Shown: positions 1 through 61,314 of the stretch, in pieces | How the letters are laid out: the number at the start of each line of letters is the position of its first letter | Numbering within the stretch: position 1 is the first letter of the stretch | Source of the DNA: an uncultured Verrucomicrobiota bacterium | Lineage (GTDB): Bacteria > Verrucomicrobiota > Verrucomicrobiia > Palsa-1439 | Length of the DNA stretch: 61,314 bases | Direction of reading: 5' to 3' | Assembly: GCA_964566575.1 (NCBI GenBank) | Contig: CAZMKD010000237.1 | Location: forward strand, 1-61,314 | The notes under the pieces: model-generated | What the model was told of the DNA's origin: nothing | Databases searched by the model: none | What the model saw: only the letters and a program-made list of their open reading frames with translations | Program-made: the position numbers and the translations under genes

Positions 1-31
1 CAGGACTCCGACCCAACACCAACACGCAACC

Positions 32-60
32 TTGACAGAAAGATTCCACTTTCTTATGAA
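32..60 (+). promoter_or_regulatory. sigma70-like promoter with internal operator palindrome
   Basis: TTGACA(32-37)-N17-TATGAA(55-60); AGAAAG(37-42)/CTTTCT(49-54) inverted repeat in the spacer. Confidence 0.5.
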
Positions 61-357
61 CACAACTGCCAGCGTCGCTGCGCTCCGATGGGTGGAAACA
101 TAAAAGCGAAATCACTGGTAACTTTCACCGAAATCCGCACTCAGGAACATGAGGAATTCAGATGTTGCTCCCAACAGCCGTGTAATTTACGGTCGCCCGT
201 ACGAAGCCAATCTGGTGAATGCGTTTGGCGGGCCGGTTGGCGACACGGCATACTGTCTGGTAGGAATCCGAATCGACATCAAGGGATACCCCCTTTGGTG
301 AGTCCCCCGCAGTAATCGGCGCGTTGGCAGACAGCCGGAGCGCGCACGTGGCCGTCG

Positions 358-519
358 CTAAATCATCAGCAACACCGGCTCGTCGCGCACCAATTCCCGC
401 ACCACGGCGCGCCGCACGTATTCTGCCACGGTGAGTTTGTGGCCACGCACCCGTGCCTTCACTTGCTGGTGGATTGGCTTCGAGAGATTACACCGCACTT
501 GTGGAGATCGCGCTTTCAT
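358..519 (-). CDS. ribbon-helix-helix (CopG/Arc-like) DNA-binding protein, 53 aa; not in ORF track
   Basis: Hand translation MKARSPQVRCNLSKPIHQQVKARVRGHKLTVAEYVRRAVVRELVRDEPVLLMI; strand-helix-turn-helix pattern with TVAEYVRRAV. Confidence 0.65.
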   Translation of the reverse strand: MKARSPQVRCNLSKPIHQQVKARVRGHKLTVAEYVRRAVVRELVRDEPVLLMI

Positions 520-527
520 CACATCAT

Positions 528-821
528 CTATGGTTTGCTACCGATAATCCTCCGTGCCAAGTTTGCTTCTTCAATGCGTTTGGCACGGCGGAACTCTTCG
601 TACCTAGGGGCAATCGCTTGTTGGAGAGTGTACCGCGATAAAGGGGTTCCCTGTCGGGCCTCGTCGAGAAGTTTGCAGAGTGCATTCAGCCGTGCCGCCT
701 TCTCAGTGAAGGGGCAATACTCAAATTCGTACCAAGCACGCTTAATCGGTTCGAGCAACTCCGGCTTCGCCACCAAAAACCTCCGCCAGAATCTGCGCGC
801 TGTGCGCAGATGACATGCCAC
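528..821 (-). CDS. small helical hypothetical protein (true start may be GTG at about 773, MAKPELL)
   Basis: ORF track; overlaps upstream ORF end in operon-like fashion. Confidence 0.5.
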   Translation of the reverse strand: MACHLRTARRFWRRFLVAKPELLEPIKRAWYEFEYCPFTEKAARLNALCKLLDEARQGTPLSRYTLQQAIAPRYEEFRRAKRIEEANLARRIIGSKP

Positions 822-1200
822 CGTACCGGGTTAGGTGCTTCACGCGAAGTTCCTCGACTACGGCATCAAAATTCGCGGGATTCAAACCAACTGCTTTTAG
901 GTGGGTGTCTTCGATGCGTTTGAGTTGGAGTGAAAGCATTCCGCCCAATCCCATCAGTGCTTCCAACAGAGGCCGGTAGTACGAGGGGATACTCCCCGGT
1001 GTCTGCAAATTCAACATTCGCTCTTCGGCAGTGGAGAACAGGCGAACGGCGGAGAGCCAAAAACCAACTTGTGTGAATGTGTTGTCACGAATCGATTCCT
1101 CGTTTACCTCACGGATTAATTCGTTTACAGCCGCCCAATCGCCGGGTGTGATGTCTAGAGGCAAGTTCTGCTGGTGTGGATTTTGTTCTAGCTGGCTCAT
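742..1200 (-). CDS. hypothetical protein, 152 aa
   Basis: ORF with GAGAGGA RBS and an upstream promoter. Confidence 0.65.
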   Translation of the reverse strand: MSQLEQNPHQQNLPLDITPGDWAAVNELIREVNEESIRDNTFTQVGFWLSAVRLFSTAEERMLNLQTPGSIPSYYRPLLEALMGLGGMLSLQLKRIEDTHLKAVGLNPANFDAVVEELRVKHLTRYGGMSSAHSAQILAEVFGGEAGVARTD

Positions 1201-1243
1201 CCCGATCCTCTCTCACTGCGTTGTCGCCGCAATTCGATATTGA

Positions 1244-1272
1244 AATCTACGCTTCGCTACCGATGTTGACAA
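1244..1272 (-). promoter_or_regulatory. sigma70 promoter of the 742-1200 gene
   Basis: Minus strand TTGTCA-N17-TAGATT. Confidence 0.6.
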
Positions 1273-1383
1273 GCTCTAATGCCAACGTGCTCATTCTCAT
1301 GTAACCATTAACAGCAGACATTGAGCCAATGCACTTGGGAGATCGCGCTTTCATCGGGAGCATCGGGAAAAACGGGGTGGCGA

Positions 1384-1761
1384 TCATTGTAACCCCATCG
1401 AGTCTATAAAATGCTGTTTCTGTGCTGTTGCTGAAGGATCTTCAGCAACACTATAATGGGTGGTTGTTTCCGTGATTACCCATCGACCGCCCTGATAGAC
1501 AAGTGATGATGTCAGGCGCGCGTTCCCCTCTTTATCCAGCAACCGTATCGTGCCGACAAACGGGGACACCAAGGAGTTTACCTCGTGTGCGGAGTACCAG
1601 ACGGTGCAGCAGTTGGAATATTCCGCCCGCACCCTTTCGACACACTGCTCCAGTTCGGCTGTCGCCCTTTTCTTCACTTCAAACGGCCCCTCCTTCTGAC
1701 GGCAGCCCGTCACCAGCAGTGACGCGAGGACAATGGCTTTCAGCAGCGGTGTCGTAATCAT
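1384..1761 (-). CDS. putative lipoprotein, 125 aa
   Basis: MITTPLLKAIVLASLLVTG-C lipobox; start moved from 1881 to 1761. Confidence 0.6.
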   Translation of the reverse strand: MITTPLLKAIVLASLLVTGCRQKEGPFEVKKRATAELEQCVERVRAEYSNCCTVWYSAHEVNSLVSPFVGTIRLLDKEGNARLTSSLVYQGGRWVITETTTHYSVAEDPSATAQKQHFIDSMGLQ

Positions 1762-1882
1762 GCGCGGTATTCTAAGGTTGGATGGGTTGCGTTGGCGATC
1801 TCCCGTGAATCGGTAACGGTTGCGCTTAACTGGATGCCGGTGCCCGTCTGGTGAGCGGACATGGTTTTCAAACTCGATCAAT

Positions 1883-1943
1883 GGCGGAGGTGCTCTCTAC
1901 CGAACCTGACATCAAAAGCCGACGGCGTAGGAGACTCCCTACC
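1883..1943. repeat. degenerate GTAG-type REP-like repeats
   Basis: Two CTACC-terminated units (GGTAGAG/GGTAGGG on minus), similar ends to the 22877-22948 element. Confidence 0.3.
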
Positions 1944-2256
1944 GGGCGGGGGCTACAAGGCAGGCAGGGCAGACGATTCGACGCGGGCTAATTCGTTGCA
2001 CACCGCCCGGCGCACGTAGGCTGCCACCGGCACGCCGAGCCGACGGGCACGGGCTTGAACAAGTCGCAGGACTGGCTTGGGCAGGCTGGCTTTGATCTGA
2101 GACGGGCAAGGGCGTTTCGTCATGCTCGGTTGATAGCACCGGCAGAGACGGCAATCAAGGCACTCTCTTTTTCAGATTTTGCGCAACCCGACGCCGACGT
2201 GTAGCACCGTCCGCTGACGATTGTACCCGCCCCCTATCGTGTTGCCGGGAGTACCG

Positions 2257-2326
2257 ACTTATCAAGCGCACTTGTAAAGTCTCACCCCGAAATGCCCTTG
2301 ATAAGTGCCGATTAGACTTGATAGGT
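2257..2326. repeat. three 10-bp CTTGATA(A/G)GT motifs beside tRNA 3' end
   Basis: ACTTATCAAG 2257-2266 inverted to CTTGATAAGT 2297-2306; CTTGATAGGT 2317-2326. Confidence 0.6.
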
Positions 2327-2370
2327 GGGGAAGCTGGTAGTATAAAAACCACCAGATTCCTTAAGAAAAT

Positions 2371-2445
2371 TGGCTCCGCAGGTAGGACTCGAACCTACAA
2401 CCCGCGCATTAACAGTGCGCTGCTCCACCATTGAGCTACTGCGGA
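2371..2445 (-). tRNA. tRNA-Asn(GTT)
   Basis: Cloverleaf: acceptor TCCGCAG/CTGCGGA, anticodon arm GCGCA-CTGTTAA-TGCGC, GTTCGAG T-loop, encoded CCA. Confidence 0.97.
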
Positions 2446-2462
2446 ACCGAAAGTGGACGGCT

Positions 2463-3074
2463 CTATATAGTCAGAACGCCGAGTTTCGTCAACTCCCGCC
2501 GCACTTGCTCCGCGCTCTCGAATTGAATCGCTTGCATCCCTACCGCACGCGCGCCATCGACGTTGGCCTGCAGGTCGTCAATGAACAGCGTGCGCTCCGC
2601 CTCCAGACCGCATTGGCGAAGCGTGAGTTCAAAAATCGCGGGATCAGGCTTCAGCAGACCAACCTCGTGAGAAAGAACCTGCGCGTCGAATTCCTGAAAC
2701 AGCGGGAAATGCTCGTGGATATATTGCATGTGAATCGCATTCGTGTTCGAGAGCGCCACGCGCGATAAACGCGTCGCCAACTGTGCCGCCAATTCCATCA
2801 TCGGCTCGATCGGCGTCAGCCCCTCATTCCAACAAGCAGCAAACTCCTTGAAGCTGCCGGGAAATCCCAAATCGCCTGCCACCGCCCGGTAAAACCCGCG
2901 CGGCGTTATCCTGCCAAGCGCCAACTCGGTCACATGCGGCGCGCTATGAATGTAGCGCTCAATCTCCGCCGGTGTTTTGCCGGTGCGTGCGGCGAAACTG
3001 CGCAGCACCAGTGCTTCGTCGTAGCGAATGAGCACGTTGCCGATGTCGAACACGATCGCGTGCAGACATTTCAC
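2463..3074 (-). CDS. HAD-family phosphatase (YihX-like)
   Basis: FDIGNV, LSNTN, KPDPAIF and FIDD motifs. Confidence 0.9.
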   Translation of the reverse strand: MKCLHAIVFDIGNVLIRYDEALVLRSFAARTGKTPAEIERYIHSAPHVTELALGRITPRGFYRAVAGDLGFPGSFKEFAACWNEGLTPIEPMMELAAQLATRLSRVALSNTNAIHMQYIHEHFPLFQEFDAQVLSHEVGLLKPDPAIFELTLRQCGLEAERTLFIDDLQANVDGARAVGMQAIQFESAEQVRRELTKLGVLTI

Positions 3075-3634
3075 AACTTCGCCATCAACCGTTCCACCGC
3101 CTCGTTCGCTTCCCGCATCGTGCGCCCCAACGCCACGAACCCGTGATGGCGCATGATGACAACGGCGTGACCGCTCAACACATCCAACACTTCATCCGCC
3201 ATCGCCGGTGTGCCGTACGGACGTTCGCGACGGGTCACCGGCAAGTCGAGTCTGCCAGCGGCTTCAAGCAACGCGTTGCTGTGACCGTGAAACACCGCGC
3301 CGATTCCAGGCCGCGCCTTGTAAATCGCCGCATGCATCAAACTTTCGCTCGATGGCTGATGCCGGCCCGCCACCGTCAACGTTGGCGGCGCGAACGCGGT
3401 CGTGACCACCTCGACCGAATCCGCCGCGTTCAACTTCCTCGGATCGCTGCCGGTCGGCGTGATGATGAAGCCGGTCTCGCTGCGAAAACTCAGGTTGCCC
3501 ATCGCCGTGCCGATCCAACCGGCCGCCGCCCAACGCCGGCACCACTCGAGAAACTCTGCGGTGCCGGGGTGCGCCGTCGGCTCACCGCGCACGAACTCGG
3601 TCCGGAACTTTGTGCCGATGTAGACCTCAGCCAC
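3071..3634 (-). CDS. class II aldolase/adducin family protein (FucA/Ald2-like)
   Basis: GNLSFR, ITPTG, PSSE..MH..IY.ARP, HGHS, HHG motifs. Confidence 0.85.
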   Translation of the reverse strand: MAEVYIGTKFRTEFVRGEPTAHPGTAEFLEWCRRWAAAGWIGTAMGNLSFRSETGFIITPTGSDPRKLNAADSVEVVTTAFAPPTLTVAGRHQPSSESLMHAAIYKARPGIGAVFHGHSNALLEAAGRLDLPVTRRERPYGTPAMADEVLDVLSGHAVVIMRHHGFVALGRTMREANEAVERLMAKL

Positions 3635-4613
3635 GCCCGAAGACCTTTCTCAATTCGCCCGGCTTCACAATCCCCCGCTCGGTGATGATGCCGGTAATGT
3701 ATTTGGCCGGCGTCACATCAAAGGCGGGGTTGCCGGCCTGCGCGCCGCGGGGCGTGACGCGTGTGTTGCCGACGAAATGCACTTCGTCTTCGTCGCGTTC
3801 CTCGATCGGAACATCGTCGCCGCTCCGGCACTGCAAGTCGATCGTCGAACTCGGCGCAGCCACGTAAAACGGAATGCCGTTTTCTTTCGCGACCACAGCT
3901 TTCTGATACGTGCCGATCTTGTTGGCAACATCGCCGTTTGCCGCGATCCGGTCGGCGCCCACGATACACAAATCCACTTCGCCGCGCCGCATATAGAAAC
4001 CGCCGGCATTGTCAGCGATGACCTTGTGCGGCACGCCTTCCTGCATAAACTCCCAACTTGTCAGATTCGCGCCCTGATTGCGCGGCCGCGTTTCATCCAC
4101 CCACACGAATACCTTCCGCTTCTTGCGATGTGCGAGGTAAATCGGCGCGGTCGCGCTGCCCCAATCCACGATGGCAAGCCAACCGGCATTGCAATGCGTC
4201 AGCGCTCGGCAACCATTCTTGATCAGCGGCAACCCGGCCTCACTGATCTTGCGCATCCGTTCGACGTACTCATCCGCAATGTGTTCGGCTTCGGCGACCG
4301 GGTCGTCGAGATGTTGCATCACCCGGTCGAGGGCATGTTTGAGATCGGCGGCTGTCGGGCGCGTGCGGAGCAGCGTCCGGTAGGCTCGCCGAAGATCAAC
4401 GCCCTCAAGACACGCTTGTGCCAACCCATACGCCGCCGTCGCGCCGATTGTGCCGGCGCCGCGAATCATCATGCTCTGGATGGCGTGTGCGGTCTGACGG
4501 TGGTTCGTCAATCGCCGCAACGCAAACTTGTGCGGCAGCAACGGTTGGTTGATCACGATCACATCGCGGCCTTCCATCCAAACCGCCCGGTAATTCTTGC
4601 CACGCACCTTCAC
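3627..4613 (-). CDS. mtnA: S-methyl-5-thioribose-1-phosphate isomerase
   Basis: IRGAGTIG, THCNAGWLA, DETRP..QG..LT, GADRIAANGDVANKIGTY. Confidence 0.95.
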   Translation of the reverse strand: MKVRGKNYRAVWMEGRDVIVINQPLLPHKFALRRLTNHRQTAHAIQSMMIRGAGTIGATAAYGLAQACLEGVDLRRAYRTLLRTRPTAADLKHALDRVMQHLDDPVAEAEHIADEYVERMRKISEAGLPLIKNGCRALTHCNAGWLAIVDWGSATAPIYLAHRKKRKVFVWVDETRPRNQGANLTSWEFMQEGVPHKVIADNAGGFYMRRGEVDLCIVGADRIAANGDVANKIGTYQKAVVAKENGIPFYVAAPSSTIDLQCRSGDDVPIEERDEDEVHFVGNTRVTPRGAQAGNPAFDVTPAKYITGIITERGIVKPGELRKVFGRG

Positions 4614-4621
4614 AGGCAGTC

Positions 4622-4650
4622 ATGCTAACGTCGCGCGCGCGCGCCGACAA
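4622..4650 (-). promoter_or_regulatory. mtnA promoter, near-leaderless
   Basis: TTGTCG-N17-TAGCAT, 8 nt before GTG. Confidence 0.55.
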
Positions 4651-4791
4651 GCCCGTTCAATCGTCCGGGGGATGTCGTACCTAAGTAAACAATCACGCCG
4701 CGCGAACGCGGCTTCCCGGCCTGGGAACTCCCCTGCGGTCGCCCCAGCGCTCATTCCCGGGCGGGACCGAAGACACCCAAAATATCGGTTT

Positions 4792-4820
4792 GCAAAACCC
4801 TTGCTCAGTAAGGCTTTTGC
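4792..4820. repeat. 11-7-11 imperfect palindrome
   Basis: GCAAAACCCTT-GCTCAGT-AAGGCTTTTGC; outer TATCGGT(4783-4789)/ACCGATA(4824-4830). Confidence 0.6.
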
Positions 4821-4944
4821 CGGACCGATATGCCGGCTCACAATCGCGGTTAACCGTCGTCCCTTGGCAGCTTTCCAACCAAACTCCAGTTTTGACTTTC
4901 GCTCCCGAGTAAGGCCGAATACTAATGATAGGCGACGAGAGACT

Positions 4945-5370
4945 ATGCCAGACCTAGGATTACAACCGGGAGAGAGAGTTGTTGAGTTGGCTGCGGTCGT
5001 GCGGACGGCAGCGATTGTGAGTGGTGCTGTTGCTGGAGTTGCTACCACGTGGCTGGTCAGACGGAGTTGGTGGTTTTCTCTAGCAGCTTTCGTCTTGGGC
5101 GCAGTCGCCGGTTTTGTCGTTAGTCAGTTCGTTTCGCGGCTGTACCGTTCAGCCGACGGCCAGACAGTAGTTGCAAGAGTCGGGAGCACTTCATTGCCCG
5201 CTACTATTCCGGCAGGCTTAGCTGGTGGTGTATCGGTCGCCTTGGTGGTCGGCATAGCCGTGATTCTGCTTTTGTCAGCGCAGAGCCGTGCGGTGCCGGT
5301 ACTCGGCACTTCGCTCGGCTGCGGGATTGTGCTCGGCATTATCTTCGCGTGCTTGGCATCGCTTGTATGA
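4945..5370 (+). CDS. membrane protein, integron cassette A
   Basis: Hydrophobic 141-aa ORF between GATAGGC (4927) and an attC site. Confidence 0.75.
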   Translation: MPDLGLQPGERVVELAAVVRTAAIVSGAVAGVATTWLVRRSWWFSLAAFVLGAVAGFVVSQFVSRLYRSADGQTVVARVGSTSLPATIPAGLAGGVSVALVVGIAVILLLSAQSRAVPVLGTSLGCGIVLGIIFACLASLV

Positions 5371-5377
5371 GTGCAGA

Positions 5378-5482
5378 GCCTATCCATGCAGTCGAGCGAA
5401 CCGTGAGCCAGCCGACCGGCCGGGTTGCCGGCGGCGGCGTCAGGGGCGGCTGGCTCGCGTTCGCTCACTTTTATCGTTAGGA
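5378..5482 (+). mobile_element. attC site (cassette A)
   Basis: R'' GCCTATC, L'' TCGAGCGAAC, paired arms GAGCCAGCCG/CGGCTGGCTC, L' TTCGCTCA, R' GTTAGGA; extrahelical bases. Confidence 0.85.
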
Positions 5483-5489
5483 AGCATCT

Positions 5490-5861
5490 ATGAACACACG
5501 CGAACTTTGGTCACGCATTCTGATCACTGTTGGCGGGATCGCCATGCTGGTCGGAGCTCTTGATCCGCTGGAAGGATCGCTAGTTATTCTTCCCGGCAGC
5601 GCCGTCGTGACGCTCGGCACATTCCTAAGCAACGGTAGACGCGGGTTGCTCATTTACTGGATATGGATTTTCATCCTGATAGCAGCCGGGGTGGGCGCGA
5701 TGTTTGCGTTGAGCGCGTTCGGAGGTATTGGCGGACGTAGCGGGCATTCAGTGTGGTGGGGGCTGCTGATCGTGCCTTATCCCGTTGGTTGGATTATGGG
5801 AATCGTCAGTCTCGTGTCTAGGCTGATCGGAACCGTTCGAAACCGCCATGCCGCTTCCTAA
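5490..5861 (+). CDS. membrane protein, integron cassette B
   Basis: 123-aa multi-TM ORF whose TAA stop lies inside the attC R'' box. Confidence 0.8.
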   Translation: MNTRELWSRILITVGGIAMLVGALDPLEGSLVILPGSAVVTLGTFLSNGRRGLLIYWIWIFILIAAGVGAMFALSAFGGIGGRSGHSVWWGLLIVPYPVGWIMGIVSLVSRLIGTVRNRHAAS

Positions 5862-5915
5862 CCATCCGCTGGAGGCAACGCGGCTTCGCCGCGTGCCTCA
5901 GCTTGAGCGTAAGCT
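5856..5915 (+). mobile_element. attC site (cassette B)
   Basis: TCCTAAC-CATCCGC-TGGAGGCAACGCGG-CTTCG-CCGCGTGCCTCA-GCTTGAGC-GTAAGCT; GCTTCCTAAC complements GTTAGGAAGC at 5476. Confidence 0.85.
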
Positions 5916-6032
5916 GAATGCGGCCGGTGCAGCACGGCGCCTCGAAAAAGTTTTGGGAATAACCGCAGTCGGGATCTTTCGTCAATAACCGGCCGGTAAT
6001 TGGATTTCCATGAACGCCGCGTAGCGCTCGGA

Positions 6033-6746
6033 TCATCGATTCACGTGCCCATACGATTCGAGCACCTCGCCATGTTTGCGCACAAACAATGGTTCCGTGA
6101 AGAACATTCGGAAACACTCGCGCAACGTCACCGGCGGACTGACCAGTTGAACCTTGCCTTGCCGGATCGCACGGAAGATGGACGCTTGCGTCGGTTCGGC
6201 GTCCACCAGTGTGTAGTGCCGACCGAACATCCAGAGGTTGTGCGCGTCGGAGTTGGCGATGATTGTCTTGCCGTGTTTGCGCGCGATGGCAACGGCGCGT
6301 CGGTTGAAGAGGTCGAACCATCGCAGATGAATCTGCGCATACTCGACGGCATCGAATACATCGATGTAGCGCTCGAACTCCGGCCCGAGGCTGTGTCCTT
6401 TCGGATACAATGGATGCGGGGCGACCACGAGCAGGTCGTCGCCGCGCTCGCGCTTGTAGGCGCGCAAGTCGTCGAAGCTCTGGAGCCGGTTGGCGTCGCG
6501 TTGCCTGATGTTGTAGAGCAACACGTCGCGCCCGTTGATGTTCCATTCGACGGCGCGGATGAAGAGCAAACCCTTCTGCCGCGCGTAGTCGAAGACGCGC
6601 TCGTCCTCGATCACTTTCTCGTGCAACGTGACCGCAATGGCGGCGTAGCCGAGCTCCACCGCCTTGTCGATCAACTGCACCGCCGTGTAGCGCAGTCCGT
6701 CGTGCGGGTCTTCGCCGGAGTGCATGTGGAGGTCGACCTTGATCAC
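6033..6746 (-). CDS. PHP-domain phosphoesterase
   Basis: VDLHMH, H..VE, VAPHP, ANSDAH motifs; GTG start overlaps addA stop. Confidence 0.85.
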   Translation of the reverse strand: MIKVDLHMHSGEDPHDGLRYTAVQLIDKAVELGYAAIAVTLHEKVIEDERVFDYARQKGLLFIRAVEWNINGRDVLLYNIRQRDANRLQSFDDLRAYKRERGDDLLVVAPHPLYPKGHSLGPEFERYIDVFDAVEYAQIHLRWFDLFNRRAVAIARKHGKTIIANSDAHNLWMFGRHYTLVDAEPTQASIFRAIRQGKVQLVSPPVTLRECFRMFFTEPLFVRKHGEVLESYGHVNR

Positions 6747-9694
6747 AGTTGCACCTGCTCGCTGGTGGCAAGGAAGAACAACACCGACTCCGCGACCTCG
6801 ATGCCGGCCACTTGCTTCAACGCGTCGCAGTAGGCCTGCATTTGCGGCCGGTAGCGCTCGGTCTTCGGCCGCGAGTCGGTTTTGTAATCGACAAGCGTCC
6901 ACCGTTTTCCTTCCCGGAACAACAAATCGATCTTGCCCTCCATCGTCCCGACCGTGAACGGCAACTCGCGGTACACTTCATCGGCTCTTTGCGCGCGCTG
7001 GAGCAACTGCGACTTCAGTGCACGCTCGATCATTTTCCGCGCGTCCTCCGGCAACCCCGTGGCATCCGAGCGCTCCAACGCCTCGTGGACAAGGATGCCG
7101 AATTCCATCGCGCGTTCGCGGAAGATGCCGGTCGGCTCTTCTTCGCGCGGTTCAGCTTCGTGGGCAAGCTTCGAGGGGCTGATGCGGGCGACCGGCTGCG
7201 AGGCGCGCGCCAACAAGGCCGCGCGTTCGGCCTGCCATTGCCGGCGCTTCGCAATGAGTTCATTTGGAGTGCTCCGACTTGTCGGAGCTTTGCCGTGGCT
7301 CTTCACAGCGGCGACAAGTCGCTGCACTCCAAAATCAACTTCGACAAGTTTGCTCGCCTCCGGTCTGATACCCAACAGATCGAGCCGTTCACCATGTTCC
7401 TTGAACCACGGGATAACGAGCCGTTCTTTCGCGCGTGTGGCGGCAACATAGAGCAACCGGATTTCCTCGGCTTCGTCCCGTTTGGCCTGTTCCTTCGTGG
7501 CGTCGTCGAAGCTGGCGGTGCGGTAACCGGCAAAGCGCAGCTCAACGTGACCGGTCGCGCGATTCGTCACGAGTCGCACGCCACTGTCGCTGGACTTGCC
7601 GGCCAGATCGGCGAGCACGACGACTGGAAATTCCAACCCTTTCGACTTGTGCATCGTGAGGAATTGGACGACGTCGGCATTCTCCTCGGTGGACGGCGCC
7701 GGCTCTTCGTCCGCGCCGCCGAGGACGGTGGTGCGGAGTTGCCGGACAAAACCGCGCAGCGAACGCACGCCCGCCACTTCGAGCGATCGGGCGAGGCCGA
7801 GCGCTTTCAACAAATTCGCGACGCTGGCCGGGCCGTCCGGGGCGCACGCAGTAAACGCCTGGCAGATGTACGTGCGGGCAAACACCAATTCGACAAACCC
7901 GGCCACCGAGAGGGCGTGCCGCCGCTCGTGCAGCTCGCGCAGCGAGCCGAGCGCGTCGTTGTGCAAGTAATCGAGTTTGCCGGCGGCCGACGCGAGGAAT
8001 ATCTGCTCGTCGCTCCAACCAAACAGCGGCGAGCGCAGGACGGCGACGAGGTTGAGCTTGTCATTGGGGTTGTCGAGTGCACAGAGCAACGAAACCAGCG
8101 TCTGGATTTCCTGTCGTTGATAGTACCCGCGTCCGCCGACGATGCGGAACGGCACGCCGTGTTCGATGAACGCATCCTCGAAAATCTCCACGCCGGTAAA
8201 GCTGCGGAACAACAGCGCCACGTCGCCGAACTTGAACTTACCGGCGTCGACCCCTTCCCGGAGATGGCGCGCGATCGCCGCCGCTTCGGCTTGCCGAACT
8301 TCCGTGATCTTTTCCGCGAACACTTTCGGGCGCAGCAACGTGACGCGCGGCTCATCGATCTGGAACTTCGCTTCGAGCGCGATGTAGTCTGGTTGGTAAT
8401 CACCGTCGGCTGGTTTCTGGATCAATTTCGCGAATACCTCGTTCACCCAATCGAGGATCGTCGACTGGCTGCGGAAGTTTTGCTGGAATTGCAGCACCTG
8501 TCCCATCTTCTCGATCGCGCGACGTGTGTGGACGTACATCTCGATGTCAGCCCGGCGAAAACCGTAGATGCTCTGCTTCGGGTCGCCGACGATGAACAGT
8601 TTACCCGGCACGTCGCCGGCGAGCGCGAGCACGATCTCGACTTGCACGGGGTCGGTGTCCTGAAATTCGTCCACGAGCAAAAACCGGTATCGCTCCTGCA
8701 GTTGCCGGCGCACGTCGGCGTTGTCGCGGAGAAGATCGCGCGCCTTCTCCAGCAGGTCATCGAAGTCGAGCACGGCTTTCTGGCGTTTGACCTGTTGAAA
8801 GTGCGCGACAAATCCCTGCAACCACCCGGCCAGCTCAACGAGGAAATTATGCTCCACCACCGCCGTCAACTCCGCGATAGCCGACTTGAGTTCCTTGATC
8901 GCCGCCTTCGCCTCGCGGAACACATCCTCGGAATCAAAATCGGCTTTGCGCTTTGGCTCAGTCACCTCCAGCGCGCCCAGCACAGCGGCTACGCGATCTT
9001 CTGACGCTCGTTCCAACAGTGGCAATGTCTCGCGCAAGGCCCTTGCCCGTTCATAGAAGTTCTCGCCGCGCGCGACGCAATGCTTCAGCGGTGATTCGAG
9101 CGCCCCGGCAATCTCGTTCAAGCGACGCAACACTTCCCGGACTCGTACCGGCTCACGCCCCGGCCACTTCAGTATTTGCGCCCGGTGATCGACCAGTTGC
9201 ACCGCCAGCTCGCGCAACGCCTCGACGCGCACCTCGCGCACCAATGCCTGCCGCAACGCAGCCGGATTCTTCGACAGCTCCCCTTCGAGCCATTGCGTCC
9301 ACGCCTCGTCGAGCAACAACTCGCGTTGCATCGCGTCCGCCACGGCAAATTGCGGGTCGACGACCGCCTCGACCGGCCGCTCCCGCAGCACCGACGCGCA
9401 GAACGAATGGATCGTCGTGATCGAAGCGCGTTCGAGATCGCGCAACGCCTCGGCGAGTTTCTTGCCGGCCAGACTCTTCTCCAATTCCTCGCGCAACCGG
9501 ACTTTCAAATCGCCAGCCGCCTTCTCGGTAAACGTGATGGCGACAATCTCGTGCAACCGGGCCCGATCCTTCTTCACCGCTTCGAGAATGCGCGACACCA
9601 GCGCCGTCGTCTTGCCGGTGCCCGCCGCCGCCTCCACGAAGAACGTCGTGTCCAGCTTTTCTCTGGCGTCCTTCCGCGCAACGGCGTCGCTCAT
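6743..9694 (-). CDS. addA: UvrD-family helicase/nuclease, AddA-like
   Basis: AAAGTGKT, VDEFQDT, VGDPKQSIYGFR, TMHKSKGLEF, LLYVAATRA, C-terminal IDL..DYK nuclease. Confidence 0.88.
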   Translation of the reverse strand: MSDAVARKDAREKLDTTFFVEAAAGTGKTTALVSRILEAVKKDRARLHEIVAITFTEKAAGDLKVRLREELEKSLAGKKLAEALRDLERASITTIHSFCASVLRERPVEAVVDPQFAVADAMQRELLLDEAWTQWLEGELSKNPAALRQALVREVRVEALRELAVQLVDHRAQILKWPGREPVRVREVLRRLNEIAGALESPLKHCVARGENFYERARALRETLPLLERASEDRVAAVLGALEVTEPKRKADFDSEDVFREAKAAIKELKSAIAELTAVVEHNFLVELAGWLQGFVAHFQQVKRQKAVLDFDDLLEKARDLLRDNADVRRQLQERYRFLLVDEFQDTDPVQVEIVLALAGDVPGKLFIVGDPKQSIYGFRRADIEMYVHTRRAIEKMGQVLQFQQNFRSQSTILDWVNEVFAKLIQKPADGDYQPDYIALEAKFQIDEPRVTLLRPKVFAEKITEVRQAEAAAIARHLREGVDAGKFKFGDVALLFRSFTGVEIFEDAFIEHGVPFRIVGGRGYYQRQEIQTLVSLLCALDNPNDKLNLVAVLRSPLFGWSDEQIFLASAAGKLDYLHNDALGSLRELHERRHALSVAGFVELVFARTYICQAFTACAPDGPASVANLLKALGLARSLEVAGVRSLRGFVRQLRTTVLGGADEEPAPSTEENADVVQFLTMHKSKGLEFPVVVLADLAGKSSDSGVRLVTNRATGHVELRFAGYRTASFDDATKEQAKRDEAEEIRLLYVAATRAKERLVIPWFKEHGERLDLLGIRPEASKLVEVDFGVQRLVAAVKSHGKAPTSRSTPNELIAKRRQWQAERAALLARASQPVARISPSKLAHEAEPREEEPTGIFRERAMEFGILVHEALERSDATGLPEDARKMIERALKSQLLQRAQRADEVYRELPFTVGTMEGKIDLLFREGKRWTLVDYKTDSRPKTERYRPQMQAYCDALKQVAGIEVAESVLFFLATSEQVQL

Positions 9695-12381
9695 TTCACG
9701 GTCTCCTTGATTTCGTGAAACGTTGTAATCCGCGCGTCGCCGAGTTTGCGCGCTGCGAGTTTCAGGATGCCGTTGCCACAGATCGGACGGAAGTCGCACT
9801 GCCGGCAATTTTCCGGTGTCGCGTGCTGCGCGAACACGCCGTCGCGAATCATGCCGGCGGCGGTGTCGAGTAGCTTGTTCACATCATCGCGTCGCGCTTC
9901 AAGTGCGCCCCGCGAGAAATGGATGTCCCGGTATCCACCTCGCAGCGTGAAGAACAAGTAGCTCGCCGCCTCGACACTTACGTCCGGCAAGAGCTTCTCG
10001 GCCGCCAGCAAGTACAGCGGCAATTGCAACGCTTCGCCGCCGGCCAGCGCGTCGTCGCGCAGCCCGCGCGGCAGCTTGCCGGTCTTGTAATCGAGCACGC
10101 GGGCGCGGCGTCTGTCAGCGCTGAGGTCAATGCGATCGATTGTGCCGCGCAATCGCACGGGCGCGGCGACCGCGAGGCCGTCGAATTTCTTTTCAAATTC
10201 CACCGGTCGCCAGTCCTTTCCGCGGTCGCGCGCGACGAACGCGGCGAGTTCGTCGAGAATGATTTCCTTCTTGATCGCCCAAACGGCCGGATACCCGGTC
10301 ACGCCTTCGCGTTCGAACCGCTCGAAATGTTTCTCCGTCACCGCCACCAGTTCGCCGCCCCGGTAGTAGTCTTCGAGAATCGCGTGATAAAGCGAGCCGA
10401 GGTCCTTTGACTCGATGACGACCGTGGCTTCCGGTTCCTCCCAGCGCTCGATGCCGAGCACGTGCTTTTGAAAATAGTAAAACGGACAACCGAAGAAATC
10501 CTCCAGCGACGTCGCGCTAATGACGAGTTTTTCCAGCCCGAACCGCTCGCGCAACAGTTGCCGGGCGTCCGTGCCGTCGATCATGCCGTCGTACCGGGTC
10601 AGCGCACGCTCGCCCCAGCGTTGCCGGTAGGCTTGGACGCCGGTCCGCAATGTCAGCGAAATCTCCGCGAGATAGTCGTCGTTCACGACTTGCAATGCCT
10701 TCAAATCCAACTCGCCCTCGTCGAGCGGCGGCTCACCGGTAGTTTTCAGGACGAGTTTGTCGAGCGCCTTGAAGTCCTTCGCGCCGGTATGCTCCAGCAA
10801 CAGGAACGACGGTACGCGCGGACGCGCTGTGGCCGGCTCGATGCGCGGATAGCTGAGCACGAGTTGCTCGCGCGCCGTCGCCCGGGCGAGATCGAAGAGT
10901 AAGTGTTCCTCGTCGTACCCGCGTTGTTTCAGCGGCAGATCGGGGCTGATCTGGCGGCGTTCGTCGTCGAGCAGCAGCGGGTCTTCCCGGATGACGCGGG
11001 GGAAACTCTTCTCGACCAAGCCGAGCACCATGACAAAGGGAAAACTCAGTCCGCGCGCGCTCATCACGTCACCAACAAAGATGCCGCCGCCTTGAAACTT
11101 GCCGGTCGGTTCGCGCTCGGCTTCGATGGCCTTCTGGCAAAACTCCGCGAACGTCTCAAAGGTCACCGGCGATTCGAAAGCGTCCAGTTCCGCGAGCGCG
11201 CTGATCGCTTCGCTGACGCCGAGATGGCTGCCTCCGAGCGCGCGAAACGCGGCGAGCACCGGCTCGATAAACTTGGTCCACTGGCCCTTGGCCGGGATGG
11301 CTTCAGCGAGCGTAAAGATTTTGGTGATGAACTCAGATAACTCACGGTCGGGAGGGCGCAGCCGGCGCTGCCACTGTGACTGGCCGGCGACGATGCCGAG
11401 TTCAACCGTGCGCGCGTCCCACGGCGAATGCGGCCCGATGTGGCAGGCCAGTTCCATCATCGTGGCGCGGCTGTAGTTCGATCGGATGACTTCGAGCAGC
11501 AGCCAAAGCAGCTTCGCGTCCGGGTGTTCGGTGAGCGGACGTCCGCCGCGGAAGTAAATCGGCAAACCAAGCGCACCGGCAGTGTCTCGGATGATCGCGT
11601 CGTATTGCTCGCGGCTGCGGCAGAGAATCGCGCAGTCGTTGAACGTCTTGCCGGTCTCGGCGACGTATCGGAGCACGGCACGGAACGCTTCGCGGACTTC
11701 GGCAGGTTCGCCGGGACAGGAGATGATGGTTGACGGAACTGGCTGTGGGCGCGACGAAGCGACAGGGCGCGACTGAAACCAATCGAGGAGCGGTTGTGAG
11801 AATTCCGCGTGCTCGACCCGAGGGAAGAAGATCGCCGCTGGGTTGAGGCGTTCGACGAAGTCTTTCTGGATCATTGTGAGATCGTAGAAGCCGTAAAGAA
11901 ATACCGGAGATTGGAGATTAGAGACCGCCGATTGGCGAAAGTCGTGGTCGTCGAGCCATTGGCGGTACGTTGTATATGCCCTGGCGAGTTCTCGAAGTTT
12001 CTTGGTCTTGCCGGTGAATCGGCTGATGCCGGCTTGTTCGAGGTCTTTGAAAGTTTCGAGCAGCGCGGTGGCGAAGCCGGGGGTGTCGTTGACCGGAGCG
12101 AAGTAATCTTCGCAGGATTTTGCGAGTCGCCGACAGAGCAGTTCAAGGCCGAAACGCGGTGCAGCCGGCATCTGGAGCAGATCGTCGAGGGTCGTGAAAC
12201 GGAGATTGGCGTGCGGCACGAGCGTGCGTTGGAGATGCAAGCCGAGCAGTCGCGTGGGGACGACGACAGTCAGTGGTGCAAGCGGGCCGCGCGTTTTCTT
12301 GTAGGCAGTTATCTCGTCCGCGAGTGCGGCTTCGAGGTGCGGCTGAAACGCGCCGAGGTAGAGTTTGCGTGGCTGGGGCAT
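9691..12381 (-). CDS. addB: AddB-like PD-(D/E)xK nuclease with Fe-S cysteines
   Basis: SARGLSF, SATSLEDFFGCPF, GTIDRID..DYKTG, CRQCDFRPIC. Confidence 0.85.
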   Translation of the reverse strand: MPQPRKLYLGAFQPHLEAALADEITAYKKTRGPLAPLTVVVPTRLLGLHLQRTLVPHANLRFTTLDDLLQMPAAPRFGLELLCRRLAKSCEDYFAPVNDTPGFATALLETFKDLEQAGISRFTGKTKKLRELARAYTTYRQWLDDHDFRQSAVSNLQSPVFLYGFYDLTMIQKDFVERLNPAAIFFPRVEHAEFSQPLLDWFQSRPVASSRPQPVPSTIISCPGEPAEVREAFRAVLRYVAETGKTFNDCAILCRSREQYDAIIRDTAGALGLPIYFRGGRPLTEHPDAKLLWLLLEVIRSNYSRATMMELACHIGPHSPWDARTVELGIVAGQSQWQRRLRPPDRELSEFITKIFTLAEAIPAKGQWTKFIEPVLAAFRALGGSHLGVSEAISALAELDAFESPVTFETFAEFCQKAIEAEREPTGKFQGGGIFVGDVMSARGLSFPFVMVLGLVEKSFPRVIREDPLLLDDERRQISPDLPLKQRGYDEEHLLFDLARATAREQLVLSYPRIEPATARPRVPSFLLLEHTGAKDFKALDKLVLKTTGEPPLDEGELDLKALQVVNDDYLAEISLTLRTGVQAYRQRWGERALTRYDGMIDGTDARQLLRERFGLEKLVISATSLEDFFGCPFYYFQKHVLGIERWEEPEATVVIESKDLGSLYHAILEDYYRGGELVAVTEKHFERFEREGVTGYPAVWAIKKEIILDELAAFVARDRGKDWRPVEFEKKFDGLAVAAPVRLRGTIDRIDLSADRRRARVLDYKTGKLPRGLRDDALAGGEALQLPLYLLAAEKLLPDVSVEAASYLFFTLRGGYRDIHFSRGALEARRDDVNKLLDTAAGMIRDGVFAQHATPENCRQCDFRPICGNGILKLAARKLGDARITTFHEIKETVK

Positions 12382-12405
12382 ACCTGATAAATGTTGCGGC
12401 GTCCG

Positions 12406-13518
12406 ATGAAAATCTTGCCGAAGTATATCATACGGCAGACGCTCGTCACTTTGTTCTTCACGGTGAGCGTGTTCACGTTCGTGCTGATGCTGGCGCGGAT
12501 GTTGAAGCAGCTCAGCGAGATGCTGGTGAACCGGCAGGTCGGGCTGGACATTGTGGGATGGTTTATCCTGTTGCTGATGCCGTACGTGATGAGTTTCTCG
12601 TTGCCGATGGCAATGCTGGCGGCGTCACTGCTGGTGTTTGGGCGGATGAGTGCGGACAACGAGATCACGGCGATTCGCGCCAGTGGCGTGGGATTGGGAC
12701 GTGTGGCGTCGCCGGTGATTCTGTTGGCGTTGTTGATGATGGCGTTGTGCTTCTACATCAACACGACCCTCGCGCCGCAGTGCCGGTTTCAGTTTCGTAC
12801 GCTGTTCCTGCGGTTGGCCACAGAAAATCCGATGGCGTTGCTCGAAGAAGGCGTCCGGATCCGTGACTTTCCCGGCTACGAGATTTACATCGGACAGAAA
12901 AAAGCGAACATCATCGAGGACGTCCGCATCATGGCGATGGACGACAGAGGAAACGTCACCACGCGCCTGTATGCCGAGAAAGGCCTCGTGAAGGGTGACC
13001 CAGTGACGCGCAAGCTGACGCTTGATCTGTACAAGGTCACGGGCGATCTACGCGACCCGAAAGATCCAACCAACGTTCGCAAGATCCGGCCCGGCACGAC
13101 GGCCGACCGGTATCCCATCGAACTCGACGTCGGCGCGGCGTTTCGTCAGGCGCGGGTCTCCCGCGGCTTGCAGGACCTACCGTTCGGTGAACTACGCGAT
13201 GAGATCCGGCGATTGCGCGACAATGACATCTATCCGGCCGCCGCGTTGATGGAAGCGCATCAACGCGTTGCCGCCGCTGTGGCGTGCGTGGCATTCACGC
13301 TGATTGGAATTCCGCTCGGCATCAAGACCAGCCGGCGCGAGACTTCGATCGGGATCGCCCTGAGCCTCGGCCTGGCGTTGATCTGGTACTTGGTGCTGGT
13401 CGTGTCGAACACGCTGCGCAACCGGCCCTACCTCTTCCCGGAAGCGATCCTCTGGACACCGAACCTGATCTTCGAAATACTCGGTGTCTGGCTGCTGTGG
13501 CGTGTGGCGCGTGTGTGA
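12406..13518 (+). CDS. lptF: LptF/LptG family LPS export permease
   Basis: LPMAML..FGRMSADNEITAIRASGVGL signature; multi-TM. Confidence 0.8.
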   Translation: MKILPKYIIRQTLVTLFFTVSVFTFVLMLARMLKQLSEMLVNRQVGLDIVGWFILLLMPYVMSFSLPMAMLAASLLVFGRMSADNEITAIRASGVGLGRVASPVILLALLMMALCFYINTTLAPQCRFQFRTLFLRLATENPMALLEEGVRIRDFPGYEIYIGQKKANIIEDVRIMAMDDRGNVTTRLYAEKGLVKGDPVTRKLTLDLYKVTGDLRDPKDPTNVRKIRPGTTADRYPIELDVGAAFRQARVSRGLQDLPFGELRDEIRRLRDNDIYPAAALMEAHQRVAAAVACVAFTLIGIPLGIKTSRRETSIGIALSLGLALIWYLVLVVSNTLRNRPYLFPEAILWTPNLIFEILGVWLLWRVARV

Positions 13519-13538
13519 GCGGTGCATTATTTCCGCCG

Positions 13539-15941
13539 ATGAGCAGCGCGGTCCATAACCACAGTACGACACGCCTGAAGCGATTCGCTCCTGATGCGGC
13601 TGCCGTCGCTGTGTTGGCGATTGTTCTCACCCTTTTCTATTGGGGCTTCCTACTCGGACGATATTTCATGTGGAATGACACGTTGACCGAATTCTATCCC
13701 GGGGTGAATTATTTCGCCAAATCGATCCAGGCGGGTCGGTTCCCCCTGTGGTTCCCGGGCGTCCACAATGGGCAGCCGTTCTATTCCGACCCACAGATGG
13801 CCGTGTTCTATCCACCGCAATGGCTCTTAATTCCCTTTGTACAGAATGGACGATTGCCATTTCTGGTTTATCAGAGATACATCGTTCTGCATTACCTGCT
13901 CGGCGGCCTTTTCATGTATGCGTTGCTGAAGCAGATCAAGCTCAGTCCGATTGCGGCGTTGAGTGGTGCTCTCGTCCTCTGTCTCTCAGGTTTTGCCTCA
14001 CTGCGAATCGTGAACTTTGTCATGATCCAAGTGTTCATATGGCTTCCACTCCAACTCCGTTGCGTCCACCGCCTCACTTCCGGCGCGAGTCGTTGGGATT
14101 GGCCGGGTCTCGTTGTCGCCATGCTCATGTCGTTGCTGGGGGGACATCCGCAGACAACCGTCTACTGCTGGTATCTGGTCATCGCGTATTGGTTGTGTCG
14201 CTGCTATTCCGGGCGCCGAACGACTGGTTCTCGACGGTGGGCAACGATACGGCAAGTTGCGAGACGGGACGCCCCAAAATTGGCTGGCACATTTGTGCTC
14301 GTCTTTGGTCTGAGCGCAGTCATGGTGCTGCCGGGAGCGGAGAACTGGTGGCGGTCAGGACGACCGCGCCAGTCATTTGAGGCCGTGGCTGACACGTCGT
14401 TGCCATATCACCAACTTCTGACGTTGTTTGTACCCAATTTCTTCGGAAAGGTGCAATCCTCAGGCTCACCTGTCCCGTTCTGGGGTTTTGATCCAGACAG
14501 TTTGACTGTCATGCTAAACACTACCGAAACCGCCAACCGTGGTTTTTGGCAATACTGGGAACTCGGTGGCTACGCCGGGCAAATTTTCTGGCTAGCACTT
14601 CTCCTGATGCTCTTCAACTGGCGGGGCATCGAAGATAAACTGACGGCGGGATTCTTCCTGGCAACCTGGCTTGCAGCGACATGGTTCATGTTGGGAAGAT
14701 ATGGTGGTTTGTACCAAGTCTTGTACCACATCCTTCCGGGCGCATCCCTATTCCGTGGGCCCGCCAAAATGTCCTGTGTCGCCACTTTTGCCGCTGCGAC
14801 TCTTAGCGCTTACTCCGTAGATCTTCTGAGGCGCCGCACGAAACCGTTACAATACTGGCCGGTGTTCCTTCCAGCAGTGGGTTGTGCATGTCTCGCCGTG
14901 GCGTTGTCCGTCAGCGGGGAGCATCTTGCGGCGGGACTGCGTAATCTTGACAGACTGAACTGGTCACGGCACGAAACGCATTTCGTTCTGGTGGTGGGCG
15001 TGATCTGCGCGCTGGCCGTCGTCGGCACAGTTCGCGCTCAAAGCCCGCGAATCCAAACCGTGTGTTTAGGCAGCCTACTGGTAATCTTGGTCGCCGATTT
15101 TCACCACGCGTATGGAGGTTTCCATCGCGGGCACATGAATCCCGACGTGTATTATCCAGAAACCGATAACCGCTTACTTCCGCTCTTGGAGGACTATCGC
15201 GATCAACGTGGCCCATTCCGCTTCGGTCAGATCATCAGGGGCCGAGTCCGCGAGGAATCGATCACGCATCGGAACCTGGCCTATTTCCATGACTTTTTGG
15301 AAGTCCCGGAAGGCTACACCAGCTTGTATTTGGACAACGTTGCAAGATTTCAAGGAATCACCAACGAGGAAGCCAAGATTGCCATTCAGAACATCACCTA
15401 TATGGTCACGATGGAAAGAGACGAGGACGGCGTACATTGGTCTGGCACACGCACAAACTTGCTCCCGCGTGCGAAGTTTTTCGCGCGGATTCGGCGCTAC
15501 GAGTCCAACACTGCTTTGCTGGGTGCGTTGGAGTGCGGCGAGATTGATTGGCGCAGCGAAGCAGCCGTATGCGAGTTGCCCGCTGTTGGCGCGTCGCGTT
15601 GGGGCGAGCAAGACCAAGCGACTGGCACGAATGACGTAGTTCAGTTTGAGAGCACTACACCGGAGAGCTATTCGATCACCTACAACGTGAGCCGGCCGGG
15701 CATCATCTTCGTCTCACAGGCATTCTACCCCGGTTGGGTGACGACAGACGAGCATCTGACGCTGGTAGAAGTCTTTGGCGCATTTCAGGGGATTGTCATC
15801 CCTGAAGCCAGCCGGGGACAGGTCGTGGTGCACTTCTCACCCGCAGTGTTAAAGCTGGGGATCGCGACCACCATCGTAAGTTTCACGATACTTGCTGCGT
15901 TGGCATTCGGAACTTTGGGTCTCAATCCAAGAAGCCGATAA
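13539..15941 (+). CDS. YfhO-like GT-C fold membrane glycosyltransferase
   Basis: FPLWFP..HNGQPF.SDPQ.AVFYP, GGHPQ, C-terminal SQAFYPGW. Confidence 0.75.
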   Translation: MSSAVHNHSTTRLKRFAPDAAAVAVLAIVLTLFYWGFLLGRYFMWNDTLTEFYPGVNYFAKSIQAGRFPLWFPGVHNGQPFYSDPQMAVFYPPQWLLIPFVQNGRLPFLVYQRYIVLHYLLGGLFMYALLKQIKLSPIAALSGALVLCLSGFASLRIVNFVMIQVFIWLPLQLRCVHRLTSGASRWDWPGLVVAMLMSLLGGHPQTTVYCWYLVIAYWLCRCYSGRRTTGSRRWATIRQVARRDAPKLAGTFVLVFGLSAVMVLPGAENWWRSGRPRQSFEAVADTSLPYHQLLTLFVPNFFGKVQSSGSPVPFWGFDPDSLTVMLNTTETANRGFWQYWELGGYAGQIFWLALLLMLFNWRGIEDKLTAGFFLATWLAATWFMLGRYGGLYQVLYHILPGASLFRGPAKMSCVATFAAATLSAYSVDLLRRRTKPLQYWPVFLPAVGCACLAVALSVSGEHLAAGLRNLDRLNWSRHETHFVLVVGVICALAVVGTVRAQSPRIQTVCLGSLLVILVADFHHAYGGFHRGHMNPDVYYPETDNRLLPLLEDYRDQRGPFRFGQIIRGRVREESITHRNLAYFHDFLEVPEGYTSLYLDNVARFQGITNEEAKIAIQNITYMVTMERDEDGVHWSGTRTNLLPRAKFFARIRRYESNTALLGALECGEIDWRSEAAVCELPAVGASRWGEQDQATGTNDVVQFESTTPESYSITYNVSRPGIIFVSQAFYPGWVTTDEHLTLVEVFGAFQGIVIPEASRGQVVVHFSPAVLKLGIATTIVSFTILAALAFGTLGLNPRSR

Positions 15942-16024
15942 CAGAAAGTCTTTACCGTGGCCTCCTCCCTTCCATCTCTCGCCTATCCGCGCCCGTCCGC
16001 CGCGTTCGACTGACGCTAAAATCG

Positions 16025-17050
16025 TCACGTTCCGCCGAGCTGTCTGCCCATCACTTCCACTAGCGGGCGCAGTTCGTTCATCAATTGTGCAAACTGCATC
16101 GGCTTGAGCTGCTGGCCACCGTCACTCAACGCCGTGGCTGGATCCGGGTGAACTTCGATGAGCAAGCCGTCCGCACCAACAGCGACGGCAGCGCGAGCGA
16201 GCGGAATAATCATATCAGCCCGACCGGCGGCGTGACTGGGATCGACAAACACCGGCAAATGAGTTTCCTTTTTCGCCACGGCGACCGCACTCAGGTCGAG
16301 CGTATTCCGGCAGGCGTGTTCGAAGGTACGGATGCCGCGTTCGCAGAGGATGACCTGGTTGTTGCCGTGGACGCAGATGTATTCGGCGGCGAGCAACCAT
16401 TCGTCCACGAGGCCGGACACGCCTCGTTTCAGCAGAATCGGCTTACCGGACGCAGCGGCGACGGCGAGGAGCGGGACGTTTTGCGCGTTGCGCGCGCCGA
16501 TCTGCAAAACGTCGGCAACCTCGGCAACCATCTCGACATCCTGGGGCGACATGACCTCGGTGACGATCGGCAATCCCGTGGCTGCGCGCGCCTCGCGGAG
16601 CAGTTCGAGGCCAGCGCGGCCCAAGCCCTGAAAGTCGTACGGTGAAGTGCGCGGCTTGAATGCGCCGCCACGAAAGAGCGTTGCGCCGCTCGCCTTCACC
16701 GCTTTCGCGGTCGCCAAGGTTTGCTCGCGGTTTTCGACGGAGCACGGCCCGGCCACGACATGAAAGGCGCTCCCGCCGATCTTGCAGCCAGCCACGTCGA
16801 AAACGGTGTCGTGCTGTTGGTATTGCCGGCTCACGAGTTTATACTTCTTTTGAACGGGCGTGACGGTCTCCACCTGCGGCAGGACGATGAGCGATTCGAG
16901 GGTGTGATGGTTGCGTTCATCGCCCACGCATGCGATGACAGTCCGCTCGACGCCCCGGATGAGCTTTGGCTCGTAGCCAAACTTCTTGACGGCCTCGCAC
17001 ACTTGCTGGATTTCCGGTTCCGGGCTGCCGATTTTCAGGACGATGATCAT
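16025..17050 (-). CDS. aroF: DAHP synthase type I-beta with N-terminal regulatory domain
   Basis: AGPCSVE, RGGAFKPRTSPYDFQG, QIGARN, LLKRG, DPSH, IEVHP. Confidence 0.93.
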   Translation of the reverse strand: MIIVLKIGSPEPEIQQVCEAVKKFGYEPKLIRGVERTVIACVGDERNHHTLESLIVLPQVETVTPVQKKYKLVSRQYQQHDTVFDVAGCKIGGSAFHVVAGPCSVENREQTLATAKAVKASGATLFRGGAFKPRTSPYDFQGLGRAGLELLREARAATGLPIVTEVMSPQDVEMVAEVADVLQIGARNAQNVPLLAVAAASGKPILLKRGVSGLVDEWLLAAEYICVHGNNQVILCERGIRTFEHACRNTLDLSAVAVAKKETHLPVFVDPSHAAGRADMIIPLARAAVAVGADGLLIEVHPDPATALSDGGQQLKPMQFAQLMNELRPLVEVMGRQLGGT

Positions 17051-17068
17051 GGCGTTCGCTCCTTCAAC

Positions 17069-17101
17069 AAAAAAACCGCCCCGCATCGCTGCGGGACGGT
17101 T
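17069..17101 (-). terminator. intrinsic attenuator terminator upstream of aroF
   Basis: AACCGTCCCGCA-GCGA-TGCGGGGCGGTT 12-bp stem (one G-U), GNRA loop, followed by a T run. Confidence 0.85.
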
Positions 17102-17120
17102 GACATGTGCGTCGTTGGCG

Positions 17121-17204
17121 TCAACACAGCGCCCGCAGCGCGCGGCTAAAGTAGAAAAACCAGAACCACGCTTGCGTGTTGCAGTGTTGACGACGGTCGT
17201 TCAT
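17121..17204 (-). CDS. aroF leader peptide, 27 aa
   Basis: MNDRRQHCNTQAWFWFFYFSRALRALC; seven consecutive aromatic codons. Confidence 0.85.
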   Translation of the reverse strand: MNDRRQHCNTQAWFWFFYFSRALRALC

Positions 17205-17244
17205 TGCGAGACGAAGACTAGCAGTTTGCGGCCGGTAAGTCAAC

Positions 17245-18585
17245 CTAGCCGCTAACAGTCGCGCCAAAGTAACCATCCCAGGCGAGGTCGATGACCTCTT
17301 TTGAGAGCCGAATGGTTTCGCGGTTGTACTTGCAGACTTCGATGGCCCGGTCGATGAGGTCGCGTGGTTCGCAGGCTTTCGGTTCTCGGTTTTCCTTGCC
17401 GTATCGTAGTTCGAGGTGCGCGAGCAGTCCCGGCTCGATCGCGAGGCCGCGTTTGCGCGCGTAAGTGGCGAAGATTTGCGCGTAGGTTTGGGGACCGGGC
17501 GGCATGACGTAGAGCCGGTAGCCCATGCGCCGCAGAAAGGCTTCATCGGCGAGGTCGGACACAGTGAGGTTAGTGGCAAAGACGATGACCTGCTCGAATG
17601 GCACTTGGACTTTCTTGCCGGTGCCGAGGGTGAGGTAATCGATGCGGCTCTCCAACGGGATGATCCACCGGTTGAGCAACTCCGCCGCGGAGCACCGCTG
17701 CCGGCCGAGGTCGTCGACGACCAACACGCCGCCGTTGGACTTGAGCTGGAACGGCGCTTCGTAAAATCGTTGCGAGGCATTGCCCGTCAGTTCCATACTA
17801 TCGATCGTGAGTTCGCCGCCCACGACGACCAACGGTGGTTTGATCTTGATCCAGCGCTTGTCGTAGTCACTGGCCGCGACTTTCACCGGCCGGTGCGTGT
17901 GGGGGTCGAACAGCCGGATGACTTGTCCGTCCACTTCGATGGCGTGCGGAATCCACAGGTCGCCTTGGATGCCATCGACTAGCGCCCGCGCCATCGCGGT
18001 CTTGCCGTTGCCGGATGGTCCACTGAGAAACAGGCTACGCCCCGAACTGGCCACGAGACCAAGAGTTTGTTTGGCCCCATCGGTGAGCACCAGCTCGTTC
18101 ATCGCGAACTCCAGAGCCGAGCGTGTGGTCGGCATGCGCCCGCGAATCTGTGCCGTGAGACGCTGCGTGTATTCATTAAGCGCGACGGGCGCCGGCCCGC
18201 AGTAGCTGCTGACCGCCATCACTCGGGCAACCTCCGTCCAGCCCCGCTCAAGCATTGCGTACCGGTGGTTGTGGGTGCCGACAACTCCTTTGATTTCGAT
18301 GAGCCGGTCGCGATTGAGCCGTTGCAGGAGTGTGTCGGTCACCATCAGGCCCAGATGCAAACGCGACGCGATTTCTGCGCTCGTGGCGGCCGGCTCGAGC
18401 GCCATCGCCTTCAGCGCGAGGTCGCCGAGCAGGATCGGAGAAAGGCCGAGCGCTTCCAATGTCTGCGAAAAGGCCGGCATGAAGGCGTCGCCGGTCTCGA
18501 CCAATAGTGTCGAGTCCGTCCCGAAGACATCGTCTTTGGGCATGTAAGTGATTGGTGCCGCAGTCGGTGTTTGGACGGCAATCAT
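17245..18585 (-). CDS. AAA+ family ATPase of unknown function with N-terminal HTH-like region
   Basis: GPSGNGKT Walker A, LVVDDLGRQ Walker B, FATN, LRR arginine finger. Confidence 0.8.
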   Translation of the reverse strand: MIAVQTPTAAPITYMPKDDVFGTDSTLLVETGDAFMPAFSQTLEALGLSPILLGDLALKAMALEPAATSAEIASRLHLGLMVTDTLLQRLNRDRLIEIKGVVGTHNHRYAMLERGWTEVARVMAVSSYCGPAPVALNEYTQRLTAQIRGRMPTTRSALEFAMNELVLTDGAKQTLGLVASSGRSLFLSGPSGNGKTAMARALVDGIQGDLWIPHAIEVDGQVIRLFDPHTHRPVKVAASDYDKRWIKIKPPLVVVGGELTIDSMELTGNASQRFYEAPFQLKSNGGVLVVDDLGRQRCSAAELLNRWIIPLESRIDYLTLGTGKKVQVPFEQVIVFATNLTVSDLADEAFLRRMGYRLYVMPPGPQTYAQIFATYARKRGLAIEPGLLAHLELRYGKENREPKACEPRDLIDRAIEVCKYNRETIRLSKEVIDLAWDGYFGATVSG

Positions 18586-18642
18586 ATGTACTTCCTAGTC
18601 TAAATTAGCGGCTTCCATGCCAAAACCGAGATTCTCTCGGAC

Positions 18643-18671
18643 TTGCAACACCCTGCCGGTTTCCCTAGACT
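18643..18671 (+). promoter_or_regulatory. leaderless promoter of LysM gene
   Basis: TTGCAA-N17-TAGACT-N6-ATG. Confidence 0.65.
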
Positions 18672-18677
18672 CGCCGC

Positions 18678-19199
18678 ATGAAACAACTGCTTCTCGCCTC
18701 GGGTGTTGCACTTTTTTGCGCGTTGGCACCGTCGGCCACCGCCCAGCAGCCTGATCCTCACCAACTCGGCATCCTCGACGAAAAGGTCAGCCGCCTCAAT
18801 GCGCAGATTGAGGACCTGCAATTCCGCCAGCAGCAGACGCAGAAAGACCTGGAGCGGATACAGACCGAGTTGCAGGAACTGCGCCGCGCCGCCGGCGGGG
18901 TCGCGTCGAGCGATCTGAAAGCGCTCGAAGATCGCATCGTCGCCGTCGATGCTGCCCGGCAAAAAGACAAACAAGCAATCATTGATCAACTCGCCAAAGA
19001 ACTGGCTTCGATCGGTTCATCCAAATCGAGCAAGACAGAGTTGCCGACGACCGGAACAAAGGAGCACATCGTTCAGAAAGGCGAAACGCTGACGACCATC
19101 GCAAAGGCCGCCGGAGTCACAGTCGCCGACCTGAAGAAAGCCAACAACCTGACCGGCGACGACATCAAAGTCGGTCAGAAGCTCGTCATTCCGCGGTAG
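18678..19199 (+). CDS. secreted coiled-coil LysM-domain protein
   Basis: Signal peptide, coiled coil, HIVQKGETLTTIAK..GVTVADLKKANNL..IKVGQKL. Confidence 0.9.
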   Translation: MKQLLLASGVALFCALAPSATAQQPDPHQLGILDEKVSRLNAQIEDLQFRQQQTQKDLERIQTELQELRRAAGGVASSDLKALEDRIVAVDAARQKDKQAIIDQLAKELASIGSSKSSKTELPTTGTKEHIVQKGETLTTIAKAAGVTVADLKKANNLTGDDIKVGQKLVIPR

Positions 19200-22100
19200 C
19201 AGCCCATCGCTCGCGGCGTGTGCCATTCTTCGCCGCCATTTTCTCCGTGTCCACCTTTAGCCACACGGAGTCTTCACCGAGGATGGCTTCCAACTCTTGC
19301 ACGAGTTTCTCGGTCGGGGCGACGGCGAAATAGTCGTTGGCTTCGAGGAACACGAGTTTGCCGTCGGGGTAGATGAAGCAGAACATTACCGGCACACTGC
19401 CCTTGGCGCTGCGCAGCACGTCGTGCACGCGCCCGAGCACCTCCTCGCTCGTGCTCGCGGCCGAGAGACGGATGTGCATCGCCTTCGTGAAATTCTTCGG
19501 CACGTCTGTCAGCGGGATGATCCGGTCAGCGTAAATCTTGGGTTTGTCCTCGCGCAAGTTCACAGAGCCGCACACGAAAATCGCGGCGTCCGCTTTCAAG
19601 TGCATCACGCACTTCGCGTAGGCTTCCGGAAAGACCAACACTTCGACTGAACCGTCGAGGTCCTCGACCGTAAGGATGGCCATCGGTTTGCCCTGCTTGG
19701 TCGTCTTCGGCTGCAGCTTGCTGATGATGCCGCCGATTCGCGTCATTTGCCCGTCCTGCAACGACGCGAGCTGCGTGCTCGACGCCAGCTCATACCGGCG
19801 TAGAATCTCGGCGTACTCACTCAGCGGATGGCCGGTGACGTAGAAGCCGAGCAACTCTTTCTCAAATGCCAGCATCTCGCTCTGTGACCACTCCACCTCC
19901 GGCATCTTGCCAGTCGCTTGCTTGCGGGCGTTGACCGGCGCGACATCGAACAATGCAGCTTGCCCGCGTTCCCGGTCGCGCTGCACGGCCGCCGCGCGAT
20001 TCAACTGGTAGTCAATCTCAGCAAAGACTTGCGCTCGTGCCGGGTCGAGCGAATCGAACGCGCCGCACTTGACGAGACATTCAAACACCTTGCGGTTGAC
20101 GACGCGCCCGTCGACCCGGTCGCAGAAATCGGCGAATGATTGGAATTTACCGGCCGCCTCGCGGACGGCGATAATGTTTTGGACGGCGATCTCGCCGACG
20201 TTTTTGATCGCGGCGAGGCCGAAGCGGATCCGGCCCTTGTCGACCGTGAAGCGCACGCCGCTCTCGTTGATGTCGGGCGCGAGCACTTCGATGCCCATGC
20301 GTTTGCACTCGTTGATAAAGAACTGGATTTTCTCGGTATTCGCCAGCTCGTTGGACAACGACGCGGCCATGAACTCAACTGGGTAGTTTGCCTTGAGCCA
20401 TGCGGTCTGGTAGGAGACGACGCCGTAGGCGGCGCTGTGCGATTTGTTAAAACCGTACCCGGCGAACTTCGCGAGGGTACCGAAAATCTTTTCCGCTTTG
20501 GCGCGGGGGATCTTGTTCTTGTCGTGGCACCCTTTGATGAAGATCTCGCGTTGCTTCTCCATTTCCTCGGGCTTCTTCTTGCCCATCGCACGGCGCAACA
20601 CATCGGCGCCGCCGAGTGTGTAACCAGCCAGCACGCTGGTGCTCTGCATCACCTGCTCCTGATAGACGAACACACCGAACGTCTCTTTCAGAATCGGTTC
20701 AAGCAGCGGATGGTCGTACTCGACTTTGATCTTCCCGTGTTTGCGGTTGACGTAGTCGTCGAGCATGTTCATCGGCCCGGGGCGAAACAACGCGATCAGC
20801 GCGATGATCACGTCCACCGAATCCACCCCGATGCGCCGGCACAGGTCGCGCATACCACTCGACTCAAGCTGGAACACGCCGGCCGTATTCGCCTTCGCCA
20901 GCATGTCGAACGTCTTCGCATCGGTCATCGGGATCTTATCCATGTCGAGGCGCTGGCCGGTGGTCTGCTCGACGAGGTCGAGCGCGTCCTTGATGACCGT
21001 GAGCGTTTTCAGTCCCAGGAAGTCCATCTTCAACAACCCGAGGTCGCCGAGCGGATTCATCGAGTACTGCGTGACGATTTCGTTCGAATTTGTGCCGGTG
21101 GTGAGCGGCACGATATTGGTGAGCGGCTCCGCGCCGATGACCACGCCGTCGGCATGGGTCGAGGCGTTGCGGGCGAGGCCTTCGAGCGTCTTGCCGTTGT
21201 CGATGATGCGGCGGACGATGTCCTCGTTCTTGTACGCCGCCTTCAACTCCGGGTTCATCTCCAGGGCCTTGTCCAACGTCATCCCGAGGTCCGGCGGGAT
21301 CATCTTGGCGATCCGGTCACACTCGCCGTAACTGAGACCGAGCACGCGGCCGACGTCGCGCACGACCATCTTCGCGCCAAGTGTGCCGAACGTGATAATT
21401 TGTGCCACGTGATCGTCGCCGTATTTCTTGCGGACGTAGTCGATGACTTCGGGCCGCCGGTTGTAGCAGAAATCCATGTCGATGTCCGGCGGTGAAATGC
21501 GCTCGGGATTCAGGAAGCGCTCGAACAGCAAATTGTACCGGAGCGGATCGATGTCGGTGATGCGCAGCAAGTACGCCACGACGCTGCCGGCCGCGCTGCC
21601 GCGGCCCGGGCCGACCGGGATGCCGTGGTTCTTGGCGAAGTCCACGAAGTCCCAAACGATGAGGAAGTAGCTGGCGAACCCGGTCTTCTCGATGACCTTC
21701 AGCTCGAACTCAACGCGCTCCACGATTGATTTTTCGCGAGCGTCTTTCGGTTGTTTCCATACGATGCCATACCGCCGGCGCAGTCCGTCTTCGACCAATT
21801 GATGGAGGTACTTCTCCCGGCTCAAGCCGTCGGGCGGATGATAGACCGGGAAGCGCAGCTTGCCGAATTCGAGCCGGAGATTACACTTCTCGGCAACGGC
21901 GAGCGTATTCGTCACCGCCTCCGGCACCTCCGCGAACAACTCGTGCATCTCCTCCGGCGTCCGCAGGTAGAACTGTTCAGCCACGTACCGCATCCGTTTC
22001 TCGTCGGCCACGAGCGACTGCGTTTGCAGGCAGATGAGGCAATCGTGCGCCTCCCAGTGTTCCCGCTCGACATAGTGCACGTCGTTGGTCGCCACCAGCG

Positions 22101-22707
22101 GCAGGTTAAATTCCTTCGCCCAATCCATGAGCACCCGATTGACCTTCTGCTGTTCTGGTATGCCGTGGTTCTGCAGCTCGACGTAAAAGTCGCCGGGCTC
22201 GAAGATGTGACGGTATTCGTCAAGCGCGGCTTTCGCTTCGTTGAGTCGATCGTCCTTGATTCGGTTCGGCACTTCCCCCTTCAGACACGATGTAAAGCCA
22301 ATCAGCCCTTTCGAGTGTTGCGCGAGAATTTCCTTGTCAATGCGCGGTTTGTAGTAAAACCCCTCGAGATGCGCCGAACTGATGAGCTTGACCAGATTCT
22401 TGTACCCGGTCTCGTCCTTCGCCAACAAGATCAGATGAAACGCCGCATCGCGCGCGCTGCTGGATTTCTTTTCGAGCCGCGACCCCGGCGCGATGTACGA
22501 TTCGCAACCGATGATCGGCTTCAACCCCGCCTCCGACGCCGTCTTGTAGAACTCAACCGCTCCGAACATGTTGCCGTGATCGGTCATCGCGATGGCCGGC
22601 ATCTTCGAGGCGTGCGCCTTGTCCACCGCGTCCGAAATCCGGCACGCGCCATCGAGCAGGCTGTACTCGGTATGCAAATGTAGGTGAACGAAGTCAGAAT
22701 GTTTCAT
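19186..22707 (-). CDS. dnaE: DNA polymerase III alpha subunit
   Basis: HLHLHTEYSLLDG PHP domain, GRGSAAGS, PDIDMDF, KMDFLGL, YGFNKSH; start moved from 23001 to 22707. Confidence 0.97.
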   Translation of the reverse strand: MKHSDFVHLHLHTEYSLLDGACRISDAVDKAHASKMPAIAMTDHGNMFGAVEFYKTASEAGLKPIIGCESYIAPGSRLEKKSSSARDAAFHLILLAKDETGYKNLVKLISSAHLEGFYYKPRIDKEILAQHSKGLIGFTSCLKGEVPNRIKDDRLNEAKAALDEYRHIFEPGDFYVELQNHGIPEQQKVNRVLMDWAKEFNLPLVATNDVHYVEREHWEAHDCLICLQTQSLVADEKRMRYVAEQFYLRTPEEMHELFAEVPEAVTNTLAVAEKCNLRLEFGKLRFPVYHPPDGLSREKYLHQLVEDGLRRRYGIVWKQPKDAREKSIVERVEFELKVIEKTGFASYFLIVWDFVDFAKNHGIPVGPGRGSAAGSVVAYLLRITDIDPLRYNLLFERFLNPERISPPDIDMDFCYNRRPEVIDYVRKKYGDDHVAQIITFGTLGAKMVVRDVGRVLGLSYGECDRIAKMIPPDLGMTLDKALEMNPELKAAYKNEDIVRRIIDNGKTLEGLARNASTHADGVVIGAEPLTNIVPLTTGTNSNEIVTQYSMNPLGDLGLLKMDFLGLKTLTVIKDALDLVEQTTGQRLDMDKIPMTDAKTFDMLAKANTAGVFQLESSGMRDLCRRIGVDSVDVIIALIALFRPGPMNMLDDYVNRKHGKIKVEYDHPLLEPILKETFGVFVYQEQVMQSTSVLAGYTLGGADVLRRAMGKKKPEEMEKQREIFIKGCHDKNKIPRAKAEKIFGTLAKFAGYGFNKSHSAAYGVVSYQTAWLKANYPVEFMAASLSNELANTEKIQFFINECKRMGIEVLAPDINESGVRFTVDKGRIRFGLAAIKNVGEIAVQNIIAVREAAGKFQSFADFCDRVDGRVVNRKVFECLVKCGAFDSLDPARAQVFAEIDYQLNRAAAVQRDRERGQAALFDVAPVNARKQATGKMPEVEWSQSEMLAFEKELLGFYVTGHPLSEYAEILRRYELASSTQLASLQDGQMTRIGGIISKLQPKTTKQGKPMAILTVEDLDGSVEVLVFPEAYAKCVMHLKADAAIFVCGSVNLREDKPKIYADRIIPLTDVPKNFTKAMHIRLSAASTSEEVLGRVHDVLRSAKGSVPVMFCFIYPDGKLVFLEANDYFAVAPTEKLVQELEAILGEDSVWLKVDTEKMAAKNGTRRERWAATAE

Positions 22708-22876
22708 GCGCGCGCCGACGCCACTGTAGATGTGCGCCGAAACGCAATCAAGCCTTACCGGAAAAGTCCACCGGTAAGCCTGCAAAAAAACTGCCCGGCT
22801 ACATTGGTGCTGACGTTCGCCGTGCCGTGAGCCGAGTCCGACGAGACGGCGCGATGTAGTATTCGCGGCAAATGTT

Positions 22877-22948
22877 GGTAGAGCGCGACCGCCGGGCGCA
22901 CCGTTTGGTCTGGAAACGGACGGATGGCCCGGCGGGTCCGTCCCTACC
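22877..22948. repeat. GTAG-type REP doublet
   Basis: GGTAG...CTACC ends, internal GGACGGA/TCCGTCC hairpin. Confidence 0.55.
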
Positions 22949-23114
22949 GGGAAGGAGCAGACGCCGCACGCGACCGTTCCGCATGAAACGCTGGCTGGCA
23001 ATCAGGTTGACGCGCTTTGCCCTTCGTCCTAATCTGTCGCCGTGGAGAACGTTAAATGCACATTTGTCTTTTGCCGCTGACTTTGTCCCATTACTAATGT
23101 TCGAGGAAAATACC

Positions 23115-23609
23115 ATGACGGGTTCCATGCCTGGGATAGTAAGCCGGAGAACAGCATTGGTGCTGAACGCGGTTATCGTCGTTGCTTACGTTACCATTGG
23201 CGTGCTCGCCCCAACGCCTTGGATAATGTTTGGCGGTTTCCTTCTGCTGGCCGTTGCGATTCGGTGCGCGACACTTTGGTGGATTTCGAGCTCTGTGCAA
23301 GATACTGAGGGGGGCTCGCCACACTTTGCCCTCCGCATAGTGTTTTTGAATCTTTTTCTCGGTCTGCTTTTCGTCACTGCTGTTATTGGTCTTCTCTGGT
23401 GGCTCGGCCACTATTGGCTTTCTGGCATCAAGGTCATCGTCCCCTTGGTCGCTGTGTTCGTTGCATACAAGTCAACGTTTCCGGTGATTTCATGGAGTTC
23501 GCGATCGAAGGACGACAGAATCCTCGAACCAGACGGTGCAGCGAACGGGAGCCAGCCGATTCGCTCAGAGACGAATACAACGTCATCGGCGGCTGGCTCC
23601 CGTCGCTGA
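23115..23609 (+). CDS. membrane protein, integron cassette C
   Basis: GAGG RBS; four hydrophobic segments; reading frame continues through the attC. Confidence 0.7.
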   Translation: MTGSMPGIVSRRTALVLNAVIVVAYVTIGVLAPTPWIMFGGFLLLAVAIRCATLWWISSSVQDTEGGSPHFALRIVFLNLFLGLLFVTAVIGLLWWLGHYWLSGIKVIVPLVAVFVAYKSTFPVISWSSRSKDDRILEPDGAANGSQPIRSETNTTSSAAGSRR

Positions 23610-23623
23610 CCTTTACGTTGGGC
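23523..23623 (+). mobile_element. attC site (cassette C)
   Basis: R'' CTCGAAC (complement GTTCGAG at 23099), L'' TGCAGCGAAC, L' GTCGCTGA, R' GTTGGGC. Confidence 0.88.
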
Positions 23624-23637
23624 GTTCTATCTACGCG

Positions 23638-24195
23638 ATGATAAGATACATTCAACGTAACAAGGAGTGGATTTTTTCGGGAATAGGAGTCGCCATATTG
23701 TTGCTTCTCCTCTCGTTGTTTAGGTTTCTTCTCACATCCACACGTCCCGAATCACGAACGCCTGCGGCACTCGGCTCAAAGGCGTTAGCGCATTCTTCAA
23801 CATCCTCTCCGTCGCAGTCGCAATTCTCGCCAATAACGCTCGATGAGGTGCTTCAAGCGTCATCCGATTCGTCACGCACTGAGCTTCAGAAGGAAGAATT
23901 TCGGCGGAGATATGAAGGTAAGATAGTTGAGTGGGATGCTTAGGTGGACAGCGTGTCGAGCCAGGGGTCGCGGGCCGATGAAGAAATTGTTTTGGTATGG
24001 CATTCCCCACATACGAAGCCTTCCCCGTCGAGCGATATTTTTTTCGCTGCAACCTTTCCGGCCAGTTACAAAGAGAGCCTGCTCGACCTTCATCCCGGCG
24101 ACACGATTACGGTTCGTGGCACACTTCAATTTGTGAACAATTCATCGCATAACCCGAGGCTGGTTAAGTGCGAGCTGATACAACTTCGAACGTAA
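23638..24195 (+). pseudogene. membrane-anchored OB-fold-like protein interrupted by in-frame TAG (23941-23943), cassette D
   Basis: RYEGKIVEWDA*VDSVS...LHPGDTITVRG reads in one frame. Confidence 0.65.
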
Positions 24196-24200
24196 TGAAC

Positions 24201-24264
24201 CCGCAACGGCAATGCGCTTCAGCGAACAGGACTTACGCCCTGTCGCTGAGCTTTTACGGAATGC
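24201..24264 (+). mobile_element. degenerate attC site (cassette D)
   Basis: TTCAGCGAACAGG/CCTGTCGCTGA arms intact; R'' spacing longer by 3 nt and R' eroded. Confidence 0.6.
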
Positions 24265-24422
24265 GGCCGAGAACGACACCGCGCTTTGAAAAAGTTTAAA
24301 AAACAACGATCCAACCCCCGTGAATTCTGTTTCCGGTTCTTAGCAACAATTTCCCAGTCAACTCCGAAAACGTTCGGGGTTGAATCCGGCACGCCTCGTG
24401 CCGTATAAGTTCCAACTGGAAC

Positions 24423-25754
24423 ATGAAACCGACTGACCTACGCGGTATCCTGCATTACATTCCGCAGTTTCGCGACAAGGTGTTTATCATCGCGATCGAT
24501 GGCGCGGTCGTGGCCGATGACAACTTCGGCAACCTACTGCTCGACATCGCCGTGCTGCGCAGCCTGAACATCCAGATCGTAGTCGTCCACGGCGCCGGCC
24601 AGCAGATCCGGCAACTCTCGCAGCAGCTCAACATCGCCGCCACCAACTGGGACGGCACCGGCATCACCGACGCCGCGACGTTGCGCCTCGGCATCATGGG
24701 CGCTACGCAAGTCACGCACGAGATTCTCGAGGGACTTTCGTTGAACAACCTCCGCGGCGGCCAGACCAATTGCATCGAGGCTGTGCCCCTCGGCATCATC
24801 AAGGGCATCGATCATCAGCAGACCGGCAAAGTCCATCAAGTGGACGTGGAAATGCTGCGCACGTTGCTCGACAAGGGTATCATTCCGGTCATTCCGCCGC
24901 TCGGATTCGACGGGGCCGGGCGAACGTACCGCCTGAATTCGGATTCCGTCGCGGTCGAAGTGGCGCGTGCGCTCGGCGCCGTGAAATTGATGCTGATCAC
25001 CACACGCAATGGACTGGAAATCGACGGCAAGCTCATATCGCAAATGTCGGTCGTGGAATTGGAGACCGCGTTGAAGACCTCCACCGACAAGTTTGCGCCC
25101 GAAATTATTTCGAAAGCGCAGCACGCGCTCCGGGCCGGCCAGGGCGGCGTGCCGCGCGTGCACGTCATCAACGGGCAGGTGGACGAAGGGTTGCTCGCCG
25201 AAGTGTTCTCAAACGAGGGAATCGGCACGTTGATTTACGCGAACGAATACCAAGGCATCCGGCCCGCACAGCGCAAGGATATCCGGCATATCTTTTCCTT
25301 AATCAAACCGGCGATCGAAGGCGAGCAACTCACGAAACGCTCGCGCGCCAGCATCGAGAAGCACCTCAGCGAGTATTTCGTCTTCGAGATCGACAACAAC
25401 ATCGTTGGCGTCGTCGCCATCATCCCCTTCCCAGCCGAAAAGAAAGCCGAGCTGGCCTGTTTGCAAATCAACCCCGCGCACGAGCACCGCGGCATCGGCA
25501 CAAAACTCGCGGCCCGCGCCGAGCAAGTCGCGCGCGAACTGGGGATGGAAACGATTTTCTGCCTCTCGACGCAGGCGTTCACCTTCTTCCAACATAAGCT
25601 CGGCTATGCGGAAGGCCGAGCGGATGACTTGCCGGTGACGCGGCGCGAGAAGTACGAGCAGAGTGGGCGAAACTCGAAGATTCTGCTGAAATCGCTGGTG
25701 GCTGGTCCCGCGGCGCCAACCGCTCCTCTCGCGGCGGTTACGAGCGTAAGTTGA
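24423..25754 (+). CDS. argA: amino-acid N-acetyltransferase (N-acetylglutamate synthase)
   Basis: Amino-acid kinase domain (VVHGAG, YRLNSD, ELFSNEGIGT-like) plus GNAT (ELACL.I.P.H..RGIG). Confidence 0.9.
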   Translation: MKPTDLRGILHYIPQFRDKVFIIAIDGAVVADDNFGNLLLDIAVLRSLNIQIVVVHGAGQQIRQLSQQLNIAATNWDGTGITDAATLRLGIMGATQVTHEILEGLSLNNLRGGQTNCIEAVPLGIIKGIDHQQTGKVHQVDVEMLRTLLDKGIIPVIPPLGFDGAGRTYRLNSDSVAVEVARALGAVKLMLITTRNGLEIDGKLISQMSVVELETALKTSTDKFAPEIISKAQHALRAGQGGVPRVHVINGQVDEGLLAEVFSNEGIGTLIYANEYQGIRPAQRKDIRHIFSLIKPAIEGEQLTKRSRASIEKHLSEYFVFEIDNNIVGVVAIIPFPAEKKAELACLQINPAHEHRGIGTKLAARAEQVARELGMETIFCLSTQAFTFFQHKLGYAEGRADDLPVTRREKYEQSGRNSKILLKSLVAGPAAPTAPLAAVTSVS

Positions 25755-26274
25755 CGCGCGAGCGACCGCCGGCCGTCGCGTTCGCCGAACCGCTCGCGGC
25801 CTGCGTTCCGATCTGGGCGACGAGTTGATTCAACTCCGCGGTCACCTGCTGTTGCGAGGTCTCCAATCGAGCCATCATCACGAGATCGCGATTGACGTCA
25901 TTGATGCGGGCGGCGAGCCGGTTATTGATCTCAGTGCGCTGCGTTTGTAGTTCCTTCAACTTGTCGGTGATGATCACCAACCGGCTGCGCAGATCCTCAC
26001 CGGCTGGCACGGGCTTCTTCTCCTCGACCGCGCCAGTCTTGGACGATGCTTGACTCGGCGGCGGTGGCGCCAGCGCCGATGTCGGTTTCGGCGGGACGAT
26101 GACGTCAATTCGGCACTGCGGACATTGGACGATCATGCCTTCCGCGACAACGTCCACCACGAGACTTTTCCGGCAGGCGGGGCATTCAAAAATGATGTCG
26201 CGGGGCGAGATCGCCAGTTCGCGTGTCAGAGAGTCGGTTGGTTCGAGCTTAGTCATCGTGGTTGTTATCGACAT
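25738..26274 (-). CDS. zinc-ribbon plus coiled-coil protein
   Basis: CPAC...CPQC followed by Pro-rich linker and coiled coil. Confidence 0.75.
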   Translation of the reverse strand: MSITTTMTKLEPTDSLTRELAISPRDIIFECPACRKSLVVDVVAEGMIVQCPQCRIDVIVPPKPTSALAPPPPSQASSKTGAVEEKKPVPAGEDLRSRLVIITDKLKELQTQRTEINNRLAARINDVNRDLVMMARLETSQQQVTAELNQLVAQIGTQAASGSANATAGGRSRVNLRS

Positions 26275-26332
26275 GATGCCGCCCGAAAGAGCACTTTGCA
26301 AGCCGGAAGCTCCCTGTTAGAGTCGTCGCGCT

Positions 26333-27073
26333 TTGCAACGCAAGCCAACTCCAATCGTCGCCGGGTGCTGCGGATTCGCAATGGCGCAGCCAAAGTATTA
26401 CCGGACATTTCCCGTTGTCGAGATTGACTCCAGCTTCTACCAACTTCCCAAAGTTGAGACAGCGGCTCGCTGGCGGGCGAGCGCACCGCCGGGGTTCGAG
26501 TTTGCGCTGAAGGCCTGGCAGGTCATCACGCACCCGTCCACCAGTCCGACGTACAAACGGACGCGGATCGACGCGCGCGACCGAGAACACTGCGGGTACT
26601 TCGGCTTCAATCCCACCGTGCGCTGGGCGTGGGACGAGACATTTTCTGTGGCGCGGGAGTTGGGGGCGTTTCTGGTCTTGTTTCAGTGTCCGGCCAGTTT
26701 CCGGGCCACGAAGGATAACGTGGCGCGAATGCGACAGTTCTTCGAACGGGCCAAGCGTGGCCGGTTTCTCATGGGCTGGGAGCCGCGGGGCGATTGGGAC
26801 ATGAACCTCGTTGCCGAACTTTGCCGGGACTTGGATCTCATTCACGTCGTTGACCCATACCGCACCCTGCCGGCGGATCGCGGCAAAGTGCAGTATTTCC
26901 GGTTGCACGGACTGACCGGCTCCAATCACCATTTCAGCCGGGAAGAGTTGACCCGGCTCCGGGGATTCTGCGGTACGAAACGCCCGACCTATTGTTTGTT
27001 CAACAACGTGGCGATGGCCACGGATGCCCAACGGTTTGCCGCCATGGTCACTCCGCAAAATCGACTGCGGTAA
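26333..27073 (+). CDS. DUF72 family protein
   Basis: GCCGF, VEIDSSFY, FALKA, LFQCPASF, WEPRG, YFRLHG, LFNN. Confidence 0.88.
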   Translation: MQRKPTPIVAGCCGFAMAQPKYYRTFPVVEIDSSFYQLPKVETAARWRASAPPGFEFALKAWQVITHPSTSPTYKRTRIDARDREHCGYFGFNPTVRWAWDETFSVARELGAFLVLFQCPASFRATKDNVARMRQFFERAKRGRFLMGWEPRGDWDMNLVAELCRDLDLIHVVDPYRTLPADRGKVQYFRLHGLTGSNHHFSREELTRLRGFCGTKRPTYCLFNNVAMATDAQRFAAMVTPQNRLR

Positions 27074-27590
27074 ACACCTGCAGCCGGGCGTCGGGCTCGC
27101 GCCACGCATCGGGCGGCAGTCCAGCTTTCCAGCACACCGTCTCCAGCGTCTTGCGTTCGTCCCACCCCTGCTCCTGCGCCACCTTCGGCAACAACAGGGC
27201 GTGCCGAACCCCTTTCTCGATAATAATGCCGTGCCGTTGCGCGTCGAAATCCTCCGCGCGCACCAACTCGACCGGCGGCTCGAGCACGGAAATCTCCAGT
27301 CGCAACTCCGGCAATTCCTCCGGTCGCACCCGCTCGAAGCGCGGGTCTTCCAGCGCCGACAGGACGGCCGCATGGACGACGTTTTCCCAGAGCGGCCGGT
27401 CGAAATCCATTTTGCCGATGCAGCCGCGCAGTTCGCCGTGCTTCTTCAACGTGACAAATGTCGCGTGAGGTGAACACAGTCCGGGAGTCAACTCGCCCGC
27501 CGGCACTGTCATCGGTTGTTTCCCGCGGACAGCCTGTTCGATCGCGGAGCGCGCCCATTTCAACAGCGTGGCCTGGTCGGCTGCGTTCAC
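27048..27590 (-). CDS. AMMECR1-domain protein (AmmeMemoRadiSam protein A-like)
   Basis: ATFVTL...GELRGCIG, EDPRF, EISVL, LLLPKVA. Confidence 0.88.
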   Translation of the reverse strand: MNAADQATLLKWARSAIEQAVRGKQPMTVPAGELTPGLCSPHATFVTLKKHGELRGCIGKMDFDRPLWENVVHAAVLSALEDPRFERVRPEELPELRLEISVLEPPVELVRAEDFDAQRHGIIIEKGVRHALLLPKVAQEQGWDERKTLETVCWKAGLPPDAWREPDARLQVFTAVDFAE

Positions 27591-27604
27591 GCCGGCAGTG
27601 TATC

Positions 27605-28087
27605 TCAGCCGGCCAAATCCGGGAAGAGCGACGACGTTTCCGTCGTGGCAGGGTCCGGTAGGAAATCGACCGCCGCGTGTTTCATCGCGGCCACGTCCAT
27701 CGGAATCTGTTTGCACGTCGCCCGGGCGCACACCTTGCCGTCAACGTCGCGCAACTCCGCACTCGACTCCCAGACCCGCCCCCGATCGGCCTCGAACTTC
27801 GCGACGATAAGATACTTTTCGCCCACGGTAACCTTTCGGAGAAAACGCACCGTGAGTTCCGCCGCGAGACAGAAGCGCTTTGTTGTCGTCGCCGCGGCCC
27901 AGAACATTGCTTCGTCGAGCGCCGTCGAGATGATCCCGCCGTGGATGATCTCGCGAAAGCCGGCATGATGGGATGACGGCGTGAAGTCCGCCCGGACCTC
28001 ATCACCGTCCCGGCGGAAACGCAGATGGAGGCCGTGGCTGTTGTGCGCCCCGCAGACGAAACAATTTTTCGTATAGGGGAGTTGCAT
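27605..28087 (-). CDS. PaaI-family hotdog thioesterase
   Basis: CFVCG..N.HGL, IHGGIISTALDEAM. Confidence 0.88.
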   Translation of the reverse strand: MQLPYTKNCFVCGAHNSHGLHLRFRRDGDEVRADFTPSSHHAGFREIIHGGIISTALDEAMFWAAATTTKRFCLAAELTVRFLRKVTVGEKYLIVAKFEADRGRVWESSAELRDVDGKVCARATCKQIPMDVAAMKHAAVDFLPDPATTETSSLFPDLAG

Positions 28088-28090
28088 CCG

Positions 28091-28594
28091 TCAGCCCACC
28101 CATTTCGATACCAACCGGCCCATCAGGTAAATCAAGAACCAACACGGGATGGCGAAGATCAGGATCGCGGCCATGTTCGGCCAGTTCCAGGGAACGAGCC
28201 CGGCCTGCATGGCGTAGAACGTGATGAGGAAGTAGCAGGAGAATCGGGTGTGGCCGAGGACTTCGCACATGGCTTTGTCCTTTTTGCGTAGACCGAGCAC
28301 GATCGCGAACACGCCAATCCCGATCGCGCTGCCGGCCACGACCCACGCCAATGCCTTCGAGGAGAAAATGTAGGAGAGCTTGCTCGCTTTGAGCAAGTGC
28401 CGCATCCAGCTCAGCCCCACCCACAACATCACAAACCCATTGCAAACCGCATGGCTGAAGGAGACTTTCTTCTTGTAGAGTTCCCCGAGGATCAGCGTGG
28501 TGTAAACTGGCAGGATTGGCCAGGCCGTTCCCAGATTGTCGAAGGGCGTGACGAGTAGATGTACGAACTTCACCAAGTACGCTTCCAATGGCAC
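28091..28594 (-). CDS. membrane protein
   Basis: GGAGGAGG RBS before GTG; several TM segments. Confidence 0.7.
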   Translation of the reverse strand: MPLEAYLVKFVHLLVTPFDNLGTAWPILPVYTTLILGELYKKKVSFSHAVCNGFVMLWVGLSWMRHLLKASKLSYIFSSKALAWVVAGSAIGIGVFAIVLGLRKKDKAMCEVLGHTRFSCYFLITFYAMQAGLVPWNWPNMAAILIFAIPCWFLIYLMGRLVSKWVG

Positions 28595-28670
28595 GGCAAC
28601 CTCCTCCTTGTGGCCAGCGTTGATAGCAAATTCGGGTTTGCCGGGCAAGCTTTCGTGTTACAATCGGGCT

Positions 28671-29246
28671 GTGGTTTTGGAAATCGTCAAATATGGTCAC
28701 CCCGCCCTGCGCACGAGAGGCAAACGCATCGAGCACGTCACCGCCGACCTCCGTCATCTGGCCGCCGACATGGTCGAGACGATGTACGCCGCCGAGGGTG
28801 TGGGCCTCGCCGCGCAACAGGTCGGCAAGCCGGTGATGCTCACGGTCATCGACGTTTCGCCCAGCGAACAGCCGTGGACAATGTCGCCGCAATTGCCGAT
28901 GCCGCTCGTGTTACTCAACCCGGTCATCTCCAATCCCCAAGGCGAACAAATCGGCACGGAAGGTTGCCTCAGCGTGCCGGAGCTCAGCGCCCAAGTCCGC
29001 CGCGCCGAACGCGTCACCGTCCGCGCCCGCACGCTCGATGACAAGGAACTTGTCTTCGAATGCACCGGACTCCTCGCTCGCGCGGCCCAACACGAGTTCG
29101 ATCATCTCAACGGCATTCTGTTCATCGACCGCATGGATGCCGCCACGCGCGTCAGTCTGGCCGGCAAGCTCAAGAAGATGAAAAAGGACACCGAAGCCAC
29201 ACTCGACAAGCCCAAGAAAGCCCGTCGCTCGCTCGCCCGGCTCTAA
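28671..29246 (+). CDS. def: peptide deformylase
   Basis: GVGLAAQQ, EGCLS, QHEFDHLNG. Confidence 0.95.
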   Translation: MVLEIVKYGHPALRTRGKRIEHVTADLRHLAADMVETMYAAEGVGLAAQQVGKPVMLTVIDVSPSEQPWTMSPQLPMPLVLLNPVISNPQGEQIGTEGCLSVPELSAQVRRAERVTVRARTLDDKELVFECTGLLARAAQHEFDHLNGILFIDRMDAATRVSLAGKLKKMKKDTEATLDKPKKARRSLARL

Positions 29247-29254
29247 CCGTCCTG

Positions 29255-30055
29255 ATGAATTTCTTCCGCACCCTGTTCGCGTTGTGCGCGCATTTTCGGA
29301 ATTACCGGGCCATCCGCGACGTTCCGATCACCACCTCGCTGAAGTTCATCGCGCGACTGCTCGCACTGCTGACGTTCATCCTGATGCTCAGCGCCGTCCC
29401 GCGCGCGCACACCGGCATCAACGAGTTTGCCACCCACCTTGATCTCAACCGCCCGGACTTCGAGCTGCGCGACGGCAAAGTCGTCACCGCCGCGTCACAA
29501 CCTTGCGCCTGGGGCAACGAGACGCTGCGGTTCATGCTCGACACCACCGGCCGCGCGACCGCCGTCGATTCCAATGCCGCGCAAGGCGTGCTGTTCACGA
29601 CCGACAGCTTCGTGTTCTGGGTGAAACTCACGAACGGTACGGACTCGGTGTTGCGCAGCCACGAATCGAGTCTGGCCGGGTTCCCGAACGGGCCGATCAA
29701 CGGCGACTATTTCCGCGCGATGGTGCGAACGTTTCTGTGGGTGCTCGTCCCGTTCTCGTGGCTGTTTCTGACGTTGGCCGGTCTGCTCGCGTGCCTGATT
29801 CAGGCCTACGTATTCTCGCTGGTCGCCTCGTTGCTGGAACGCGGCCTGCCGCACGGCTTGCAGTTGCCGCAGTTGCTCAACATCGCCACGCACGCCGTCG
29901 CCCCGGCCGCGATCATCATCACCGCCTACAAGGCCATGTGGTTGGAAGGGATCGACCTGTGGCTGATCTATCTGATTGTCTACGGAATCTTTCTCGTCGG
30001 CGCGAGCAACGCCTGCCGGGAATTACCGGCGCGAACCGAAGAACCGTCAGACTGA
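29255..30055 (+). CDS. DUF1189-like membrane protein
   Basis: N-terminal TM, periplasmic region, C-terminal TMs; family call tentative. Confidence 0.6.
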   Translation: MNFFRTLFALCAHFRNYRAIRDVPITTSLKFIARLLALLTFILMLSAVPRAHTGINEFATHLDLNRPDFELRDGKVVTAASQPCAWGNETLRFMLDTTGRATAVDSNAAQGVLFTTDSFVFWVKLTNGTDSVLRSHESSLAGFPNGPINGDYFRAMVRTFLWVLVPFSWLFLTLAGLLACLIQAYVFSLVASLLERGLPHGLQLPQLLNIATHAVAPAAIIITAYKAMWLEGIDLWLIYLIVYGIFLVGASNACRELPARTEEPSD

Positions 30056-30124
30056 GAAACCCTGTCCTGAGCAAAGCGAAACTCGAAGAGGCCGCCTGTT
30101 GTATGGCAGCAAATCTTGCCCCGA

Positions 30125-30502
30125 CTACACGCTAAAACTTTCCCCACACGAGCAGGTGGCCGTCGCGTTCGGATTGTGAATCTTGAACCCGCCCCCGATC
30201 ATCTTGTCTTCGAAATCAATCTGCGAACCGCTCACGTACAGCGCCGACTTCACGTCCACCAACACACGCACCCCGGCACTCTCGATGAGAATGTCCTTGG
30301 GCGTGGCCGGGTTCTTCTCGAAATCCATCTTGTACTCCAACCCGGCACAACCACCGCCGACGATTTTCACGCGCAATGCGCCATCGGCGACGCCATCGCG
30401 CTGCATCAATTGCTGAACCTTGCGCCCGGCCGGCTCGGTCAGCTTGACGAGCTTCTCGCTGCCCATGCGCGGGACAGTTAGCGTTGGAGGTTCCGTGCTC
30501 AT
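30125..30502 (-). CDS. erpA: HesB/IscA/ErpA A-type Fe-S carrier
   Basis: GGGCAGLEY, GF...NPNATATCSCGESF. Confidence 0.88.
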   Translation of the reverse strand: MSTEPPTLTVPRMGSEKLVKLTEPAGRKVQQLMQRDGVADGALRVKIVGGGCAGLEYKMDFEKNPATPKDILIESAGVRVLVDVKSALYVSGSQIDFEDKMIGGGFKIHNPNATATCSCGESFSV

Positions 30503-30532
30503 CGTCACCACTCTATCACATTGCCGGCAAGA

Positions 30533-30991
30533 TTACCGCCGCCGGCGCTGGACCCGGTAAGTCGCCCGGCGTTCCTTGATCACCAGTTTCATCTGAGCCG
30601 CCGGCGGCTCGTCCAAGCCGAGACTTTTCCGAAGTACTTTTCGCGCCACACGGCAATTAACCAGAGCTTCTTGGGCTGCGTCACTTGTGGCTGATTCCCC
30701 GGGGTAGCGAAAATCCACAGCGTAATGAGTCAGCCCGTCAACATTTTCACGCAATGACGCAAGAAGAGGTTCTGCCGGCTGCAACAGTTTCAGCAGCGCC
30801 ACTAGATCGTGCGTCTTCGGAAATGCGATCCCCGCCTCGGCCAATCGCCCTTTGAGGTATTTCTCGGCGCACTGCTGGCAATGAAAGCAGACGATGCCCG
30901 GCACTGGCGATTTCCGTTTCCGGCTCAGATGCCGGGCGGCGGCGTAATCCTCCTCCGCCTTCCCCACCCATTCAGCGGTGAGCGGCTTCAT
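30533..30991 (-). CDS. HEPN-domain protein (COG2250-like)
   Basis: CFHCQQCAEKYLKG, KTHDL, YAVDFRYPG. Confidence 0.88.
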   Translation of the reverse strand: MKPLTAEWVGKAEEDYAAARHLSRKRKSPVPGIVCFHCQQCAEKYLKGRLAEAGIAFPKTHDLVALLKLLQPAEPLLASLRENVDGLTHYAVDFRYPGESATSDAAQEALVNCRVARKVLRKSLGLDEPPAAQMKLVIKERRATYRVQRRRR

Positions 30992-31292
30992 AAAGGACGG
31001 TCCCCTTCTCCAGAATTTCCTGAATGAAACAATCGCCCCAGGCCAGCCGCTGACGAATTTTCTGCGGCGAACGCACCAGTAAGTCCATCGGGAAGGGCGC
31101 ATCCGCTTTGCGCCTAATCTCGATGGCTTTTTCAACACCTCGCCCCTTCAGCGGCATGATCACCAGCAAATCTACATCGGAGTCGCGAGTCGGTCTTCCG
31201 TAAGCGTATGAACCAAACAAGATGATCCGGCGCGGACGAAATTGCCGGGCAATCTCTTGGGCGTACTCGCGAATTTGTCGGCGCGTGACCAT
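30972..31292 (-). CDS. minimal nucleotidyltransferase (MNT)
   Basis: LFGSYAYG...DSDVDLLV, DLLV. Confidence 0.9.
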   Translation of the reverse strand: MVTRRQIREYAQEIARQFRPRRIILFGSYAYGRPTRDSDVDLLVIMPLKGRGVEKAIEIRRKADAPFPMDLLVRSPQKIRQRLAWGDCFIQEILEKGTVLYEAAHR

Positions 31293-31333
31293 AGCGCGTA
31301 AGAAACTACCGACGCGCCCCGCTCGGCGCAACC

Positions 31334-32739
<1,406 letters not shown>

Positions 32740-32743
<4 letters not shown>

Positions 32744-34188
32744 CGTAGTCCAAATACTCCTGCCGCCATGGTGGCTGCCTCGACCAACGGCTGTTGATAA
32801 ATCCCCAGCCCAATCATTGCAAGCATACACACATACAAGCCGGCACGCATCGGCAGACTGACCGGGATCGGCGACGCGTCTTTGGCTTCCTCAATGTAGA
32901 TCGCGCGGCCGACGTTAAAATAGTAATACAGCGACACGACCACCGCCCCTGCGCCGATGCCGGCTAGCACATAATAATGCCAATTGGTCCGCGCGGCTTC
33001 GATCACGGCGGCGAAGAGTTGGAACTTCCCGAAGAATCCGCTCAGCGGAGGAATGCCGGCCAGCGACGCCATCGCGAGGAACAATGCCACGCCCAGAATC
33101 GGCGACCGTTTCCCCAGCCCGGCAAAGCTCGCAATCTCCTCGCTCTTCGTCGCCCCGGTCACGGCGATGATCGCAAGAAACGCGCACAAGTTCGTGAACG
33201 CATACTGCACGAGGTAAAACATTACGGCTTGCACGCCGAGTTGATTCACCGCCGCCACGCCCATCAGCATGTACCCGGCATGACCGATCGAGGAATACCC
33301 GAGCAGGCGCTTGATGTTGTGCTGCGAAATCGCGCCGAGATTGCCGTACAGCAATGTCGCCGCCGACAGCACAAGGATTACCGGCATCCACACGCCACGC
33401 ACCGGCAGCAATCCGGTCATCATCACGCGCAATAACAACGCAAACCCCGCCGCCTTGCTCCCGACCGCGAGGAAGGCGGTGACCGGCGTTGGCGCGCCCT
33501 GGTAAACGTCCGGCGCCCACAGCTGGAATGGCACGCTCGCGATCTTGAAGCCGAGCCCGGTCAATACCAACAGCATCCCCAAGACAAATGGTGGCGCCGG
33601 CGTCCCGGCCTGCGTCCGCAGGATTTCTGCAAGCGTGTCAAAGTTGGTCGTGCCGGTGGTTCCGAAGATGTAGGCAATGCCGTAGACGGTGAAGCCACTG
33701 GAGAGCGCGCCAAGAATCAGATACTTCGTGCCGGCTTCCAGCGATTGGCTCTGCCGGCGCAGGAAACTCGTCAGTACGTAGAAGGTGATCGTCACGAGTT
33801 CGAGCGCCACGAACAGCAAGATGAAGTCGTTCACCGACGCGATGATCAGCATCCCGGTCGCACAGAGCAACACCAGCGCGTAGAACTCAGCGACGCCGGT
33901 CTCAAACCGTTCCGCGAATTCTGCGCCCATCAACAACACAAACGCCGTCGCCAGTAAGAACAGCCGTTTGAAGAACAACGCAAACGCATCGAGCCGGTAC
34001 ATCCCGTGAAACAGCGGCTCCGGCAGCGTCGGCATGAGAAAGCTCGCCGCCAACGCCATCGCCACCAGCCCGGCCAGCACGTAGCCGAGCTTGCGTTTGT
34101 CGCCCGACGGTCGAAACGCATCCGTCAACAGCGTCCCGATGGCGAGCAACGCCAGCAAACATTCAAGCTGTGTGGCGTAGAGGCTCAC
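32740..34188 (-). CDS. nuoN: NADH-quinone oxidoreductase subunit N
   Basis: EAGTKY, FKIASVPFQLWAPDVYQGAPTP, KRLLGYSSI. Confidence 0.95.
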
Positions 34189-35774
34189 CGATGCACCTCT
34201 AGCGCAGCTTTGTCATTCCGAGCAGGGCGAGGAATCTCTGTCGGGCCGGGAGGGTTGAGATTCCTCACTTCGTTCGGAATGACAGGTGAATAAGTAACGA
34301 TTCGTTGCACACTCGGCTTGATGATGTCCGTCAGCAATCGCGGCCAGAAACCGACCGTCAGCAGCACCGCGATCAGAAACGCATACGGGAACTTCTGCTT
34401 CAGAGTCGTCGCGTCCTTGAGCATGTTCCACTTCTCATCGAACGGACCAAAGAAACTCGTCCGCACCGCCCGCAACAAATACGTCGCCGTGACCACGATG
34501 CCCCAGATTGCACAGATCGTCGCGATGCGGAACAGCGTCGAGCCTTGTTTCCACGCGCCGATGAAGACCATGACTTCGCTGACAAAATTCGCGAACCCCG
34601 GTAACCCGCTCGACGCCATCACGGCCATCACCATGCATACGCCGATGAACGGAATCTTCCGTGCCAGCCCGCTCAGGTCCGGCACGTTGCGGTTGTGCGT
34701 CTGATGATAGAAGAAGCCGATCAACGAGAACGTCAGCGCCGCCATCACGCCGTGCGCGAACATCAACAGCACCGCGCCGGTCACGCCGATCACATTCAAC
34801 GTCGCGATCCCCAGCAGCACGTACCCCATGTGACTGACCGAGCTATAGCCGATGACAAACTTCCAATCCTTCTGCGTCAGCGCCGCCCAACCGGCGTAGA
34901 GAATATTGAAGCACGCCAGAATCGCCAGCAAGTCCACCCACTGCCGCGCCCCCTCCGGCAACAGCGGCAAGGCCAACCGGATGATGCCGTACGCGCCAAG
35001 TTTCTTCAGCACGCCGGCATGCATCATCGAGGCGGCCGTCGGCGCAGACGCGTAGCCGAGCGGCGACCACGTGTGAAACGGAAACAGCGACGCGAGGAAA
35101 CCAAACCCAAACAACAACGCCGCAAACACCCACTTCTGATTCAGACCGGACCCGCGGAGATTCTCCTTCAACTGCACCATGTCCATCGTCCGTCCGCCCG
35201 CGTAGTACATCGTCAGCAACCCGACCAACGCCAGCACTGCGCCCGCCGTCAGGTACAGCGTCAACTTCATCGTCGCATATTCCTTCGTCCGCCCGTGCTT
35301 ACCGGCGGGCAGCGACCCGTACATGCCGATGAGCAAATACATCGGGATCACCGCCATCTCGTAAAAGAAGTAAAAGAAAAACATATCCATCGCGCAAAAC
35401 GTCCCGCTGATGCCGGTCGTCAACGCGAGAAACAAAATGTAGTACTCCTTCTCCCGCTCATGGATTTCGTGCGAAACCAGCGCCCCGCAGAACGACACGA
35501 TCCCGACGAGCAACAGCAACGTCATCGAAATCCCGTCCACGCCTAACTTCAGATTGATCCCGAGCGACTTCACCCACTCGTGCGTGAACACAAACTGATA
35601 CCCAGCATCCTGCCTGTCAAACCGTGAGAAGATATACAGCGTCAACACCAACGACACACCCGTTGCGAAAAGCGCCAACGCCCGAATCGCTCCCGGCTTC
35701 TTTGCCGGCAGCAGAAATGCCAAGAACGCCGACGCCAGCGGCAGCAGGACGGCTATGGTCAGTAAGTTTCCCAT
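34185..35774 (-). CDS. nuoM: NADH-quinone oxidoreductase subunit M
   Basis: GVDGIS, FYEMAVIPMY, PFHTWSP, HAGVLKK, GLPGFANFVSE. Confidence 0.95.
   Translation of the reverse strand: MGNLLTIAVLLPLASAFLAFLLPAKKPGAIRALALFATGVSLVLTLYIFSRFDRQDAGYQFVFTHEWVKSLGINLKLGVDGISMTLLLLVGIVSFCGALVSHEIHEREKEYYILFLALTTGISGTFCAMDMFFFYFFYEMAVIPMYLLIGMYGSLPAGKHGRTKEYATMKLTLYLTAGAVLALVGLLTMYYAGGRTMDMVQLKENLRGSGLNQKWVFAALLFGFGFLASLFPFHTWSPLGYASAPTAASMMHAGVLKKLGAYGIIRLALPLLPEGARQWVDLLAILACFNILYAGWAALTQKDWKFVIGYSSVSHMGYVLLGIATLNVIGVTGAVLLMFAHGVMAALTFSLIGFFYHQTHNRNVPDLSGLARKIPFIGVCMVMAVMASSGLPGFANFVSEVMVFIGAWKQGSTLFRIATICAIWGIVVTATYLLRAVRTSFFGPFDEKWNMLKDATTLKQKFPYAFLIAVLLTVGFWPRLLTDIIKPSVQRIVTYSPVIPNEVRNLNPPGPTEIPRPARNDKAALEVHR
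34211..34284. repeat. palindromic element copy 1, inside nuoM 3' end
   Basis: TGTCATTCCGAGC..CGAGGAATCTC / GAGATTCCTC..TTCGGAATGACA. Confidence 0.85.
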
Positions 35775-35827
35775 TTGTCTAGTTTGTCATTCTGAGTGCA
35801 GCGAAGAATCTCTGTTGGTCGTGTCTA

Positions 35828-36463
35828 TCATGCAGCTGTCTTTCTCCAAATCGCTAGACAGCTATAATCTGTGTGGGTTATTCGCCCGCGCAGTCCGATG
35901 TCCAACTGGCGAACCTGACCGTTGAAGTTAAGCACCGCAGACAACCGGATGCCAACGGCGACCACTTGGTCAGTCGCCGGGTCGTGCACAAATGCGACAT
36001 TGCTCTGTTCGTCATAGCCAAGTAGCAGCCACATGTGGCAACAAGCCGGACTTAGAGCGCCCGATTGCCAGTCGAGCATCCAAGTTGACACAACTACCGG
36101 GTGCTCTTGCACTGCGTGTTTCTTGATGAAGTCGAGCGCCTGCTCGGCCTTTGCGACGTCAAACGGGTTTTGGTCGCCCTGCTCAGTGAACACTTCGGTC
36201 GCAAAAACCGATGAAAACGTGGAGTGATTTTCGAGAGCTTGCACAATTCCGAAACCCACATCTTTCAGTTGCTCGTTCACATTGCTTTCGATTTGCTTGT
36301 TGTTGAGCGCATACCAAGCATCACGGATCTTCTCTTGTGAGAATTCCTCCGTGCCGAGCAAACGAGTGGCATTCGAGATAGACGCAGGGATACACCAGAA
36401 ATGCCCAGCTTGCCGGGTATTCTTACCAAGAATGCCTTGGAATTTTCTCAGCAGTTCACTCAT
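35828..36463 (-). CDS. C39-like papain-fold cysteine peptidase
   Basis: Q.....WC, HMWLLLGYD, HDP motifs; alternative start 36511. Confidence 0.7.
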   Translation of the reverse strand: MSELLRKFQGILGKNTRQAGHFWCIPASISNATRLLGTEEFSQEKIRDAWYALNNKQIESNVNEQLKDVGFGIVQALENHSTFSSVFATEVFTEQGDQNPFDVAKAEQALDFIKKHAVQEHPVVVSTWMLDWQSGALSPACCHMWLLLGYDEQSNVAFVHDPATDQVVAVGIRLSAVLNFNGQVRQLDIGLRGRITHTDYSCLAIWRKTAA

Positions 36464-36550
36464 GAATTCTCGTTCTTCAGGCGATTGATCGATAATCAAC
36501 GCGCTGCGCAACTGTAGTCGGCGATAGACGACCCAGCAGGATTGCCGCGT

Positions 36551-37663
36551 TCACCTAGAAGACCTCCTTACAAGTTTTCCGGTTATCGGATCGCCCCCGA
36601 AATTGATGCCTTTATACTCAGTAAGGTTCTCATTGAAGCGCAGATGAGCTCTAGTTGGATTTTCGAGTTGTGCTCGTCCAAGACTTCCCATCCTTATGAT
36701 CGCCTCTCGCTCTCCCACGGATTCGACAAACGCTTCCCATCCGTGACGTGGGCATTGTACGCGCAGGGTGTCGTCGATAGTGATCGTCTCGACAGTGTCT
36801 CCAGGTGACCCCCCTGTCCAAGTCCAAGTTGAGTTCCTAAGGATCGTCGCTAGACGGGGACCGGTGCTGCTCCCGGAGCGACCTGACTGTTCCGGTCTCG
36901 GCGTCTTAGTTTCTGTAACATCGTCGGCAGTTTCCGATTCTGAAAGCCCTTTCTGCAAACGCTCAATCCTTCCTACCAAGTCTGTGACTTCCACAGGAAC
37001 AACTAGGGGTGAGGTTCCAACCTTGATTGTGAGTTGTGTTCCATCCACTTTCATTAACCGGTACGTCTCGCCTCTCGACAAGCCCTGTACCCCGACCCTC
37101 TGCCCTTCGACGATTATCGGAAACGAAACGCTCTGAGTCATGGTCACAAACTTCGGCATTTGCTCCGCACTCAGTTCCATGCCGCGTGCGGGGTTGACAA
37201 CCTCGTACTTCTTCTGGATTTTCTGAATCTCTTTCTGGGCGTTGACGGCGTCGTCGAGCTTGTTATCGATGGTCAGCTTTCGCTTCATATCCTCAAGCTG
37301 AGTGAGGTAGCTTCTTGCGATTTCCTCTGCCGATTTCTTAGGCGCTGCCAGAAACTTGTTCTGAAGGTCTCGAAGCTTAACGGGTATATCAACTACGTGT
37401 TTCAGGTCTAAAGACTTCTCCGAGGCAAATCGCTCGATTTCCTTCTTCACGGCAAGAGTCTTGTCTAGGTCGCCCTGTAGACGGAACTCATCAGCAAGTT
37501 TGTCCAAGGCTGCCCCGTAGTCTTGAAGCAGTTGCGCCTTGGTTTTCAGCACTTCGGCGTCACACTTCTCAGCAGCCCCCTGGTAGGACTCCAATGCACT
37601 TGCCGGCCTCACACCCAGTAGTATTACGAATGCCATCACGAGACTCACCGCAATAGTTTTCAT
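36551..37663 (-). CDS. secreted coiled-coil hypothetical protein
   Basis: GGAGG RBS, signal peptide, long coiled coil, beta-rich C-terminus. Confidence 0.8.
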   Translation of the reverse strand: MKTIAVSLVMAFVILLGVRPASALESYQGAAEKCDAEVLKTKAQLLQDYGAALDKLADEFRLQGDLDKTLAVKKEIERFASEKSLDLKHVVDIPVKLRDLQNKFLAAPKKSAEEIARSYLTQLEDMKRKLTIDNKLDDAVNAQKEIQKIQKKYEVVNPARGMELSAEQMPKFVTMTQSVSFPIIVEGQRVGVQGLSRGETYRLMKVDGTQLTIKVGTSPLVVPVEVTDLVGRIERLQKGLSESETADDVTETKTPRPEQSGRSGSSTGPRLATILRNSTWTWTGGSPGDTVETITIDDTLRVQCPRHGWEAFVESVGEREAIIRMGSLGRAQLENPTRAHLRFNENLTEYKGINFGGDPITGKLVRRSSR

Positions 37664-37793
37664 ACAAGGTCCTCCGATATGTGTTGTACTCGATTGAATT
37701 CGTCGCTGAAAATATCGAGTCTAATCCCAGCAAGCCACCCGAACGACGGAGATTCTTCGCTGCGCTCAGAATGACAGATGGGGAGAGCGAGCT

Positions 37794-39680
37794 TCATTTC
37801 ACCACCACATAATAAATGATCACCGTCACGCCCAAGCCGAACAGAAAGGCGTAGCTCTGGATGTTACCGGTCTGCAATAGCCGCAGCGTCTTACCGGCCA
37901 CGCTCGTCGCGCCGGCAAGTCCGCCGATACCGAGACGTTGCAGCACCCAGCGGTCGAACAATTCGCACAGCGTCGCGATTGTGCCTTGCACATACTTGAT
38001 GATCAGTGCGTACAACTCGTCGAAATAGTATTTGTTCTCGACCCATGTCCACGCGCGACCCAACGCAGCCTTGACCGGCGCGTCGCTCGGATTCGCCATC
38101 AGGTAAATCTTTGCCGACAACAGGAAGCCCGCGGCCGGTATGAGCAGCAGTGCGAATCCCTTCCACGCATCATGGTGCTCCGCGTGCGCATTCGGCTTGA
38201 GGAAGTGCGGGACGTAATCGCCCCATCCACCGACAATCGACAGCACAGCGAGGAACACCAGCGGCAACGTCATCACGAGCGGCGATTCGTGCGGTTCATC
38301 TTCTTTGTGTGCTAGTGGCACAGGCGTCCCTGCCTGTGAATGTTCATGATGATGCACAGCGGCCTGTGCCACCCCATGTCCCCAGCGCGGCTTGCCGAAG
38401 AACACCACGAAGCATTCCCGGCCCATGTAGTATGCCGTCAGAAACGCCGTGAACGCGCCCATCACAAACAGCGCCTTGTTGTGCTCCAGCGCAAGCAACA
38501 GGATTTGGTCCTTCGAGTAAAACCCGCTCAACGGATACACGCCGGCCAGCGCCAGTGTGCCGATCATGAACGTCGCGAAGGTGATCGGCGTCTTCTTCCA
38601 CAGACCGCCCATCTTCCAGATATCCTGTTCGTGGTGCAGCGCATGAATCACGCTGCCGGCACCAAGGAACAACAGCGCCTTGAAGAACGCGTGCGTTGTC
38701 AGATGGAACATTGCCGGCGTGATGCCGGTCAACCCGACCGCCATCACCATGTAACCGAGTTGCGAAAGCGTCGAGTACGCGAGGATGCGTTTGATGTCGT
38801 TCTGCGCGATGGCAATCGTCGCCGCGCCCAACGCCGTGATTCCGCCAATCCACGCGATCAACGTCAACGCTGTCTCGCTCGGCAAAATCACGAACGACAC
38901 CCGGCACAGCATGTAAACGCCCGCCACCACCATTGTCGCCGCATGAATGAGCGCCGAGACCGGCGTCGGCCCTTCCATCGCGTCCGGCAGCCAGACATGC
39001 AACGGAAATTGCGCGCTCTTACCGACCGCGCCGCAAAAGATCAGCGCGGCAATGAGCGACAGCGTACCGGCAGGGATACCGGCAATCTTGCCCGGCAGCT
39101 CGGCAAAGTTGAACGTGCCGGTATTCGTCCACAGCAGGAGCACGCCGAGCATCATGCCGAAGTCACCGATGCGGTTGACGAGGAACGCTTTCTTGCCGGC
39201 TTCGGCGGCGCTGTGTCTCTCGAACCAGAAACCGATGAGCAAGTAGCTGCTGACGCCGACAAGTTCCCAGAAGATGAAGATCTGGATGAAGTTGTTCGAG
39301 AGCACGATGCCGAGCATCGAGAACGTGAACAACGACAGGCACGCGAAGAACCGCGAGAATCCCGGGTCGCCCTTCATGTAGCCGACGGAATAAATGTGAA
39401 TCGCCGAGCCAACGCCGGTTACCACGAGCAGCATGAGGATGCTAAGCCGGTCAATCGTCGCGCCAAACTCAATCTTCACGGCGTCGATCACGAGCCATTG
39501 CAGCGGGGCCGGTGACTGCCAGTTGCCGTGTTGCAGGAACAATTGCATCGTGAGCGCGAAGCCAGTCAGAATCGCCGCGCACGAAATGAGTGCGCTGAGC
39601 ATCTGCGCCTTGTGCGTCAGCAGCATGATCACCGCCGCGGCGCACAGTGGAGAAAAGAGGATAATCCAGACGGGGTTCAT
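37794..39680 (-). CDS. nuoL: NADH-quinone oxidoreductase subunit L
   Basis: GKSAQFPLHVWLPDAMEGPTPVSALIHAATMV, THAFFKALLFL. Confidence 0.97.
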   Translation of the reverse strand: MNPVWIILFSPLCAAAVIMLLTHKAQMLSALISCAAILTGFALTMQLFLQHGNWQSPAPLQWLVIDAVKIEFGATIDRLSILMLLVVTGVGSAIHIYSVGYMKGDPGFSRFFACLSLFTFSMLGIVLSNNFIQIFIFWELVGVSSYLLIGFWFERHSAAEAGKKAFLVNRIGDFGMMLGVLLLWTNTGTFNFAELPGKIAGIPAGTLSLIAALIFCGAVGKSAQFPLHVWLPDAMEGPTPVSALIHAATMVVAGVYMLCRVSFVILPSETALTLIAWIGGITALGAATIAIAQNDIKRILAYSTLSQLGYMVMAVGLTGITPAMFHLTTHAFFKALLFLGAGSVIHALHHEQDIWKMGGLWKKTPITFATFMIGTLALAGVYPLSGFYSKDQILLLALEHNKALFVMGAFTAFLTAYYMGRECFVVFFGKPRWGHGVAQAAVHHHEHSQAGTPVPLAHKEDEPHESPLVMTLPLVFLAVLSIVGGWGDYVPHFLKPNAHAEHHDAWKGFALLLIPAAGFLLSAKIYLMANPSDAPVKAALGRAWTWVENKYYFDELYALIIKYVQGTIATLCELFDRWVLQRLGIGGLAGATSVAGKTLRLLQTGNIQSYAFLFGLGVTVIIYYVVVK

Positions 39681-39693
39681 AGTCTCAAACGCT

Positions 39694-39778
39694 TGTCACC
39701 CTGAGCGCAGCGAAGGGTCTCTGTCGTTTCCGCGCCGCACCCCAACGACTGAGATTCTTCGCTCCGCTCAGAATGACA
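39694..39778. repeat. palindromic element copy 3
   Basis: TGTCACCCTGAGCGCAGCGAAGGGTCTC ... GAGATTCTTCGCTCCGCTCAGAATGACA. Confidence 0.88.
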
Positions 39779-39780
39779 GC

Positions 39781-39909
39781 CTAGGAGTTTGTCGGACTTG
39801 GAAGAGAGATTTTTCATAAGTTGTTCATTATCAAGAGTCGCATTTTTCGTGGGCAAGAATAGTCAGGTTGATAATCAACGGCTTACATCAAAGTCCGACA
39901 GGCTGCTAG
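39781..39909. mobile_element. 129-bp MITE-like element
   Basis: CTAG at both ends, 16/19 terminal inverted repeat (..TGTCGGACTT), 15/18 subterminal inverted repeat, AT-rich. Confidence 0.7.
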
Positions 39910-39954
39910 TGGAAGTTTCGAGTTCGTTCGTGTCTGATTCGTGTTCATTTGTGG

Positions 39955-40266
39955 CTACAGCCGCATCGAGTTCAGTTCACTCACGCTCACGGTTTGTTTG
40001 CGGCGGAACAGCGCCACGATGATCGCCAAGCCGACTGCCACTTCCGCCGCGGCGATGGCGATGATGAAAAACACGAACACCTGGCCATCCACGATTTTGT
40101 TGTATTTCGAGAACGCGATCAGCGCGAGGTTGGCGGCGTTGAGGTTCATCTCCAGCGCCATGAAAATCACCAGCGCGTTGCGCCGCACAATCACGCCGGC
40201 AATGCCCAGCGCGAACAACAGGCCGCTCACCCAGAGGTAATGGTTGAGTGTCAGCTCGGACGTCAT
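39955..40266 (-). CDS. nuoK: NADH-quinone oxidoreductase subunit K
   Basis: RRN...[25 protein letters not shown]. Confidence 0.95.
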
Positions 40267-40763
40267 TTCAAATCCTTCTTCGACAGCAGCACCACGCCGA
40301 CCATCGCGACGAGCAGTAACAGCGCGGTGACTTCAAACGGCAGCATGTAATGTTGAAACAGCGGCTTCACGACGTTCTCCAGGCCCGCGCTCAAGTCGGC
40401 GGTGCCGGTCTGCAGCGAAGTGACCGGCTTACTGAGGATGATACCGAGTTCCCACACAAACGCCCCGGCCACCACGAGTCCGCCGAGGATGCCGAGGTAC
40501 GCAAACCGCCGCCGCTCCGATGCCTTGATGTCGAGCAGCATAATGACGAACAGGAACAGCACCATCACCGCCCCGGCATAGACGAGCACCTGAATCGCCG
40601 CGATGAAGAACGCCTCCAGCAGCACGAACAGCCCGGCCATGAACAGAAACATCAGCACAAGACACATCGCGCTGGCGACCGGATTGCGGTTGGCAATCAC
40701 CAGCACGCCGCAGAACAGCATCGCGAGGCTGAAGAACCAAAATAGTGTGTCGTGAAAGTTCAT
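40263..40763 (-). CDS. nuoJ: NADH-quinone oxidoreductase subunit J
   Basis: [26 protein letters not shown]. Confidence 0.95.
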
Positions 40764-40767
40764 TCGC

Positions 40768-41340
40768 TTAGTGCTTTGACGTCGCCTCGACCGGCTTGCC
40801 ATCTCTTACCGGTGCCGCGGGCTCGCCCGGCGGCGGCGCGCCCATGTACTTCCATTTCCAAATCGAGTCCGGCTGGACGCCGCCGAGTTCCAGCAGCTTC
40901 TGTTTGTTGAACTTCAACTCATCGCGGCTGTAGCCGGCAATGGCGAAATCGTTTTTGAGGAAGATCGCCTCCTCTGGGCAGACTTCCTCGCAGTAGCCGC
41001 AGTAAATGCACCGCAGCATGTCGATGACGAATTCCTGCGGTTCTTTCTCGACGTTGGCGTCGAACGCGTTCTCCGGTCGGAATCCCGGCGTAATGCGAAT
41101 CGCTTTCGGCGGGCACACAAACTCACAGAGTTGGCACGACACGCATTTCACGCGGCCCTCCGGATCTTTCACCAACGTCGGCGCGCCCCGGTAAGCGCCG
41201 TACAGCGGCGGCTTTTCTTCGGGATACTGCCGGGTGAACTTCCGCTTCGGGATATGCTTCAACGTCAGCCACAGCCCGCCGATAATCTGCGGGATGTACG
41301 TTTTCTCCAACCACGTTAGTTTGGGTCGCTGGACTTGCAT
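40768..41340 (-). CDS. nuoI: NADH-quinone oxidoreductase subunit I
   Basis: CVSCQLCEFVCP and CIYCGYCEEVCP. Confidence 0.96.
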   Translation of the reverse strand: MQVQRPKLTWLEKTYIPQIIGGLWLTLKHIPKRKFTRQYPEEKPPLYGAYRGAPTLVKDPEGRVKCVSCQLCEFVCPPKAIRITPGFRPENAFDANVEKEPQEFVIDMLRCIYCGYCEEVCPEEAIFLKNDFAIAGYSRDELKFNKQKLLELGGVQPDSIWKWKYMGAPPPGEPAAPVRDGKPVEATSKH

Positions 41341-41341
41341 G

Positions 41342-42376
41342 TCACTTCACCACCAAGGCGAGCACCACGCCCACGAGCAAAATGTTTACGATGGTCAACG
41401 GGATGAAAATCTTCCAGCCCAACGCCATCAATTGGTCATACCGGAACCGCGGAATCGTCCAGCGCACCCAGATGTAGACAAACAACACGGCCAGCAATTT
41501 CGCCACAAACACGCCGATGTGCAGCAACCCGACGCCAAGCGTCTTGGCCGGCGCGTTCAGCGGCGCGAACGGCAGCGACCACCCGCCGAGAAACAGCGTC
41601 ACGATCAGCGACGACATCACGAACATCGCCGCGTACTCGCCCATCATGAACATGCCGAACTTCATCGAGCTGTACTCGGTGTTATAGCCGCCGACGAGTT
41701 CCTGTTCTGCCTCCGGCAGATCGAACGGCAGCCGGTTGGTCTCCGCAAACGCGCTGATGCCGAAAATGAAAAACGACAGCCATTGCCACGGATATACAAT
41801 CAGCCACGTGTGTTGCGCCTGATACTCGACCACGCTGCCAAAATTCAACGACCCCGCCTGCATGAATACCGGCACGACGCTCAGTCCAAGGCACACTTCA
41901 TACGAAATCATCTGTGCGCTCGACCGGATCCCGCCGAGGAACGGATACTTCGAATTGCTCGCGTACCCGGCCAGCACGATGCCGTAGACCGACAAGGACG
42001 TGAACGCGAACACGAACAGCACGCCGATATTCAAATCCGCGATCACGCACTTCACGTTGTGCCCGGCAATCGGCAGATAACTGCCCCACGGAATCACGCC
42101 GATGTTGATCAACGCCGGCATCATCACCAGCGTCGGCGCGAGGGTGTACAGCACCTTGTTGACGTGATGCGGCAACACGTCTTCCTTCAAAATCAGTTTC
42201 AGCCCATCCGCCAACGGTTGCAGCAACCCGAGCGGCCCGACGCGATTTGGCCCGATGCGATCCTGAATCCACGCCGACACCCAGCGTTCCGCCATCACCG
42301 TGTACGCCACAATGCCGAGCATCGCACCGATGACGCAGGCGATCTTGATGAGGTGAAAAAGAAGTTCGATGATCAT
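41342..42376 (-). CDS. nuoH: NADH-quinone oxidoreductase subunit H
   Basis: QDRIGPNRVGPLGLLQPLADGLKL, ETNRLPFDLPEAE. Confidence 0.97.
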   Translation of the reverse strand: MIIELLFHLIKIACVIGAMLGIVAYTVMAERWVSAWIQDRIGPNRVGPLGLLQPLADGLKLILKEDVLPHHVNKVLYTLAPTLVMMPALINIGVIPWGSYLPIAGHNVKCVIADLNIGVLFVFAFTSLSVYGIVLAGYASNSKYPFLGGIRSSAQMISYEVCLGLSVVPVFMQAGSLNFGSVVEYQAQHTWLIVYPWQWLSFFIFGISAFAETNRLPFDLPEAEQELVGGYNTEYSSMKFGMFMMGEYAAMFVMSSLIVTLFLGGWSLPFAPLNAPAKTLGVGLLHIGVFVAKLLAVLFVYIWVRWTIPRFRYDQLMALGWKIFIPLTIVNILLVGVVLALVVK

Positions 42377-44001
42377 ACCTTTGCCAGCATCGGTTGCGCT
42401 TCGGCCTTGGGTTCGGCCTGCTCAATCTTCAACTCCACACCCAAATCGCCAATCTTCGACAGGTTCAACCCCGCCAACGACGGTAACGTCCGCGCCATGT
42501 CTGCAAAAACGTCTTCAATGGCTGCGTAGCTTTCGCCGAGGAGAGCCGTGAGTGTCTGCCATTCCGGCCGCGCGATGCCGACCGGCGGAATTGCCGCGTT
42601 GAATCGCTGCAGCCGGTTCTTGCCATTAACGAACGTCCCGCGCTTCTCCGCAAACGTCGTCCCCGGCAACACGTAGTTCGCGTGTTCCGTCGCCTTCGTC
42701 GGCAACGTGTCGATCACGACGAGCAACTCAAGTTTCTTGAGCAATTCCTCCTCGACCGCATCTTCACCGAGCACAACGAGCGTCTTGATCTTACCGGCCT
42801 TGATGCCTTCGATGATCTCCGCAAGCTTGCCGGTCGCTACGCCGGTAAGTTTCGCGCCGGCAGTGTTCGGATTCCGGTCGGCCTGCAACAGCTTGCCGTC
42901 AGCCTCGCCGGTATGCGGGACGATGTCGACGAGTTCGCCGACGAGTTTCTTAAACAAGAAAAGTTCTTCGGTCGTCGCCCGTCCACTCGCGATACCGGCC
43001 ACGCCTTTCGCCGCCTTCAGTTTACCGGCAATTTGCCGGGTGGCCTCAACCCACGTGAGATTCACGCGCTCGCCGTAGACCGCGCTCTTCACGGTCGGCG
43101 ACGTGAGCCTGGCCGGGTCGTTGATGTACTTGAAATGCAACCGGCCGTAATCGCACATCCAGCATTGGTTGACGGCGTCGTTGTCGCGCGGCGTTTGCCG
43201 GTAGACGACGCCTTCGCGCGACCAGAGCACGGTGTTGCAGCCGGTCGAGCAATTCGGGCAGACCGACTTCGTCTCCTTCAAGAACCACACGCGTTGCTGG
43301 AAACGGAAATCATTCGAGGTCAGCGCGCCAACCGGGCAAATGTCCACAATATTAAGGTCGTAGTTCGTCTTCGGTTCTTGGCCGGGATAGCACGTGAGTG
43401 TCGAGTGACTGCCGCGGTCGATGAAGCCGAGGCAGTCCTGTCCGGCCACTTCCTTCATGAAGCGCACGCAGCGCGAGCAGAGGATGCAACGTTCGTCGTC
43501 GAGCATGATCTTCTTGCCGATAGGCGACATCTTCGGCTTGTGAACTTTCTCCTCGATGAATCGGCTCTCGCCCTTGCCGTAGTCCACGGAGAATTCTTGG
43601 AGCCGGCATTCGCCCGCCTGGTCGCAGATCGGGCAATCGAGCGGGTGGTTGATCAGCAAAAATTCCATCACGCCTTCGCGCGCCTTCACGACCTTTAGCG
43701 AACGCGTGTGCACGACCATGCCTTCCGCGACGCCGGCGTTGCAGCGGATCGCCAGCTTCGGCGCGAACATGATGACCGGTTTGCCATCCGGCCCGCTCTC
43801 CGGTTTCTTGTCCGGGCCGAGCTTCGGCATGCCGGTATCAACGAGACACATGCGGCAGTTGCCGGCGATGGTCAGCTTCGGGTGATAGCAATAGTGCGGC
43901 ACTTCAATGCCCGCGAGCTTCGCCGCCTCGATGAGGTTCATCCCCTTCGGCGCGACGACTTCCCTGTCATCAATCGTGAGTTTGACTGTGTTATCGGCCA
44001 T
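42373..44001 (-). CDS. nuoG: NADH-quinone oxidoreductase subunit G (short form, 542 aa)
   Basis: CYH..GNCRMC, HPLDCPICDQAGEC, CILCSRC, CPNCSTGC. Confidence 0.93.
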   Translation of the reverse strand: MADNTVKLTIDDREVVAPKGMNLIEAAKLAGIEVPHYCYHPKLTIAGNCRMCLVDTGMPKLGPDKKPESGPDGKPVIMFAPKLAIRCNAGVAEGMVVHTRSLKVVKAREGVMEFLLINHPLDCPICDQAGECRLQEFSVDYGKGESRFIEEKVHKPKMSPIGKKIMLDDERCILCSRCVRFMKEVAGQDCLGFIDRGSHSTLTCYPGQEPKTNYDLNIVDICPVGALTSNDFRFQQRVWFLKETKSVCPNCSTGCNTVLWSREGVVYRQTPRDNDAVNQCWMCDYGRLHFKYINDPARLTSPTVKSAVYGERVNLTWVEATRQIAGKLKAAKGVAGIASGRATTEELFLFKKLVGELVDIVPHTGEADGKLLQADRNPNTAGAKLTGVATGKLAEIIEGIKAGKIKTLVVLGEDAVEEELLKKLELLVVIDTLPTKATEHANYVLPGTTFAEKRGTFVNGKNRLQRFNAAIPPVGIARPEWQTLTALLGESYAAIEDVFADMARTLPSLAGLNLSKIGDLGVELKIEQAEPKAEAQPMLAKV

Positions 44002-44004
44002 GTT

Positions 44005-44841
44005 CTAACTCTTCAAAGCGGCCAGCAATTGAATCGGAGTGAAAGAAAAATCTTTCTTCATCTGCTTCCCCGTCCACTTTTTCACGAGTGGCGTTTTCGA
44101 AAGTGCATTCAACACAACGTGCAAGGCGAAGTTGGCGTCATCAGCGGCGCGTAGCTCACCTGCTGTCAGGATAAATGATGGCGTGTTCCCGGAGACTCCC
44201 TTCACCTCAACTTTTCGCGTCTGTTCGCCCTTCACGCAAAGGAGATCAAAACCAATTCTCTGTTTCTCGACAGACTCTACCTCCCACCCCAATTTCCGGA
44301 AGTCACCAGTAACCTTTCGAACTGCTGCTTCTTCTACCTTTCGATTCTTGGCTGGGTCACCAAATCCACCGCCGCCTTGCTTCTTCTTGTCGGCAACAGA
44401 TTTGGATTTCGCATGGCTGCCTTTCCAAGGCAGGAGTTTCTTCAACTCTGACTCTACATGCTTCAAGCTGACGACAGCCGCACGAGGGGCTACCCATTTC
44501 CGGACAAGTTGTGCGCTAATGGGGCGACCATTGAGTAGTTGTTCGCACTTATTGAGATCAAACTTGAGATCCACGAACCATTCTTCGCCGTCCTGCAACA
44601 CATCGTTGACCTTGGCATATCCGATGATCCCGAGGTCTTGGTCTCCCGTGTACACATAGACCTCGTCGCCCTTCCGGACGTTGTGGAAGTTCGTCTTGAT
44701 ATACCATGCGTCGTCTTCAGCTAAGCGGCGGTTCTCCACGAGAATCCTGTACGTATCAACGGATACCGGCCAGTGACGACCGTCCTTAAGTTCAAAGTAT
44801 CGGCCAGCCCGCTCTGAGATTGGATAGAGCCACGACGACAT
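44005..44841 (-). CDS. EVE/PUA-like domain fused to DUF3883 PD-(D/E)xK nuclease
   Basis: NVRKGDEVYVY..GIIGYAKV..FVDLKF..RPIS; C-terminal VEEAAV..GWEV..GFDL..VEVKG; GGAGG RBS. Confidence 0.75.
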   Translation of the reverse strand: MSSWLYPISERAGRYFELKDGRHWPVSVDTYRILVENRRLAEDDAWYIKTNFHNVRKGDEVYVYTGDQDLGIIGYAKVNDVLQDGEEWFVDLKFDLNKCEQLLNGRPISAQLVRKWVAPRAAVVSLKHVESELKKLLPWKGSHAKSKSVADKKKQGGGGFGDPAKNRKVEEAAVRKVTGDFRKLGWEVESVEKQRIGFDLLCVKGEQTRKVEVKGVSGNTPSFILTAGELRAADDANFALHVVLNALSKTPLVKKWTGKQMKKDFSFTPIQLLAALKS

Positions 44842-44867
44842 TACTTCAGTCCTCCGTTCTCGTGCGT

Positions 44868-45150
44868 TGTCACCCTGAGCGTAGCGAAAGGTCTCTGTCG
44901 TTTCTTCGGAAGCGACCGAACAATGTTGTAGCCACTCACGTAACTGCCGTTCGCGGTGTGAGTCCAGGACCACTGAACGTCTTCATTAGAAGCGAGCGCG
45001 ACGCCTTGCACGGCAAGCGCGCCCGACAACGATGATTGCGGGGCCGTCACCCAGCGAATACCGGCAGTCGTCTTCGATCGCCGCGAACGACTGAGATTTG
45101 CCGCTTTACGACGAGCGGCCTCTGCGAGTTTCACTTCGTTCAGAATGACA
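44868..45150. repeat. palindromic element copy 4 with about 200 bp interior and split right arm
   Basis: Left arm 44868-44895; right arm GAGATTT (45093) and TCACTTCGTTCAGAATGACA (45131-45150). Confidence 0.75.
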
Positions 45151-45160
45151 TCCAACGTGA

Positions 45161-45718
45161 TCATCGCTGTGCTTTCCTTCGGGCTATCTGGTACTTTGCG
45201 CCACGCTCCCGAACTTGGAAGCCGATCTGTTTGCGCGGCGGTTCTGGCTCGGTCATGAGTTGCCGGATCGCCTCGAAGACGACGCGGAACTGCTTGTCGT
45301 ATTTCTTCTCCAGTTCTTCGAGCTTGCGAGCAAGATCAGCGCGTGTCGCCAGCAGTTGCCGGAGCTTGACGAAGGCGCGCATGATCTCGATGTTCACTTT
45401 CACCGCGCGCGGGCTGTGCAGAACGCTGGAAAGCATCGCGACGCCTTGTTCCGTGAAAGCGTAGGGAGTGAACCGTCGCCCACCCCAACTTGAAATCACA
45501 ATTCGTGATTTCAAGTTTGTAAGCTCTTGGCGTGTAAGCTGAAACATGAAATCATCCGGGAAGCGCTCGGCGTTGCGTTTCACAGCTTGGTTCAAGACAC
45601 CCACTGGCACGCCATAGAGTTCTGCCAGGTCGGCGCTCAACATCACCTTCTGTCCGCGAATCAAGTAGATGCTGTTCTGAATCCGCTCAGCTGGAACAAT
45701 GGAGGAGTTAGTGGCCAT
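45161..45718 (-). CDS. ORF6N-domain protein
   Basis: [16 protein letters not shown]....[34 protein letters not shown]. Confidence 0.93.
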
Positions 45719-47474
45719 TCTTCCCCCCGTTCTTGCACGCTTCTTCAAACTCGCTGCGGTAATTTTTCAGGAACGCCTTGACCGGCCACGCCGCGGCTTC
45801 GCCAAGCGGGCAGATCGTTTTGCCGTCGATGTTGTCGGCAACTTCGAACAATAGATCGACGTCTTCGGGGCGACCGTGGCCTTCTTTGATGCGGTGGAGC
45901 ATTTTCTCCATCCAGAGCGTGCCCTCCCGGCAGGGCGTGCATTGGCCGCAACTTTCGTGGGCGTAAAATTGGGAGACGTTCAGCGTGGCGTCGACGATAC
46001 TCACGTCTTCGGTAAGCACGATGATGCCGCCGCTGCCGGCCATCGTGCCGGCTTTGCGCAGCGATTCGAAGTCGAGCGGGACATCCAGATTATTGGCGGG
46101 CAAAACTGGCATCGAACTGCCGCCGGGGATGACGCCTTTGATCTTTTTGCCGTCGGTCAAGCCGCCGCAGACATCTTCGATGAGTTGGCGCATCGTAAGT
46201 TTGCCCATCTCGAATTCGTAATACCCGGGGTGTTTGACCGGGCCGCTGACGCAGACGAGGCGCGTGCCGGTCGAGCCGGGGACGCCCATAGCCTTGAACC
46301 ATGCCGCGCCGTTCTTCACGATGTGCGGGATATTGGCGAGCGTCTCGACGTTGTTGACGACGGTCGGGCAGCCGAACAAGCCGACCACTGCCGGGAACGG
46401 CGGCTTGATGCGCGGGTAAGCACGTTTGCCTTCGAGCGATTCGATGAGGCCAGTCTCTTCACCGCAGATATATGCGCCAGCACCGCGATGGACGTAAATC
46501 TCAACACCCTTGCCGACGTAGCCTTGGGCGCGGGCTTCTTCAATGGCTTTCAGGAGAATCTGCGCGCCGACCGGCATCTCGCCCCGAATGTAGATGTAAG
46601 CGACCTTCGCCCCGACGGCGTAACAGGAGATGAGAATGCCTTCGAGGAGTTGGTGCGGGTCGTAATTGATGAGCTGCCGGTCCTTGAACGTTCCCGGCTC
46701 AGATTCGTCGGCGTTGCAGACGAGATAGACGGGCTTGCCGGTGCCCTTGGCGAGGAAACCCCATTTGAGGCCGCACGGGAAACCGGCGCCGCCACGACCG
46801 CGAATCTCGCTGCTCTTGACTTCATTGACGATTTCCTCGGGCTTCATCGTCAACGCCTTCGCCAACGCTTGATAGCCACCTTCCTTCTCGTAATCGGCGA
46901 GCGAACCGGTGTAGCCGGGCTTGGTGATGTTCGAGAGCACGATGCGTTTTTCGAGTGGATGGGCCGGCAACGGTTTCGCGATCGGTTCTTTCGCGAGTGT
47001 GCCGGTCCGGCGGATGTCAGCAATGATCTGATTGAGCCGCTCGGGCGTGACGCTGTCGAAGTGCTCGTCGTTGATCATCATGGCCGGCCCGGTGCCGCAC
47101 GAGGCGAGGCATTCGACTGTCGAAATCGTGAAGAGACCGTCGGGCGTGTTTTCATCGAGGCCGACGCCGAGTTTGTCCTTGAGCCGCTTCAGCAAACCAG
47201 CGCAACCGGCGAGGTCGCACGAGAGTGTCCGGCAAACTTTGACGTGAAACTTGCCGCGCGGCGTCTGGGTAAACATCGGGTAGAACGTGACGACTTCCCA
47301 GACATTGATCGGTTGCAGGCTGAGTTTCTGCGCCGTCCATTCGACCTGCTCGCTGCCGAGATACCCGAAGTGCTCTTGTAAGAGGTGGAGTAGCCACAGT
47401 ACCGATGCCCGTTTGGTCGGGTAGTGCGTGATGATCTCGTCGATGTGACGTTCTAATTGTTCTGGTACGGTCAT
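45708..47474 (-). CDS. nuoEF: fused NADH-quinone oxidoreductase subunits E and F
   Basis: NuoE CRTLSC..CLASC followed in frame by Nuo[32 protein letters not shown]. Confidence 0.93.
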
Positions 47475-47487
47475 TTTTCTTTAGTGC

Positions 47488-47564
47488 TGTCACCCTGAGC
47501 GCAGCGAAGGGTCTCAGTCGAACCGGCCGAACGACGGAGATTCTTCGCTTCGCTCAGAATGACA
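47488..47564. repeat. palindromic element copy 5
   Basis: TGTCACCCTGAGCGCAGCGAAGGGTCTC ... GAGATTCTTCGCTTCGCTCAGAATGACA. Confidence 0.88.
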
Positions 47565-47575
47565 AATAAATTTTT

Positions 47576-48814
47576 TCACCGGTCGCACTCTCCCATCACA
47601 AAGTCGAGACTGCCGAGGATGGCAACGGTGTCGCTCATCATGTGGCCTTTGCACAGCAAGGGTACGAGCTGGAGGTTCACAAAGCTTGGCGCGCGGATCT
47701 TGAGGCGATGCGGCGTGCCGCCGCCTTTGCTGACGATGTAGAAACCGAGTTCGCCTTTCGGGTTCTCGGCGGAGAAATAAATCTCGCCGGCGGGAGCGTT
47801 GATGCCCTGGGTGACGTTGATGAAGTGGTGGATCAATTCTTCCATCTTCGTCAGGACCGCCGTCTTGTCCGGCAACACGACCTTCGCTTCGGGTGCATGC
47901 CATGGACCCTTGGGCATGTAGTCGAGCGCTTGCTTGATGATGCGAATACTTTGGCGCATCTCTTCCATCCGGACAAGATACCTGTCCATGCAGTCGCCGA
48001 CGGTGCCGGTCGGGATCTTGAAATCGAAATTCTCGTAGCCGCCGTAGCGATGCGCCTTGCGAATGTCCCATTCGACGCCGCTGGCGCGGAGAATCGGGCC
48101 GGTCGCGCCGTAGTCAATGGCGTCGGCTTTCGAGAGGATGGCAATATCCTTGTTGCGCTCGATGAAAATTTTGTTGCGCGTGAGCAGCTTGTCAGTCTCA
48201 TCAATCGTCGCCGGCAAGCCCTCGATGAACTTCCGGCACATCGGGATGAAGTCGTCTGGCATGTCGTTGGCGAGGCCGCCGATGCGCGTATAGCTGGTCG
48301 TGAACCGCGCGCCGCAGATGAGTTCGCAGAGATCGTAGATCAATTCGCGTTGCCGGAAGGTGTAGAGGAAAACTGTCATCGCGCCGAGGTCCATGCTCAT
48401 TGCGCCGATGCCGAGCAGGTGCGAGCTGATGCGGGCAAGCTCGGCGCAGATGACGCGAATATACTTGCAGCGTTCCGGCACGTCGATGCCGCAGAGTTTT
48501 TCGACGGCGTAAGCGTAGGCGACGTTGTTGGCCAGCGGGGCGAGATAATCGAGCCGGTCGGTGTACGGGATGAACTGCGTGTACGTCATGTTCTCGGCGA
48601 TCTTCTCGTCGCCGCGATGGAGGTAGCCGATCTCCGGCCAGCAGTTGGTGATTTCCTCGCCGTCGAGTTCGAGCACGAGCCGGAACACGCCGTGCGTGCT
48701 CGGGTGCTGCGGCCCCATGTTGATGATCATCTTCTCGCCATGCAACTCTTCGTCGAACGCCTGTTGCGCCCGCGTAGCGGAATCAATCATCTCCATTTCA
48801 TATTTCGCCGCCAC
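47576..48814 (-). CDS. nuoD: NADH-quinone oxidoreductase subunit D
   Basis: NMGPQHPSTHG, GYLHRG.EK, RLDY, ENPKGELG. Confidence 0.97.
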   Translation of the reverse strand: MAAKYEMEMIDSATRAQQAFDEELHGEKMIINMGPQHPSTHGVFRLVLELDGEEITNCWPEIGYLHRGDEKIAENMTYTQFIPYTDRLDYLAPLANNVAYAYAVEKLCGIDVPERCKYIRVICAELARISSHLLGIGAMSMDLGAMTVFLYTFRQRELIYDLCELICGARFTTSYTRIGGLANDMPDDFIPMCRKFIEGLPATIDETDKLLTRNKIFIERNKDIAILSKADAIDYGATGPILRASGVEWDIRKAHRYGGYENFDFKIPTGTVGDCMDRYLVRMEEMRQSIRIIKQALDYMPKGPWHAPEAKVVLPDKTAVLTKMEELIHHFINVTQGINAPAGEIYFSAENPKGELGFYIVSKGGGTPHRLKIRAPSFVNLQLVPLLCKGHMMSDTVAILGSLDFVMGECDR

Positions 48815-48817
48815 GAG

Positions 48818-49423
48818 TTAGACCTGCTCCGTCTTCGATGGATTTTTTACGCGGTCGATGTTTTCGACAACGGTGTCCACCTGACGCGGCTCACGCACGA
48901 CCGAACTGCCTGACCCGATGGCCGGCACGAACGGCCCGCCCAACATCGGCGATGCGCGCACGGTATCAGCATCCACCGCCGTGTCCGGCAATTCCGCCGG
49001 GAGACCGGCCAGCGGGAAATCTTTCCGCAGCGGAAAAAAGGGATAACCGTCCCACATCAGAATGCGTTTCAGGTTTGGGTGATTGCGAAAGCGGATGCCG
49101 AACATGTCGAACGCTTCGCGTTCGTGCCAGTCGGCTGTCTTCCAAACGCTCACAACGGAATCCACGATCAAATCGTCTTCCGGCACGCTGGCCTTGAGGC
49201 GCAGATGGCAGCGGTCGGTCATCGAGTACAGGTGATAGACGACTTCAAAGCGCGGATCGTCGCCGTAGTTATCGACGCCGGACACGTCTGTCAGCATGTC
49301 GAAGCCGCGCTCCGACTTCAGATACCGGCAAGCTTCGAGAAGTTTCTCGCGCGTGATCCGCACGGTCGTTTCACCGCGGAACTCTGTCGTTGTGCCGCCG
49401 AAGCGAGTTTCGAGTTCCTTCAT
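48818..49423 (-). CDS. nuoC: NADH-quinone oxidoreductase subunit C
   Basis: [29 protein letters not shown]. Confidence 0.95.
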
Positions 49424-49998
49424 CGCCTCCCCGCGTAATCGCCGCGAACGACGACGGGGCCGGTCACCTTATTCCAAGTCGTCGCTGCGCTGCCGGACTT
49501 CATTCCTTGGAGCGCCTTCTCCTGTGCGATCTTGCGCTGCAACGCCATCAAGCCTTCCAGCAGCGCTTCCGGTCGGGGCGGACAACCGGAAACATAAATG
49601 TCGACCGGCAAGAAATGATCCACGCCTTGGACGACGGCGTAGCTGCGATACATGCCGCCGGTACTTGCACACGCACCCATGGCCATGCACCATTTGGGAT
49701 TCGGCATCTGATCCCAAACGCGTTTGACGACACCGGCCATCTTGTACACGCACGTGCCGGCCACGATCATCAAATCGCATTGCCGCGGCGAGAACCGCAT
49801 CACTTCTGAGCCGAACCGCGCGATGTCGAACCGGCTTGCGCCGGCGGCCATCAACTCGATGCCGCAACACGCCAACCCCATCGGCATTGGCCAGACGGAG
49901 TTCTTACGAACCCAGCCGACGGCCGCGTCGACGCGTGTCACGATAACGTCGCGGCCTTCGACTTTCTGATCGAAACCGACTTCGAGACGTTCACTCAT
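49420..49998 (-). CDS. nuoB: NADH-quinone oxidoreductase subunit B
   Basis: [27 protein letters not shown]. Confidence 0.96.
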
Positions 49999-50392
49999 GC
50001 CGGTCCTTCTTCGGCGCCCAATCCAGCGCGCCCTTTTTCCAGAGATAAATGTGGCCGGCCTCGAGGATGAGGAGAAACAGCGCCGCGCCAATCATGATAT
50101 TCCAGCCCATTTCCTTGAAAAGATCCCGGAACACCGCGCCCCAGCCGAGCATGAACACGACTTCGATGTCGAAAATGATGAACAGCATCGCTATCAGGTA
50201 AAACTTGATGCTGAACCGCGGCTGGCCAGCCTGCATCGCCGGCAAGCCGCATTCGTAGGCGCTGTCCTTGACTGGGTTGTGCGTGCGCTTCTTGCCGATG
50301 AGAGTCGGCAAAATGAGGTTGCCAATGGCAAAGCCGATGGCCACCAGCATCAAAATCGCAACCGGGACGTATTGATGTAATTGCTCGCTCAT
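49991..50392 (-). CDS. nuoA: NADH-quinone oxidoreductase subunit A
   Basis: [27 protein letters not shown]. Confidence 0.95.
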
Positions 50393-50431
50393 AAACAGTA
50401 ACAAGGCGAACTGTCACGCCAAACAGCCGGG

Positions 50432-50453
50432 CCTTGTGATAAATTTCACAAGG
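50432..50453. promoter_or_regulatory. Rex- or CRP/FNR-type operator
   Basis: CCTTGTGA-TAAATT-TCACAAGG, perfect 8-bp arms. Confidence 0.75.
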
Positions 50454-50506
50454 AAACTACGGGGATTGGCCGTGCCATGCAAGAAGGATTTCGTTATCGT
50501 GATGAA

Positions 50507-51403
50507 ATGATTGGCAACCTCGTGCTCATCGAGGACATCCGCACCGAAATTGCGCGCGCGGGCGGCCGGATCACTTTCGAGCGCTACATGGAACTGGCGC
50601 TCTATCATCCGCAGCACGGCTACTACACGTCCGGCAAGGCGCGCATCGGTAAGGCCGGCGACTTCTTCACCAGCGTCAGCGTCGGCCCCCTATTTGGCCG
50701 CATCCTCGCCCGGCAATTTCGGCAATGGCAGGTGTCCGAAGTCATCGAAGTCGGCGGCCATCGCGGCCAACTCCGGCACGACGTGCTCGCCGCCGCACCG
50801 GATTTGTCGTACCGAGTTTTCGAGGTCGGTGAGGAATTGCCGGACAAGATTACCGGCTGCTTGTTCTCCAATGAATTGCTGGATGCGATGCCAGTGCATC
50901 GGATTCACGGCGACCGGGAAGTGTACGTGACCGGCGATTTCACCGAGGAACTCGGCCCGCTTTCCGATGCGCGCCTGCCGCGGTTGCCGTCGGGGTACCG
51001 GTCCGAGATCAACCTGCGCGCACTAGACTGGCTGGAAGACATCGCCCGGCGGTTACAGCACGGATACGTGCTGACGATCGACTACGGTTTCGAGCGCGCT
51101 GAATACTTTGCGCCACACCACAAAGACGGCCACCTCCAGTGTTATCGACAGCACTCGAAATCCGGCAATCCTTTCGAGCACATCGGCGAACAAGACATCA
51201 CGGCGCACGTCGAGTTCACGTCGTTGATCGAGCACGGCCAAGCGTTCGGTCTGGAGCCGGTCCTGTTCACGACTCAAGAGCGCTACTTGATGAAGACTGG
51301 CGAAGCCGAGATCATGCAGGCGACTGAACGCAATGCCATTCACCAACTACTCCACTCCACGATGGGCCACACCTTCAAGGTGCTCGTGCAGCGAAAGAGC
51401 TGA
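50507..51403 (+). CDS. NDUFAF7/MidA-family SAM-dependent methyltransferase
   Basis: ITFERYMELALY..GYY, GDFFTS, NELLDA.P, IDYG, QDITAHVEF. Confidence 0.88.
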   Translation: MIGNLVLIEDIRTEIARAGGRITFERYMELALYHPQHGYYTSGKARIGKAGDFFTSVSVGPLFGRILARQFRQWQVSEVIEVGGHRGQLRHDVLAAAPDLSYRVFEVGEELPDKITGCLFSNELLDAMPVHRIHGDREVYVTGDFTEELGPLSDARLPRLPSGYRSEINLRALDWLEDIARRLQHGYVLTIDYGFERAEYFAPHHKDGHLQCYRQHSKSGNPFEHIGEQDITAHVEFTSLIEHGQAFGLEPVLFTTQERYLMKTGEAEIMQATERNAIHQLLHSTMGHTFKVLVQRKS

Positions 51404-51454
51404 CGGCTTGCATTCTTGAATAGCTAGGGATTATCCTTCGTCTCAATTGGCCTT

Positions 51455-53413
51455 GTGAAAGTAGACCGCGACAGACTGTTAATCTCATTCGGCTTCTGGA
51501 TCGCGCTGGCGGTTTTGCTGGGCGTGGCGGTGATGACCCATCAGAATACACTGCGTCTGCTCGGCATCGAATCGCGGAGCGTCGCGACCGAAATGGCCGA
51601 TCCCGCGCAAGCACAGGCGGTACGGCTACGAGCGCATCTGGAGACGAGCTTGTTCGTGGTCGGGACCGTCTTGAGTGTCACGGTTCTGGTGATCGTGTTC
51701 CTCGTACTCAACAACCAGATCGTTGCGCGCAAACTGGCCGAACAGTCCTTGACGGATGAAAAGGCGCGGTTGGAGTGGCAATATCGACGTCAAGCCGCGA
51801 TAGCGGAGATCGAGTTGGCCATCAACGAACCGCACGAGTTGCAGGCGGTACTGCAGCGCATTACCGAGCGCGTCATGGAACTGTTGCCGGCCTCCGCCGC
51901 GAGCGTGATCCTGTGGGATTCAACGGCGCAAGACTTCGTCGTCAGCGCCACGACGGTGTCGCAACAGCCCGCACAGACTGCTAGCCAACGCGTTCGCCGC
52001 GCGGCCGGTGCCACGCGCTGGATCGTTGATCAAAAGAAGCCGTTCATCACGCGTGACGTTCGCGAAGATCCGTTTGGAGCAAACCCGATGCTGGAAGAGT
52101 TCGGGCTGCAATCCTATGTAGGCGTGCCGTTGATCATCGACGGCGAGGCGCTCGGGGTCTTGTACGCCTTGGACCGGCAAGTGCGCGATTATTCGCCATT
52201 AGAGATCGAATTCCTCACCGCACTGGCCGGGCGCGCTGCGTTGACGGTGGCGAAAGTCCGGCACTTTAATGAACTACAAGTCCTCAACAAAGAGTTGGAG
52301 CACAGCGCGCAGCAGCGCACCCTGGAATTGGAGCGGGTCAATACCGCGTTGTCGCGCTCGCAGGAATTGCTACAATCGGCCATCGACGGTTTGTCGGCCC
52401 ACATCGCCATCCTCGACGAACAGAGCACGATTATCGCCGTCAACCGCGCGTGGCGCGAGTTTGCCAATCGCAATGGACTCCGCGAGCGTGATCACGGCAT
52501 CGGGATGAACTACCTCGCGGTGTGCGACCGGGCTCAGGGTCCTGGCGCAGAGCAAGCGGCCCAGGTCGCGCAAGGATTGCGGGCGATCCTGAATAGCATG
52601 CGCGCGGAGTTCCGCTTCGAGTATCCGAGCCACGGACCCGAGGAGGACAGTTGGTTTCAGCTTCGCATCTCCCTCCTCCCACAGAGCCAGACGGGACGTT
52701 TGGTGGTCGCGCACGAGAACGTCACGGAAATCAAACGCACGCAAGAGGCGTTGCGCGCGTTGTCGAGCCAGTTGATGCACTCGCAGGATGAAGAACGCCG
52801 TAGTATCGCCCGCGAGTTGCACGACTCCACCGGCCAAAATCTCGCCGCGCTCACCCTGAACCTCTCCCGGCTTCAGAAGCTATTGCCGCAACCCGACGGT
52901 CAGTCCCACGCCATCGCTTCCGAGAGCCTGGCGTTGGCAGAACAATCTCAGCGCGAGGTCCGCACACTGTCGTACCTGTTGCATCCGCCGATGCTCGAAG
53001 AAGCGGGACTCGTTCACGCGCTGCGGTGGTACGCGGACGGCTTCACGAAGCGCAGCGGCATCCCGGTGGATGTCATCGCACTGCCGGACCTTGAACGCCT
53101 GTCGGCGGAGACCGAGCGCACGTTGTTTCGGGTCGTGCAAGAAGGATTGTCCAACATCCACCGCTACGCAAACTGCAGCAGCGCCAGCCTCCAGCTTACC
53201 CGGCAAGAGGGGTTGGTGACATTGGAAGTCAAGGACAACGGCCGGGGCATGGCCGTCAATCCGGCGTCCATTCCCAGCATGGCCATTGGACAGCTCGGCG
53301 TCGGCATCATGGGGATGCAGGAGCGCCTCCAGCAATTGGGCGGACGACTCGAGATCGAGACCGGACGACACGGCACGCTGTTGCGTGCCCTGATTCCGCT
53401 GGGAAGGAAATGA
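51455..53413 (+). CDS. membrane sensor histidine kinase (GAF, PAS, HisKA_3)
   Basis: ERRSIARELHDSTGQ, QEGLSNIHRY, DNGRG, G.GIMGMQER. Confidence 0.92.
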   Translation: MKVDRDRLLISFGFWIALAVLLGVAVMTHQNTLRLLGIESRSVATEMADPAQAQAVRLRAHLETSLFVVGTVLSVTVLVIVFLVLNNQIVARKLAEQSLTDEKARLEWQYRRQAAIAEIELAINEPHELQAVLQRITERVMELLPASAASVILWDSTAQDFVVSATTVSQQPAQTASQRVRRAAGATRWIVDQKKPFITRDVREDPFGANPMLEEFGLQSYVGVPLIIDGEALGVLYALDRQVRDYSPLEIEFLTALAGRAALTVAKVRHFNELQVLNKELEHSAQQRTLELERVNTALSRSQELLQSAIDGLSAHIAILDEQSTIIAVNRAWREFANRNGLRERDHGIGMNYLAVCDRAQGPGAEQAAQVAQGLRAILNSMRAEFRFEYPSHGPEEDSWFQLRISLLPQSQTGRLVVAHENVTEIKRTQEALRALSSQLMHSQDEERRSIARELHDSTGQNLAALTLNLSRLQKLLPQPDGQSHAIASESLALAEQSQREVRTLSYLLHPPMLEEAGLVHALRWYADGFTKRSGIPVDVIALPDLERLSAETERTLFRVVQEGLSNIHRYANCSSASLQLTRQEGLVTLEVKDNGRGMAVNPASIPSMAIGQLGVGIMGMQERLQQLGGRLEIETGRHGTLLRALIPLGRK

Positions 53414-54057
53414 GAATGATCAAGATCCTAATCGCCGACGATCACGACGTAATGCGCCGCGGCATCCGGCAACTCCTGGAGACCCAACCTGGCTGGGAGG
53501 TTTGCGGTGAAGCCAGCAATGGCCGCGAAGCCGTCGACTTGGTCGCGAATCTCAAGCCGCACGTGGCAATCGTCGATATCGGCATGCCGGAGATGAACGG
53601 CCTCGAAGCGGCGCGGGCGATGAAGAAAGTTTCCCCGCGCACTGAGGTCCTGATTTTCACCATGCACGATACCGAGCAACTCGTCCACGAAGTGCTCAGT
53701 GCCGGCGCGCGCGGTTACGTATTGAAGTCCGATGCGTCACGCCATCTCATCAACGCCGTCGAGGCGCTGGCGGAACACAAACCCTTCTTCACCTCCGACG
53801 TCGCGGCCACCATCCTGGACGGTTACCTCAACGTTGCCGGTGGTGAGGCGCAGTCGGCATCGGTTCTCACTCCGCGCGAACGCGAGATCATCCAACTGCT
53901 CGCCGAGGGCAAGACGAACAAAGAAGTGGCCAATTCCCTTGGTATTAGCGTCAAGACGGCGGAGACACACCGAGCCGCAATCATGCGCAAGCTGGAATTG
54001 AAGTCCACCGCCGACCTCGTACGCTACGCCGTGCGTAACAACATCATCCAGCCCTGA
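53410..54057 (+). CDS. NarL/FixJ-family response regulator
   Basis: ADDH, D receiver motif, LTPREREI..GKTNKEVA LuxR HTH. Confidence 0.95.
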   Translation: MRMIKILIADDHDVMRRGIRQLLETQPGWEVCGEASNGREAVDLVANLKPHVAIVDIGMPEMNGLEAARAMKKVSPRTEVLIFTMHDTEQLVHEVLSAGARGYVLKSDASRHLINAVEALAEHKPFFTSDVAATILDGYLNVAGGEAQSASVLTPREREIIQLLAEGKTNKEVANSLGISVKTAETHRAAIMRKLELKSTADLVRYAVRNNIIQP

Positions 54058-54147
54058 GCCGGCCACTCGGCTACAGGAAATCCCCGTAGAAATTGCATAG
54101 TTCTCCCGATAGCCTTGCGGGCCTCGTGTTCGCTATCGTGCGCGACC

Positions 54148-54945
54148 ATGTCGATCACTGGCGACTCCGCACCCGGGAACAACGGCGATACGCTGCGCTC
54201 ATACTGGATTTGGGATTCGCCGCCGGTGGCGGCGTTTGACGATCTGGCTTCACTGGCCGCGCGCTTGTGCGACGCGCCGATGGCGTTGATCAGTTTCCTC
54301 GACGGCCAACAGCGGTGGTTCACATCGCGGTCGGGATTCAAATTGGCAGCCACGGCCGCCGAGTGGACGTTCCGCGCGAAGACGATGGCCGGCACGAAGG
54401 TGCTGGTCGTACCGGACGCGTGGGCCGACGCCCGTTTTGCCGACAACTCACTCGTGACCGGTGACCCTTACGTGCGTTTCTTTGCCGGTGCGCAGCTCAC
54501 GACGTTTACCGGGCTGACCCTCGGCGTGCTTTGCGTGATGGATCGCATTCCCCGGCAACTGGACGCGAAACATCGGGAGTCCCTCCTGATCGTCTCCCGG
54601 CAAGTTACAATGCAGCTCGAATTCCGCCGCGTCGTCGAGGAGTTGGCCAACACGATCAAGCTGCTCGACGAAACGACCCTCGAGCAAAAGGAGTTGATCA
54701 ACCAGTACCGCAGAACGCTGTCGGAAATCAAAACGCTCCGTGGCCTGCTGCCCATTTGCTCCGCCTGCAAGAAAATCCGCAACGCCCGGGGAGACTGGAC
54801 CCGGCTGGAGGAATACATTCGCGAGCATTCGCACGCCGATTTCACCCACGGCCTCTGCCCGGACTGCGTGACGCACGTATCGAGCCCGGCGGTCGGCCAC
54901 GAGCCGCCAGCACAGGGTTTATCTCACGAAACGAGCGCCAGATGA
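54148..54945 (+). CDS. GAF-domain protein with Cys-rich C-terminal motif
   Basis: FDDL..LAA..CDAP, DARF.DN.LV..DP.VRFFAGA, GLLPICSACKKIR..HGLCPDC. Confidence 0.8.
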   Translation: MSITGDSAPGNNGDTLRSYWIWDSPPVAAFDDLASLAARLCDAPMALISFLDGQQRWFTSRSGFKLAATAAEWTFRAKTMAGTKVLVVPDAWADARFADNSLVTGDPYVRFFAGAQLTTFTGLTLGVLCVMDRIPRQLDAKHRESLLIVSRQVTMQLEFRRVVEELANTIKLLDETTLEQKELINQYRRTLSEIKTLRGLLPICSACKKIRNARGDWTRLEEYIREHSHADFTHGLCPDCVTHVSSPAVGHEPPAQGLSHETSAR

Positions 54946-55160
54946 TGTTTTGGCGCTTTCGGGCCTCGGTAGTTTCCCCTAGCTAGAATACATGATTCAC
55001 CCGATTTGCACCGGGCACCGTCACGCCTATCCTCAACGCGTTCTAAGACCAATTGTGACGGGAAGACGCTGTTGAGGGGACGGGCGGCGCGGCGAGCGTC
55101 GCTATTAAGAAGGCAACGCCAGTTTCTCTGTCACTACAATCCAAGAAAGGCTATCAACAT

Positions 55161-55613
55161 ATGAGTATGGTAAAAGAGTTCAAAGAGTTCGCGATGCGCG
55201 GCAATGTCGTCGACCTCGCGGTCGGTGTCATTATCGGCGGCGCGTTCGGCAAAGTGGTTAGTTCAGTGGTCAACGACATCATCATGCCGCCGGTTGGCAA
55301 ATTGATGGGCAACGTCAACTTTAGCGACTTGTTCGTCAACCTCGACAGCAGCAAAGGCCCGTTTCCGTCCCTCGCGGCTGCGAAGGCAGCGGGCGCCGCA
55401 GTGATGAGCTACGGTGTATTTATCAACACAATGATCGATTTCATCATCGTCGCCTTGTGCATCTTCATGCTCATCAAAGGCATGAACTCGATGAAGAAGA
55501 AGGAAGCGCCAGCGCCGGCTCTCGCGCCCAGCACCAAGAATTGCGAGTACTGCCTGTCGGCCATCCCGATCAAGGCCACGCGCTGCCCGCACTGCACTTC
55601 GCAGGTCAAGTAA
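55161..55613 (+). CDS. mscL: large-conductance mechanosensitive channel with C-terminal CxxC pair
   Basis: [22 protein letters not shown]; CEYC..CPHC. Confidence 0.95.
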
Positions 55614-55632
55614 CTCAACGAAAGGAAATGCC

Positions 55633-56091
55633 ATGAAACAAATACTGTGCATCGCCGTTGCCGGTCTGATGTTAGTCGGTTGCGGTAAGAACGAAGAGCC
55701 CGCTCCCGCGGCACCGGCCGCCGAGATGCCAAAGGTAGTGGAGCCGGCCCAACCGGCCGAACCCACCGCCGCCGCCCCCGCACCGAGCGTGGCGCAGCAA
55801 GCCACCGGCAAGTACGCCGGTCTCCTCAATGCCTTCCAGGGTGCCGACGCCAGCACGATGGCGACGGTCCAAAAGGCCGTTGGCGCGTTGCAAGGCGGCA
55901 AGTGGAGCGAAGCAATGCCGGCGCTGCAGCAGTTGCTCGCTGGCAACCTGACGGGCGGACAGAAGCAGGCCGTGCAGGACACAATGGCTGACGCCCAGAA
56001 GGAAGCGGCCAGCAGCGCAGCCAGCCAGGCCACAGAAGATGCGTCGAAGTCGGTCGAAGACCTGAAGAAGTCACTGCCGTTTGGCAAATGA
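55633..56091 (+). CDS. Ala/Pro-rich lipoprotein
   Basis: LMLVG-C lipobox. Confidence 0.8.
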   Translation: MKQILCIAVAGLMLVGCGKNEEPAPAAPAAEMPKVVEPAQPAEPTAAAPAPSVAQQATGKYAGLLNAFQGADASTMATVQKAVGALQGGKWSEAMPALQQLLAGNLTGGQKQAVQDTMADAQKEAASSAASQATEDASKSVEDLKKSLPFGK

Positions 56092-56130
56092 CGTGAAATG
56101 AACCCAAGAAACCAACCCAAAGGAATCACA

Positions 56131-57681
56131 ATGAAGAAACAACTATTGTTAACCCTTGCGACCGTCGCCCTCGCAGCGTCCACAACGCTGTGGACAGGCT
56201 GCGCGAGCTGGGGCCAGCACGACGAACAAACCTACACCTCCGGCACCGAGGCCAGCCGCACGGAAGTCCCGCGTTACCAGCAGACGACACCGGCACCCAG
56301 AGCCGAAGCTCCGAAGCCGATGGCCAGGCCCGAAGTCGCATCGAGCGAGTTCACGCTCAAGAGCGACCTGCTCCAAGTCACCAAGCGCGTACCGGCCAGA
56401 GCGACACTCGGCTCCACGATTGAAGCCGATGTGACGATCGTTGCGATCGCCTCCTGCGCCAACGTCGTCGTCACCGACACAATCCCGGCTGGCTCCACCT
56501 ACGTGAAGAGCGAGCCTCCGGCACAAGTCGACGGCAAGAAGCTGACCTGGAACATCGACACGATGGACAGAGGCCAGACCATCAACGCCAAGATCTGGTA
56601 TAAAGCCGACAGCGAAGGCAACCTGGTCAATTGCGCCACGATGGCCGCCATCCCGCGCGGCTGTGCCGTCACTCTGGTTGGCATCGCGAAGCTCACGATC
56701 ACCTGTTCGTTGCCTGCCTCCAGCAAGGTCGGCGATGCGGTCAACAAAGTCATCGAAGTCCGTAACACCGGCACCGCTGTTGCCAACGACGTCGTCATTG
56801 CCGACACGCTCCCGAGCGGTCTGAGCGCCACCGGCCCGGTGACGTTCAACATCGGCGACCTCGCCCCCGGCGCAGCCAAGCAGGTGACTGTCACCGCTAG
56901 AGCCAACGCCCGCGGCGAGCAACAGAACGTTGCCACGGCAAAGGCGTCGAATACCGACTCAGTCAAGGCTGAGTGCGCCACGCTCGTGCAGCAGCCCGGC
57001 CTGAACATCACCAAGTCCGGCACCAAGGAACAGTTCCTCGGCCGCAACGCCAACTATGAGATCGTCGTCTCCAACACCGGCGACACGACCCTCACCGGCG
57101 TGGCCGTCACCGACACGGCTCCGGCCGCAACGAGGATCGTCAACGCCAGCGGCGCCAGCGTCTCCGGCAACAGCGCGACCTGGCAGATGAGCGAACTTAA
57201 GAGCGGTGAGAAGAAGGCCCTCGAAGTCACGCTCACTAGTGCAACCCCCGGCACACACTGCAACGTGGCCGGCGTCAGAGCCAGCGCCGACAACCTCTCC
57301 GGTAGCGCAGAAGCTTGTACGGTGTGGAGGGGCGTCCCCGCCATCCTGCTCGAAACCAGGGATGATCCCGACCCGATTCAGGCTGGCGAAACCGTCTCCT
57401 ATACGATTCGTGTGACCAACCAAGGCACTGCGGATGATGGCAACGTCAAGATAGTCGCCAAGTTCGGCAAGGAGATCAACCCAGTCAGTGCCGTCGGTGG
57501 CACCGTCAGCGACAAGACCGTGACGTTTGCGTCGATTCCGAAGCTCGCGCCCAAGCAGGTCGTGACCTACACGATCACCGCCAAAGGTGCCGCTGCGGGC
57601 GACCATCGCCTGAACGTCGAACTGACTTCGGACCTCCTGTCCTCGCCGGTCACGCACGAAGAAAGTACGCACGTATACTAA
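56131..57681 (+). CDS. DUF11-repeat lipoprotein, OmcB-like
   Basis: LWTG-C lipobox; four repeats of ..V.NTG....NVV..DT.P; paired cysteines. Confidence 0.82.
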   Translation: MKKQLLLTLATVALAASTTLWTGCASWGQHDEQTYTSGTEASRTEVPRYQQTTPAPRAEAPKPMARPEVASSEFTLKSDLLQVTKRVPARATLGSTIEADVTIVAIASCANVVVTDTIPAGSTYVKSEPPAQVDGKKLTWNIDTMDRGQTINAKIWYKADSEGNLVNCATMAAIPRGCAVTLVGIAKLTITCSLPASSKVGDAVNKVIEVRNTGTAVANDVVIADTLPSGLSATGPVTFNIGDLAPGAAKQVTVTARANARGEQQNVATAKASNTDSVKAECATLVQQPGLNITKSGTKEQFLGRNANYEIVVSNTGDTTLTGVAVTDTAPAATRIVNASGASVSGNSATWQMSELKSGEKKALEVTLTSATPGTHCNVAGVRASADNLSGSAEACTVWRGVPAILLETRDDPDPIQAGETVSYTIRVTNQGTADDGNVKIVAKFGKEINPVSAVGGTVSDKTVTFASIPKLAPKQVVTYTITAKGAAAGDHRLNVELTSDLLSSPVTHEESTHVY

Positions 57682-57840
57682 GCAGCTACAGCGCGCGCAG
57701 CCGACTGGCTGAGGGTTGGTAAAACGGGAACCAGTCACTGCGTTCAGTAAGCGCCCGCAGGTTGAGTGCCTTGGAGCACTCGTCTGCGGGCGTTGCGCTT
57801 TCGGCTTCCCGCCTTGCGGATTCGCCGCTATCCTGTCGAC

Positions 57841-59004
57841 ATGTTCGTCGACAAAGTCAGAATTCACGCCAAGGCCGGTAACGGCGGCAATGGGTGCGTC
57901 GCGTTTCGCCGCGAACAGTTCATCGACATGGGCGGCCCCAACGGCGGCAATGGTGGTGACGGCGGCGACATCGTACTTGTCGCCGACAAGAACGTCAGCG
58001 ATCTCTCCGATTATCATTTCTCACCGCGGCTCGTCGCACCGAACGGTGGACACGGGCGCGGCAAGAACTGCACGGGGCGCACCGGCAAGGCGAAAATCTT
58101 CAAGGTGCCGGTCGGCACACAAGTGTTTCGATTGAGCACGCCGGTGCGTCAACTCGGGTACCAGCGCTACCGGCCGGCCGCCGTGTCGGATGAAGTGGAT
58201 TGGAAGAGCACGAAGATGCTGGGCATTCCGCACCAACCGGGGCGCGCGCGGCAGGCGTTGGCCGTCGCGCAGTCGGGACTGTTGCCGCTGGCGGAGCCTG
58301 TCGAGACAGCGTTGCCCGAGCGCGAATTGATCGCCGACCTCGTCGAAGGCGGCCAGCGTTTTGTGTTGGCCAAGGGCGGAAATGCTGGACGCGGCAACAC
58401 CGCCTTCAAGAGCTCGACCCACCAAGCGCCACGCGAATTTGAATACGGCGAGCCGGGCGAGGAACTTCATGTCGAATTGGAGTTGAAGACGCTGGCGGAT
58501 GTCGGACTCGTTGGCTATCCGAACGCCGGCAAGTCCACGTTGCTGTCGAAGTTGACGCGGGCGCATCCGAAGATCGCAGCCTACCCGTTCACTACGTTGA
58601 CGCCAAACGTGGGGCTGACGGACTACGACGACTACGAGCGCATCACGATCGCCGACATTCCCGGCTTGATCGAGGATGCGCATACCGGCCGGGGGCTGGG
58701 GCACGATTTCCTCCGGCACATCGAGCGCTGCCGTCTACTGCTCATCCTGCTTGACATGGCCGGCGTGGATGCGCGCAAGCCGTGGGACGATTACCGGCAA
58801 CTCCTCAGTGAGTTGAAACTCTACAATCCAGAGATCCTCGACAAACCGCGGTTGGTCGTTGCGAACAAGATGGACTTGCCGGCGGCGAAGAAGAATCTCT
58901 CGGCGTTCAAGCGCAAACACCGCGTCCGCGTCGCTGAGATTTCGGCACAAGAACAGACCGGGCTCGACAAATTAAAGCTGGCATTGCGCAAGGCGCTGGC
59001 CTAG
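57841..59004 (+). CDS. obgE: Obg family GTPase
   Basis: MFVDKV..AGNGGNG, GYPNAGKST, YPFTT, DIPG, NKMD. Confidence 0.96.
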   Translation: MFVDKVRIHAKAGNGGNGCVAFRREQFIDMGGPNGGNGGDGGDIVLVADKNVSDLSDYHFSPRLVAPNGGHGRGKNCTGRTGKAKIFKVPVGTQVFRLSTPVRQLGYQRYRPAAVSDEVDWKSTKMLGIPHQPGRARQALAVAQSGLLPLAEPVETALPERELIADLVEGGQRFVLAKGGNAGRGNTAFKSSTHQAPREFEYGEPGEELHVELELKTLADVGLVGYPNAGKSTLLSKLTRAHPKIAAYPFTTLTPNVGLTDYDDYERITIADIPGLIEDAHTGRGLGHDFLRHIERCRLLLILLDMAGVDARKPWDDYRQLLSELKLYNPEILDKPRLVVANKMDLPAAKKNLSAFKRKHRVRVAEISAQEQTGLDKLKLALRKALA

Positions 59005-59031
59005 CATTCCTGCCGAGGCAAGGAGGAAGCG

Positions 59032-59385
59032 ATGTCAAGCATGGATGACATCAAGCGTGTAGTTTTGCACGTGGCAGTGGTCGGTGTGGCGGTCGGGCTG
59101 CTCTATTTCGTGCGTCCGCCGTGCCCGGTGCATGTGTTGACCGGGTGGAACTGTCCGGGTTGCGGCACCACTCGCGCTCTCCACCAACTCGCGCACGGCC
59201 ACCTGTGGGCGGCGTTTCGACTGAACCCGCTGACGTTTGTAATGCTGCCGGCGCTCGGACTGTTGTGGCGGACGGCGGGTGCGCGTCCTGCCTGGTTGTG
59301 GTCGCTCGTGGTTGTGCTGGTGGTGTTCGGTGTGATGCGCAATTTTCCGGGGCCACCGTTCGCGTTGTTTGCACTTCAACCCTAA
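59032..59385 (+). CDS. DUF2752 family membrane protein
   Basis: CP....TG..CPGCGTTRA..L.HG....AFRLNP. Confidence 0.85.
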   Translation: MSSMDDIKRVVLHVAVVGVAVGLLYFVRPPCPVHVLTGWNCPGCGTTRALHQLAHGHLWAAFRLNPLTFVMLPALGLLWRTAGARPAWLWSLVVVLVVFGVMRNFPGPPFALFALQP

Positions 59386-59403
59386 ACCAAAGTGGAACGT
59401 TCG

Positions 59404-59649
59404 ATGAGCAATGGCAAACCTGCTGGTGCGGAGAAAAAAGTCCCCGCCGGTATCCTGGCGATTCTGCTGGGCAGCCTCGGCATCCATAAGTTCTACCTCG
59501 GCTACACCGAGGAGGGAGTGATCCAACTCATTCTCGGCAGCATTTTCATTGGCGGCTTGATCGGTCTGATCGAGGGCATCATCTACCTCACGAAGTCCGA
59601 CGAGGATTTTGCCGCGACCTACGTCACAGGCAAGAAAGGCTGGTTCTAG
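59404..59649 (+). CDS. TM2-domain protein
   Basis: AGILAILLGSLGIHKFYLG, IEGIIYLTKSDEDF. Confidence 0.88.
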   Translation: MSNGKPAGAEKKVPAGILAILLGSLGIHKFYLGYTEEGVIQLILGSIFIGGLIGLIEGIIYLTKSDEDFAATYVTGKKGWF

Positions 59650-59656
59650 CACGACC

Positions 59657-60571
59657 ATGTACAAGTTGATTGGAGCAGACAAACGCGAATACGGCCCAGT
59701 CACCGCCGATCAACTCCGCCAGTGGATCGCCGAAGGCCGCGTCAACGCGCAGACGCCCGTTCAGCCTGAGGGCAGCACAGAGTGGAAAACCATCGGGGAG
59801 TTGCCGGAGTTTTCCGATGCGCTCAGCCAGACGTCGCCGCACGCGGAGGCAACCCCCGAGGAGATCGCCGCACGCGACTACCAAATCGAAATCGGTAGTT
59901 GCATCAGCCGCGGGTGGGAGTTGTTGAAGGCCAACATGGGCGTGCTCATCGGTGGCACAACGTTGATCATCCTCGCGCAGATGGCGCTTGGCGTTGTGCC
60001 GATCGTGGGCAGCCTGGCCGGTCTGATCGTTGGCGGCGTGCTCAACGGCGGGGTCTATTGGCTCTACCTCCGCACGTTACGCGGTGAATCCGGCGGCGTG
60101 GCGGACGCATTTGCCGGGTTCAATCGCGCCTTCGTGAAATTGATGTTAGGCAATGTCGTTGTGGCGTTACTGATCGGACTGCTCGTTGCGCCAGGCGCGG
60201 TTTGCATGGCAATCGGCGTCATCGCCCACGCGCACCACAATGCCGCGGGTGTGCCCGGCATTATCGTCGGCACCGGCTTGCTCGTCGCCGCCCTGCCCTT
60301 TGCCATCTACCTGTCGATCTGCTGGATTTTCACTCTGCCGCTGATCATCGACAAGCTGCTGGACTTTGGTGCCGCCATGAAACTCAGCCGGCAGATGGTG
60401 CGCAAGCATTGGTGGACCATTTTTGGTCTGGTGTTCGTAAACGCACTCGTCGCCGGTGCCGGCATTCTCGCCTGCGGAATCGGTCTGCTGTTCACAGTGC
60501 CGATTGCCATCGGCTCGATGGTGGTCGCCTATGAGGAGATTTTTGGAGCACGCCCCTCGCCCGCCGCTTGA
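59657..60571 (+). CDS. GYF_2 (DUF4339) domain membrane protein
   Basis: EYGPV..QLRQWIAEGRV..T.V..EG..EW plus multi-TM C-terminus. Confidence 0.85.
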   Translation: MYKLIGADKREYGPVTADQLRQWIAEGRVNAQTPVQPEGSTEWKTIGELPEFSDALSQTSPHAEATPEEIAARDYQIEIGSCISRGWELLKANMGVLIGGTTLIILAQMALGVVPIVGSLAGLIVGGVLNGGVYWLYLRTLRGESGGVADAFAGFNRAFVKLMLGNVVVALLIGLLVAPGAVCMAIGVIAHAHHNAAGVPGIIVGTGLLVAALPFAIYLSICWIFTLPLIIDKLLDFGAAMKLSRQMVRKHWWTIFGLVFVNALVAGAGILACGIGLLFTVPIAIGSMVVAYEEIFGARPSPAA

Positions 60572-60905
60572 CCGCGCCGCTGCCCGCAACTTCACCCTAA
60601 CCAACCTGCTCGCGTTGCCTGGCCTCGGCACGTGGCTGGCCGGTCGCCGGTTCGCGGGGGCAATCCAGATGACACTGGCAGTGACCGGCTTCGTGCTGAC
60701 TGCGGTGTGGGCCGGTGATTTCTTTCTCACATGGATTCGGACCGGCGAGTTCCCCGGCGATTTCAGCCGCCTGCTGTTCGTCGGTCTCGGCGGCGTGACG
60801 CTGTTCGCCACCGGGTGGCTCTCGTCACTAGTCAGCGGCTTGCGATTGCAGCGTGACGCGCGGGCGCACGAGCAGCGCGACCAAATTGAACGCGCCCACC
60901 AGTAG
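60531..60905 (+). CDS. small membrane protein (start uncertain)
   Basis: NLLALPGLGT motif and hydrophobic helices. Confidence 0.55.
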   Translation: MRRFLEHAPRPPLDRAAARNFTLTNLLALPGLGTWLAGRRFAGAIQMTLAVTGFVLTAVWAGDFFLTWIRTGEFPGDFSRLLFVGLGGVTLFATGWLSSLVSGLRLQRDARAHEQRDQIERAHQ

Positions 60906-61175
60906 CACCAGCGCCCGCATGCCGGTCACGAACGACAGTGACTCCAGTAGCCCGCCCACCAACGCCCCGATGAGGTTCGAGCCGAGCGCTCGCGATTTGT
61001 CGGCGCAGCCGGCAAAGGGCCGGATGAAGATCAGACCTGCGAAGAATGCCGGCGCCGTTAGAAACGCACTGGCGACGTCGAGTTTTGTGGCGCCGGTCAG
61101 CCTGTTGAAACTGTCCAACGCCACCAAGGCGAGCAGCAAACCCGTGCCCATCCAGCGGATCATTACCAACTCCAA
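60828..61175 (-). pseudogene. C-terminal fragment of a spermidine-synthase-like membrane protein
   Basis: FFAGLIF..F....RALGSNLIGALVGGLLE tail with no N-terminal portion. Confidence 0.45.
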
Positions 61176-61314
61176 ATCACTGCTGTCCGATTAAAAACCC
61201 TGTAAACACAGTTGATTTGTGAGGTTGAGCGTTTCGTCAATGGGTGGAGATGGAGCAAAGGCGTGCAAAATGGGCATTTTCTCGAACAACGTCAGGCTCG
61301 AAATCTGTAAAATC

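Follow-up and report, generated by a model that had tools for sequence, protein, structure and literature searches.

In a stretch of 61,314 nucleotides of DNA from an uncultured Verrucomicrobiota bacterium, which was analysed as a whole and is hereafter called the window, the segment 4928-5476 is likely to be an integron gene cassette, the first of two in a CALIN, with an inherited, compensated GAT/ATC recombination core for which an ordinary integron integrase would suffice. The covariation of the two halves of this core is real and selected, the site was very probably processed by an integrase, and an unusual integrase is not implied. The first six bases of an integrated cassette belonged, in its circular form, to its own R' box, and are therefore expected to be the complement of its own R'' box. 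On the + strand of the window, GATAGGC (4927-4933) and GCCTATC (5378-5384) are exact reverse complements (7/7) at two cassette boundaries, as stated in the initial annotation. The first of them is a composite R'-type box, in which G4927 belongs to the flank and ATAGGC to the cassette. The span of 4927-5384 originally assigned to the cassette does include both boxes, but 5384 is the end of R'' only; according to its two junctions, cassette 1 extends over 549 bp on the + strand (4928-5476) and comprises a leader, ORF1 and its own attC site (attC1, 5378-5482) through the G of the R' box. The leader is 17 nt long and its initial ATAGGC is part of the R'-type box. ORF1 (4945-5370, + strand) encodes a hydrophobic membrane protein of 141 aa, with 37 homologues of 139-154 aa and one of 209 aa; it has no curated family, and searches of Pfam and NCBIfam revealed nothing significant. 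The database gene call for ORF1 (P0001, 232 aa; 4597-5370) begins too far upstream and crosses the left junction of the array; the conserved start is at 4945, and every cassette-borne homologue is about 140 aa long.

The positions of both boxes are fixed independently. A covariance model (R1), built from nine metagenomic attC sites and zero window sequence, aligns R'' to exactly 5378-5384, while on the left side the likeness to the flank of another array of the window, array B (..TACTAATG), ends at G4927, and the likeness of the window to a homologous cassette on contig L011 likewise begins at G4927. For two fixed positions, a 7/7 complement would arise by chance with a probability of 4^-7, or about 6e-5, and over the whole window a reverse-complement 7-mer within ~12 nt either side of the same spacing occurs at 0.23% of positions. 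Sequencing error is an unlikely source of the two boxes, because an independently assembled homologous cassette (L011 from ENA; L012 and L016 from JGI) carries both of them.

The identification of the element as a cassette with an attC site, also made initially, was borne out by its match to R1 and by the occurrence of its homologues within attC arrays. A scan of the window with R1 detected four sites, all on the + strand: 23523-23623 (41.9 bits), 5856-5915 (34 bits), 24209-24264 (25.8 bits) and 5378-5482 (23.2 bits); with the filters off, the same four sites were found and none upstream of 4927. The last one, attC1, has the lowest score of the four (E 1e-4 in the whole window, 4e-6 locally; + strand only) and is 69% identical to the array B site 23523-23623. 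It starts 7 nt after the stop codon of ORF1, and its 105 bp lie inside the known range of attC lengths (~57-141 nt). The geometry is canonical, with a 7-nt R box, spacers of 5 and 6 nt and a variable loop: R'' GCCTATC (5378-5384), spacer (5385-5389), L'' (5390-5401), L' (5459-5469), spacer (5470-5475) and, in situ, a canonical R' GTTAGGA (5476-5482). L'', AGT[C]GAGCGAAC, pairs with L', GTTCGCTCACT, leaving unpaired C5393, the extra base at the fourth L'' position, which corresponds to an extrahelical G on the bottom strand; the bottom strand folds with -31.4 kcal/mol (z -3.6). Cassette 1 departs from the literal consensus (R'' RYYYAAC, R' GTTRRRY), in that its R'' keeps RYYY followed by the triplet ATC and its cassette-borne R' reads G|ATAGGC; the triplet is the sole departure of attC1 from the attC criteria, and its pairing is kept. 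A strict regular expression (RYYYAAC..GTTRRRY) missed every real site of the window, because the R' boxes are hybrids, and Rfam, which has no attC family, gave zero matches at the locus.

Cassette 2 (5477-5909, + strand) begins with TTAGGA and contains ORF2 and attC2 through the G of the latter; GTTAGGA (5476-5482) is the exact complement of its R'' box TCCTAAC (5856-5862). ORF2 (5490-5861, + strand) encodes a membrane protein of 123 aa with more than 1176 homologues and has its stop codon within the R'' box of attC2. The attC2 site (60 bp, 5856-5915, + strand; R'' TCCTAAC, L'' GCTGGAGGCAAC, L' GTGCCTCAGC, terminal R' GTAAGCT) thus overlaps the ORF2 stop; it has an E-value of 6e-8 with R1, folds with z -3.0 and is likewise inside the known length range. 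Homologues of ORF1 were found as cassettes in attC arrays on seven contigs (L017, L018, L020, L021, L022, L140 and L141), in all but L020 with GTTRRRY a few bases 5' of the ATG and a matching RYYYAAC 3' of the stop, and homologues of ORF2 on three (L026, L028 and L031). The ORF2 family, for which Pfam and NCBIfam hold no curated family and which some sources label 'purine-cytosine permease-like', is very widespread and well conserved (255 loci in species-representative genomes, ~48-86% identity) in Verrucomicrobiota, Acidobacteriota, Chloroflexota, Planctomycetota, Actinomycetota, Spirochaetota and other phyla. Most of its loci lie outside attC arrays of this family, and a scan of genomes with ORF2 yielded few attC sites.

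The complementarity between the start of a cassette and its own R'' box was surveyed in attC arrays of the same family, which were fetched from IMG/VR by a motif scan and contained 95 R1 matches. Of the 69 cassettes bounded by two R1 matches, 54 open with a 7-mer that is the reverse complement of their own R'' box, and all 54 are GTT/AAC. A formal covariation count over 72 start/R'' pairs, 31 of them distinct, gave 91.7% of paired cells, where shuffled pairs had 72.2%; the covariation score was 0.494, a value reached by 0 of 500 shuffles, which scored 0.123. At triplet position 2, the distinct rows comprise 28 T-A pairs, one A-T pair (the type of the window and L011) and 2 unpaired combinations. 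The GAT/ATC pair is rare in nature: no further case was found among ~120 related attC sites, and a full-text literature search retrieved no published report of a natural GAT/ATC attC. A search for ATC-type R'' boxes produced three matches to the motif CTATC in viral contigs, which have neither a hairpin nor an R1 match and were dismissed as chance. Other departures at position 2 are few and mostly without clear compensation, namely GGT in L135, L109 and L110. On L135, an IMG/VR contig, R'' AGCTACC (814-820) and the R' of the next attC, GGTAGCT (1132-1138), are exact complements around an inserted cassette; they may represent a natural compensated GGT/ACC core, a reading made uncertain by the recurrence of GGTAGCT elsewhere on the contig. 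Departures at the first triplet position were also observed: in L020, CTTAGGC (1057-1063) terminates the attC that follows the ORF1 homologue, and L114 and L118 have R'' boxes GCCTAAA. Changes at position 1 are known to need a matching partner site (PMC2811028).

The GAT/ATC core is shared with the closest cassette-borne homologue of ORF1, P0002 (72% amino acid identity; on L011 and on L012/L016), in whose cassette GATAGGC lies 12 nt 5' of the ATG and GCCTATC 7 nt 3' of the stop. The pair is thus inherited and not private to the window. The two leaders differ (TGACAAGGCAAG in the L011 cassette versus GACGAGAGACT in cassette 1), and on L011 the GATAGGC box is preceded by an ordinary attC (R'' CCGTAAC), unlike the flank in the window. 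The R'' box sits in the locally well-conserved 3' end of the ORF, so that less weight attaches to its 7/7 conservation than to that of the 5' box, and there is only one clearly independent second copy with both boxes, since L011 and L012/L016 may share a sample. In L019 (55% identity) the sequence ATAGGCGAC is kept before the ORF1 homologue, which has the ATAGGC start, and the attC is lost. L140 and L141 (58-59% identity) carry GTTAGGC/GCCTAAC, the exact canonical counterpart. In a neighbour-joining tree, L019, L011, the window and two box-less copies form one clade and the cassettes with canonical boxes another. The simplest history suggested by these comparisons would have an ancestor undergo a single T-to-A and a single A-to-T change; its descendants would have kept the pair while diverging deeply, and the surroundings at the G|AT junction would have changed at least once. 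Cassettes of the ORF1 family with either core coexist in one community, as the ENA assembly ERZ27256510 holds both L141 (GTTAGGC/GCCTAAC) and L011 (GATAGGC/GCCTATC). On L011, a near-empty cassette (864-1022) consisting of ~30 nt and a 129-nt attC lies upstream of the GAT cassette and begins with GTTAGGAAGC, the same ten bases that open cassette 2 of the window.

The variant found here has been constructed in the laboratory: Frumerie, Ducos-Galand, Gopaul and Mazel (NAR 2010, PMC2811028) engineered a GAT/ATC variant of attCaadA7 and assayed it with IntI1. Compared with the wild type, recombination was 1.9x for attCaadA7-GAT with attI1, 4.6x for wild-type attC with attI1-GAT and 3.2x for attC-GAT with attI1-GAT, whereas an uncompensated attC (GTT with ATC) recombined with attI1 at 6e-6 vs 2.2e-3, i.e. 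~370-fold less. The GAT site was cleaved in vitro, GAT was described as a preferred secondary site of IntI1, and GTT as kept in all integrons characterised by 2010 (PMC2811028). The engineered site and attC1 carry the same two reciprocal substitutions, at triplet position 2 and in its R'' partner, and the uncompensated construct has the configuration of attC1 in situ. On the other hand, the former is a laboratory-made class 1 attC of 60 nt, while attC1 is a natural site of 105 nt known from sequence, which belongs to an environmental attC family of Verrucomicrobiota. The consensus of IntI1 for cassette insertion into genomes is GWT, a route proposed for isolated cassettes (Loot et al., bioRxiv 10.1101/2022.09.11.507474), and the left junction of the array, G|AT, is likewise a triplet cleaved by IntI1; secondary sites, however, are recipient targets, whereas in the window the AT comes with the cassette, whose own R'' box holds its counterpart. 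By analogy with the engineered variant, the cassette of the window may be recombined by an integron integrase, and a verrucomicrobial integrase would be expected to behave like IntI1. The locus is a natural and rare form of a known element; the competence of the variant for recombination with IntI1 has been known since 2010.

The initial annotation had suggested an integrase that processes GAT-core sites. No such special enzyme is needed, because IntI1 recombines the compensated GAT/ATC site at or above the wild-type rate (1.9-3.2x) and the same arrays hold canonical GTT/AAC sites. A stronger version, in which the host clade has an enzyme with a preference or requirement for GAT cores, and GAT cassettes are exchanged in a pool of their own, would be in line with the persistence of the variant across a clade of cassettes; we hold it to be quite improbable, given that all other attC sites in the window, in L011 and among the ~120 related sites are GTT/AAC, that the GAT cassette is flanked by canonical ones, and that IntI1 accepts GAT without loss.

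An equally improbable reading is that GATAGGC is part of a conserved, attI-like landing site in the left flank and that its match to R'' reflects pairing of the site with the cassette. It bears on the comparison of the two-cassette cluster described above (array A) with array B, a second two-cassette cluster at 23099-24264 (+ strand; R1 41.9 and 25.8 bits). The first cassette of array B starts with GTTCGAG (23099-23105), has an ORF at 23115-23609 and an attC at 23523-23623 (R'' CTCGAAC, R' GTTGGGC); the second has an ORF at 23638-24195 with an in-frame TAG (23941-23943) and a decayed last attC (24209-24264) with a damaged R'' box, which ends with GGAATGC (all on the + strand). The left flank of array A (4882-4926, + strand), ending with TACTAAT, resembles that of array B (23054-23098): blastn gave 61-67% identity over ~46-99 nt, TACTAAT G| stands at 4920-4927 and 23092-23099, and TACTAATG is present only at these two places of the window. 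The left flank was also considered as a decayed attC and rejected, as it has no R1 match with the filters off and no fold signal, and a scan for sigma-70 promoters gave no match in either left flank, where TACTAAT had been considered as a possible -10 box. The right flank of array A, GAATGCGGCCG..GAAAAAGTTT (5916-5953, + strand), resembles that of array B (24259-24297) with 79% identity over 39 nt, and these motifs occur together nowhere else in the window; compared with array B, array A is six bases longer (TAAGCT) from the terminal G to GAATGC. In agreement with a landing site, L019 has GAATACT..ATAGGCGAC upstream of its ORF1 homologue, as in the window, and a 175-bp repeat in L015 ends with ..TCGCTCCC..CATACTGACTAGGC, resembling 4897-4933. 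However, the same flank in array B leads into GTTCGAG, which pairs with CTCGAAC, the R'' of that cassette itself, in L011 the GATAGGC box follows an ordinary attC and not the flank of the window, and the alignment of the flanks is weak. The repeat in L015 (Verrucomicrobia MAG GCA_016200005.1) is ~175 bp long, stands at 1-175, 1437-1555 and 2583-2750, ends with ..TCGCTCCCAGCGAAAGCCATACTGACTAGGC and precedes small ORFs; it resembles the left flank of the window at 4897-4933. The ORF2 homologue of L015 starts after ACTAGGC and ends with TCCTAGT, reciprocal at two positions relative to GTT/AAC, and no attC of this family follows it.

Slightly less probable still is that the cassette is an inert relic, whose boxes match by coincidence, through two unconnected decay mutations or an error of assembly. 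The array has no nearby integrase and its terminal R' (GTAAGCT) is non-canonical, and the pseudogene and the decayed attC of the sister array B indicate that decay does occur here. Yet both boxes recur in an independently assembled homologue of 72% identity with a diverged leader and other upstream sequence, and an exact reciprocal pair at two fixed positions has the chance of ~6e-5 given above. The original argument that two independent decay mutations are unlikely is reinforced by the different context of this 72%-identical cassette and by the ATAGGC start common to the clade, including L019. We see next to no likelihood that the locus is unrelated to integrons, i.e. a gene for a small membrane protein with a terminator hairpin and a fortuitous inverted 7-mer: chance does produce such pairs, as four unrelated GATAGGC/GCCTATC pairs with a spacing of 300-700 nt were counted in 1.18 Mb of fetched loci, but the R1 matches are strand-specific, the geometry follows the canonical layout with its 7-nt R box, its 5-nt spacer and an extrahelical base in the fourth position of L'', the homologues reside in attC arrays and the boxes lie at independently defined boundaries.

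A compensated core inherited by an ordinary integron cassette would account for these observations as follows. The ancestor of the clade would have had GTTAGGC/GCCTAAC and acquired a T-to-A change at triplet position 2 and the reciprocal A-to-T change in R''. In the excised circle, the ATAGGC start of the cassette would be linked to the terminal G of its attC (..TTTTATCG|ATAGGC) to give the R' box GATAGGC, which in the folded bottom strand would pair 7/7 with R''. Selection for a fully paired R box would hold both changes together. Triplet position 2 itself would not be read by the integrase, so that any ordinary integron integrase acting in trans could integrate the GAT/ATC cassette. The cassette would have moved or been rearranged at the G|AT junction since the change of the core, and its mobility after this change is suggested by the difference of contexts. 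The predicted folds are consistent with this scheme, with -35.5 kcal/mol and 7/7 R-box pairs for the circular form, -31.0 for the site in situ, where R'' ATC faces R' GTT and the central pair is lost, and -35.7 for a hypothetical canonical version. The earlier suggestion that the reciprocal changes preserve pairing thus holds in the circular form, where 7/7 pairing of the R box is restored; judging by the engineered site, the circle should be a good substrate for an ordinary integrase, with the compensatory pair kept by selection for R-box pairing. In situ, attC1 is a hybrid of its own R'' (ATC) and the neighbour's R' (GTT), with an A.A mismatch in the bottom strand. Since this mismatch adjoins the cleavage point, attC1 is probably a poor substrate in its present place. 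One may speculate, with considerable reserve, that GAT/ATC cassettes are self-consistent and yet incompatible with mixed arrays, which would make them a natural ratchet that fixes cassettes in clusters without an integrase. In such a case, the circles would integrate as well as canonical cassettes or better, but beside GTT cassettes both hybrids would be mismatched centrally (ATC vs GTT downstream, AAC vs GAT upstream) and excision would drop by orders of magnitude; the cassettes could also split into partly isolated exchange pools.

To our knowledge, the GTT/AAC triplet is the only sequence common to all integron recombination sites, and it has been described as absolutely conserved in nature. 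Mutagenesis has shown that triplet position 2 is free, provided that the folded R box stays paired, and the locus described here offers a natural, evolutionarily maintained example of that prediction, in a phylum far from those of clinical integrons. This favours the idea that conservation of the triplet serves the exchangeability of cassettes and not chemistry. In practical terms, such sites will be scored too low or overlooked by attC finders and cassette-PCR primers in which AAC/GTT is obligatory.

As to their genomic setting, arrays A and B can be classified as CALINs in the core chromosome, because the tested ORFs of the window include no integrase and the neighbours are core genes. By definition, a CALIN has two or more attC sites on the same strand, separated by less than 4 kb, and lacks an integrase within 4 kb; of all parts of an attC site, the triplet shows the highest conservation (Cury et al. 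2016, PMC4889954). No integron integrase or other tyrosine recombinase was found among the 29 window ORFs scanned with Pfam; array A is accordingly not a complete integron (intI next to the array, with attI and Pc), and it does have the composition of a CALIN, with attC1 and attC2 374 nt apart on the + strand and no integrase among the tested ORFs within 4 kb. Both arrays share with the published CALIN and SALIN elements (PMC4889954) the close attC pair on the same strand, the lack of an integrase within 4 kb, the chromosomal location outside an integron and cassettes of unknown function. Insertion at attG sites (Loot et al., bioRxiv 10.1101/2022.09.11.507474) fits them less well: the right-side junctions, G|TA and G|GA, depart from the GWT consensus of IntI1, and random insertion of this kind does not predict the likeness of flanks on both sides. 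The shared flanks could go back to a landing site that is repeated and used in trans, or to the duplication of a platform whose cassettes have since turned over. The arrays were also considered as simple duplicates, which was rejected, as ORF1 is unrelated to the first ORF of array B.

Array A is bordered on one side by mtnA, an aldolase, a HAD hydrolase and a tRNA and on the other by a PHP protein and AddAB-like helicase-nucleases, while array B lies between dnaE and a gene similar to N-acetylglutamate synthase/kinase, with DUF72 and AMMECR1 genes and two ORFs without family matches farther along. The best matches of MtnA and ORF2 are in Verrucomicrobiota MAGs. No empty, uninterrupted site was found, because synteny upstream of mtnA differs in the relatives, the closest of which by MtnA (86% and 80% identity) have recR/ybaB/dnaX there. 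The tRNA gene (2374-2445, - strand) comes just after the mtnA-aldolase-HAD operon, and beyond it a stretch of lower GC content (0.54), with ORFs lacking family matches, extends to the edge of the window (1-2445). An integrase encoded next to the HAD gene in the relative L106 scored 21 bits, below the cut-off of 265 for integron integrases, and was rejected as such. This tyrosine recombinase of non-integron type occupies the place equivalent to the stretch on the tRNA side of the window, which may be a remnant or the edge of an integrated element.

Follow-up and report, generated by a model that had tools for sequence, protein, structure and literature searches.

What accounts for two cassette arrays on one contig that carry different genes and yet are bordered by the same sequence on both sides? 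CALINs and single attC sites outnumber complete integrons (10.1101/2022.09.11.507474), most CALINs are without an integrase remnant (PMC4889954), and Verrucomicrobia are known to carry integrons (PMC4889954). The origin and the activity of CALINs form an open question, which is touched by the shared frame described here from an uncultured Verrucomicrobiota bacterium. The window, that is, the whole stretch of DNA analysed, is a contig of 61,314 nucleotides (61 kb), on which the two arrays are separated by 17.1 kb. We confirmed that their shared flanks are real and unusual.

The initial annotation had placed a short common string at the start of both arrays and a bipartite motif at their ends, and both were recovered. 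The string TACTAATG occurs at 4920–4927 and 23092–23099, on the plus strand in either case, and nowhere else in the 61-kb contig (0.19 copies expected by shuffling; two or more copies in 0 of 100 shuffles). The motif GAATGCGGCCG-N17/18-GAAAAAGTTT is found only at 5916–5953 and 24259–24297 (0.00 expected), with the spacer strings CACGGCGCCT and CACCGCGCTT where they had been reported. The signal lies in the combination, each half-motif alone being at chance level when one mismatch is allowed. When aligned, the right flanks have 31 identities over 39 columns with one gap, a score reached in 0 of 500 shuffles. On the left, the similarity is longer than the 8-mer first noticed: anchored at the junction, the 38 nt further upstream hold 23 matches, a level equalled by 4 of 20,000 random window segments (p ~2e-4 against natural sequence), which brings the left frame to ~46 nt. 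The two copies of the frame are 67% identical on the left and 79% on the right, and at both loci homology to the right of the frame breaks off sharply after GTTT, with zero extension beyond. The segments are as follows.

4882–4927, plus strand: left conserved segment 1 (L-CS1), ending in TACTAATG, junction base G4927; identical to L-CS2 at 31/46 positions
5916–5953, plus strand: right conserved segment 1 (R-CS1), GAATGCGGCCG-N17-GAAAAAGTTT; no significant fold, no attC-model score
23054–23099, plus strand: left conserved segment 2 (L-CS2), ending in TACTAATG, junction base G23099
24259–24297, plus strand: right conserved segment 2 (R-CS2), GAATGCGGCCG-N18-GAAAAAGTTT

Several identities for these flanks were considered and rejected. 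As mutual inverted repeats, the left flank and the reverse complement of the right scored at the shuffle mean; as hairpins, the flanks gave no significant fold; and as degenerate attC sites they gave 2.6 bits or nothing with the model R1 described below. A kinship of R-CS with the attC site on contig L019 was not significant, 148 of 20,000 natural-sequence controls being as good before correction for multiple tests. No sigma-70 promoters or terminators were detected in the flanks, a manual look at them for ECF, sigma-54 or Bacteroidetes-type promoter spacing gave nothing convincing, and a conserved peptide across R-CS is ruled out by the 1-nt indel in the spacer, which shifts the reading frame of the second block.

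Between the left and right segments lie two cassettes per locus, with the following ORFs and attC sites.

4945–5370, plus strand: ORF of cassette 1a, 141 aa, predicted membrane protein without a Pfam family; the cassette begins at A4928 (ATAGGC...)
5378–5482, plus strand: attC 1a, 105 nt; R'' GCCTATC, R' GTTAGGA; bottom-strand fold −31 kcal/mol, z −3.5
5490–5861, plus strand: ORF of cassette 1b, 123 aa, small membrane protein whose family is widespread and uncharacterised
5856–5915, plus strand: attC 1b, 60 nt; R'' TCCTAAC overlapping the stop codon; R' G at 5909, then TAAGCT; z −3.0
23115–23609, plus strand: ORF of cassette 2a, 164 aa, predicted membrane protein without a Pfam family; its 3' end overlaps attC 2a
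23523–23623, plus strand: attC 2a, 101 nt; R'' CTCGAAC, R' GTTGGGC; fold −32.3 kcal/mol, z −6.2
23638–24195, plus strand: ORF of cassette 2b, a single gene of ~185 aa with an in-frame TAG at 23941–23943
24201–24264, plus strand: attC 2b, 64 nt; R'' CCGCAAC; R' G at 24258, R-CS2 directly after; z −2.75

Alignment, folding and a home-made model of the four attC sites (R1) place them in one family, the register of attC 1b being taken from the four-site alignment. Their consensus R''-UCS-L'' reads CCTAAC-CATGCGGT-GAGCGAAC; a bulged A (T on the bottom strand) stands at the same place, after GCGA/GGCA, in all four; and the distance from L' to the R' G is constant at 8–9 nt. The sites possess the R'' (RYYYAAC) and R' (GTTRRRY) core sites, the terminal ones retaining only the R' G (GTAAGCT, GGAATGC), as expected of the final site of an array, as well as the L''/L' stem, the extrahelical base and a length within ~57–141 nt. 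Both arrays have a long attC first and a short one second, and the long ones have the same GAGCCAGCCG/CGGCTGGCTC inner stem. Independent matches to R1 were obtained in L009 and L019 (23.4, 21 and 17.1 bits), exactly behind homologs of cassette 2b, and attC 2b is orthologous to the sites found there. An Rfam scan of the contig returned one tRNA and nothing else. The Logan contig L002, an independent assembly, breaks off within attC 2a.

Each cassette has one ORF, all in the same orientation and ending at or within R'', with about 12–17 nt ahead of the ATG; no sigma-70-like promoter was found before the cassette ORFs. The cassette starts that follow the junction G (ATAGGCG..., TTCGAGG...) resemble the internal ones (TTAGGAA..., TTGGGCG...). 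The cassette genes had been described as unrelated between the arrays, and indeed all four ORFs are unrelated to one another; with attC identity independent of position, this led us to reject the whole arrays as paralogs. The family of cassette 1b has 358 cluster representatives at E ≤ 1e-3. From its reading frame, cassette 2b would be either a pseudogene or a read-through gene: its homologs (P0121–P0128, 178–198 aa) cover both halves around the TAG, which recurs in L002. Homologs of 2b, each accompanied by an attC of its own, are found in cassette arrays on the metagenomic contigs L009 and L019 and adjoin ychF on L011; this cassette, an ORF with its attC, is thus present in four or more genomic contexts. 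For cassettes 1b and 2a, a search for the exact protein in further contexts returned no record. If 2b is a pseudogene, array 2 may be decaying instead of active.

The description of the arrays as integrase-free was borne out, no integrase gene being detected on the 61-kb contig. Pfam gave no Phage_integrase match among most of the long ORFs of the contig, tblastn with IntI1 gave none across its 61 kb, and no transposase or recombinase gene was found on it. With two attC sites per locus (≤4 kb) and no integron-integrase gene detected nearby, both arrays fit the CALIN category. They do not form complete integrons, the expected position of intI being occupied by mtnA and dnaE. These and the other neighbours of the arrays are listed here.

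3627–4613, minus strand: mtnA, IF-2B family methylthioribose-1-phosphate isomerase, divergent from array 1
4613–6060, no strand: lineage-specific block of locus 1, 1.45 kb, in which array 1 and its frame lie between arms of 269 nt (left) and 107 nt (right)
6033–6725, minus strand: PHP-domain phosphoesterase gene (P0130, 230 aa), convergent with array 1
19186–22706, minus strand: dnaE (DNA polymerase III alpha), with its true start at the ATG at 22706; divergent from array 2
24423–25754, plus strand: amino-acid (N-acetylglutamate synthase type) acetyltransferase gene, downstream of array 2

At both loci, as had been noted before, the array diverges from a housekeeping gene; this gene, mtnA at locus 1 and dnaE at locus 2, is on the minus strand. 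A 12-mer common to the start regions of these two genes, GCGCGCGCCGAC, has E = 0.2 and was taken as chance. In the sister lineage (L015 and L016) the PHP gene and mtnA overlap, and L015 has just 9 nt in place of the locus 1 block; by blastn, its positions 3636–4320 correspond to 6745–6061 of the window and 4330–5367 to 4612–3575. Since the two genes overlap in the sister lineage, the block at 4613–6060 is a derived insertion, and the frame within it is not resident DNA. The block is ~370 nt bigger than the frame, and its arms are not common to locus 2; no target duplication is recognisable at 4613/6060, and composition profiles did not delineate the limits of the insert. The last 5–6 codons of the PHP gene are unlike those of its relatives. 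A different insertion, of 4.7 kb, is found at the same junction of the PHP gene with mtnA in L017. At locus 2, the promoter region of the acetyltransferase gene (~24360–24422) is conserved in relatives. L003 and L005–L007 have other genes upstream of that gene; L014 (96% identity) is rearranged or chimeric there.

The initial annotation had interpreted the flanks as an attI-like landing pad and not as random attG insertions, a proposal that our data sustain in part. The homology of the flanks, the joining at the same base and the non-native flanks of locus 1 speak for it; the restriction to two copies, the lack of an empty site, the triplets GTA and GGA, a 6-nt offset on the right, a block at locus 1 that exceeds the frame by ~370 nt, the lack of inverted-repeat, hairpin or attC-like features in the frame and the possible decay of array 2 speak against it. 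The same data would also be accounted for by a frame that came along when one array was copied, or by the ends of an unknown carrier element. The unrelated cassettes 1a and 2a both begin directly after TACTAATG (n = 2), at one fixed crossover base, as in attI. Because the two first cassettes, though unrelated, abut the homologous left frame at an identical nucleotide, we argue that this junction has been reused as an attI-like crossover point; and since the cassette ORFs are unrelated, any history of the two loci needs at least two independent joinings at that base. The G↓TT of attI (the arrow marks the crossover) was not found, as the rebuilt empty sites read G↓TA in array 1 and G↓GA in array 2. 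On the right, the junction is G↓TAAGCT followed by R-CS in array 1 and G↓ followed directly by R-CS in array 2, which gives the 6-nt offset, and the sequence after the last R' G runs TAAGCT... and GAATGC..., respectively. As for attG, the flanks are homologous and those of locus 1 are missing from the sister lineage, so that plain insertion into resident DNA is excluded at this locus.

A dispersed platform had also been expected to recur, filled or empty, and this expectation failed. Neither further copies of the frame nor empty sites were found in the 61-kb contig, the 185,579 species-representative genomes of GTDB, the JGI metagenomes, IMG/VR or the PLSDB plasmids, where the collection scans covered exact matches only, in collections without the source genome. 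The exact 3' motif had one match among genome contigs, in a coding sequence of a Desulfovibrionaceae MAG, and one among metagenome contigs, in a coding sequence just upstream of a tryptophan-operon-like run; we read both as chance. Neither the 3' motif nor the left motif had a match in IMG/VR, and neither whole array had one in the PLSDB plasmids. The initial annotation had itself counted a lack of further copies and of empty sites against its proposal, and this is in part the outcome.

Taken together, these observations suggest that the shared frame is a docking site which cassettes can use repeatedly outside any integron, although two copies fall short of proof. The explanation that we prefer, with slightly less than even confidence, is that the two loci are two-cassette CALINs lying in copies of an attI-like frame and loaded at the left junction by an integrase from elsewhere. 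The left junction would act as the attI-like crossover point, to which the folded attC of circular cassettes would be joined by an integron integrase, either transiently supplied or encoded at another place in the genome. New cassettes would then enter at TACTAATG↓, and the right segment would remain as the distal remnant of the original site. Recognition of the junction by an integrase, the existence of such an integrase in trans and the frame's route to two loci are what we infer. A broader version, in which Verrucomicrobiota possess dispersed ~85 bp integrase-less sites of the attI type ('In0 without intI'), loaded beside housekeeping genes by one trans-acting integron integrase, is in our view doubtful.

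The docking-site reading has to be weighed against the possibility, unlikely as we judge it, that the frame was passively inherited, an ancestral array having been copied or translocated with flanks that have no site function, cassettes having been lost or gained later, and the right segment being what is left of an older cassette or attC after most of it was deleted. The copies of the frame have indeed diverged to the extent given above, like old paralogs; the order of a long and then a short attC recurs with the same inner stem; the TAAGCT that follows the R' G in array 1 resembles a cassette start (TTRRRY, with one change); and a pseudogene at 2b would point to decay. R-CS is also weakly like parts of the attC behind the 2b homolog of L019, but this is the non-significant likeness mentioned above, and R-CS has no attC-model score. 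Nor are attC sites in the same position closer to each other (0.69 and 0.54) than the cross pairs (0.56–0.62). More importantly, a swap of the first cassette at the same base would still need a site-specific event at TACTAATG↓, and pure passive inheritance is therefore insufficient to explain unrelated first cassettes at this base. As for a chance resemblance between the flanks of unrelated arrays, the chance-level behaviour of single half-motifs with one mismatch is what one would cite for it; it is effectively refuted by the expectation of 0.00 for the combined motif, by the alignment statistics of the flanks (0/500 shuffles; 4/20,000 segments) and by the position of both motifs exactly at the structural boundaries of the arrays.

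It is quite improbable that the ~85-nt frame is an ordinary dispersed repeat that happens to offer a good attG-type site, into which cassettes were inserted independently with no evolved integron function. In favour of this, short dispersed repeats abound in the genome, insertion at attG sites is efficient with few sequence requirements, and two-cassette CALINs are the commonest class, 1362 of 2961 (10.1101/2022.09.11.507474). However, no uninterrupted copy of this repeat exists in the 61 kb, where other repeat families recur many times, the junction triplets are off GWT, and both known copies (2/2) are filled at the same base. We give even less credence to the idea that the frame represents the ends of a non-autonomous element of ~1.1–1.25 kb, moved as a unit not by IntI but by another recombinase or a transposase, with the cassettes as cargo, a model to be compared with integron mobilization units or transposon-borne integrons. 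The abrupt stop of the right homology at ...GAAAAAGTTT in both loci looks like an element boundary, locus 1 is a demonstrable insertion into an operon, and the 4.7-kb insertion in L017 indicates that this junction accepts mobile DNA. Yet there are no terminal inverted repeats, no complementarity of one end to the other, no recognisable target duplication, no transposase or recombinase gene on the contig and no other copy in any collection searched, and the locus 1 insertion (4613–6060) reaches 269 nt and 107 nt past the shared ends.

If the frame is a satellite site, at least some CALINs would be active platforms, neither debris nor random attG hits, and its conservation at separate arrays would imply that cassettes can be captured at defined satellite sites through an integrase acting in trans. 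This would change the counting of cassette reservoirs and the view of cassette expression beside core genes, and the frame would be a concrete short DNA site on which recombination by a non-proteobacterial integrase could be assayed. Should it be no more than inherited baggage, both loci are ordinary small CALINs.

Compared with known systems, the two loci resemble CALINs in having two attC sites within 1.2 kb per locus, promoterless cassettes that share one orientation and at least 17 kb free of intI to either side of the arrays, whereas the published view of CALINs is that they are remnants, products of rearrangement or insertions at secondary sites (PMC4889954). Our literature searches turned up no genome in which separate CALINs have homologous sequence on both sides. 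They also recall attG/SALIN insertions, with cassettes outside integrons, small arrays and left junctions that read G↓AT and G↓TT; attG sites require only GWT and are mutually unrelated (10.1101/2022.09.11.507474). Here, in contrast, the two targets are homologous over ~85 nt and non-resident at locus 1, and neither right junction (G↓TA or G↓GA) matches GWT. In integron mobilization units and MITE-bracketed integrons, the brackets are inverted-repeat MITEs with target duplications. Our arrays are similar in lying between short conserved sequences at more than one place, but their two ends are unrelated in either orientation, and neither terminal inverted repeats nor a duplication at 4613/6060 was seen. 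Unlike the class 1 integron, finally, the loci described here lack intI, a Pc is not recognisable in their left segment, their segments measure only ~46 and ~39 nt, their crossover triplet is not GTT, and they are present as two copies in one chromosome beside housekeeping genes. What they have in common with the 5'-CS, attI and 3'-CS of that integron is the arrangement of variable cassettes between a conserved left entry segment and a right distal remnant.

At both loci, the first near mtnA and a PHP gene and the second near dnaE, two ORFs lie on the + strand, with a hairpin site after each:

4945-5370, + strand, ORF 1a of locus 1, followed by a hairpin site at 5378-5482
5490-5861, + strand, ORF 1b of locus 1, followed by a hairpin site at 5856-5915
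23115-23609, + strand, ORF 2a of locus 2, followed by a hairpin site at 23523-23623
23638-24195, + strand, ORF 2b of locus 2, followed by a hairpin site at 24201-24264

Judged by their anatomy, these hairpins are putative attC sites of 60-105 nt. An R'' box of the RYYYAAC type is situated at or inside the stop codon, the 5' half CCTAAC-CATGCGGT-GAGCGAAC is common to all four, and the L''/L' stem carries a bulged A in the identical place in every one, with a variable loop. The spacing from L' to the G is 8-9 nt, where the internal sites start GTTAGGA or GTTGGGC, and the bottom strands fold with z of -2.75 to -6.2. A covariance model built from the four found independent matches in other contigs and no further attC site in the window. 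None of the four cassette ORFs reached the Pfam threshold (ORF 1a gave one match below it, E 0.005, 17 bits versus a cut-off of 33), and they proved mutually unrelated, as the initial annotation had claimed. The product of cassette 1b is a small membrane protein from a widespread family (358 cluster representatives). Cassette 2b is a single gene of ~185 aa that an in-frame TAG at 23941-23943 divides into halves of 101 and 83 aa; its homologs are unbroken proteins of 178-198 aa. The TAG recurs in Logan contig L002, which was assembled independently, and so is probably a genuine nonsense mutation. Two Logan contigs from the strain of SRR9952630, L002 at its position 1 and L018 at its end, both break within an attC site (window 23582 and ~5881), the first base of L002 being A and window 23582 being G; these observations hint at an assembly-graph branch, as would arise if the sample held a further copy or a variant of this attC.

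The two arrays are framed by shared flanks. The octamer TACTAATG occurs at 4920 and 23092 and the composite GAATGCGGCCG-N17/18-GAAAAAGTTT at 5916-5953 and 24259-24297, neither at a third place in the window (0.19 and 0.00 copies expected, respectively); the positions initially annotated are thus exact. Single half-motifs with one mismatch allowed were at chance level. An alignment of the right flanks (R-CS) spans 39 columns, of which 31 are identical and one holds a gap, a score matched in 0 of 500 shuffles, and right of GTTT the similarity ends immediately. On the left, the similarity is slightly larger than first noted: it runs 38 nt beyond the octamer with 23 matches, equalled by 4 of 20,000 random window segments, giving left conserved segments at 4882-4927 and 23054-23099 with 31 of 46 positions identical. 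The left and right flanks show no inverted-repeat relation to each other, and neither folds significantly.

Downstream of TACTAATG come ATAGGCGACGAGAGACT-ATG in array 1 and TTCGAGGAAAATACC-ATG in array 2, and because these starts look like the internal ones (TTAGGAAGCATCT-ATG and TTGGGCGTTCTATCTACGCG-ATG), the junction G is the crossover base in both arrays. Unrelated first cassettes hence meet homologous left segments at one and the same base. Because these cassettes are unrelated, yet joined at the same base, every history demands at least two separate site-specific joinings immediately after TACTAATG, whether the pads were filled independently, one array was copied and then altered, or a long ancestral array was trimmed differently. 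Functionally, repeated joining of this kind is what marks a site of the attI type, and it is for this reason that we rank first the reading of the frame as a reused, attI-like docking site. On the right, the attC register places the R' G at 5909 in array 1, where TAAGCT and then R-CS follow, and at 24258 in array 2, where R-CS follows without a spacer, an offset of 6 nt. When the flanks are joined directly, TACTAATG to TAAGCTGAATGCGG gives GTA and TACTAATG to GAATGCGG gives GGA, whereas known attI sites have GTT.

A comparison with a relative clarifies the origin of locus 1. In the JGI contig L015, whose PHP protein is 88% identical (an identical protein is found in Logan contig L016), an addA-like helicase gene, the PHP gene and mtnA follow one another, and the PHP stop overlaps the mtnA start. 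By blastn, L015 3636-4320 corresponds to window 6745-6061 and L015 4330-5367 to window 4612-3575, with 9 nt between the matched segments in L015 versus 1448 nt in the window. As the relative has only these 9 nt and overlapping genes, 4613-6060 is as a whole a derived insertion at an operon junction. Within this block, arms of 269 nt on the left and 107 nt on the right enclose array 1 with its frame; since the whole block is inserted, the flanks of locus 1 are not resident DNA that a cassette chanced to hit. Its unshared arms contain a long imperfect hairpin at 4783-4832 (ATATCGGTTTGCAAAACC...GGCTTTTGCCGGACCGATAT) and a 20-nt palindrome at 5983-6002 (CAATAACCGGCCGGTAATTG), just downstream of the PHP gene. 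The PHP/mtnA junction looks like a recurrent integration hotspot, because contig L017, from a further relative, carries a different insert at the identical junction: 4.7 kb (6717-11437) with two genes, one for a 1037-aa protein with Peptidase_M23 and beta-propeller/PD40 domains, and a second copy of the PHP 3' end, ~150 nt long, left beside mtnA. PHP protein C-termini vary accordingly. The search for relatives syntenic at locus 2 found none.

Arrays with a homolog of 2b occur in three further contexts: in the 4.04-Mb contig L009, with visible cassette boundaries GTTAGGC and GTTAGAC and an attC match directly behind the gene; in L019, with three cassettes in succession and an attC match for each; and in L011-L013, where it adjoins ychF. 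Across these loci the gene's 3' end can be aligned together with the 5' half of the attC behind it, and on that ground 2b is a cassette that has moved. The end of the ENA contig L019 (2403-2455) is Illumina adapter (AGATCGGAAGAGCACACGTCTGAACTCCAGTCAC), and its last attC is cut by this sequencing artefact. Downstream of the 2b homolog in L011 (10634-13100; also in L012) lie three modules, comprising two PIN-domain genes, each with a small, toxin-antitoxin-like upstream ORF, and one small-ORF pair. They are separated by ~90-nt repeats starting near 10634, 11465, 12083 and 13030, which appear to repeat the 3' end of the neighbouring ATPase gene (ABC/SMC-type, possibly UvrA-like); this arrangement suggests successive site-specific integrations into a gene 3' end by a non-integron system.

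How firmly the docking-site reading can be held depends on several points. The repeated attI-like pad of the initial annotation retains its unrelated cassettes at the same left base, but lacks the further or empty copies to be scanned for and has offset, non-canonical right junctions. Exact-match scans returned no empty or additional frame from any collection searched, a weak negative because exact matches were needed and the source genome is absent from those collections, the scans having missed even the two frames of the window. With n = 2, no such frame found, right junctions 6 nt apart and non-canonical, no recognisable integrase-binding architecture in the frame, a locus-1 insertion that exceeds the frame, and a decaying 2b, our confidence stays a little short of even.

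Among the alternatives, we give most room to the view that an array was copied and its flanks were passively inherited, R-CS being left over from an older cassette or attC, although we consider this unlikely. R-CS somewhat resembles, in either orientation, the attC that follows the 2b homolog in L019; however, natural-sequence controls reach this resemblance in 148 of 20,000 cases before multiple-test correction and the attC model gives R-CS no score, so it is only a lead. A fortuitous attG hotspot within a short dispersed repeat seems less probable again; the attG triplet GWT (10.1101/2022.09.11.507474) does not fit the GTA and GGA of the rebuilt sites. Independent attG events in unrelated DNA, which the initial annotation had rejected as random insertions, are excluded by the homology of the flanks and the L015 comparison. 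Slightly more doubtful still is that the flanks are the ends of an unknown carrier element. Chance we regard as effectively excluded.

The window, which is one complete NCBI contig of 61,314 nt, carries core genes (tRNA-Asn, mtnA, a two-gene helicase-nuclease pair that we read as addAB-type, an LptF/LptG-family permease, DAHP synthase and dnaE), together with nuo genes, obg, a two-component system and an acetyltransferase gene of the N-acetylglutamate-synthase type; the genes homologous to the flanking ones carry the labels Verrucomicrobiota, Verrucomicrobiia or Verrucomicrobiae. Pfam, covering most long ORFs, revealed no tyrosine recombinase, and tblastn with an approximate IntI1 query gave no match, in line with the initial description as integrase-free. 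Between nuo operon genes (34210-47580) lie GC-rich palindromic repeats of ~27-40 nt (GTCAYYCTGAGCGNAGCGAAGRRTCTC) in both orientations, often as facing pairs (for example, 35786-35812, 39695-39721, 44869-44895 and 47489-47515 on +; 37749-37775, 39751-39777 and 47537-47563 on -), which look like REP-like dispersed repeats. A second REP-like hairpin (ACGGACGG..CCCGGCGGGTCCGTCCCTACC) is found upstream of dnaE (22915-22950), and a near-identical one upstream of the acetyltransferase gene in L003 (9660-9692; also L004 13-26), where the neighbouring gene differs. Beside the nuo operon, a HEPN-domain ORF (30533-31138, -) and a small overlapping upstream ORF (together 30533-31331) look like a HEPN/MNT-type toxin-antitoxin pair.

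By the published definition (PMC4889954), both loci would be classed as CALINs, attC clusters without an integrase. In the literature searched, the origin of CALINs is put down to loss of the integrase, to rearrangement or to insertion at secondary sites, and no report was found in which distinct CALINs of a single genome have both flanks in common, in keeping with the initial annotation, which knew of none; one may exist elsewhere. We consider the observation real and its interpretation as a docking platform partly supported. By the defining tests, neither locus is a complete integron, a plain attG insertion or a MITE-bracketed array; by analogy, the two may be likened to a miniature version of the 5'-CS/3'-CS platform of class 1 integrons, without intI.

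Follow-up and report, generated by a model that had tools for sequence, protein, structure and literature searches.

Upstream of a DAHP-synthase gene in the window, the whole stretch of 61,314 nucleotides analysed here, lies a short reading frame with an uninterrupted run of Trp, Phe and Tyr codons.

16025 to 17050, minus strand: DAHP synthase (3-deoxy-7-phosphoheptulonate synthase), type I-beta, 341 aa, assigned with Pfam and NCBIfam.
17121 to 17204, minus strand: leader ORF of 27 codons plus TGA, with its ATG at 17204, its TGA at 17123-17121 and the product MNDRRQHCNTQAWFWFFYFSRALRALC.
17148 to 17168, minus strand: control codons Trp Phe Trp Phe Phe Tyr Phe (TGG TTC TGG TTT TTC TAC TTT), as read in the sequence.

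The DAHP synthase combines an N-terminal ferredoxin-like regulatory domain (PF18152, 5.3e-17) with a PF00793 barrel (5.2e-81) and scores 481.6 bits against NCBIfam NF006421, for which the cut-off is 335; these matches confirm the controlled gene named in the first-pass annotation. The gene is monocistronic and its start at 17050 agrees with homologues, a longer mechanical ORF from 17086 beginning within the terminator described below. Its Shine-Dalgarno sequence AAGGAG (17064-17059) lies 3' of the terminator's U-tract; in the centroid structure it stays single-stranded, though the MFE structure places a weak hairpin over it. Attenuation had been described at first as translational; with the Shine-Dalgarno sequence situated after the U-tract and unpaired in the centroid, attenuation of transcription is indicated instead.

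The aromatic run comprises residues W13 F14 W15 F16 F17 Y18 F19 of the leader peptide, that is two Trp, four Phe and one Tyr codon, and the lone Tyr codon (TAC, 17153-17151) stands at position 18 of 27, one codon short of the end of the run. When the whole window was shuffled 200 times and read in six frames, a run of seven aromatic codons never occurred and runs of at least five occurred with a mean of 0.095. The sole other seven-residue aromatic run in the window (35361-35381) is internal to a 529-aa ORF and was dismissed. In the mechanical ORF list the leader peptide forms the C-terminal end of a 219-aa ORF (17121-17780), which can reasonably be called spurious because it overlaps a 446-aa ORF (17245-18585) out of frame and because a gene of 447-469 aa, resembling the latter in size, is found immediately 5' of DAHP synthase in several relatives. 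Both the mixed Trp/Phe/Tyr run on the minus strand and its concealment at the end of a spurious ORF had been recognised in the first reading of this DNA, and at the same place.

A putative promoter lies in the short interval between the 446-aa ORF and the leader ATG.

17238 to 17243, minus strand: putative -35 hexamer TTGACT, starting 2 nt past the stop codon of the upstream 446-aa ORF.
17215 to 17220, minus strand: putative -10 hexamer TAGTCT, with 10 nt between its end and the leader ATG.

This pair was not reported by a consensus promoter scan, because the -10 hexamer matches at only 3 of 6 positions. TTGAC(A/T/G), a 17-nt spacer and TAnnnN precede the leader ATG in 16/16 related loci, the -10 taking the form TAnnnT in 15 of them, and the gap from the -10 to the ATG measures 7-12 nt in close relatives. 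A -10 hexamer that ends 10 nt before the ATG would leave a 5' UTR of only a few nucleotides, devoid of a Shine-Dalgarno sequence, and the leader ORF is probably leaderless or nearly so, if the transcription start is where promoter geometry places it. Among 81 distinct leaders, a Shine-Dalgarno motif was found before the leader ATG in 11, against 63 before the DAHP-synthase ATG.

Within the leader region, three mutually exclusive helices (I1, I2 and I3) are present, built from the following parts.

17184 to 17192, minus strand: 5' strand of helix P1, CGUCAACAC, over leader codons 5-7 (segment 1, DNA CGTCAACAC), from folding and inverted-repeat search.
17119 to 17127, minus strand: switch strand GUGUUGACG, spanning the stop codon (segment 2, DNA GTGTTGACG), from folding and inverted-repeat search.
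17134 to 17176, minus strand: inner hairpin P2 of the off state, in the MFE and centroid structures.
17087 to 17140, minus strand: antiterminator hairpin, from a 9-nt, 100% inverted repeat and folding.
17069 to 17101, minus strand: intrinsic terminator, a 12-bp stem (17101-17090 with 17085-17074) with loop GCGA and U7 at 17075-17069.

The switch strand can pair either with the 5' strand of P1, giving the off state, or with GUCAAC (17104-17099), giving the apical part of the antiterminator; in the repeat search, the pairing between segments 1 and 2 extends to 12 nt at 92% complementarity. P2 pairs GCGUGGUU (17171-17164, including the first Trp codon) with AGCCGCGC (17147-17140) and CGCA (17176-17173) with UGCG (17137-17134), and is predicted to sequester the 5' strand of the antiterminator; analogous inner hairpins are predicted in homologues, and P1 and P2 together would make up a 5' domain of -38.8 kcal/mol. 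The antiterminator core consists of CGCUGCGGG (17140-17132), exactly complementary over 9 bp to CCCGCAGCG (17095-17087), which is itself part of the terminator's 5' arm and loop. Its basal helix pairs CGCUGCGGGCG (17140-17130) with CG (17098-17097) plus CCCGCAGCG, and its apical helix pairs GUUGAC (17125-17120) with GUCAAC over 6 bp. The antiterminator uses up the 5' arm and loop of the terminator, and with its 9-bp core, two further pairs and apical helix it has a predicted energy of -26.8 kcal/mol versus -22.5 kcal/mol for the terminator. The first two T of the T7 tract (17075-17069) also close the terminator stem, the DAHP-synthase ATG follows the U-tract after 18 nt, and a terminator scan of 16000-18700 found no other terminator-like site. 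The 211-nt leader region folds to -85.9 kcal/mol, where shuffles give -72.0 +/- 4.4 (z = -3.15); both P1 and the terminator are part of this MFE structure.

Folding of the alternatives therefore bears out much of the architecture given in the first-pass annotation, namely a 9-bp helix between segments 1 and 2, which is kept in relatives, and a 12-bp GNRA-capped terminator with a U tail. Its second pairing of segment 2, with GTCAAC, does exist, but as an apical extension and not as the main antiterminator; the 6-bp GUUGAC:GUCAAC helix was rejected as the whole antiterminator, since its contact with the terminator is limited to the A-U base of that stem, and it is the 9-bp helix that competes.

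For comparison, at least 16 related Verrucomicrobiota loci (14 distinct leader ORFs) were assembled, some of them from exact-protein look-ups, giving 17 sequences with the window. The DAHP synthases of these 16 loci are 79-89% identical, and each locus retains the ORF with its aromatic run, the three helices and the promoter, so the original claim, which had been made to depend on conservation of the aromatic codons, survives. The make-up of the run varies among relatives (W 0-2, F 1-4, Y 1-3); Phe and Tyr codons differ at the third base, and Phe, Tyr and Trp codons interchange. The stop-codon region and its two partners change in concert among relatives. Pairing of the antiterminator is found in 88% of cells over the 17 sequences, versus 29-41% when the strands are slid, with 8 double-change cells, and 2 of 500 shuffles were as good. 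P1 is maintained through sequence changes from CAC/GUG to CCC/GGG (L178) or AAU/AUU (L176) and from G-C to A-U (L081), and a per-sequence duplex test gave p <= 0.05 in 11 of 17 homologues, a test which, the sequences being related, is weaker than covariation. The terminator stem is nearly invariant over the 17 sequences, and column-wise covariation for P1 and the terminator was not in excess over shuffles in either MAFFT or model-fitted alignments. At the level of the alignment, P1 and the terminator show conservation and not covariation, and the homologues, being close relatives, are not independent samples. The leader is dispensable, since it is missing altogether in two close lineages (L166/L167 and L169/L170).

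The wider survey covered the 151 DAHP-synthase loci among the matches listed, a leader being scored where an upstream small ORF had at least 5 aromatic residues in 7. Aromatic runs upstream of DAHP-synthase orthologues, which the first-pass annotation had held worth searching for, were indeed found: such an ORF lies upstream in 59 of the 151 listed loci, compared with 0/151 on the opposite strand (reverse complement) and 6/755 shuffles. A terminator follows the aromatic leader in 76/83. With a ribosome placed on the aromatic codons in a footprint model, the terminator arm was engaged upstream in 71 of 74 terminator-bearing leaders, and the upstream-pairing energy was below that of shuffles (p <= 0.05) in 65% of terminator-bearing leaders. 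The leaders include four types whose peptides and terminators are unrelated in sequence; common to these are only an aromatic run, a terminator and a place before DAHP synthase.

These data bear on two readings in which translation of the ORF plays no regulatory part. The 446-aa ORF is on the same strand as the hairpin and 5' of it, and a similar hairpin follows a cold-shock gene in L171/L172, where there is no aromatic ORF; the hairpin might then be simply the terminator of the upstream gene, with a separate promoter for DAHP synthase and a small ORF arisen by chance. This seems very improbable to us: a conserved -35/-10 pair occupies the interval from the upstream stop codon to the leader ATG, the 18 nt from the U-tract to the DAHP-synthase ATG are too short for a promoter, and the leader and hairpin accompany DAHP synthase even where the upstream gene is a different one (L165, L173, L175 and L180). 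Nor does a chance ORF fit with a frame that is open in the 16 related loci, where nearly all internal alignment gaps are whole codons, or with the strand difference seen in the survey. Alternatively, the ORF might encode a functional hydrophobic micro-protein, the RNA helices being incidental, in agreement with the conserved length class and hydrophobic core of the leader peptide. The N-terminal half of the peptide varies freely, however, while the conserved C-terminal LRAxC follows the RNA strands CUGCGGGC and GUGUUGA and no protein motif, and the peptides of the four types are unrelated, so that we give the micro-protein very little weight.

What the locus contains, by contrast with either reading, is an ORF with a codon run, a terminator, an overlapping antiterminator, an anti-antiterminator, a suitable footprint geometry in silico and a pathway gene downstream, and judging from sequence and modelling we hold it highly probable that DAHP synthase is controlled here, in a Verrucomicrobiota genome, by ribosome-mediated attenuation of transcription of the trp/phe/ilv kind. 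Transcription would begin a few nucleotides 5' of the leader ATG, leaving the leader ORF to be translated with no Shine-Dalgarno sequence. When charged tRNA-Trp, -Phe and -Tyr are all abundant, the ribosome would reach the UGA at 17123-17121 and cover CGCUGCGGG...GUGUUGACG, whereupon the terminator (17101-17074) with its U7 would form and polymerase would stop 18 nt before the DAHP-synthase ATG. If the leader were not translated, or the ribosome were released, P1 (17192-17184 with 17127-17119) and P2 would sequester the antiterminator strand and termination would again result. A ribosome stalled within W13-F19, on the other hand, would melt P2 and free CGCUGCGGG, which could pair with CCCGCAGCG once that is transcribed, aided by GUUGAC:GUCAAC; with the 5' arm of the terminator taken, polymerase would read through into DAHP synthase.

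In the footprint model, the antiterminator of the window keeps its full predicted stability with the ribosome at codons 13-16 and falls to -17.9 kcal/mol at codon 19, and with the ribosome at the stop codon only a structure of -1.2 kcal/mol is possible and no antiterminator. Over the window and 16 homologues, placing the ribosome at aromatic codons gives antiterminators of -17.9 to -29.3 kcal/mol, and at the stop codon stabilisation is at most -4.7 kcal/mol and never an antiterminator. Partition-function results depend on the assumptions made: for A-site codons 10-16 the equilibrium terminator probability is 0.007-0.42 when the 5' part is free to pair and at least 0.83 when it is masked, at codon 17 it is about 1.0 in three of four variants and 0.62-0.88 with a shorter +9 footprint, and at codons 18-19 it is 0.999-1.0 under all assumptions tried. 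In these models equilibrium folding alone does not favour read-through, and the proposed attenuator would therefore need kinetic trapping. The E. coli trp attenuator likewise needs kinetic trapping.

Alternative terminator and antiterminator folds are also typical of riboswitch, T-box and TRAP-like systems, and a ligand-, tRNA- or protein-binding switch could in principle set the terminator, translation being irrelevant. What is conserved across the leader types is an ATG-initiated ORF and a codon class, not a ligand pocket. No Rfam family came up to threshold either: in the window no relevant match was seen at E <= 10, and the 26 related loci, searched in two sets (20 at the gathering score, 11 at E <= 0.5), gave none; we thus regard such a switch as very unlikely.

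The attenuator might act as an OR gate for Trp, Phe and Tyr, as the first-pass annotation proposed. It is possible, if rather doubtful in our view, that the attenuator is real and yet only Trp and/or Phe limitation matters, the late Tyr codon Y18 being a passenger. One Tyr codon stands against two for Trp and four for Phe in the window leader, and the terminator is predicted at equilibrium in every variant with the A site at codons 18-19, as it is at codon 17 in three of four. Trp codons are absent from some relatives (F-G-F-Y-F in L176, Y-Y-F in L178), and in the C. glutamicum aroR system (Phe-Tyr-Phe), Phe limitation raised aroF-operon transcription and Tyr availability was without effect (PMC11802643). 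Against a passenger Tyr codon, a ribosome holding Y18 in its A site would, given a +12 footprint, leave uncovered everything from leader nt 65 on, which is the initial C of CGCUGCGGG, and therefore the full antiterminator would still be kinetically available. Tyr occurs earlier in the runs of relatives (WYWFYF, YYWFYF, WFYYF), and all three residues are present in 72 of 81 distinct leaders, across phyla.

The covariance model of the window's leader type found no second copy within the window and gave only weak matches (E 7e-4 to 0.9) to leaders of Acidobacteriota and Opitutia-like lineages, which did not establish a common origin of the types. No match to the Rfam amino-acid leader families (Trp_leader, Phe_leader, Leu-phe_leader, Bacteroid-trp and others) was found on the window and related loci, and no leader peptides of Verrucomicrobia or Acidobacteria were found in the literature searched, absence there being no proof that they are undescribed. 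On balance we lean towards a large uncatalogued set of leaderless Trp/Phe/Tyr attenuators, exerting multivalent control of type I-beta DAHP synthase in Verrucomicrobiota and Acidobacteriota and comprising at least four RNA types. That these at least four types have unrelated terminator and antiterminator sequences suggests repeated invention or very old divergence. Gene regulation is little known in both phyla, which are abundant in soil and have few cultured members, and the leader is a concrete element to annotate, concealed at present by spurious ORFs and by a DAHP-synthase gene that is called too long. Since the mechanism is a textbook one, the gain in concept is moderate; if confirmed, the leader would provide a natural module for sensing the supply of aromatic amino acids.

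Compared with known systems, the four-segment layout is that of E. coli trpL, pheL and pheM, with control codons in or beside segment 1, a 2:3 antiterminator overlapping the 3:4 terminator and a stop codon placed so that the finishing ribosome masks segment 2. Those leaders sense a single amino acid and control terminal-pathway or tRNA-synthetase genes, and their ORFs are preceded by a 5' UTR with a Shine-Dalgarno sequence, unlike the window leader, in which an extra long-range helix, P1, also closes the whole 5' domain. An aroR leader peptide upstream of aroF in C. glutamicum was reportedly described by Neshat and colleagues in 2014. This Phe-Tyr-Phe peptide attenuates aroF by ribosome stalling (Mentz et al. 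2013, PMC4046766; review PMC11802643), and the short mixed-aromatic leader ORF before DAHP synthase makes it a functional analogue of the present one; it belongs to another phylum, has a motif of three residues without Trp versus a seven-codon run here, and only Phe limitation is reported to act on it (PMC11802643). The DAHP synthases of E. coli are controlled by repressors, TyrR and TrpR (PMC11802643). In Acholeplasma, the uORFC-13-1 motif before aroF has been proposed computationally as a uORF with an intrinsic terminator (Brewer et al. 2021, PMC8632094), which is likewise an arrangement before a 3-deoxy-7-phosphoheptulonate synthase gene; it differs in a U-rich run encoding Phe only, in having an RBS and in being confined to Acholeplasma (PMC8632094). 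As for initiation, the ilvB leader peptide of C. glutamicum is made without a ribosome-binding site (Morbach et al. 2000, as cited in PMC4046766). Like this and other leaderless leaders of Actinobacteria, the present leaders mostly lack a Shine-Dalgarno sequence and have a -10 ending 7-12 nt before the ATG; they differ in belonging to other phyla, and their start is deduced from promoter geometry only. If correct, this would suggest that leader peptides outside Actinobacteria also use Shine-Dalgarno-free initiation close to the 5' end.

With multi-amino-acid attenuators (ilvGMEDA, thr) and DAHP-synthase leaders (in C. glutamicum, and as proposed in Acholeplasma) already known, the novelty assigned to the element at first was overstated, and it is a three-way aromatic attenuator at the shikimate entry step that we did not find in the literature searched. 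The enterobacterial ilvGMEDA (Ile/Leu/Val) and thr (Thr/Ile) attenuators are multivalent, each leader carrying codons for every end product of a common pathway. As is proposed for the present leader, end-product codons are mixed in one peptide and shortage of any of the amino acids can relieve termination; they respond to branched-chain amino acids or Thr/Ile instead of aromatic ones and belong to another phylum, and the attenuator before DAHP synthase, if it works as proposed, would widen multivalent attenuation from the branched-chain to the aromatic pathway.

The element ahead of the DAHP synthase gene is very probably a functional ribosome-mediated attenuator, with the following parts:

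17243-17238, minus strand: putative -35 hexamer TTGACT, starting 2 nt past the stop codon of a 446-aa ORF
17220-17215, minus strand: putative -10 hexamer TAGTCT, after a 17-nt spacer
17204 (ATG) to 17123-17121 (TGA), minus strand: leader ORF of 27 codons, product MNDRRQHCNTQAWFWFFYFSRALRALC, read from the sequence
17168-17148, minus strand: aromatic codons 13-19, TGG TTC TGG TTT TTC TAC TTT
17101-17074, minus strand: terminator hairpin, 12 bp, GCGA loop (terminator search and fold)
17075-17069, minus strand: U7 tract at the 3' end of the hairpin
17064-17059, minus strand: Shine-Dalgarno AAGGAG ahead of the synthase ATG
17050 (ATG), minus strand: type I-beta DAHP synthase, 341 aa

The first-pass annotation had described a leader peptide with a Trp, Phe and Tyr run and a 12-bp GNRA-capped terminator with a U tail, and both are borne out, the latter (17101-17069) being the sole terminator-like site within 16000-18700. 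The synthase carries PF18152 (N-terminal ferredoxin-like) and PF00793 in Pfam and scores 481.6 bits against NCBIfam NF006421 (cut-off 335). Two entries in the mechanical ORF list are misleading: a 219-aa ORF (17121-17780, minus strand), which overlaps the real upstream gene and, as had been noticed, ends with the leader peptide in the same frame, and a 353-aa version of the synthase starting 12 codons too early, at an ATG (17086-17084) within the terminator hairpin. The upstream ORF (446 aa, 17245-18585, minus strand) has no Pfam domain; in NCBIfam, 34 of its residues weakly match an AAA-type ATPase model (CdvC), far under the cut-off. In several relatives the synthase adjoins a comparably sized gene (447-469 aa), also with no recorded Pfam match.

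Runs of seven aromatic codons occurred in none of 200 whole-window shuffles read in six frames, and runs of at least five averaged 0.095 per shuffle. The one other such run in the window, FFFYFFY (35361-35381, minus strand), was rejected as a leader peptide because it sits within a 529-aa ORF (34185-35774), which reads like a polytopic membrane protein. The fold of the 211-nt leader region has a z of -3.15 relative to shuffles, and an inverted-repeat search returned three relevant repeats, I1 (17119-17130 with 17181-17192, 12 nt, 92%), I2 (the terminator) and I3 (17087-17095 with 17132-17140, 9 nt, 100%), together with the earlier proposed 6-bp pair as I7. I1 is the segment 1:2 pairing of the first-pass annotation, and in the predicted off state it forms helix P1, CGUCAACAC (17192-17184) with GUGUUGACG (17127-17119). 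P1 closes a 5' domain of -38.8 kcal/mol, inside which hairpin P2 pairs GCGUGGUU, containing the first Trp codon, with AGCCGCGC, plus CGCA with UGCG, and the terminator (-22.5 kcal/mol) is predicted to form. In the on state, a basal helix of CGCUGCGGGCG (17140-17130) with CG (17098-17097) and CCCGCAGCG (17095-17087) is topped by GUUGAC (17125-17120) with GUCAAC (17104-17099), and this predicted antiterminator hairpin (-26.8 kcal/mol) consumes the 5' arm and loop of the terminator. Folding of the alternatives, suggested earlier as a check, hence places the GUUGAC:GUCAAC pairing as the apical 6 bp of a larger hairpin (17140-17087) rather than the whole of it, and the attenuator interpretation stands in kind, with attenuation of transcription and not of translation as had been proposed.

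In the footprint model the ribosome covers 15 nt upstream and 12 nt downstream of the first base in the A site. Placed at codons 13-16 it leaves the full antiterminator free and at codon 19 a shortened one (-17.9 kcal/mol); at the stop codon just -1.2 kcal/mol of structure is possible and the antiterminator is impossible. On this model the architecture is the classical four-segment logic with P1 as an added long-range helix. Partition functions gave a terminator probability of 0.999 for the full leader without a ribosome; with the A site at codons 10-16 it was 0.007-0.42 if RNA behind the ribosome was free to pair and at least 0.83 if that RNA was masked. It was about 1.0 at codons 18-19 under all assumptions tried, and at codon 17 about 1.0 under three of four and 0.62-0.88 with a shorter +9 footprint. 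The model suggests that the early codons W13-F16 are best placed for read-through. Given these equilibrium probabilities, read-through must rest on kinetic trapping, in which the antiterminator would be complete before the 3' arm of the terminator is transcribed, and read-through at the E. coli trp attenuator likewise depends on kinetic trapping.

The host is placed in Verrucomicrobiota, and among the matches listed we found 16 related loci (synthase 79-89% identical, 14 distinct leader ORFs). Conservation of the aromatic codons, on which the first-pass annotation had staked its reading, holds in all 16: each has an ORF of 22-29 codons that opens with ATG, contains an aromatic run (AWFWFYF, AWYWFYF, SYYWFYF, AWFYYF, AWYFYF, GWFYFY, AWFYFCF, PFGFYF and GGYYF are examples) and stops at a UGA within GUGUUGA or the variants GGGUUGA, AUUGUUGA and GGAUUGA. 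Alignment gaps inside the ORF are nearly all of whole-codon length, the third base of Phe and Tyr codons varies, and Phe, Tyr and Trp codons interchange. The terminator is nearly invariant, and the pairing of CUGCGGG or CCGCGGG with CCCGCAG or CCCGCGG is kept in all relatives. In the antiterminator, 88% of cells are paired across 17 sequences, against 29-41% with the partner slid, and 8 cells carry double changes, a number reached in 2 of 500 shuffles. P1 is retained, often in altered sequence or register (CAUCAACAC/GUGUUGAUG in L081, UCAACCC/GGGUUGA in L178, CAACAAU/AUUGUUG in L176, CACAAC/GUUGUG in L161), with p <= 0.05 against shuffled 5' regions in 11 of 17 sequences. Since P1 and the terminator showed no fixed-column covariation above shuffles and the homologues are related, these helix tests are supportive rather than decisive.

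The leader accompanies the synthase despite a differing upstream gene in four loci (L165, L173, L175, L180). Leader and terminator are both absent in L166/L167 (lineage P0015) and L169/L170 (P0062), whose synthases are 85-88% identical, and the clade's history includes a loss or gain of the attenuator. In L166/L167 (L166, 730-803) the promoter-like site found ahead of the leader in other loci, here TTGACT, 17 nt, TACATC, ends 6 nt before the synthase GTG start, thus the synthase gene itself may be leaderless there; L169/L170 showed no convincing -10 hexamer. In L171/L172 (P0099) the synthase lies behind a cold-shock-domain gene; a GUUGACG...CGUCAA hairpin and a related terminator plus U-tract remain in the spacer (L171, 640-780), from which an aromatic small ORF is missing. 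Either a decayed attenuator or just the terminator of the csp gene could account for this arrangement. Two leaders have no Trp codon, L176 (630-759, PFGFYF) and L178 (643-762, GGYYF), thus the amino-acid mix of the sensor drifts within the clade with the RNA switch kept.

The leader ORF is probably leaderless. TTGAC(A/T/G), a 17-nt spacer and TAnnnN are present in 16/16 relatives (TAnnnT in 15, TATATA in L002), and the -10 hexamer ends 7-12 nt upstream of the leader ATG in all of them (ATG 10 nt downstream of it in the window), thus the leader should be translated from the 5' end with almost no UTR. Among 81 distinct leaders of all lineages, 11 have a Shine-Dalgarno motif ahead of the leader ATG and 63 have one ahead of the synthase ATG; 23 have a strict -35/-10 pair ending 6-11 nt upstream of the leader ATG, and none has one ahead of the synthase ATG. 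A precedent is the C. glutamicum ilvB leader peptide, made without a ribosome-binding site (Morbach et al. 2000, as cited in PMC4046766).

The search for aromatic runs upstream of orthologues, also proposed earlier, covered 151 loci of the same synthase type with 300 nt or more of sequence upstream, and 59 had, on the sense strand, a small ORF in which 5 or more residues of a 7-residue window are aromatic, compared with 0/151 reverse complements, 6/755 shuffles and 0 of the loci tested in a control stretch inside the gene. A hairpin and T-run lie between small ORF and gene in 76 of the 83 loci scoring at least 4. Carriers belong to Verrucomicrobiota and Acidobacteriota (Terriglobia, Bryobacterales, others). 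Essentially no signal came from the small sets of Chloroflexota, Firmicutes, Cyanobacteria, Blastocatellia and Chthoniobacterales; a Megamonas locus reached a score of 4, its small ORF being weak and a terminator absent. In the model, 71 of 74 leaders have the terminator arm engaged with upstream sequence when a ribosome sits on the aromatic codons (median -25.6 kcal/mol, against -3.4 at the stop codon), with p <= 0.05 against shuffled spacers in 65% and a median z of -2.2. Sorting by terminator core gives four types. The clade of the window has CCGYCCCGC; CCCRCUC has 45 distinct members, mainly in Acidobacteriota; GCCGCGAU has 19, mainly in Terriglobales and other Acidobacteriota; and an Opitutia-like type has 6. 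A covariance model built from the first of these matches the others weakly (E from 7e-4 to 0.9), and the window contains no second copy by this search. Acidobacteriota leaders (among L011-L160, e.g. L025:2359-2480, L053, L096, L017) form two large types, each with a strikingly conserved terminator stem (GGCCCACUCG... in one, AGCCGCGAU... in the other) and matched by no Rfam family, and their peptides have Arg interspersed among the aromatics (FRFW, YRFW, YWWRF). Trp, Phe and Tyr all occur in 72 of 81 distinct peptides. The three-way OR gate suggested by the first-pass annotation looks plausible at the family level; in the window's leader, which has one Tyr codon, late in the run, a part in it for Tyr is doubtful.

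The closest documented system is aroR-aroF of C. glutamicum, whose leader carries Phe-Tyr-Phe and whose aroF transcription rises under Phe limitation and is indifferent to Tyr availability (PMC11802643). A Phe-run uORF has been proposed before aroF in Acholeplasma (PMC8632094), and in E. coli the DAHP synthases are controlled by the repressors TyrR and TrpR, leader peptides serving trp, pheA and pheST (PMC11802643). No Rfam family matches the window's leader or the related loci searched, full-text literature searches found nothing on leader peptides in Verrucomicrobia or Acidobacteria, and the element is widespread but uncatalogued. Attenuators sensing several amino acids are already established, as in ilvGMEDA and thr. 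The mechanism is textbook; what is new here is the amino-acid combination and the phyla.

Follow-up and report, generated by a model that had tools for sequence, protein, structure and literature searches.

The nuo operon as a lineage-specific hotspot for paired DNA hairpin repeats in a family of uncultured Verrucomicrobiota

Hairpin elements in the nuo operon

The window, a 61,314-nt stretch of DNA from an uncultured Verrucomicrobiota bacterium, carries the 14-subunit nuo operon (nuoA-N, 32740-50417, minus strand; Pfam assignments and tblastn gene map), in which nuoE and nuoF are fused. Between 34211 and 47564 a hairpin arm of ~33 nt occurs in five heads-out pairs, each with a '+' arm followed by a '-' arm and with the TGTCA heads facing outward. 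Five palindromic copies with TGTCA...TGACA ends had been reported for this region from the letters alone (hereafter the sequence-only reading), and all five were recovered where that reading had placed them. Its remark that the other ~48 kb held none was also correct, because a profile search of the whole assembly put all 10 arms of the contig between 34211 and 47564.

The doublet at nuoM/nuoN (34211-34284) has arms at 34211-34243 (+) and 34252-34284 (-) separated by an 8-nt spacer, both with a stem of the ATTCC/GGAAT type. It falls within the nuoM reading frame near its 3' end; the frame runs through it for 25 extra residues to a TGA stop overlapping the GTG start of nuoN; the earlier description of copies at nuo gene junctions is accurate as to all five places, but this copy is not intergenic. 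At nuoL/nuoM, a long element (35785-37776) has its arms (35785-35817, +; 37744-37776, -) set apart by 1.9 kb of cargo. The first cargo gene (35828-36511, minus strand) encodes a 227-aa protein similar to Peptidase_C39_2 (Pfam PF13529, E 3.5e-7), has a GC content of 51.6% compared with 58-60% in nuo genes and scores low under the host codon model. The second (36551-37663, minus strand; GC 51.9%) encodes a 370-aa protein without a Pfam family, and the other 44 family genomes yielded no ortholog of it, only partial domain matches. On compositional evidence, this is foreign, low-GC cargo.

The nuoK/nuoL doublet (39694-39778) pairs an arm of the CACCCT type (39694-39726, +) with one of the CATTCT type (39746-39778, -), ends 13 nt upstream of the nuoL ATG and folds as single-stranded DNA at -30.2 kcal/mol (z -6.6). 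In the nuoEF/nuoG insert, the fourth element (44868-45150) has one arm at 44868-44900 (+) and a degenerate one at 45118-45150 (-), of which only the first 21 nt match (profile E 0.075). Its arms bracket the core of a 107-codon ORF (44841-45164, minus strand), homologs of which occupy the same junction in three relatives (G004, G013, G042), with arms alongside in G013 and G042. The nuoD/nuoEF doublet (47488-47564; arms 47488-47520, +, and 47532-47564, -) starts 11 nt past the nuoD stop, ends 13 nt ahead of the nuoEF ATG and folds at -26.3 kcal/mol (z -5.8). In three of the five copies the left arm is of the CACCCT type and the right arm of the CATTCT type, and for those three only is the earlier statement that all copies share one orientation meaningful.

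Arm structure and genome-wide distribution

The consensus of 62 arms is TGTCA-YNCY-GA-GCGNAGC-GA-RGNR-TC(TC). Each arm is a small hairpin of its own, built from a TGTC head, a 5-bp stem, tandem G.A and a GCGNAGC mini-hairpin, with a C behind the palindrome. Stem sequence differs between copies while pairing is kept: of 48 unique arms, 94% show complete pairing of the variable 4-bp stem, as against 47% (maximum 62%) with shuffled partners. Searches with the covariance models of Rfam 15 gave no curated match for the elements, the two hits obtained being at chance level (E 0.29 and 0.48) and far under gathering scores. A MITE of a DDE transposon was also considered and rejected; the inverted ends are present, but the fixed-length target-site duplication is absent, with no direct repeat around any of the five copies and none flanking the nuoL/nuoM site when occupied and empty versions were compared.

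The elements had been thought confined to nuo. A genome-wide scan of the 3.43-Mb assembly instead gave ~62 arms, corresponding to ~36 elements on ~30 contigs and including 24 heads-out pairs, most of them 7-19 nt from gene ends. The strict arm pattern read backwards had 0 matches in all 45 family genomes, and therefore the occurrence of arms is not due to chance. Nor is their spread uniform: five of the 36 elements fall within 13.4 kb of nuo, or 0.39% of the genome (binomial P about 3e-7). A second cluster, of three elements, surrounds a decayed copy of the nuclease gene ssn on contig C139. The same hairpin was found in more than 10 phyla in unrelated contexts.

Association with a GIY-YIG nuclease gene

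A linked nuclease gene, which the sequence-only reading had proposed looking for, does exist: a small GIY-YIG (Ssn-like) gene is flanked by arms wherever it is present. Genes with at least 43% identity to the copy in the window's assembly (contig C103, 2212-2499; Pfam GIY-YIG, E 2.4e-13) encode proteins of ~100 aa; all 10 of their loci, from eight genomes of the family and order, had heads-out arms on either side, as against 0 of six loci of more distant GIY-YIG paralogs. Three further arm-flanked GIY-YIG loci were seen in Syntrophales, in Chloroflexota and on another contig. Residues Y7, Y17, R27, H31, E64 and N83 of the protein are invariant, and its closest solved structures are the UPF0213 proteins 1zg2 and 1ywl. 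The intact ssn gene of the window's genome lies outside nuo, and no extra arms were found on its contig. Several relatives (G004, G005), incomplete MAGs, have arms in nuo, and no ssn gene was detected in them.

Comparison with known repeat systems

REP, BIME and REPIN elements reportedly occur together with RAYT transposases in Enterobacteria and Pseudomonas. They share with the present repeats a short hairpin with a fixed 5' tetranucleotide, inverted pairing, an intergenic position inside or after operons and a low-copy enzyme gene flanked by the same repeats; as in REPINs, the 24 heads-out pairs each consist of two inverted copies of a short imperfect palindrome, placed outside genes. The partner here is a GIY-YIG nuclease and not a Y1 HUH transposase, and the family's Y1 genes have other repeats. 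Seg/Mob homing endonucleases of T-even phages likewise are encoded by small GIY-YIG or HNH nuclease genes placed exactly between conserved genes and patchy among close relatives, but their target is the empty allele as double-stranded DNA, and they lack dispersed hairpin repeats. In the dRS3/NIME arrays and minimal mobile elements of Neisseria, inverted hairpin repeats also frame short variable segments, with strain-specific cargo between conserved genes. Those arrays belong to surface-protein and island loci of a naturally transformable pathogen, whereas the sites described here are the places where stop and start codons of a core operon overlap, in uncultured soil bacteria.

The closest likeness in the sequence is to the Ssn system, and the earlier comparison with CGTC/TGTC-tagged REP-like repeats was apt. 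Ssn proteins are single-domain GIY-YIG endonucleases that cut single-stranded DNA, and their partnership with SRM repeats was described in 2025, in a paper that also discusses dRS3 of Neisseria (Chenal et al. 2025, Nat Commun 16:2388, PMC11893778). An Ssn enzyme is expected to cleave ssDNA strand-specifically, a few nucleotides upstream of the hairpin, and to leave dsDNA and RNA intact; SsnA of Neisseria meningitidis, the one family member tested in print, binds ssDNA and not RNA, and reduced transformation in Neisseria is the only Ssn biology demonstrated in print (PMC11893778). In both systems a single-domain GIY-YIG protein of ~95-100 aa is encoded between inverted hairpin repeats, one on each side of its gene, and the catalytic Tyr/Tyr/Glu spacing is the same (Y7, Y17 and E64 here; Y6, Y17 and E64 in the SsnA mutants). 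For an Ssn system a single-domain nuclease of about 94 aa with repeats on either side of its gene is expected, and the arm-bracketed loci agree with this. In both systems further copies of the repeats are scattered, for the most part in extragenic DNA, with clusters around certain genes. They also share the repeat frame, (C/T)GTC-ATTCY...RGAAT-C with a cytosine immediately following the palindrome, and the arm frame (C/T)GTCATTC...GAATC matches the published NTS, CGTCATTCCCGCGMAVGCGGGAATCYRG. Like Ssn/NTS repeats, the 62 arms are oriented hairpins of 20-50 nt, preceded by a conserved (C/T)GTC tag, in which a C directly follows the palindrome. From these features, the five elements are classed as paired DNA hairpins of the NTS/SRM type, the class of repeat with which Ssn is associated.

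Differences were nonetheless apparent. The stem is shorter here (5 bp) and is followed by the tandem G.A and the GCGNAGC mini-hairpin; copy number is in the tens, not hundreds; arms occur in doublets of two distinct stem types; and they cluster family-wide in one core respiratory operon with the nuclease gene at its junction. The published degenerate SRM search sequence, HGTCWYN(0-2)YYVSBRHN(0-5)WNVSBRGN(0-2)RNCYNB, matched 1 of the 62 arms and had 30 matches genome-wide compared with 19 in the reversed control, but it is an aid built from 29 genomes that expects a longer GC-rich stem, and not a family definition.

The nuo hotspot across relatives

The reported concentration in nuo proved real and recurs throughout the family. 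In 20 relatives, 354 kb of nuo loci contained 46 arms (34 strict) where about 2.4 were expected (P 4e-27; 2e-14 when counted as doublets), although such family-wide counts are inflated by shared ancestry, the independent events numbering at least nine junctions and not 46. Nine different nuo junctions are occupied across genomes, and 18 of 33 surveyed nuo operons are without any arm. At nuoL/nuoM, occupancy flips between sister genomes, with at least nine state changes over 28 genomes. Junctions of close relatives were found empty, hairpin-only, nuclease-bearing, cargo-bearing or collapsed, and the empty site is precisely defined (TGATG). The nuo operon is a lineage-specific hotspot for these hairpin repeats, an unusual operon-specific distribution for a repeat of a known kind.

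In five relatives (G006, G009, G014, G049, G051), the ssn gene sits exactly at the nuoL/nuoM stop-start overlap. The element of the window has the same site and right border as in nuclease-bearing relatives, with cargo between the arms instead; that border, TGACA-AACTAGACAA-ATG(nuoM), is common to G014 and near-identical in G009 and G047. Seven of nine nuo arms had another nuo arm as nearest neighbour, compared with 15% expected (P 5e-5), and the arms of the nuoL/M, nuoK/L, nuoF/G and nuoD/EF elements are each other's closest relatives. The nuoM/N arms have their nearest relatives on other contigs (C81, C280, C57), and this doublet is therefore taken as an independent insertion.

Origin of the nuo elements

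The best reading, and one that we consider probable, is a resident source at nuo with local copying and cassette turnover. Short-range copying from a source copy at nuoL/M would have populated the junctions nearby. If it behaves like SsnA of Neisseria, the nuclease may nick ssDNA at a distance of a few nucleotides on the 5' side of each outward-facing hairpin, which would place one nick at each outer border and one on each strand; such nicks could start copying, excision or repair-mediated exchange of the segment between the arms. Any effect on nuo mRNA would then be a by-product. The nuoM/N doublet is of a different subtype, and local copying is therefore insufficient for all five elements.

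More tentatively, the hairpin-ssn-hairpin unit may be a true mobile element, its spread driven by its own GIY-YIG nuclease, that homes to nuo stop-start overlaps, the hairpin pairs serving as portable borders which capture and exchange cargo. Candidates for such cargo would be the C39-like peptidase gene with its companion and the 107-codon ORF; other nuclease-like genes, mostly armless, lie at nuo junctions elsewhere. Were this so, a core respiratory operon would give selfish genes a safe refuge and a place of exchange, and GIY-YIG enzymes would join the HUH, DDE and serine/tyrosine enzymes as a mobilising class in prokaryotes. One operon with nine usable junctions, several states and a defined empty site forms a compact natural experiment, so that mobilisation of hairpins by Ssn and movement of cargo by hairpin pairs are directly testable.

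A source or targeting may not be needed if nuo, being partly redundant with a second complex I-like operon, simply leaves junction insertions of any selfish DNA unpurged. Many unrelated armless accessory genes do lie at nuo junctions across the family, and a second NuoH paralog was found in every genome examined. Such redundancy is symmetrical, however, yet the paralogous complex I operon is almost arm-free (one arm across seven genomes), and tolerance leaves unexplained both the mutual nearest relationship of nuo arms and the presence of the nuclease gene at one exact site in five genomes. As a full account it is unlikely; as a contributing factor it is compatible with a resident source and local copying.

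Selection for tuning of subunit stoichiometry, as put forward in the sequence-only reading, would have the hairpins kept in nuo for what they do in the mRNA, where they would be cut in processing, block 3' exonucleases or uncouple translation and so set complex I subunit ratios. REP/BIME elements inside E. coli operons are a precedent, and all five elements lie in one co-directional operon, as 21 of 31 do between co-directional genes genome-wide. Folding of the doublets is strong (-20 to -30 kcal/mol, z about -6). They stop 10-13 nt short of the following start codon, in place of stop-start overlaps that would otherwise couple translation. Against this, the occupied junction varies by genome and even between sisters, more than half of the surveyed operons do without arms, and covariation keeps each small arm hairpin but not the long arm-to-arm stem. 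The same module also flanks the nuclease gene, is found in many phyla between genes that converge or diverge, and has a partner family whose tested member SsnA does not bind RNA (PMC11893778). mRNA tuning as the main cause is not supported and seems to us quite improbable.

Targeting of highly transcribed DNA had been suggested as well, in which case nuo would collect copies through its length and high expression alone, by insertion into ssDNA that heavy transcription exposes. In its favour, nucleases of the Ssn type are active on ssDNA only, nuo is a long operon whose expression is probably high, and the elements fit closely against gene borders. Nevertheless, ribosomal-protein/SecY clusters of the same 20 relatives, probably the most transcribed, had 0 arms in 328 kb and their cell-division (dcw) clusters 0 in 334 kb; the near-empty paralogous complex I operon points the same way, and just one of 120 hairpin-carrying loci of other phyla adjoins a nuo gene. 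We regard this explanation as very unlikely. Mobilisation by a RAYT (Y1 HUH) transposase, with the repeats as plain REP/REPIN elements, is barely credible, since, for all the REPIN-like doublets, extragenic position and fixed 5' tetranucleotide and the two Y1_Tnp (PF01797) proteins encoded in the genome, the head is TGTC and not GTAG, both Y1 genes are flanked by other repeats (GTAG-headed palindromes on C266, a different repeat on C194), and 0 of 30 Y1 loci in 10 relatives are bracketed by these arms.

Accessory genes at nuo junctions

Besides the 107-codon ORF, the nuoEF/nuoG insert holds a NOV_C/DUF3883-type gene (44005-44973, start uncertain, minus strand; Pfam PF13020, E 1e-9) and an ORF6N-domain gene (45161-45748, minus strand; Pfam PF10543, E 5e-35), the latter kept at the F/G junction in G006, G001 and G039 and at K/L in G034 and G035. 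For annotation, extra ORFs and C-terminal extensions in the nuo operons of these MAGs are to be read as insertions and not as new complex I subunits. Armless accessory genes at nuo junctions family-wide include DUF1016/YhcG-like, GxxExxY, ORF6N and NOV_C genes as well as small membrane ORFs.

Hairpin elements in the window and in the assembly

The nuoA-N operon occupies positions 32740-50417 on the minus strand, with nuoE and nuoF fused according to Pfam. Five hairpin elements with TGTCA...TGACA ends were identified in it by repeat finding and direct reading, at 34211-34284 (nuoM/N), 35785-37776 (nuoL/M), 39694-39778 (nuoK/L), 44868-45150 (nuoEF/G) and 47488-47564 (nuoD/EF), which confirms the five palindromic copies that the sequence-only reading had described at nuo junctions. 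A profile was then made from the arms (hairpin repeats of ~33 nt with a TGTCA head, present as pairs or singly) and searched against the entire assembly (G000; 3.43 Mb, 291 contigs). The window's contig contained 10 arms, all within 34211-47564, in agreement with the earlier statement that no copies lie elsewhere in the window. Collectively, ~62 arms were found in the assembly, corresponding to ~36 elements, of which 24 are pairs and 12 are single arms, spread over ~30 contigs, so that the confinement to nuo holds for the window and not for the genome. The genome-wide spread was non-uniform, 5 of the 36 elements falling in 0.39% of the genome (binomial P = 3e-7). Heads pointed outward in all 24 of the 24 pairs, and a reversed version of the strict arm pattern gave 0 matches across 45 family genomes. 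No Rfam family matched the window between 33 and 49 kb.

The fused nuoE-nuoF gene (45708-47474) encodes a single 588-aa protein with 2Fe-2S_thioredx, Complex1_51K, SLBB and NADH_4Fe-4S domains, and the fusion is kept throughout the family. Directly next to the nuoK/L doublet, positions 39781-39909 form a 129-bp element whose ends are 22-nt inverted repeats (CTAGGAGTTTGTCGGACTTGGA / TCAAAGTCCGACAGGCTGCTAG); outside it, the 274-nt nuoK/L spacer has a GC content of only 43%.

The nuo operon as a family hotspot

The orthologous nuo operon was mapped for arms in 33 genomes, of which 15 carried them, at nine different junctions (B/C, D/EF, EF/G, G/H, I/J, J/K, K/L, L/M and M/N). The nuo loci of 20 relatives (354 kb) carried 46 arms, 34 of them strict, against 2.4 expected from genome-wide density (P = 4e-27, or 2e-14 with doublets counted once). 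Ribosomal-protein/SecY clusters (328 kb) and dcw/MraY clusters (334 kb) of the same 20 genomes contained 0 arms each. The sequence-only reading had suggested that the concentration in nuo comes from hairpins that tune nuo mRNA or from insertion targeted to transcribed DNA. Either may occur as a side effect, but both fit poorly with the control clusters and the patchy occupancy. The data show an operon-specific, family-wide nuo hotspot, with fast turnover and foreign cargo.

Membrane-complex operons in general were rejected as targets, as the paralogous 11-subunit complex-I operon had one solo arm in seven genomes. A general nuo preference across phyla was likewise rejected, a nuo gene adjoining only 1 of 120 hairpin-bearing loci; nuo is special only within this family.

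Arm structure

Each arm is a small hairpin, consisting of a TGTC head, a stem A-NNNY/RNNN-T, a tandem G.A, the core GCGNAGC and then C, usually TC. The core matches the d(GCGNAGC) mini-hairpin, which is unusually stable in DNA. Stem types varied among copies (ATTCT/AGAAT, ACCCT/AGGGT, ATTCC/GGAAT, ATCCT/AGGAT, ATGCT/AGCAT and others) with complementarity kept; of 48 unique arms, 94% had a fully paired stem, compared to 47% (maximum 62%) when 3' halves were shuffled among copies. The inner G-C pair also swaps to A-T (GAGCGAAGCGA to GAACGAAGTGA). The usual doublet joins two unlike stem types, a CACCY arm and a CAT[TGC]CY arm; this, together with the covariation within arms, indicates that the conserved fold is the small hairpin of each arm. 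The nearest-neighbour model nevertheless gives the long arm-to-arm hairpin a far higher stability (-20 to -30 kcal/mol, z ~ -6). The orientation of the two arm types with respect to the linked nuclease gene was compared between loci and showed no consistent polarity.

A linked GIY-YIG nuclease gene

'Long' elements, with 360-440 nt between heads, encode a ~100-aa GIY-YIG protein (Pfam E 2.4e-13), the gene being named ssn here after the Neisseria system. In the assembly, one such element is intact (C103:2164-2528) and one decayed (C139:13658-14018); others lie at the nuoL/M junction of relatives G006 and G009, where the gene was also found in G014, G049 and G051. The decayed copy is surrounded by a second three-element cluster, near nadB, panC, panB, folK and dapB. 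Among G000 and 30 relatives, heads-out arms bracketed 10 of 10 loci (8 genomes) with genes at least 43% identical to the C103 protein, and 0 of 6 more distant GIY-YIG paralogs. The search for a linked nuclease or transposase that the earlier reading had proposed thus yielded a GIY-YIG gene, with which the arms pair exclusively.

RAYT (Y1_Tnp) was rejected as the partner, since the 2 Y1 genes of G000 and 30 in 10 relatives were all flanked by other repeats. The two in G000 (C266:45085-45555 and C194:6383-7234) each have a separate flanking family, one of GTAG-headed palindromes containing CTGCGAAGCGCAG and the other translating as '...GDKSPHSK' / 'AAKRRQVAALQ', so this genome contains three or more systems of hairpin repeats. 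In G007 (contig C35; locus L019, 896-1932), a gene for a 318-aa Y1 transposase lies between inverted repeats of 32 nt (97% complementary), which likewise start with TGTCA (TGTCATTGGGGTCAACTCAATACACTGGACAG) and are otherwise unrelated to the arms.

The Ssn family comprises ~94-aa nucleases with a single GIY-YIG domain, which bind a hairpin repeat as ssDNA only and on one strand only, cutting a few nt upstream of it (Chenal et al. 2025, PMC11893778). The Neisseria repeat, NTS (CGTCATTCCCGCGMAVGCGGGAATCYRG; generally, such repeats are named SRM), lies on both sides of ssnA and is also dispersed and clustered around genes; SsnA lowers transformation by NTS-carrying DNA, and the authors remark on a resemblance to IS elements and REP/RAYT (PMC11893778). 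Our arms share the NTS frame (C/T)GTCATTC...GAATC, including the C after the palindrome, which is critical for binding (PMC11893778), although they do not match the published degenerate SRM search string. Family ssn proteins have invariant Y7, Y17, R27, H31, E64 and N83, and the SsnA catalytic mutants are Y6A, Y17A and E64A (PMC11893778). Apart from that paper, the literature on GIY-YIG with REP, REPIN or MITE gave nothing relevant. The kind of element (Ssn/SRM) is already known, the member described here being somewhat divergent; what is new is its distribution, with a core respiratory operon as a family hotspot for hairpins, the nuclease gene and other stray genes.

The exact 28-nt arm module is present in more than 10 phyla and flanks an ssn homolog, 50-55% identical to the one here, in 3 of 120 cross-phylum loci. 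One locus of that scan (L210, 4574-5592) has five tandem doublets (ten arms, period ~140 nt) around an ssn homolog, an array far denser than any in this family.

The nuoL/M site and its cargo

In empty nuoL/M alleles the nuoL stop codon overlaps the nuoM start codon (…GTGAGG-TGATG-G… or TAATG), as in …GTGAGGTGATGG…, whereas in occupied alleles the whole insert lies between TGA and ATG. No target-site duplication was seen in this comparison or at the five window copies. The right border TGACA-AACTAGACAA-ATG is shared by G000 and G014 and is near-identical in G009 and G047 (four genera). In G047 (L063), a single collapsed hairpin, TGTCATTCTGAGCGAAGCGAAGAATGACA, lies between intact left and right linkers, apparently the remnant of a doublet after a deletion between its two arms. 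Hairpin occupancy at nuoL/M requires at least nine changes over 28 genomes on a tree of NuoG-L proteins, and sister pairs differed (G051 with ssn vs. G018 empty; G049 with ssn vs. G053 empty). In a comparison aimed at recombination tracts beside nuoL/M, identity dipped near the junction in the occupancy-discordant sister pairs G051/G018 and G041/G007, a noisy signal.

In the window, two genes lie between the nuoL/M arms, one for a C39-like peptidase and one for a 370-aa protein of no known family, with a GC content of 52% vs. 58-60% in nuo genes. No other family genome has an ortholog of the 370-aa gene, between arms or otherwise; this and the low GC show that the cargo was acquired between retained borders.

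Further genes at nuo junctions in the family include DUF1016/YhcG-like, GxxExxY, ORF6N, NOV_C and small membrane ORFs. Armless accessory genes were located in extracted loci of relatives at L004 7680-9343, L014 8802-9873, L007 6549-6992, L003 2604-3047 and L005 12019-13097. For instance, a 354-369-aa protein, putatively DUF1016/YhcG-like, occurs without arms at nuoL/M in G005 and G001, as do a 136-aa GxxExxY-like protein at nuoD/EF in G009 and G006, and, at nuoEF/G in G004, a membrane ORF with a homolog of the 107-codon ORF in the window's nuoEF/G insert. Elsewhere in G000, outward arms 3.6 kb apart flank a ~1150-aa ORF (C157:8232-11835), and others stand either side of a 612-aa ORF beside an IS5-like transposase ORF (C40:1496-4022); these are possibly further arm-cargo-arm units.

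Proposed local copying and the nuoM/N doublet

For 7 of 9 well-scored nuo arms, the nearest relative in the genome was another nuo arm (15% expected, P = 5e-5). We propose that the family nuclease would act on arms as SsnA does on NTS, by analogy, heads-out arms then receiving one nick per strand at opposite outer borders. A source copy resident at nuoL/M could have seeded the neighbouring junctions, and hairpin pairs may allow exchange of the DNA lying between them.

The nuoM/N doublet belongs to a different subtype with relatives on other contigs, and is a separate arrival. At 34185-34330 the nuoM frame crosses this doublet, gaining 'VIPNEVRNLNPPGPTEIPRPARND' plus 8 residues and stopping at a TGA that overlaps the nuoN GTG start; tails of this kind on annotated NuoM proteins are artefacts produced by insertion of the hairpin repeat.
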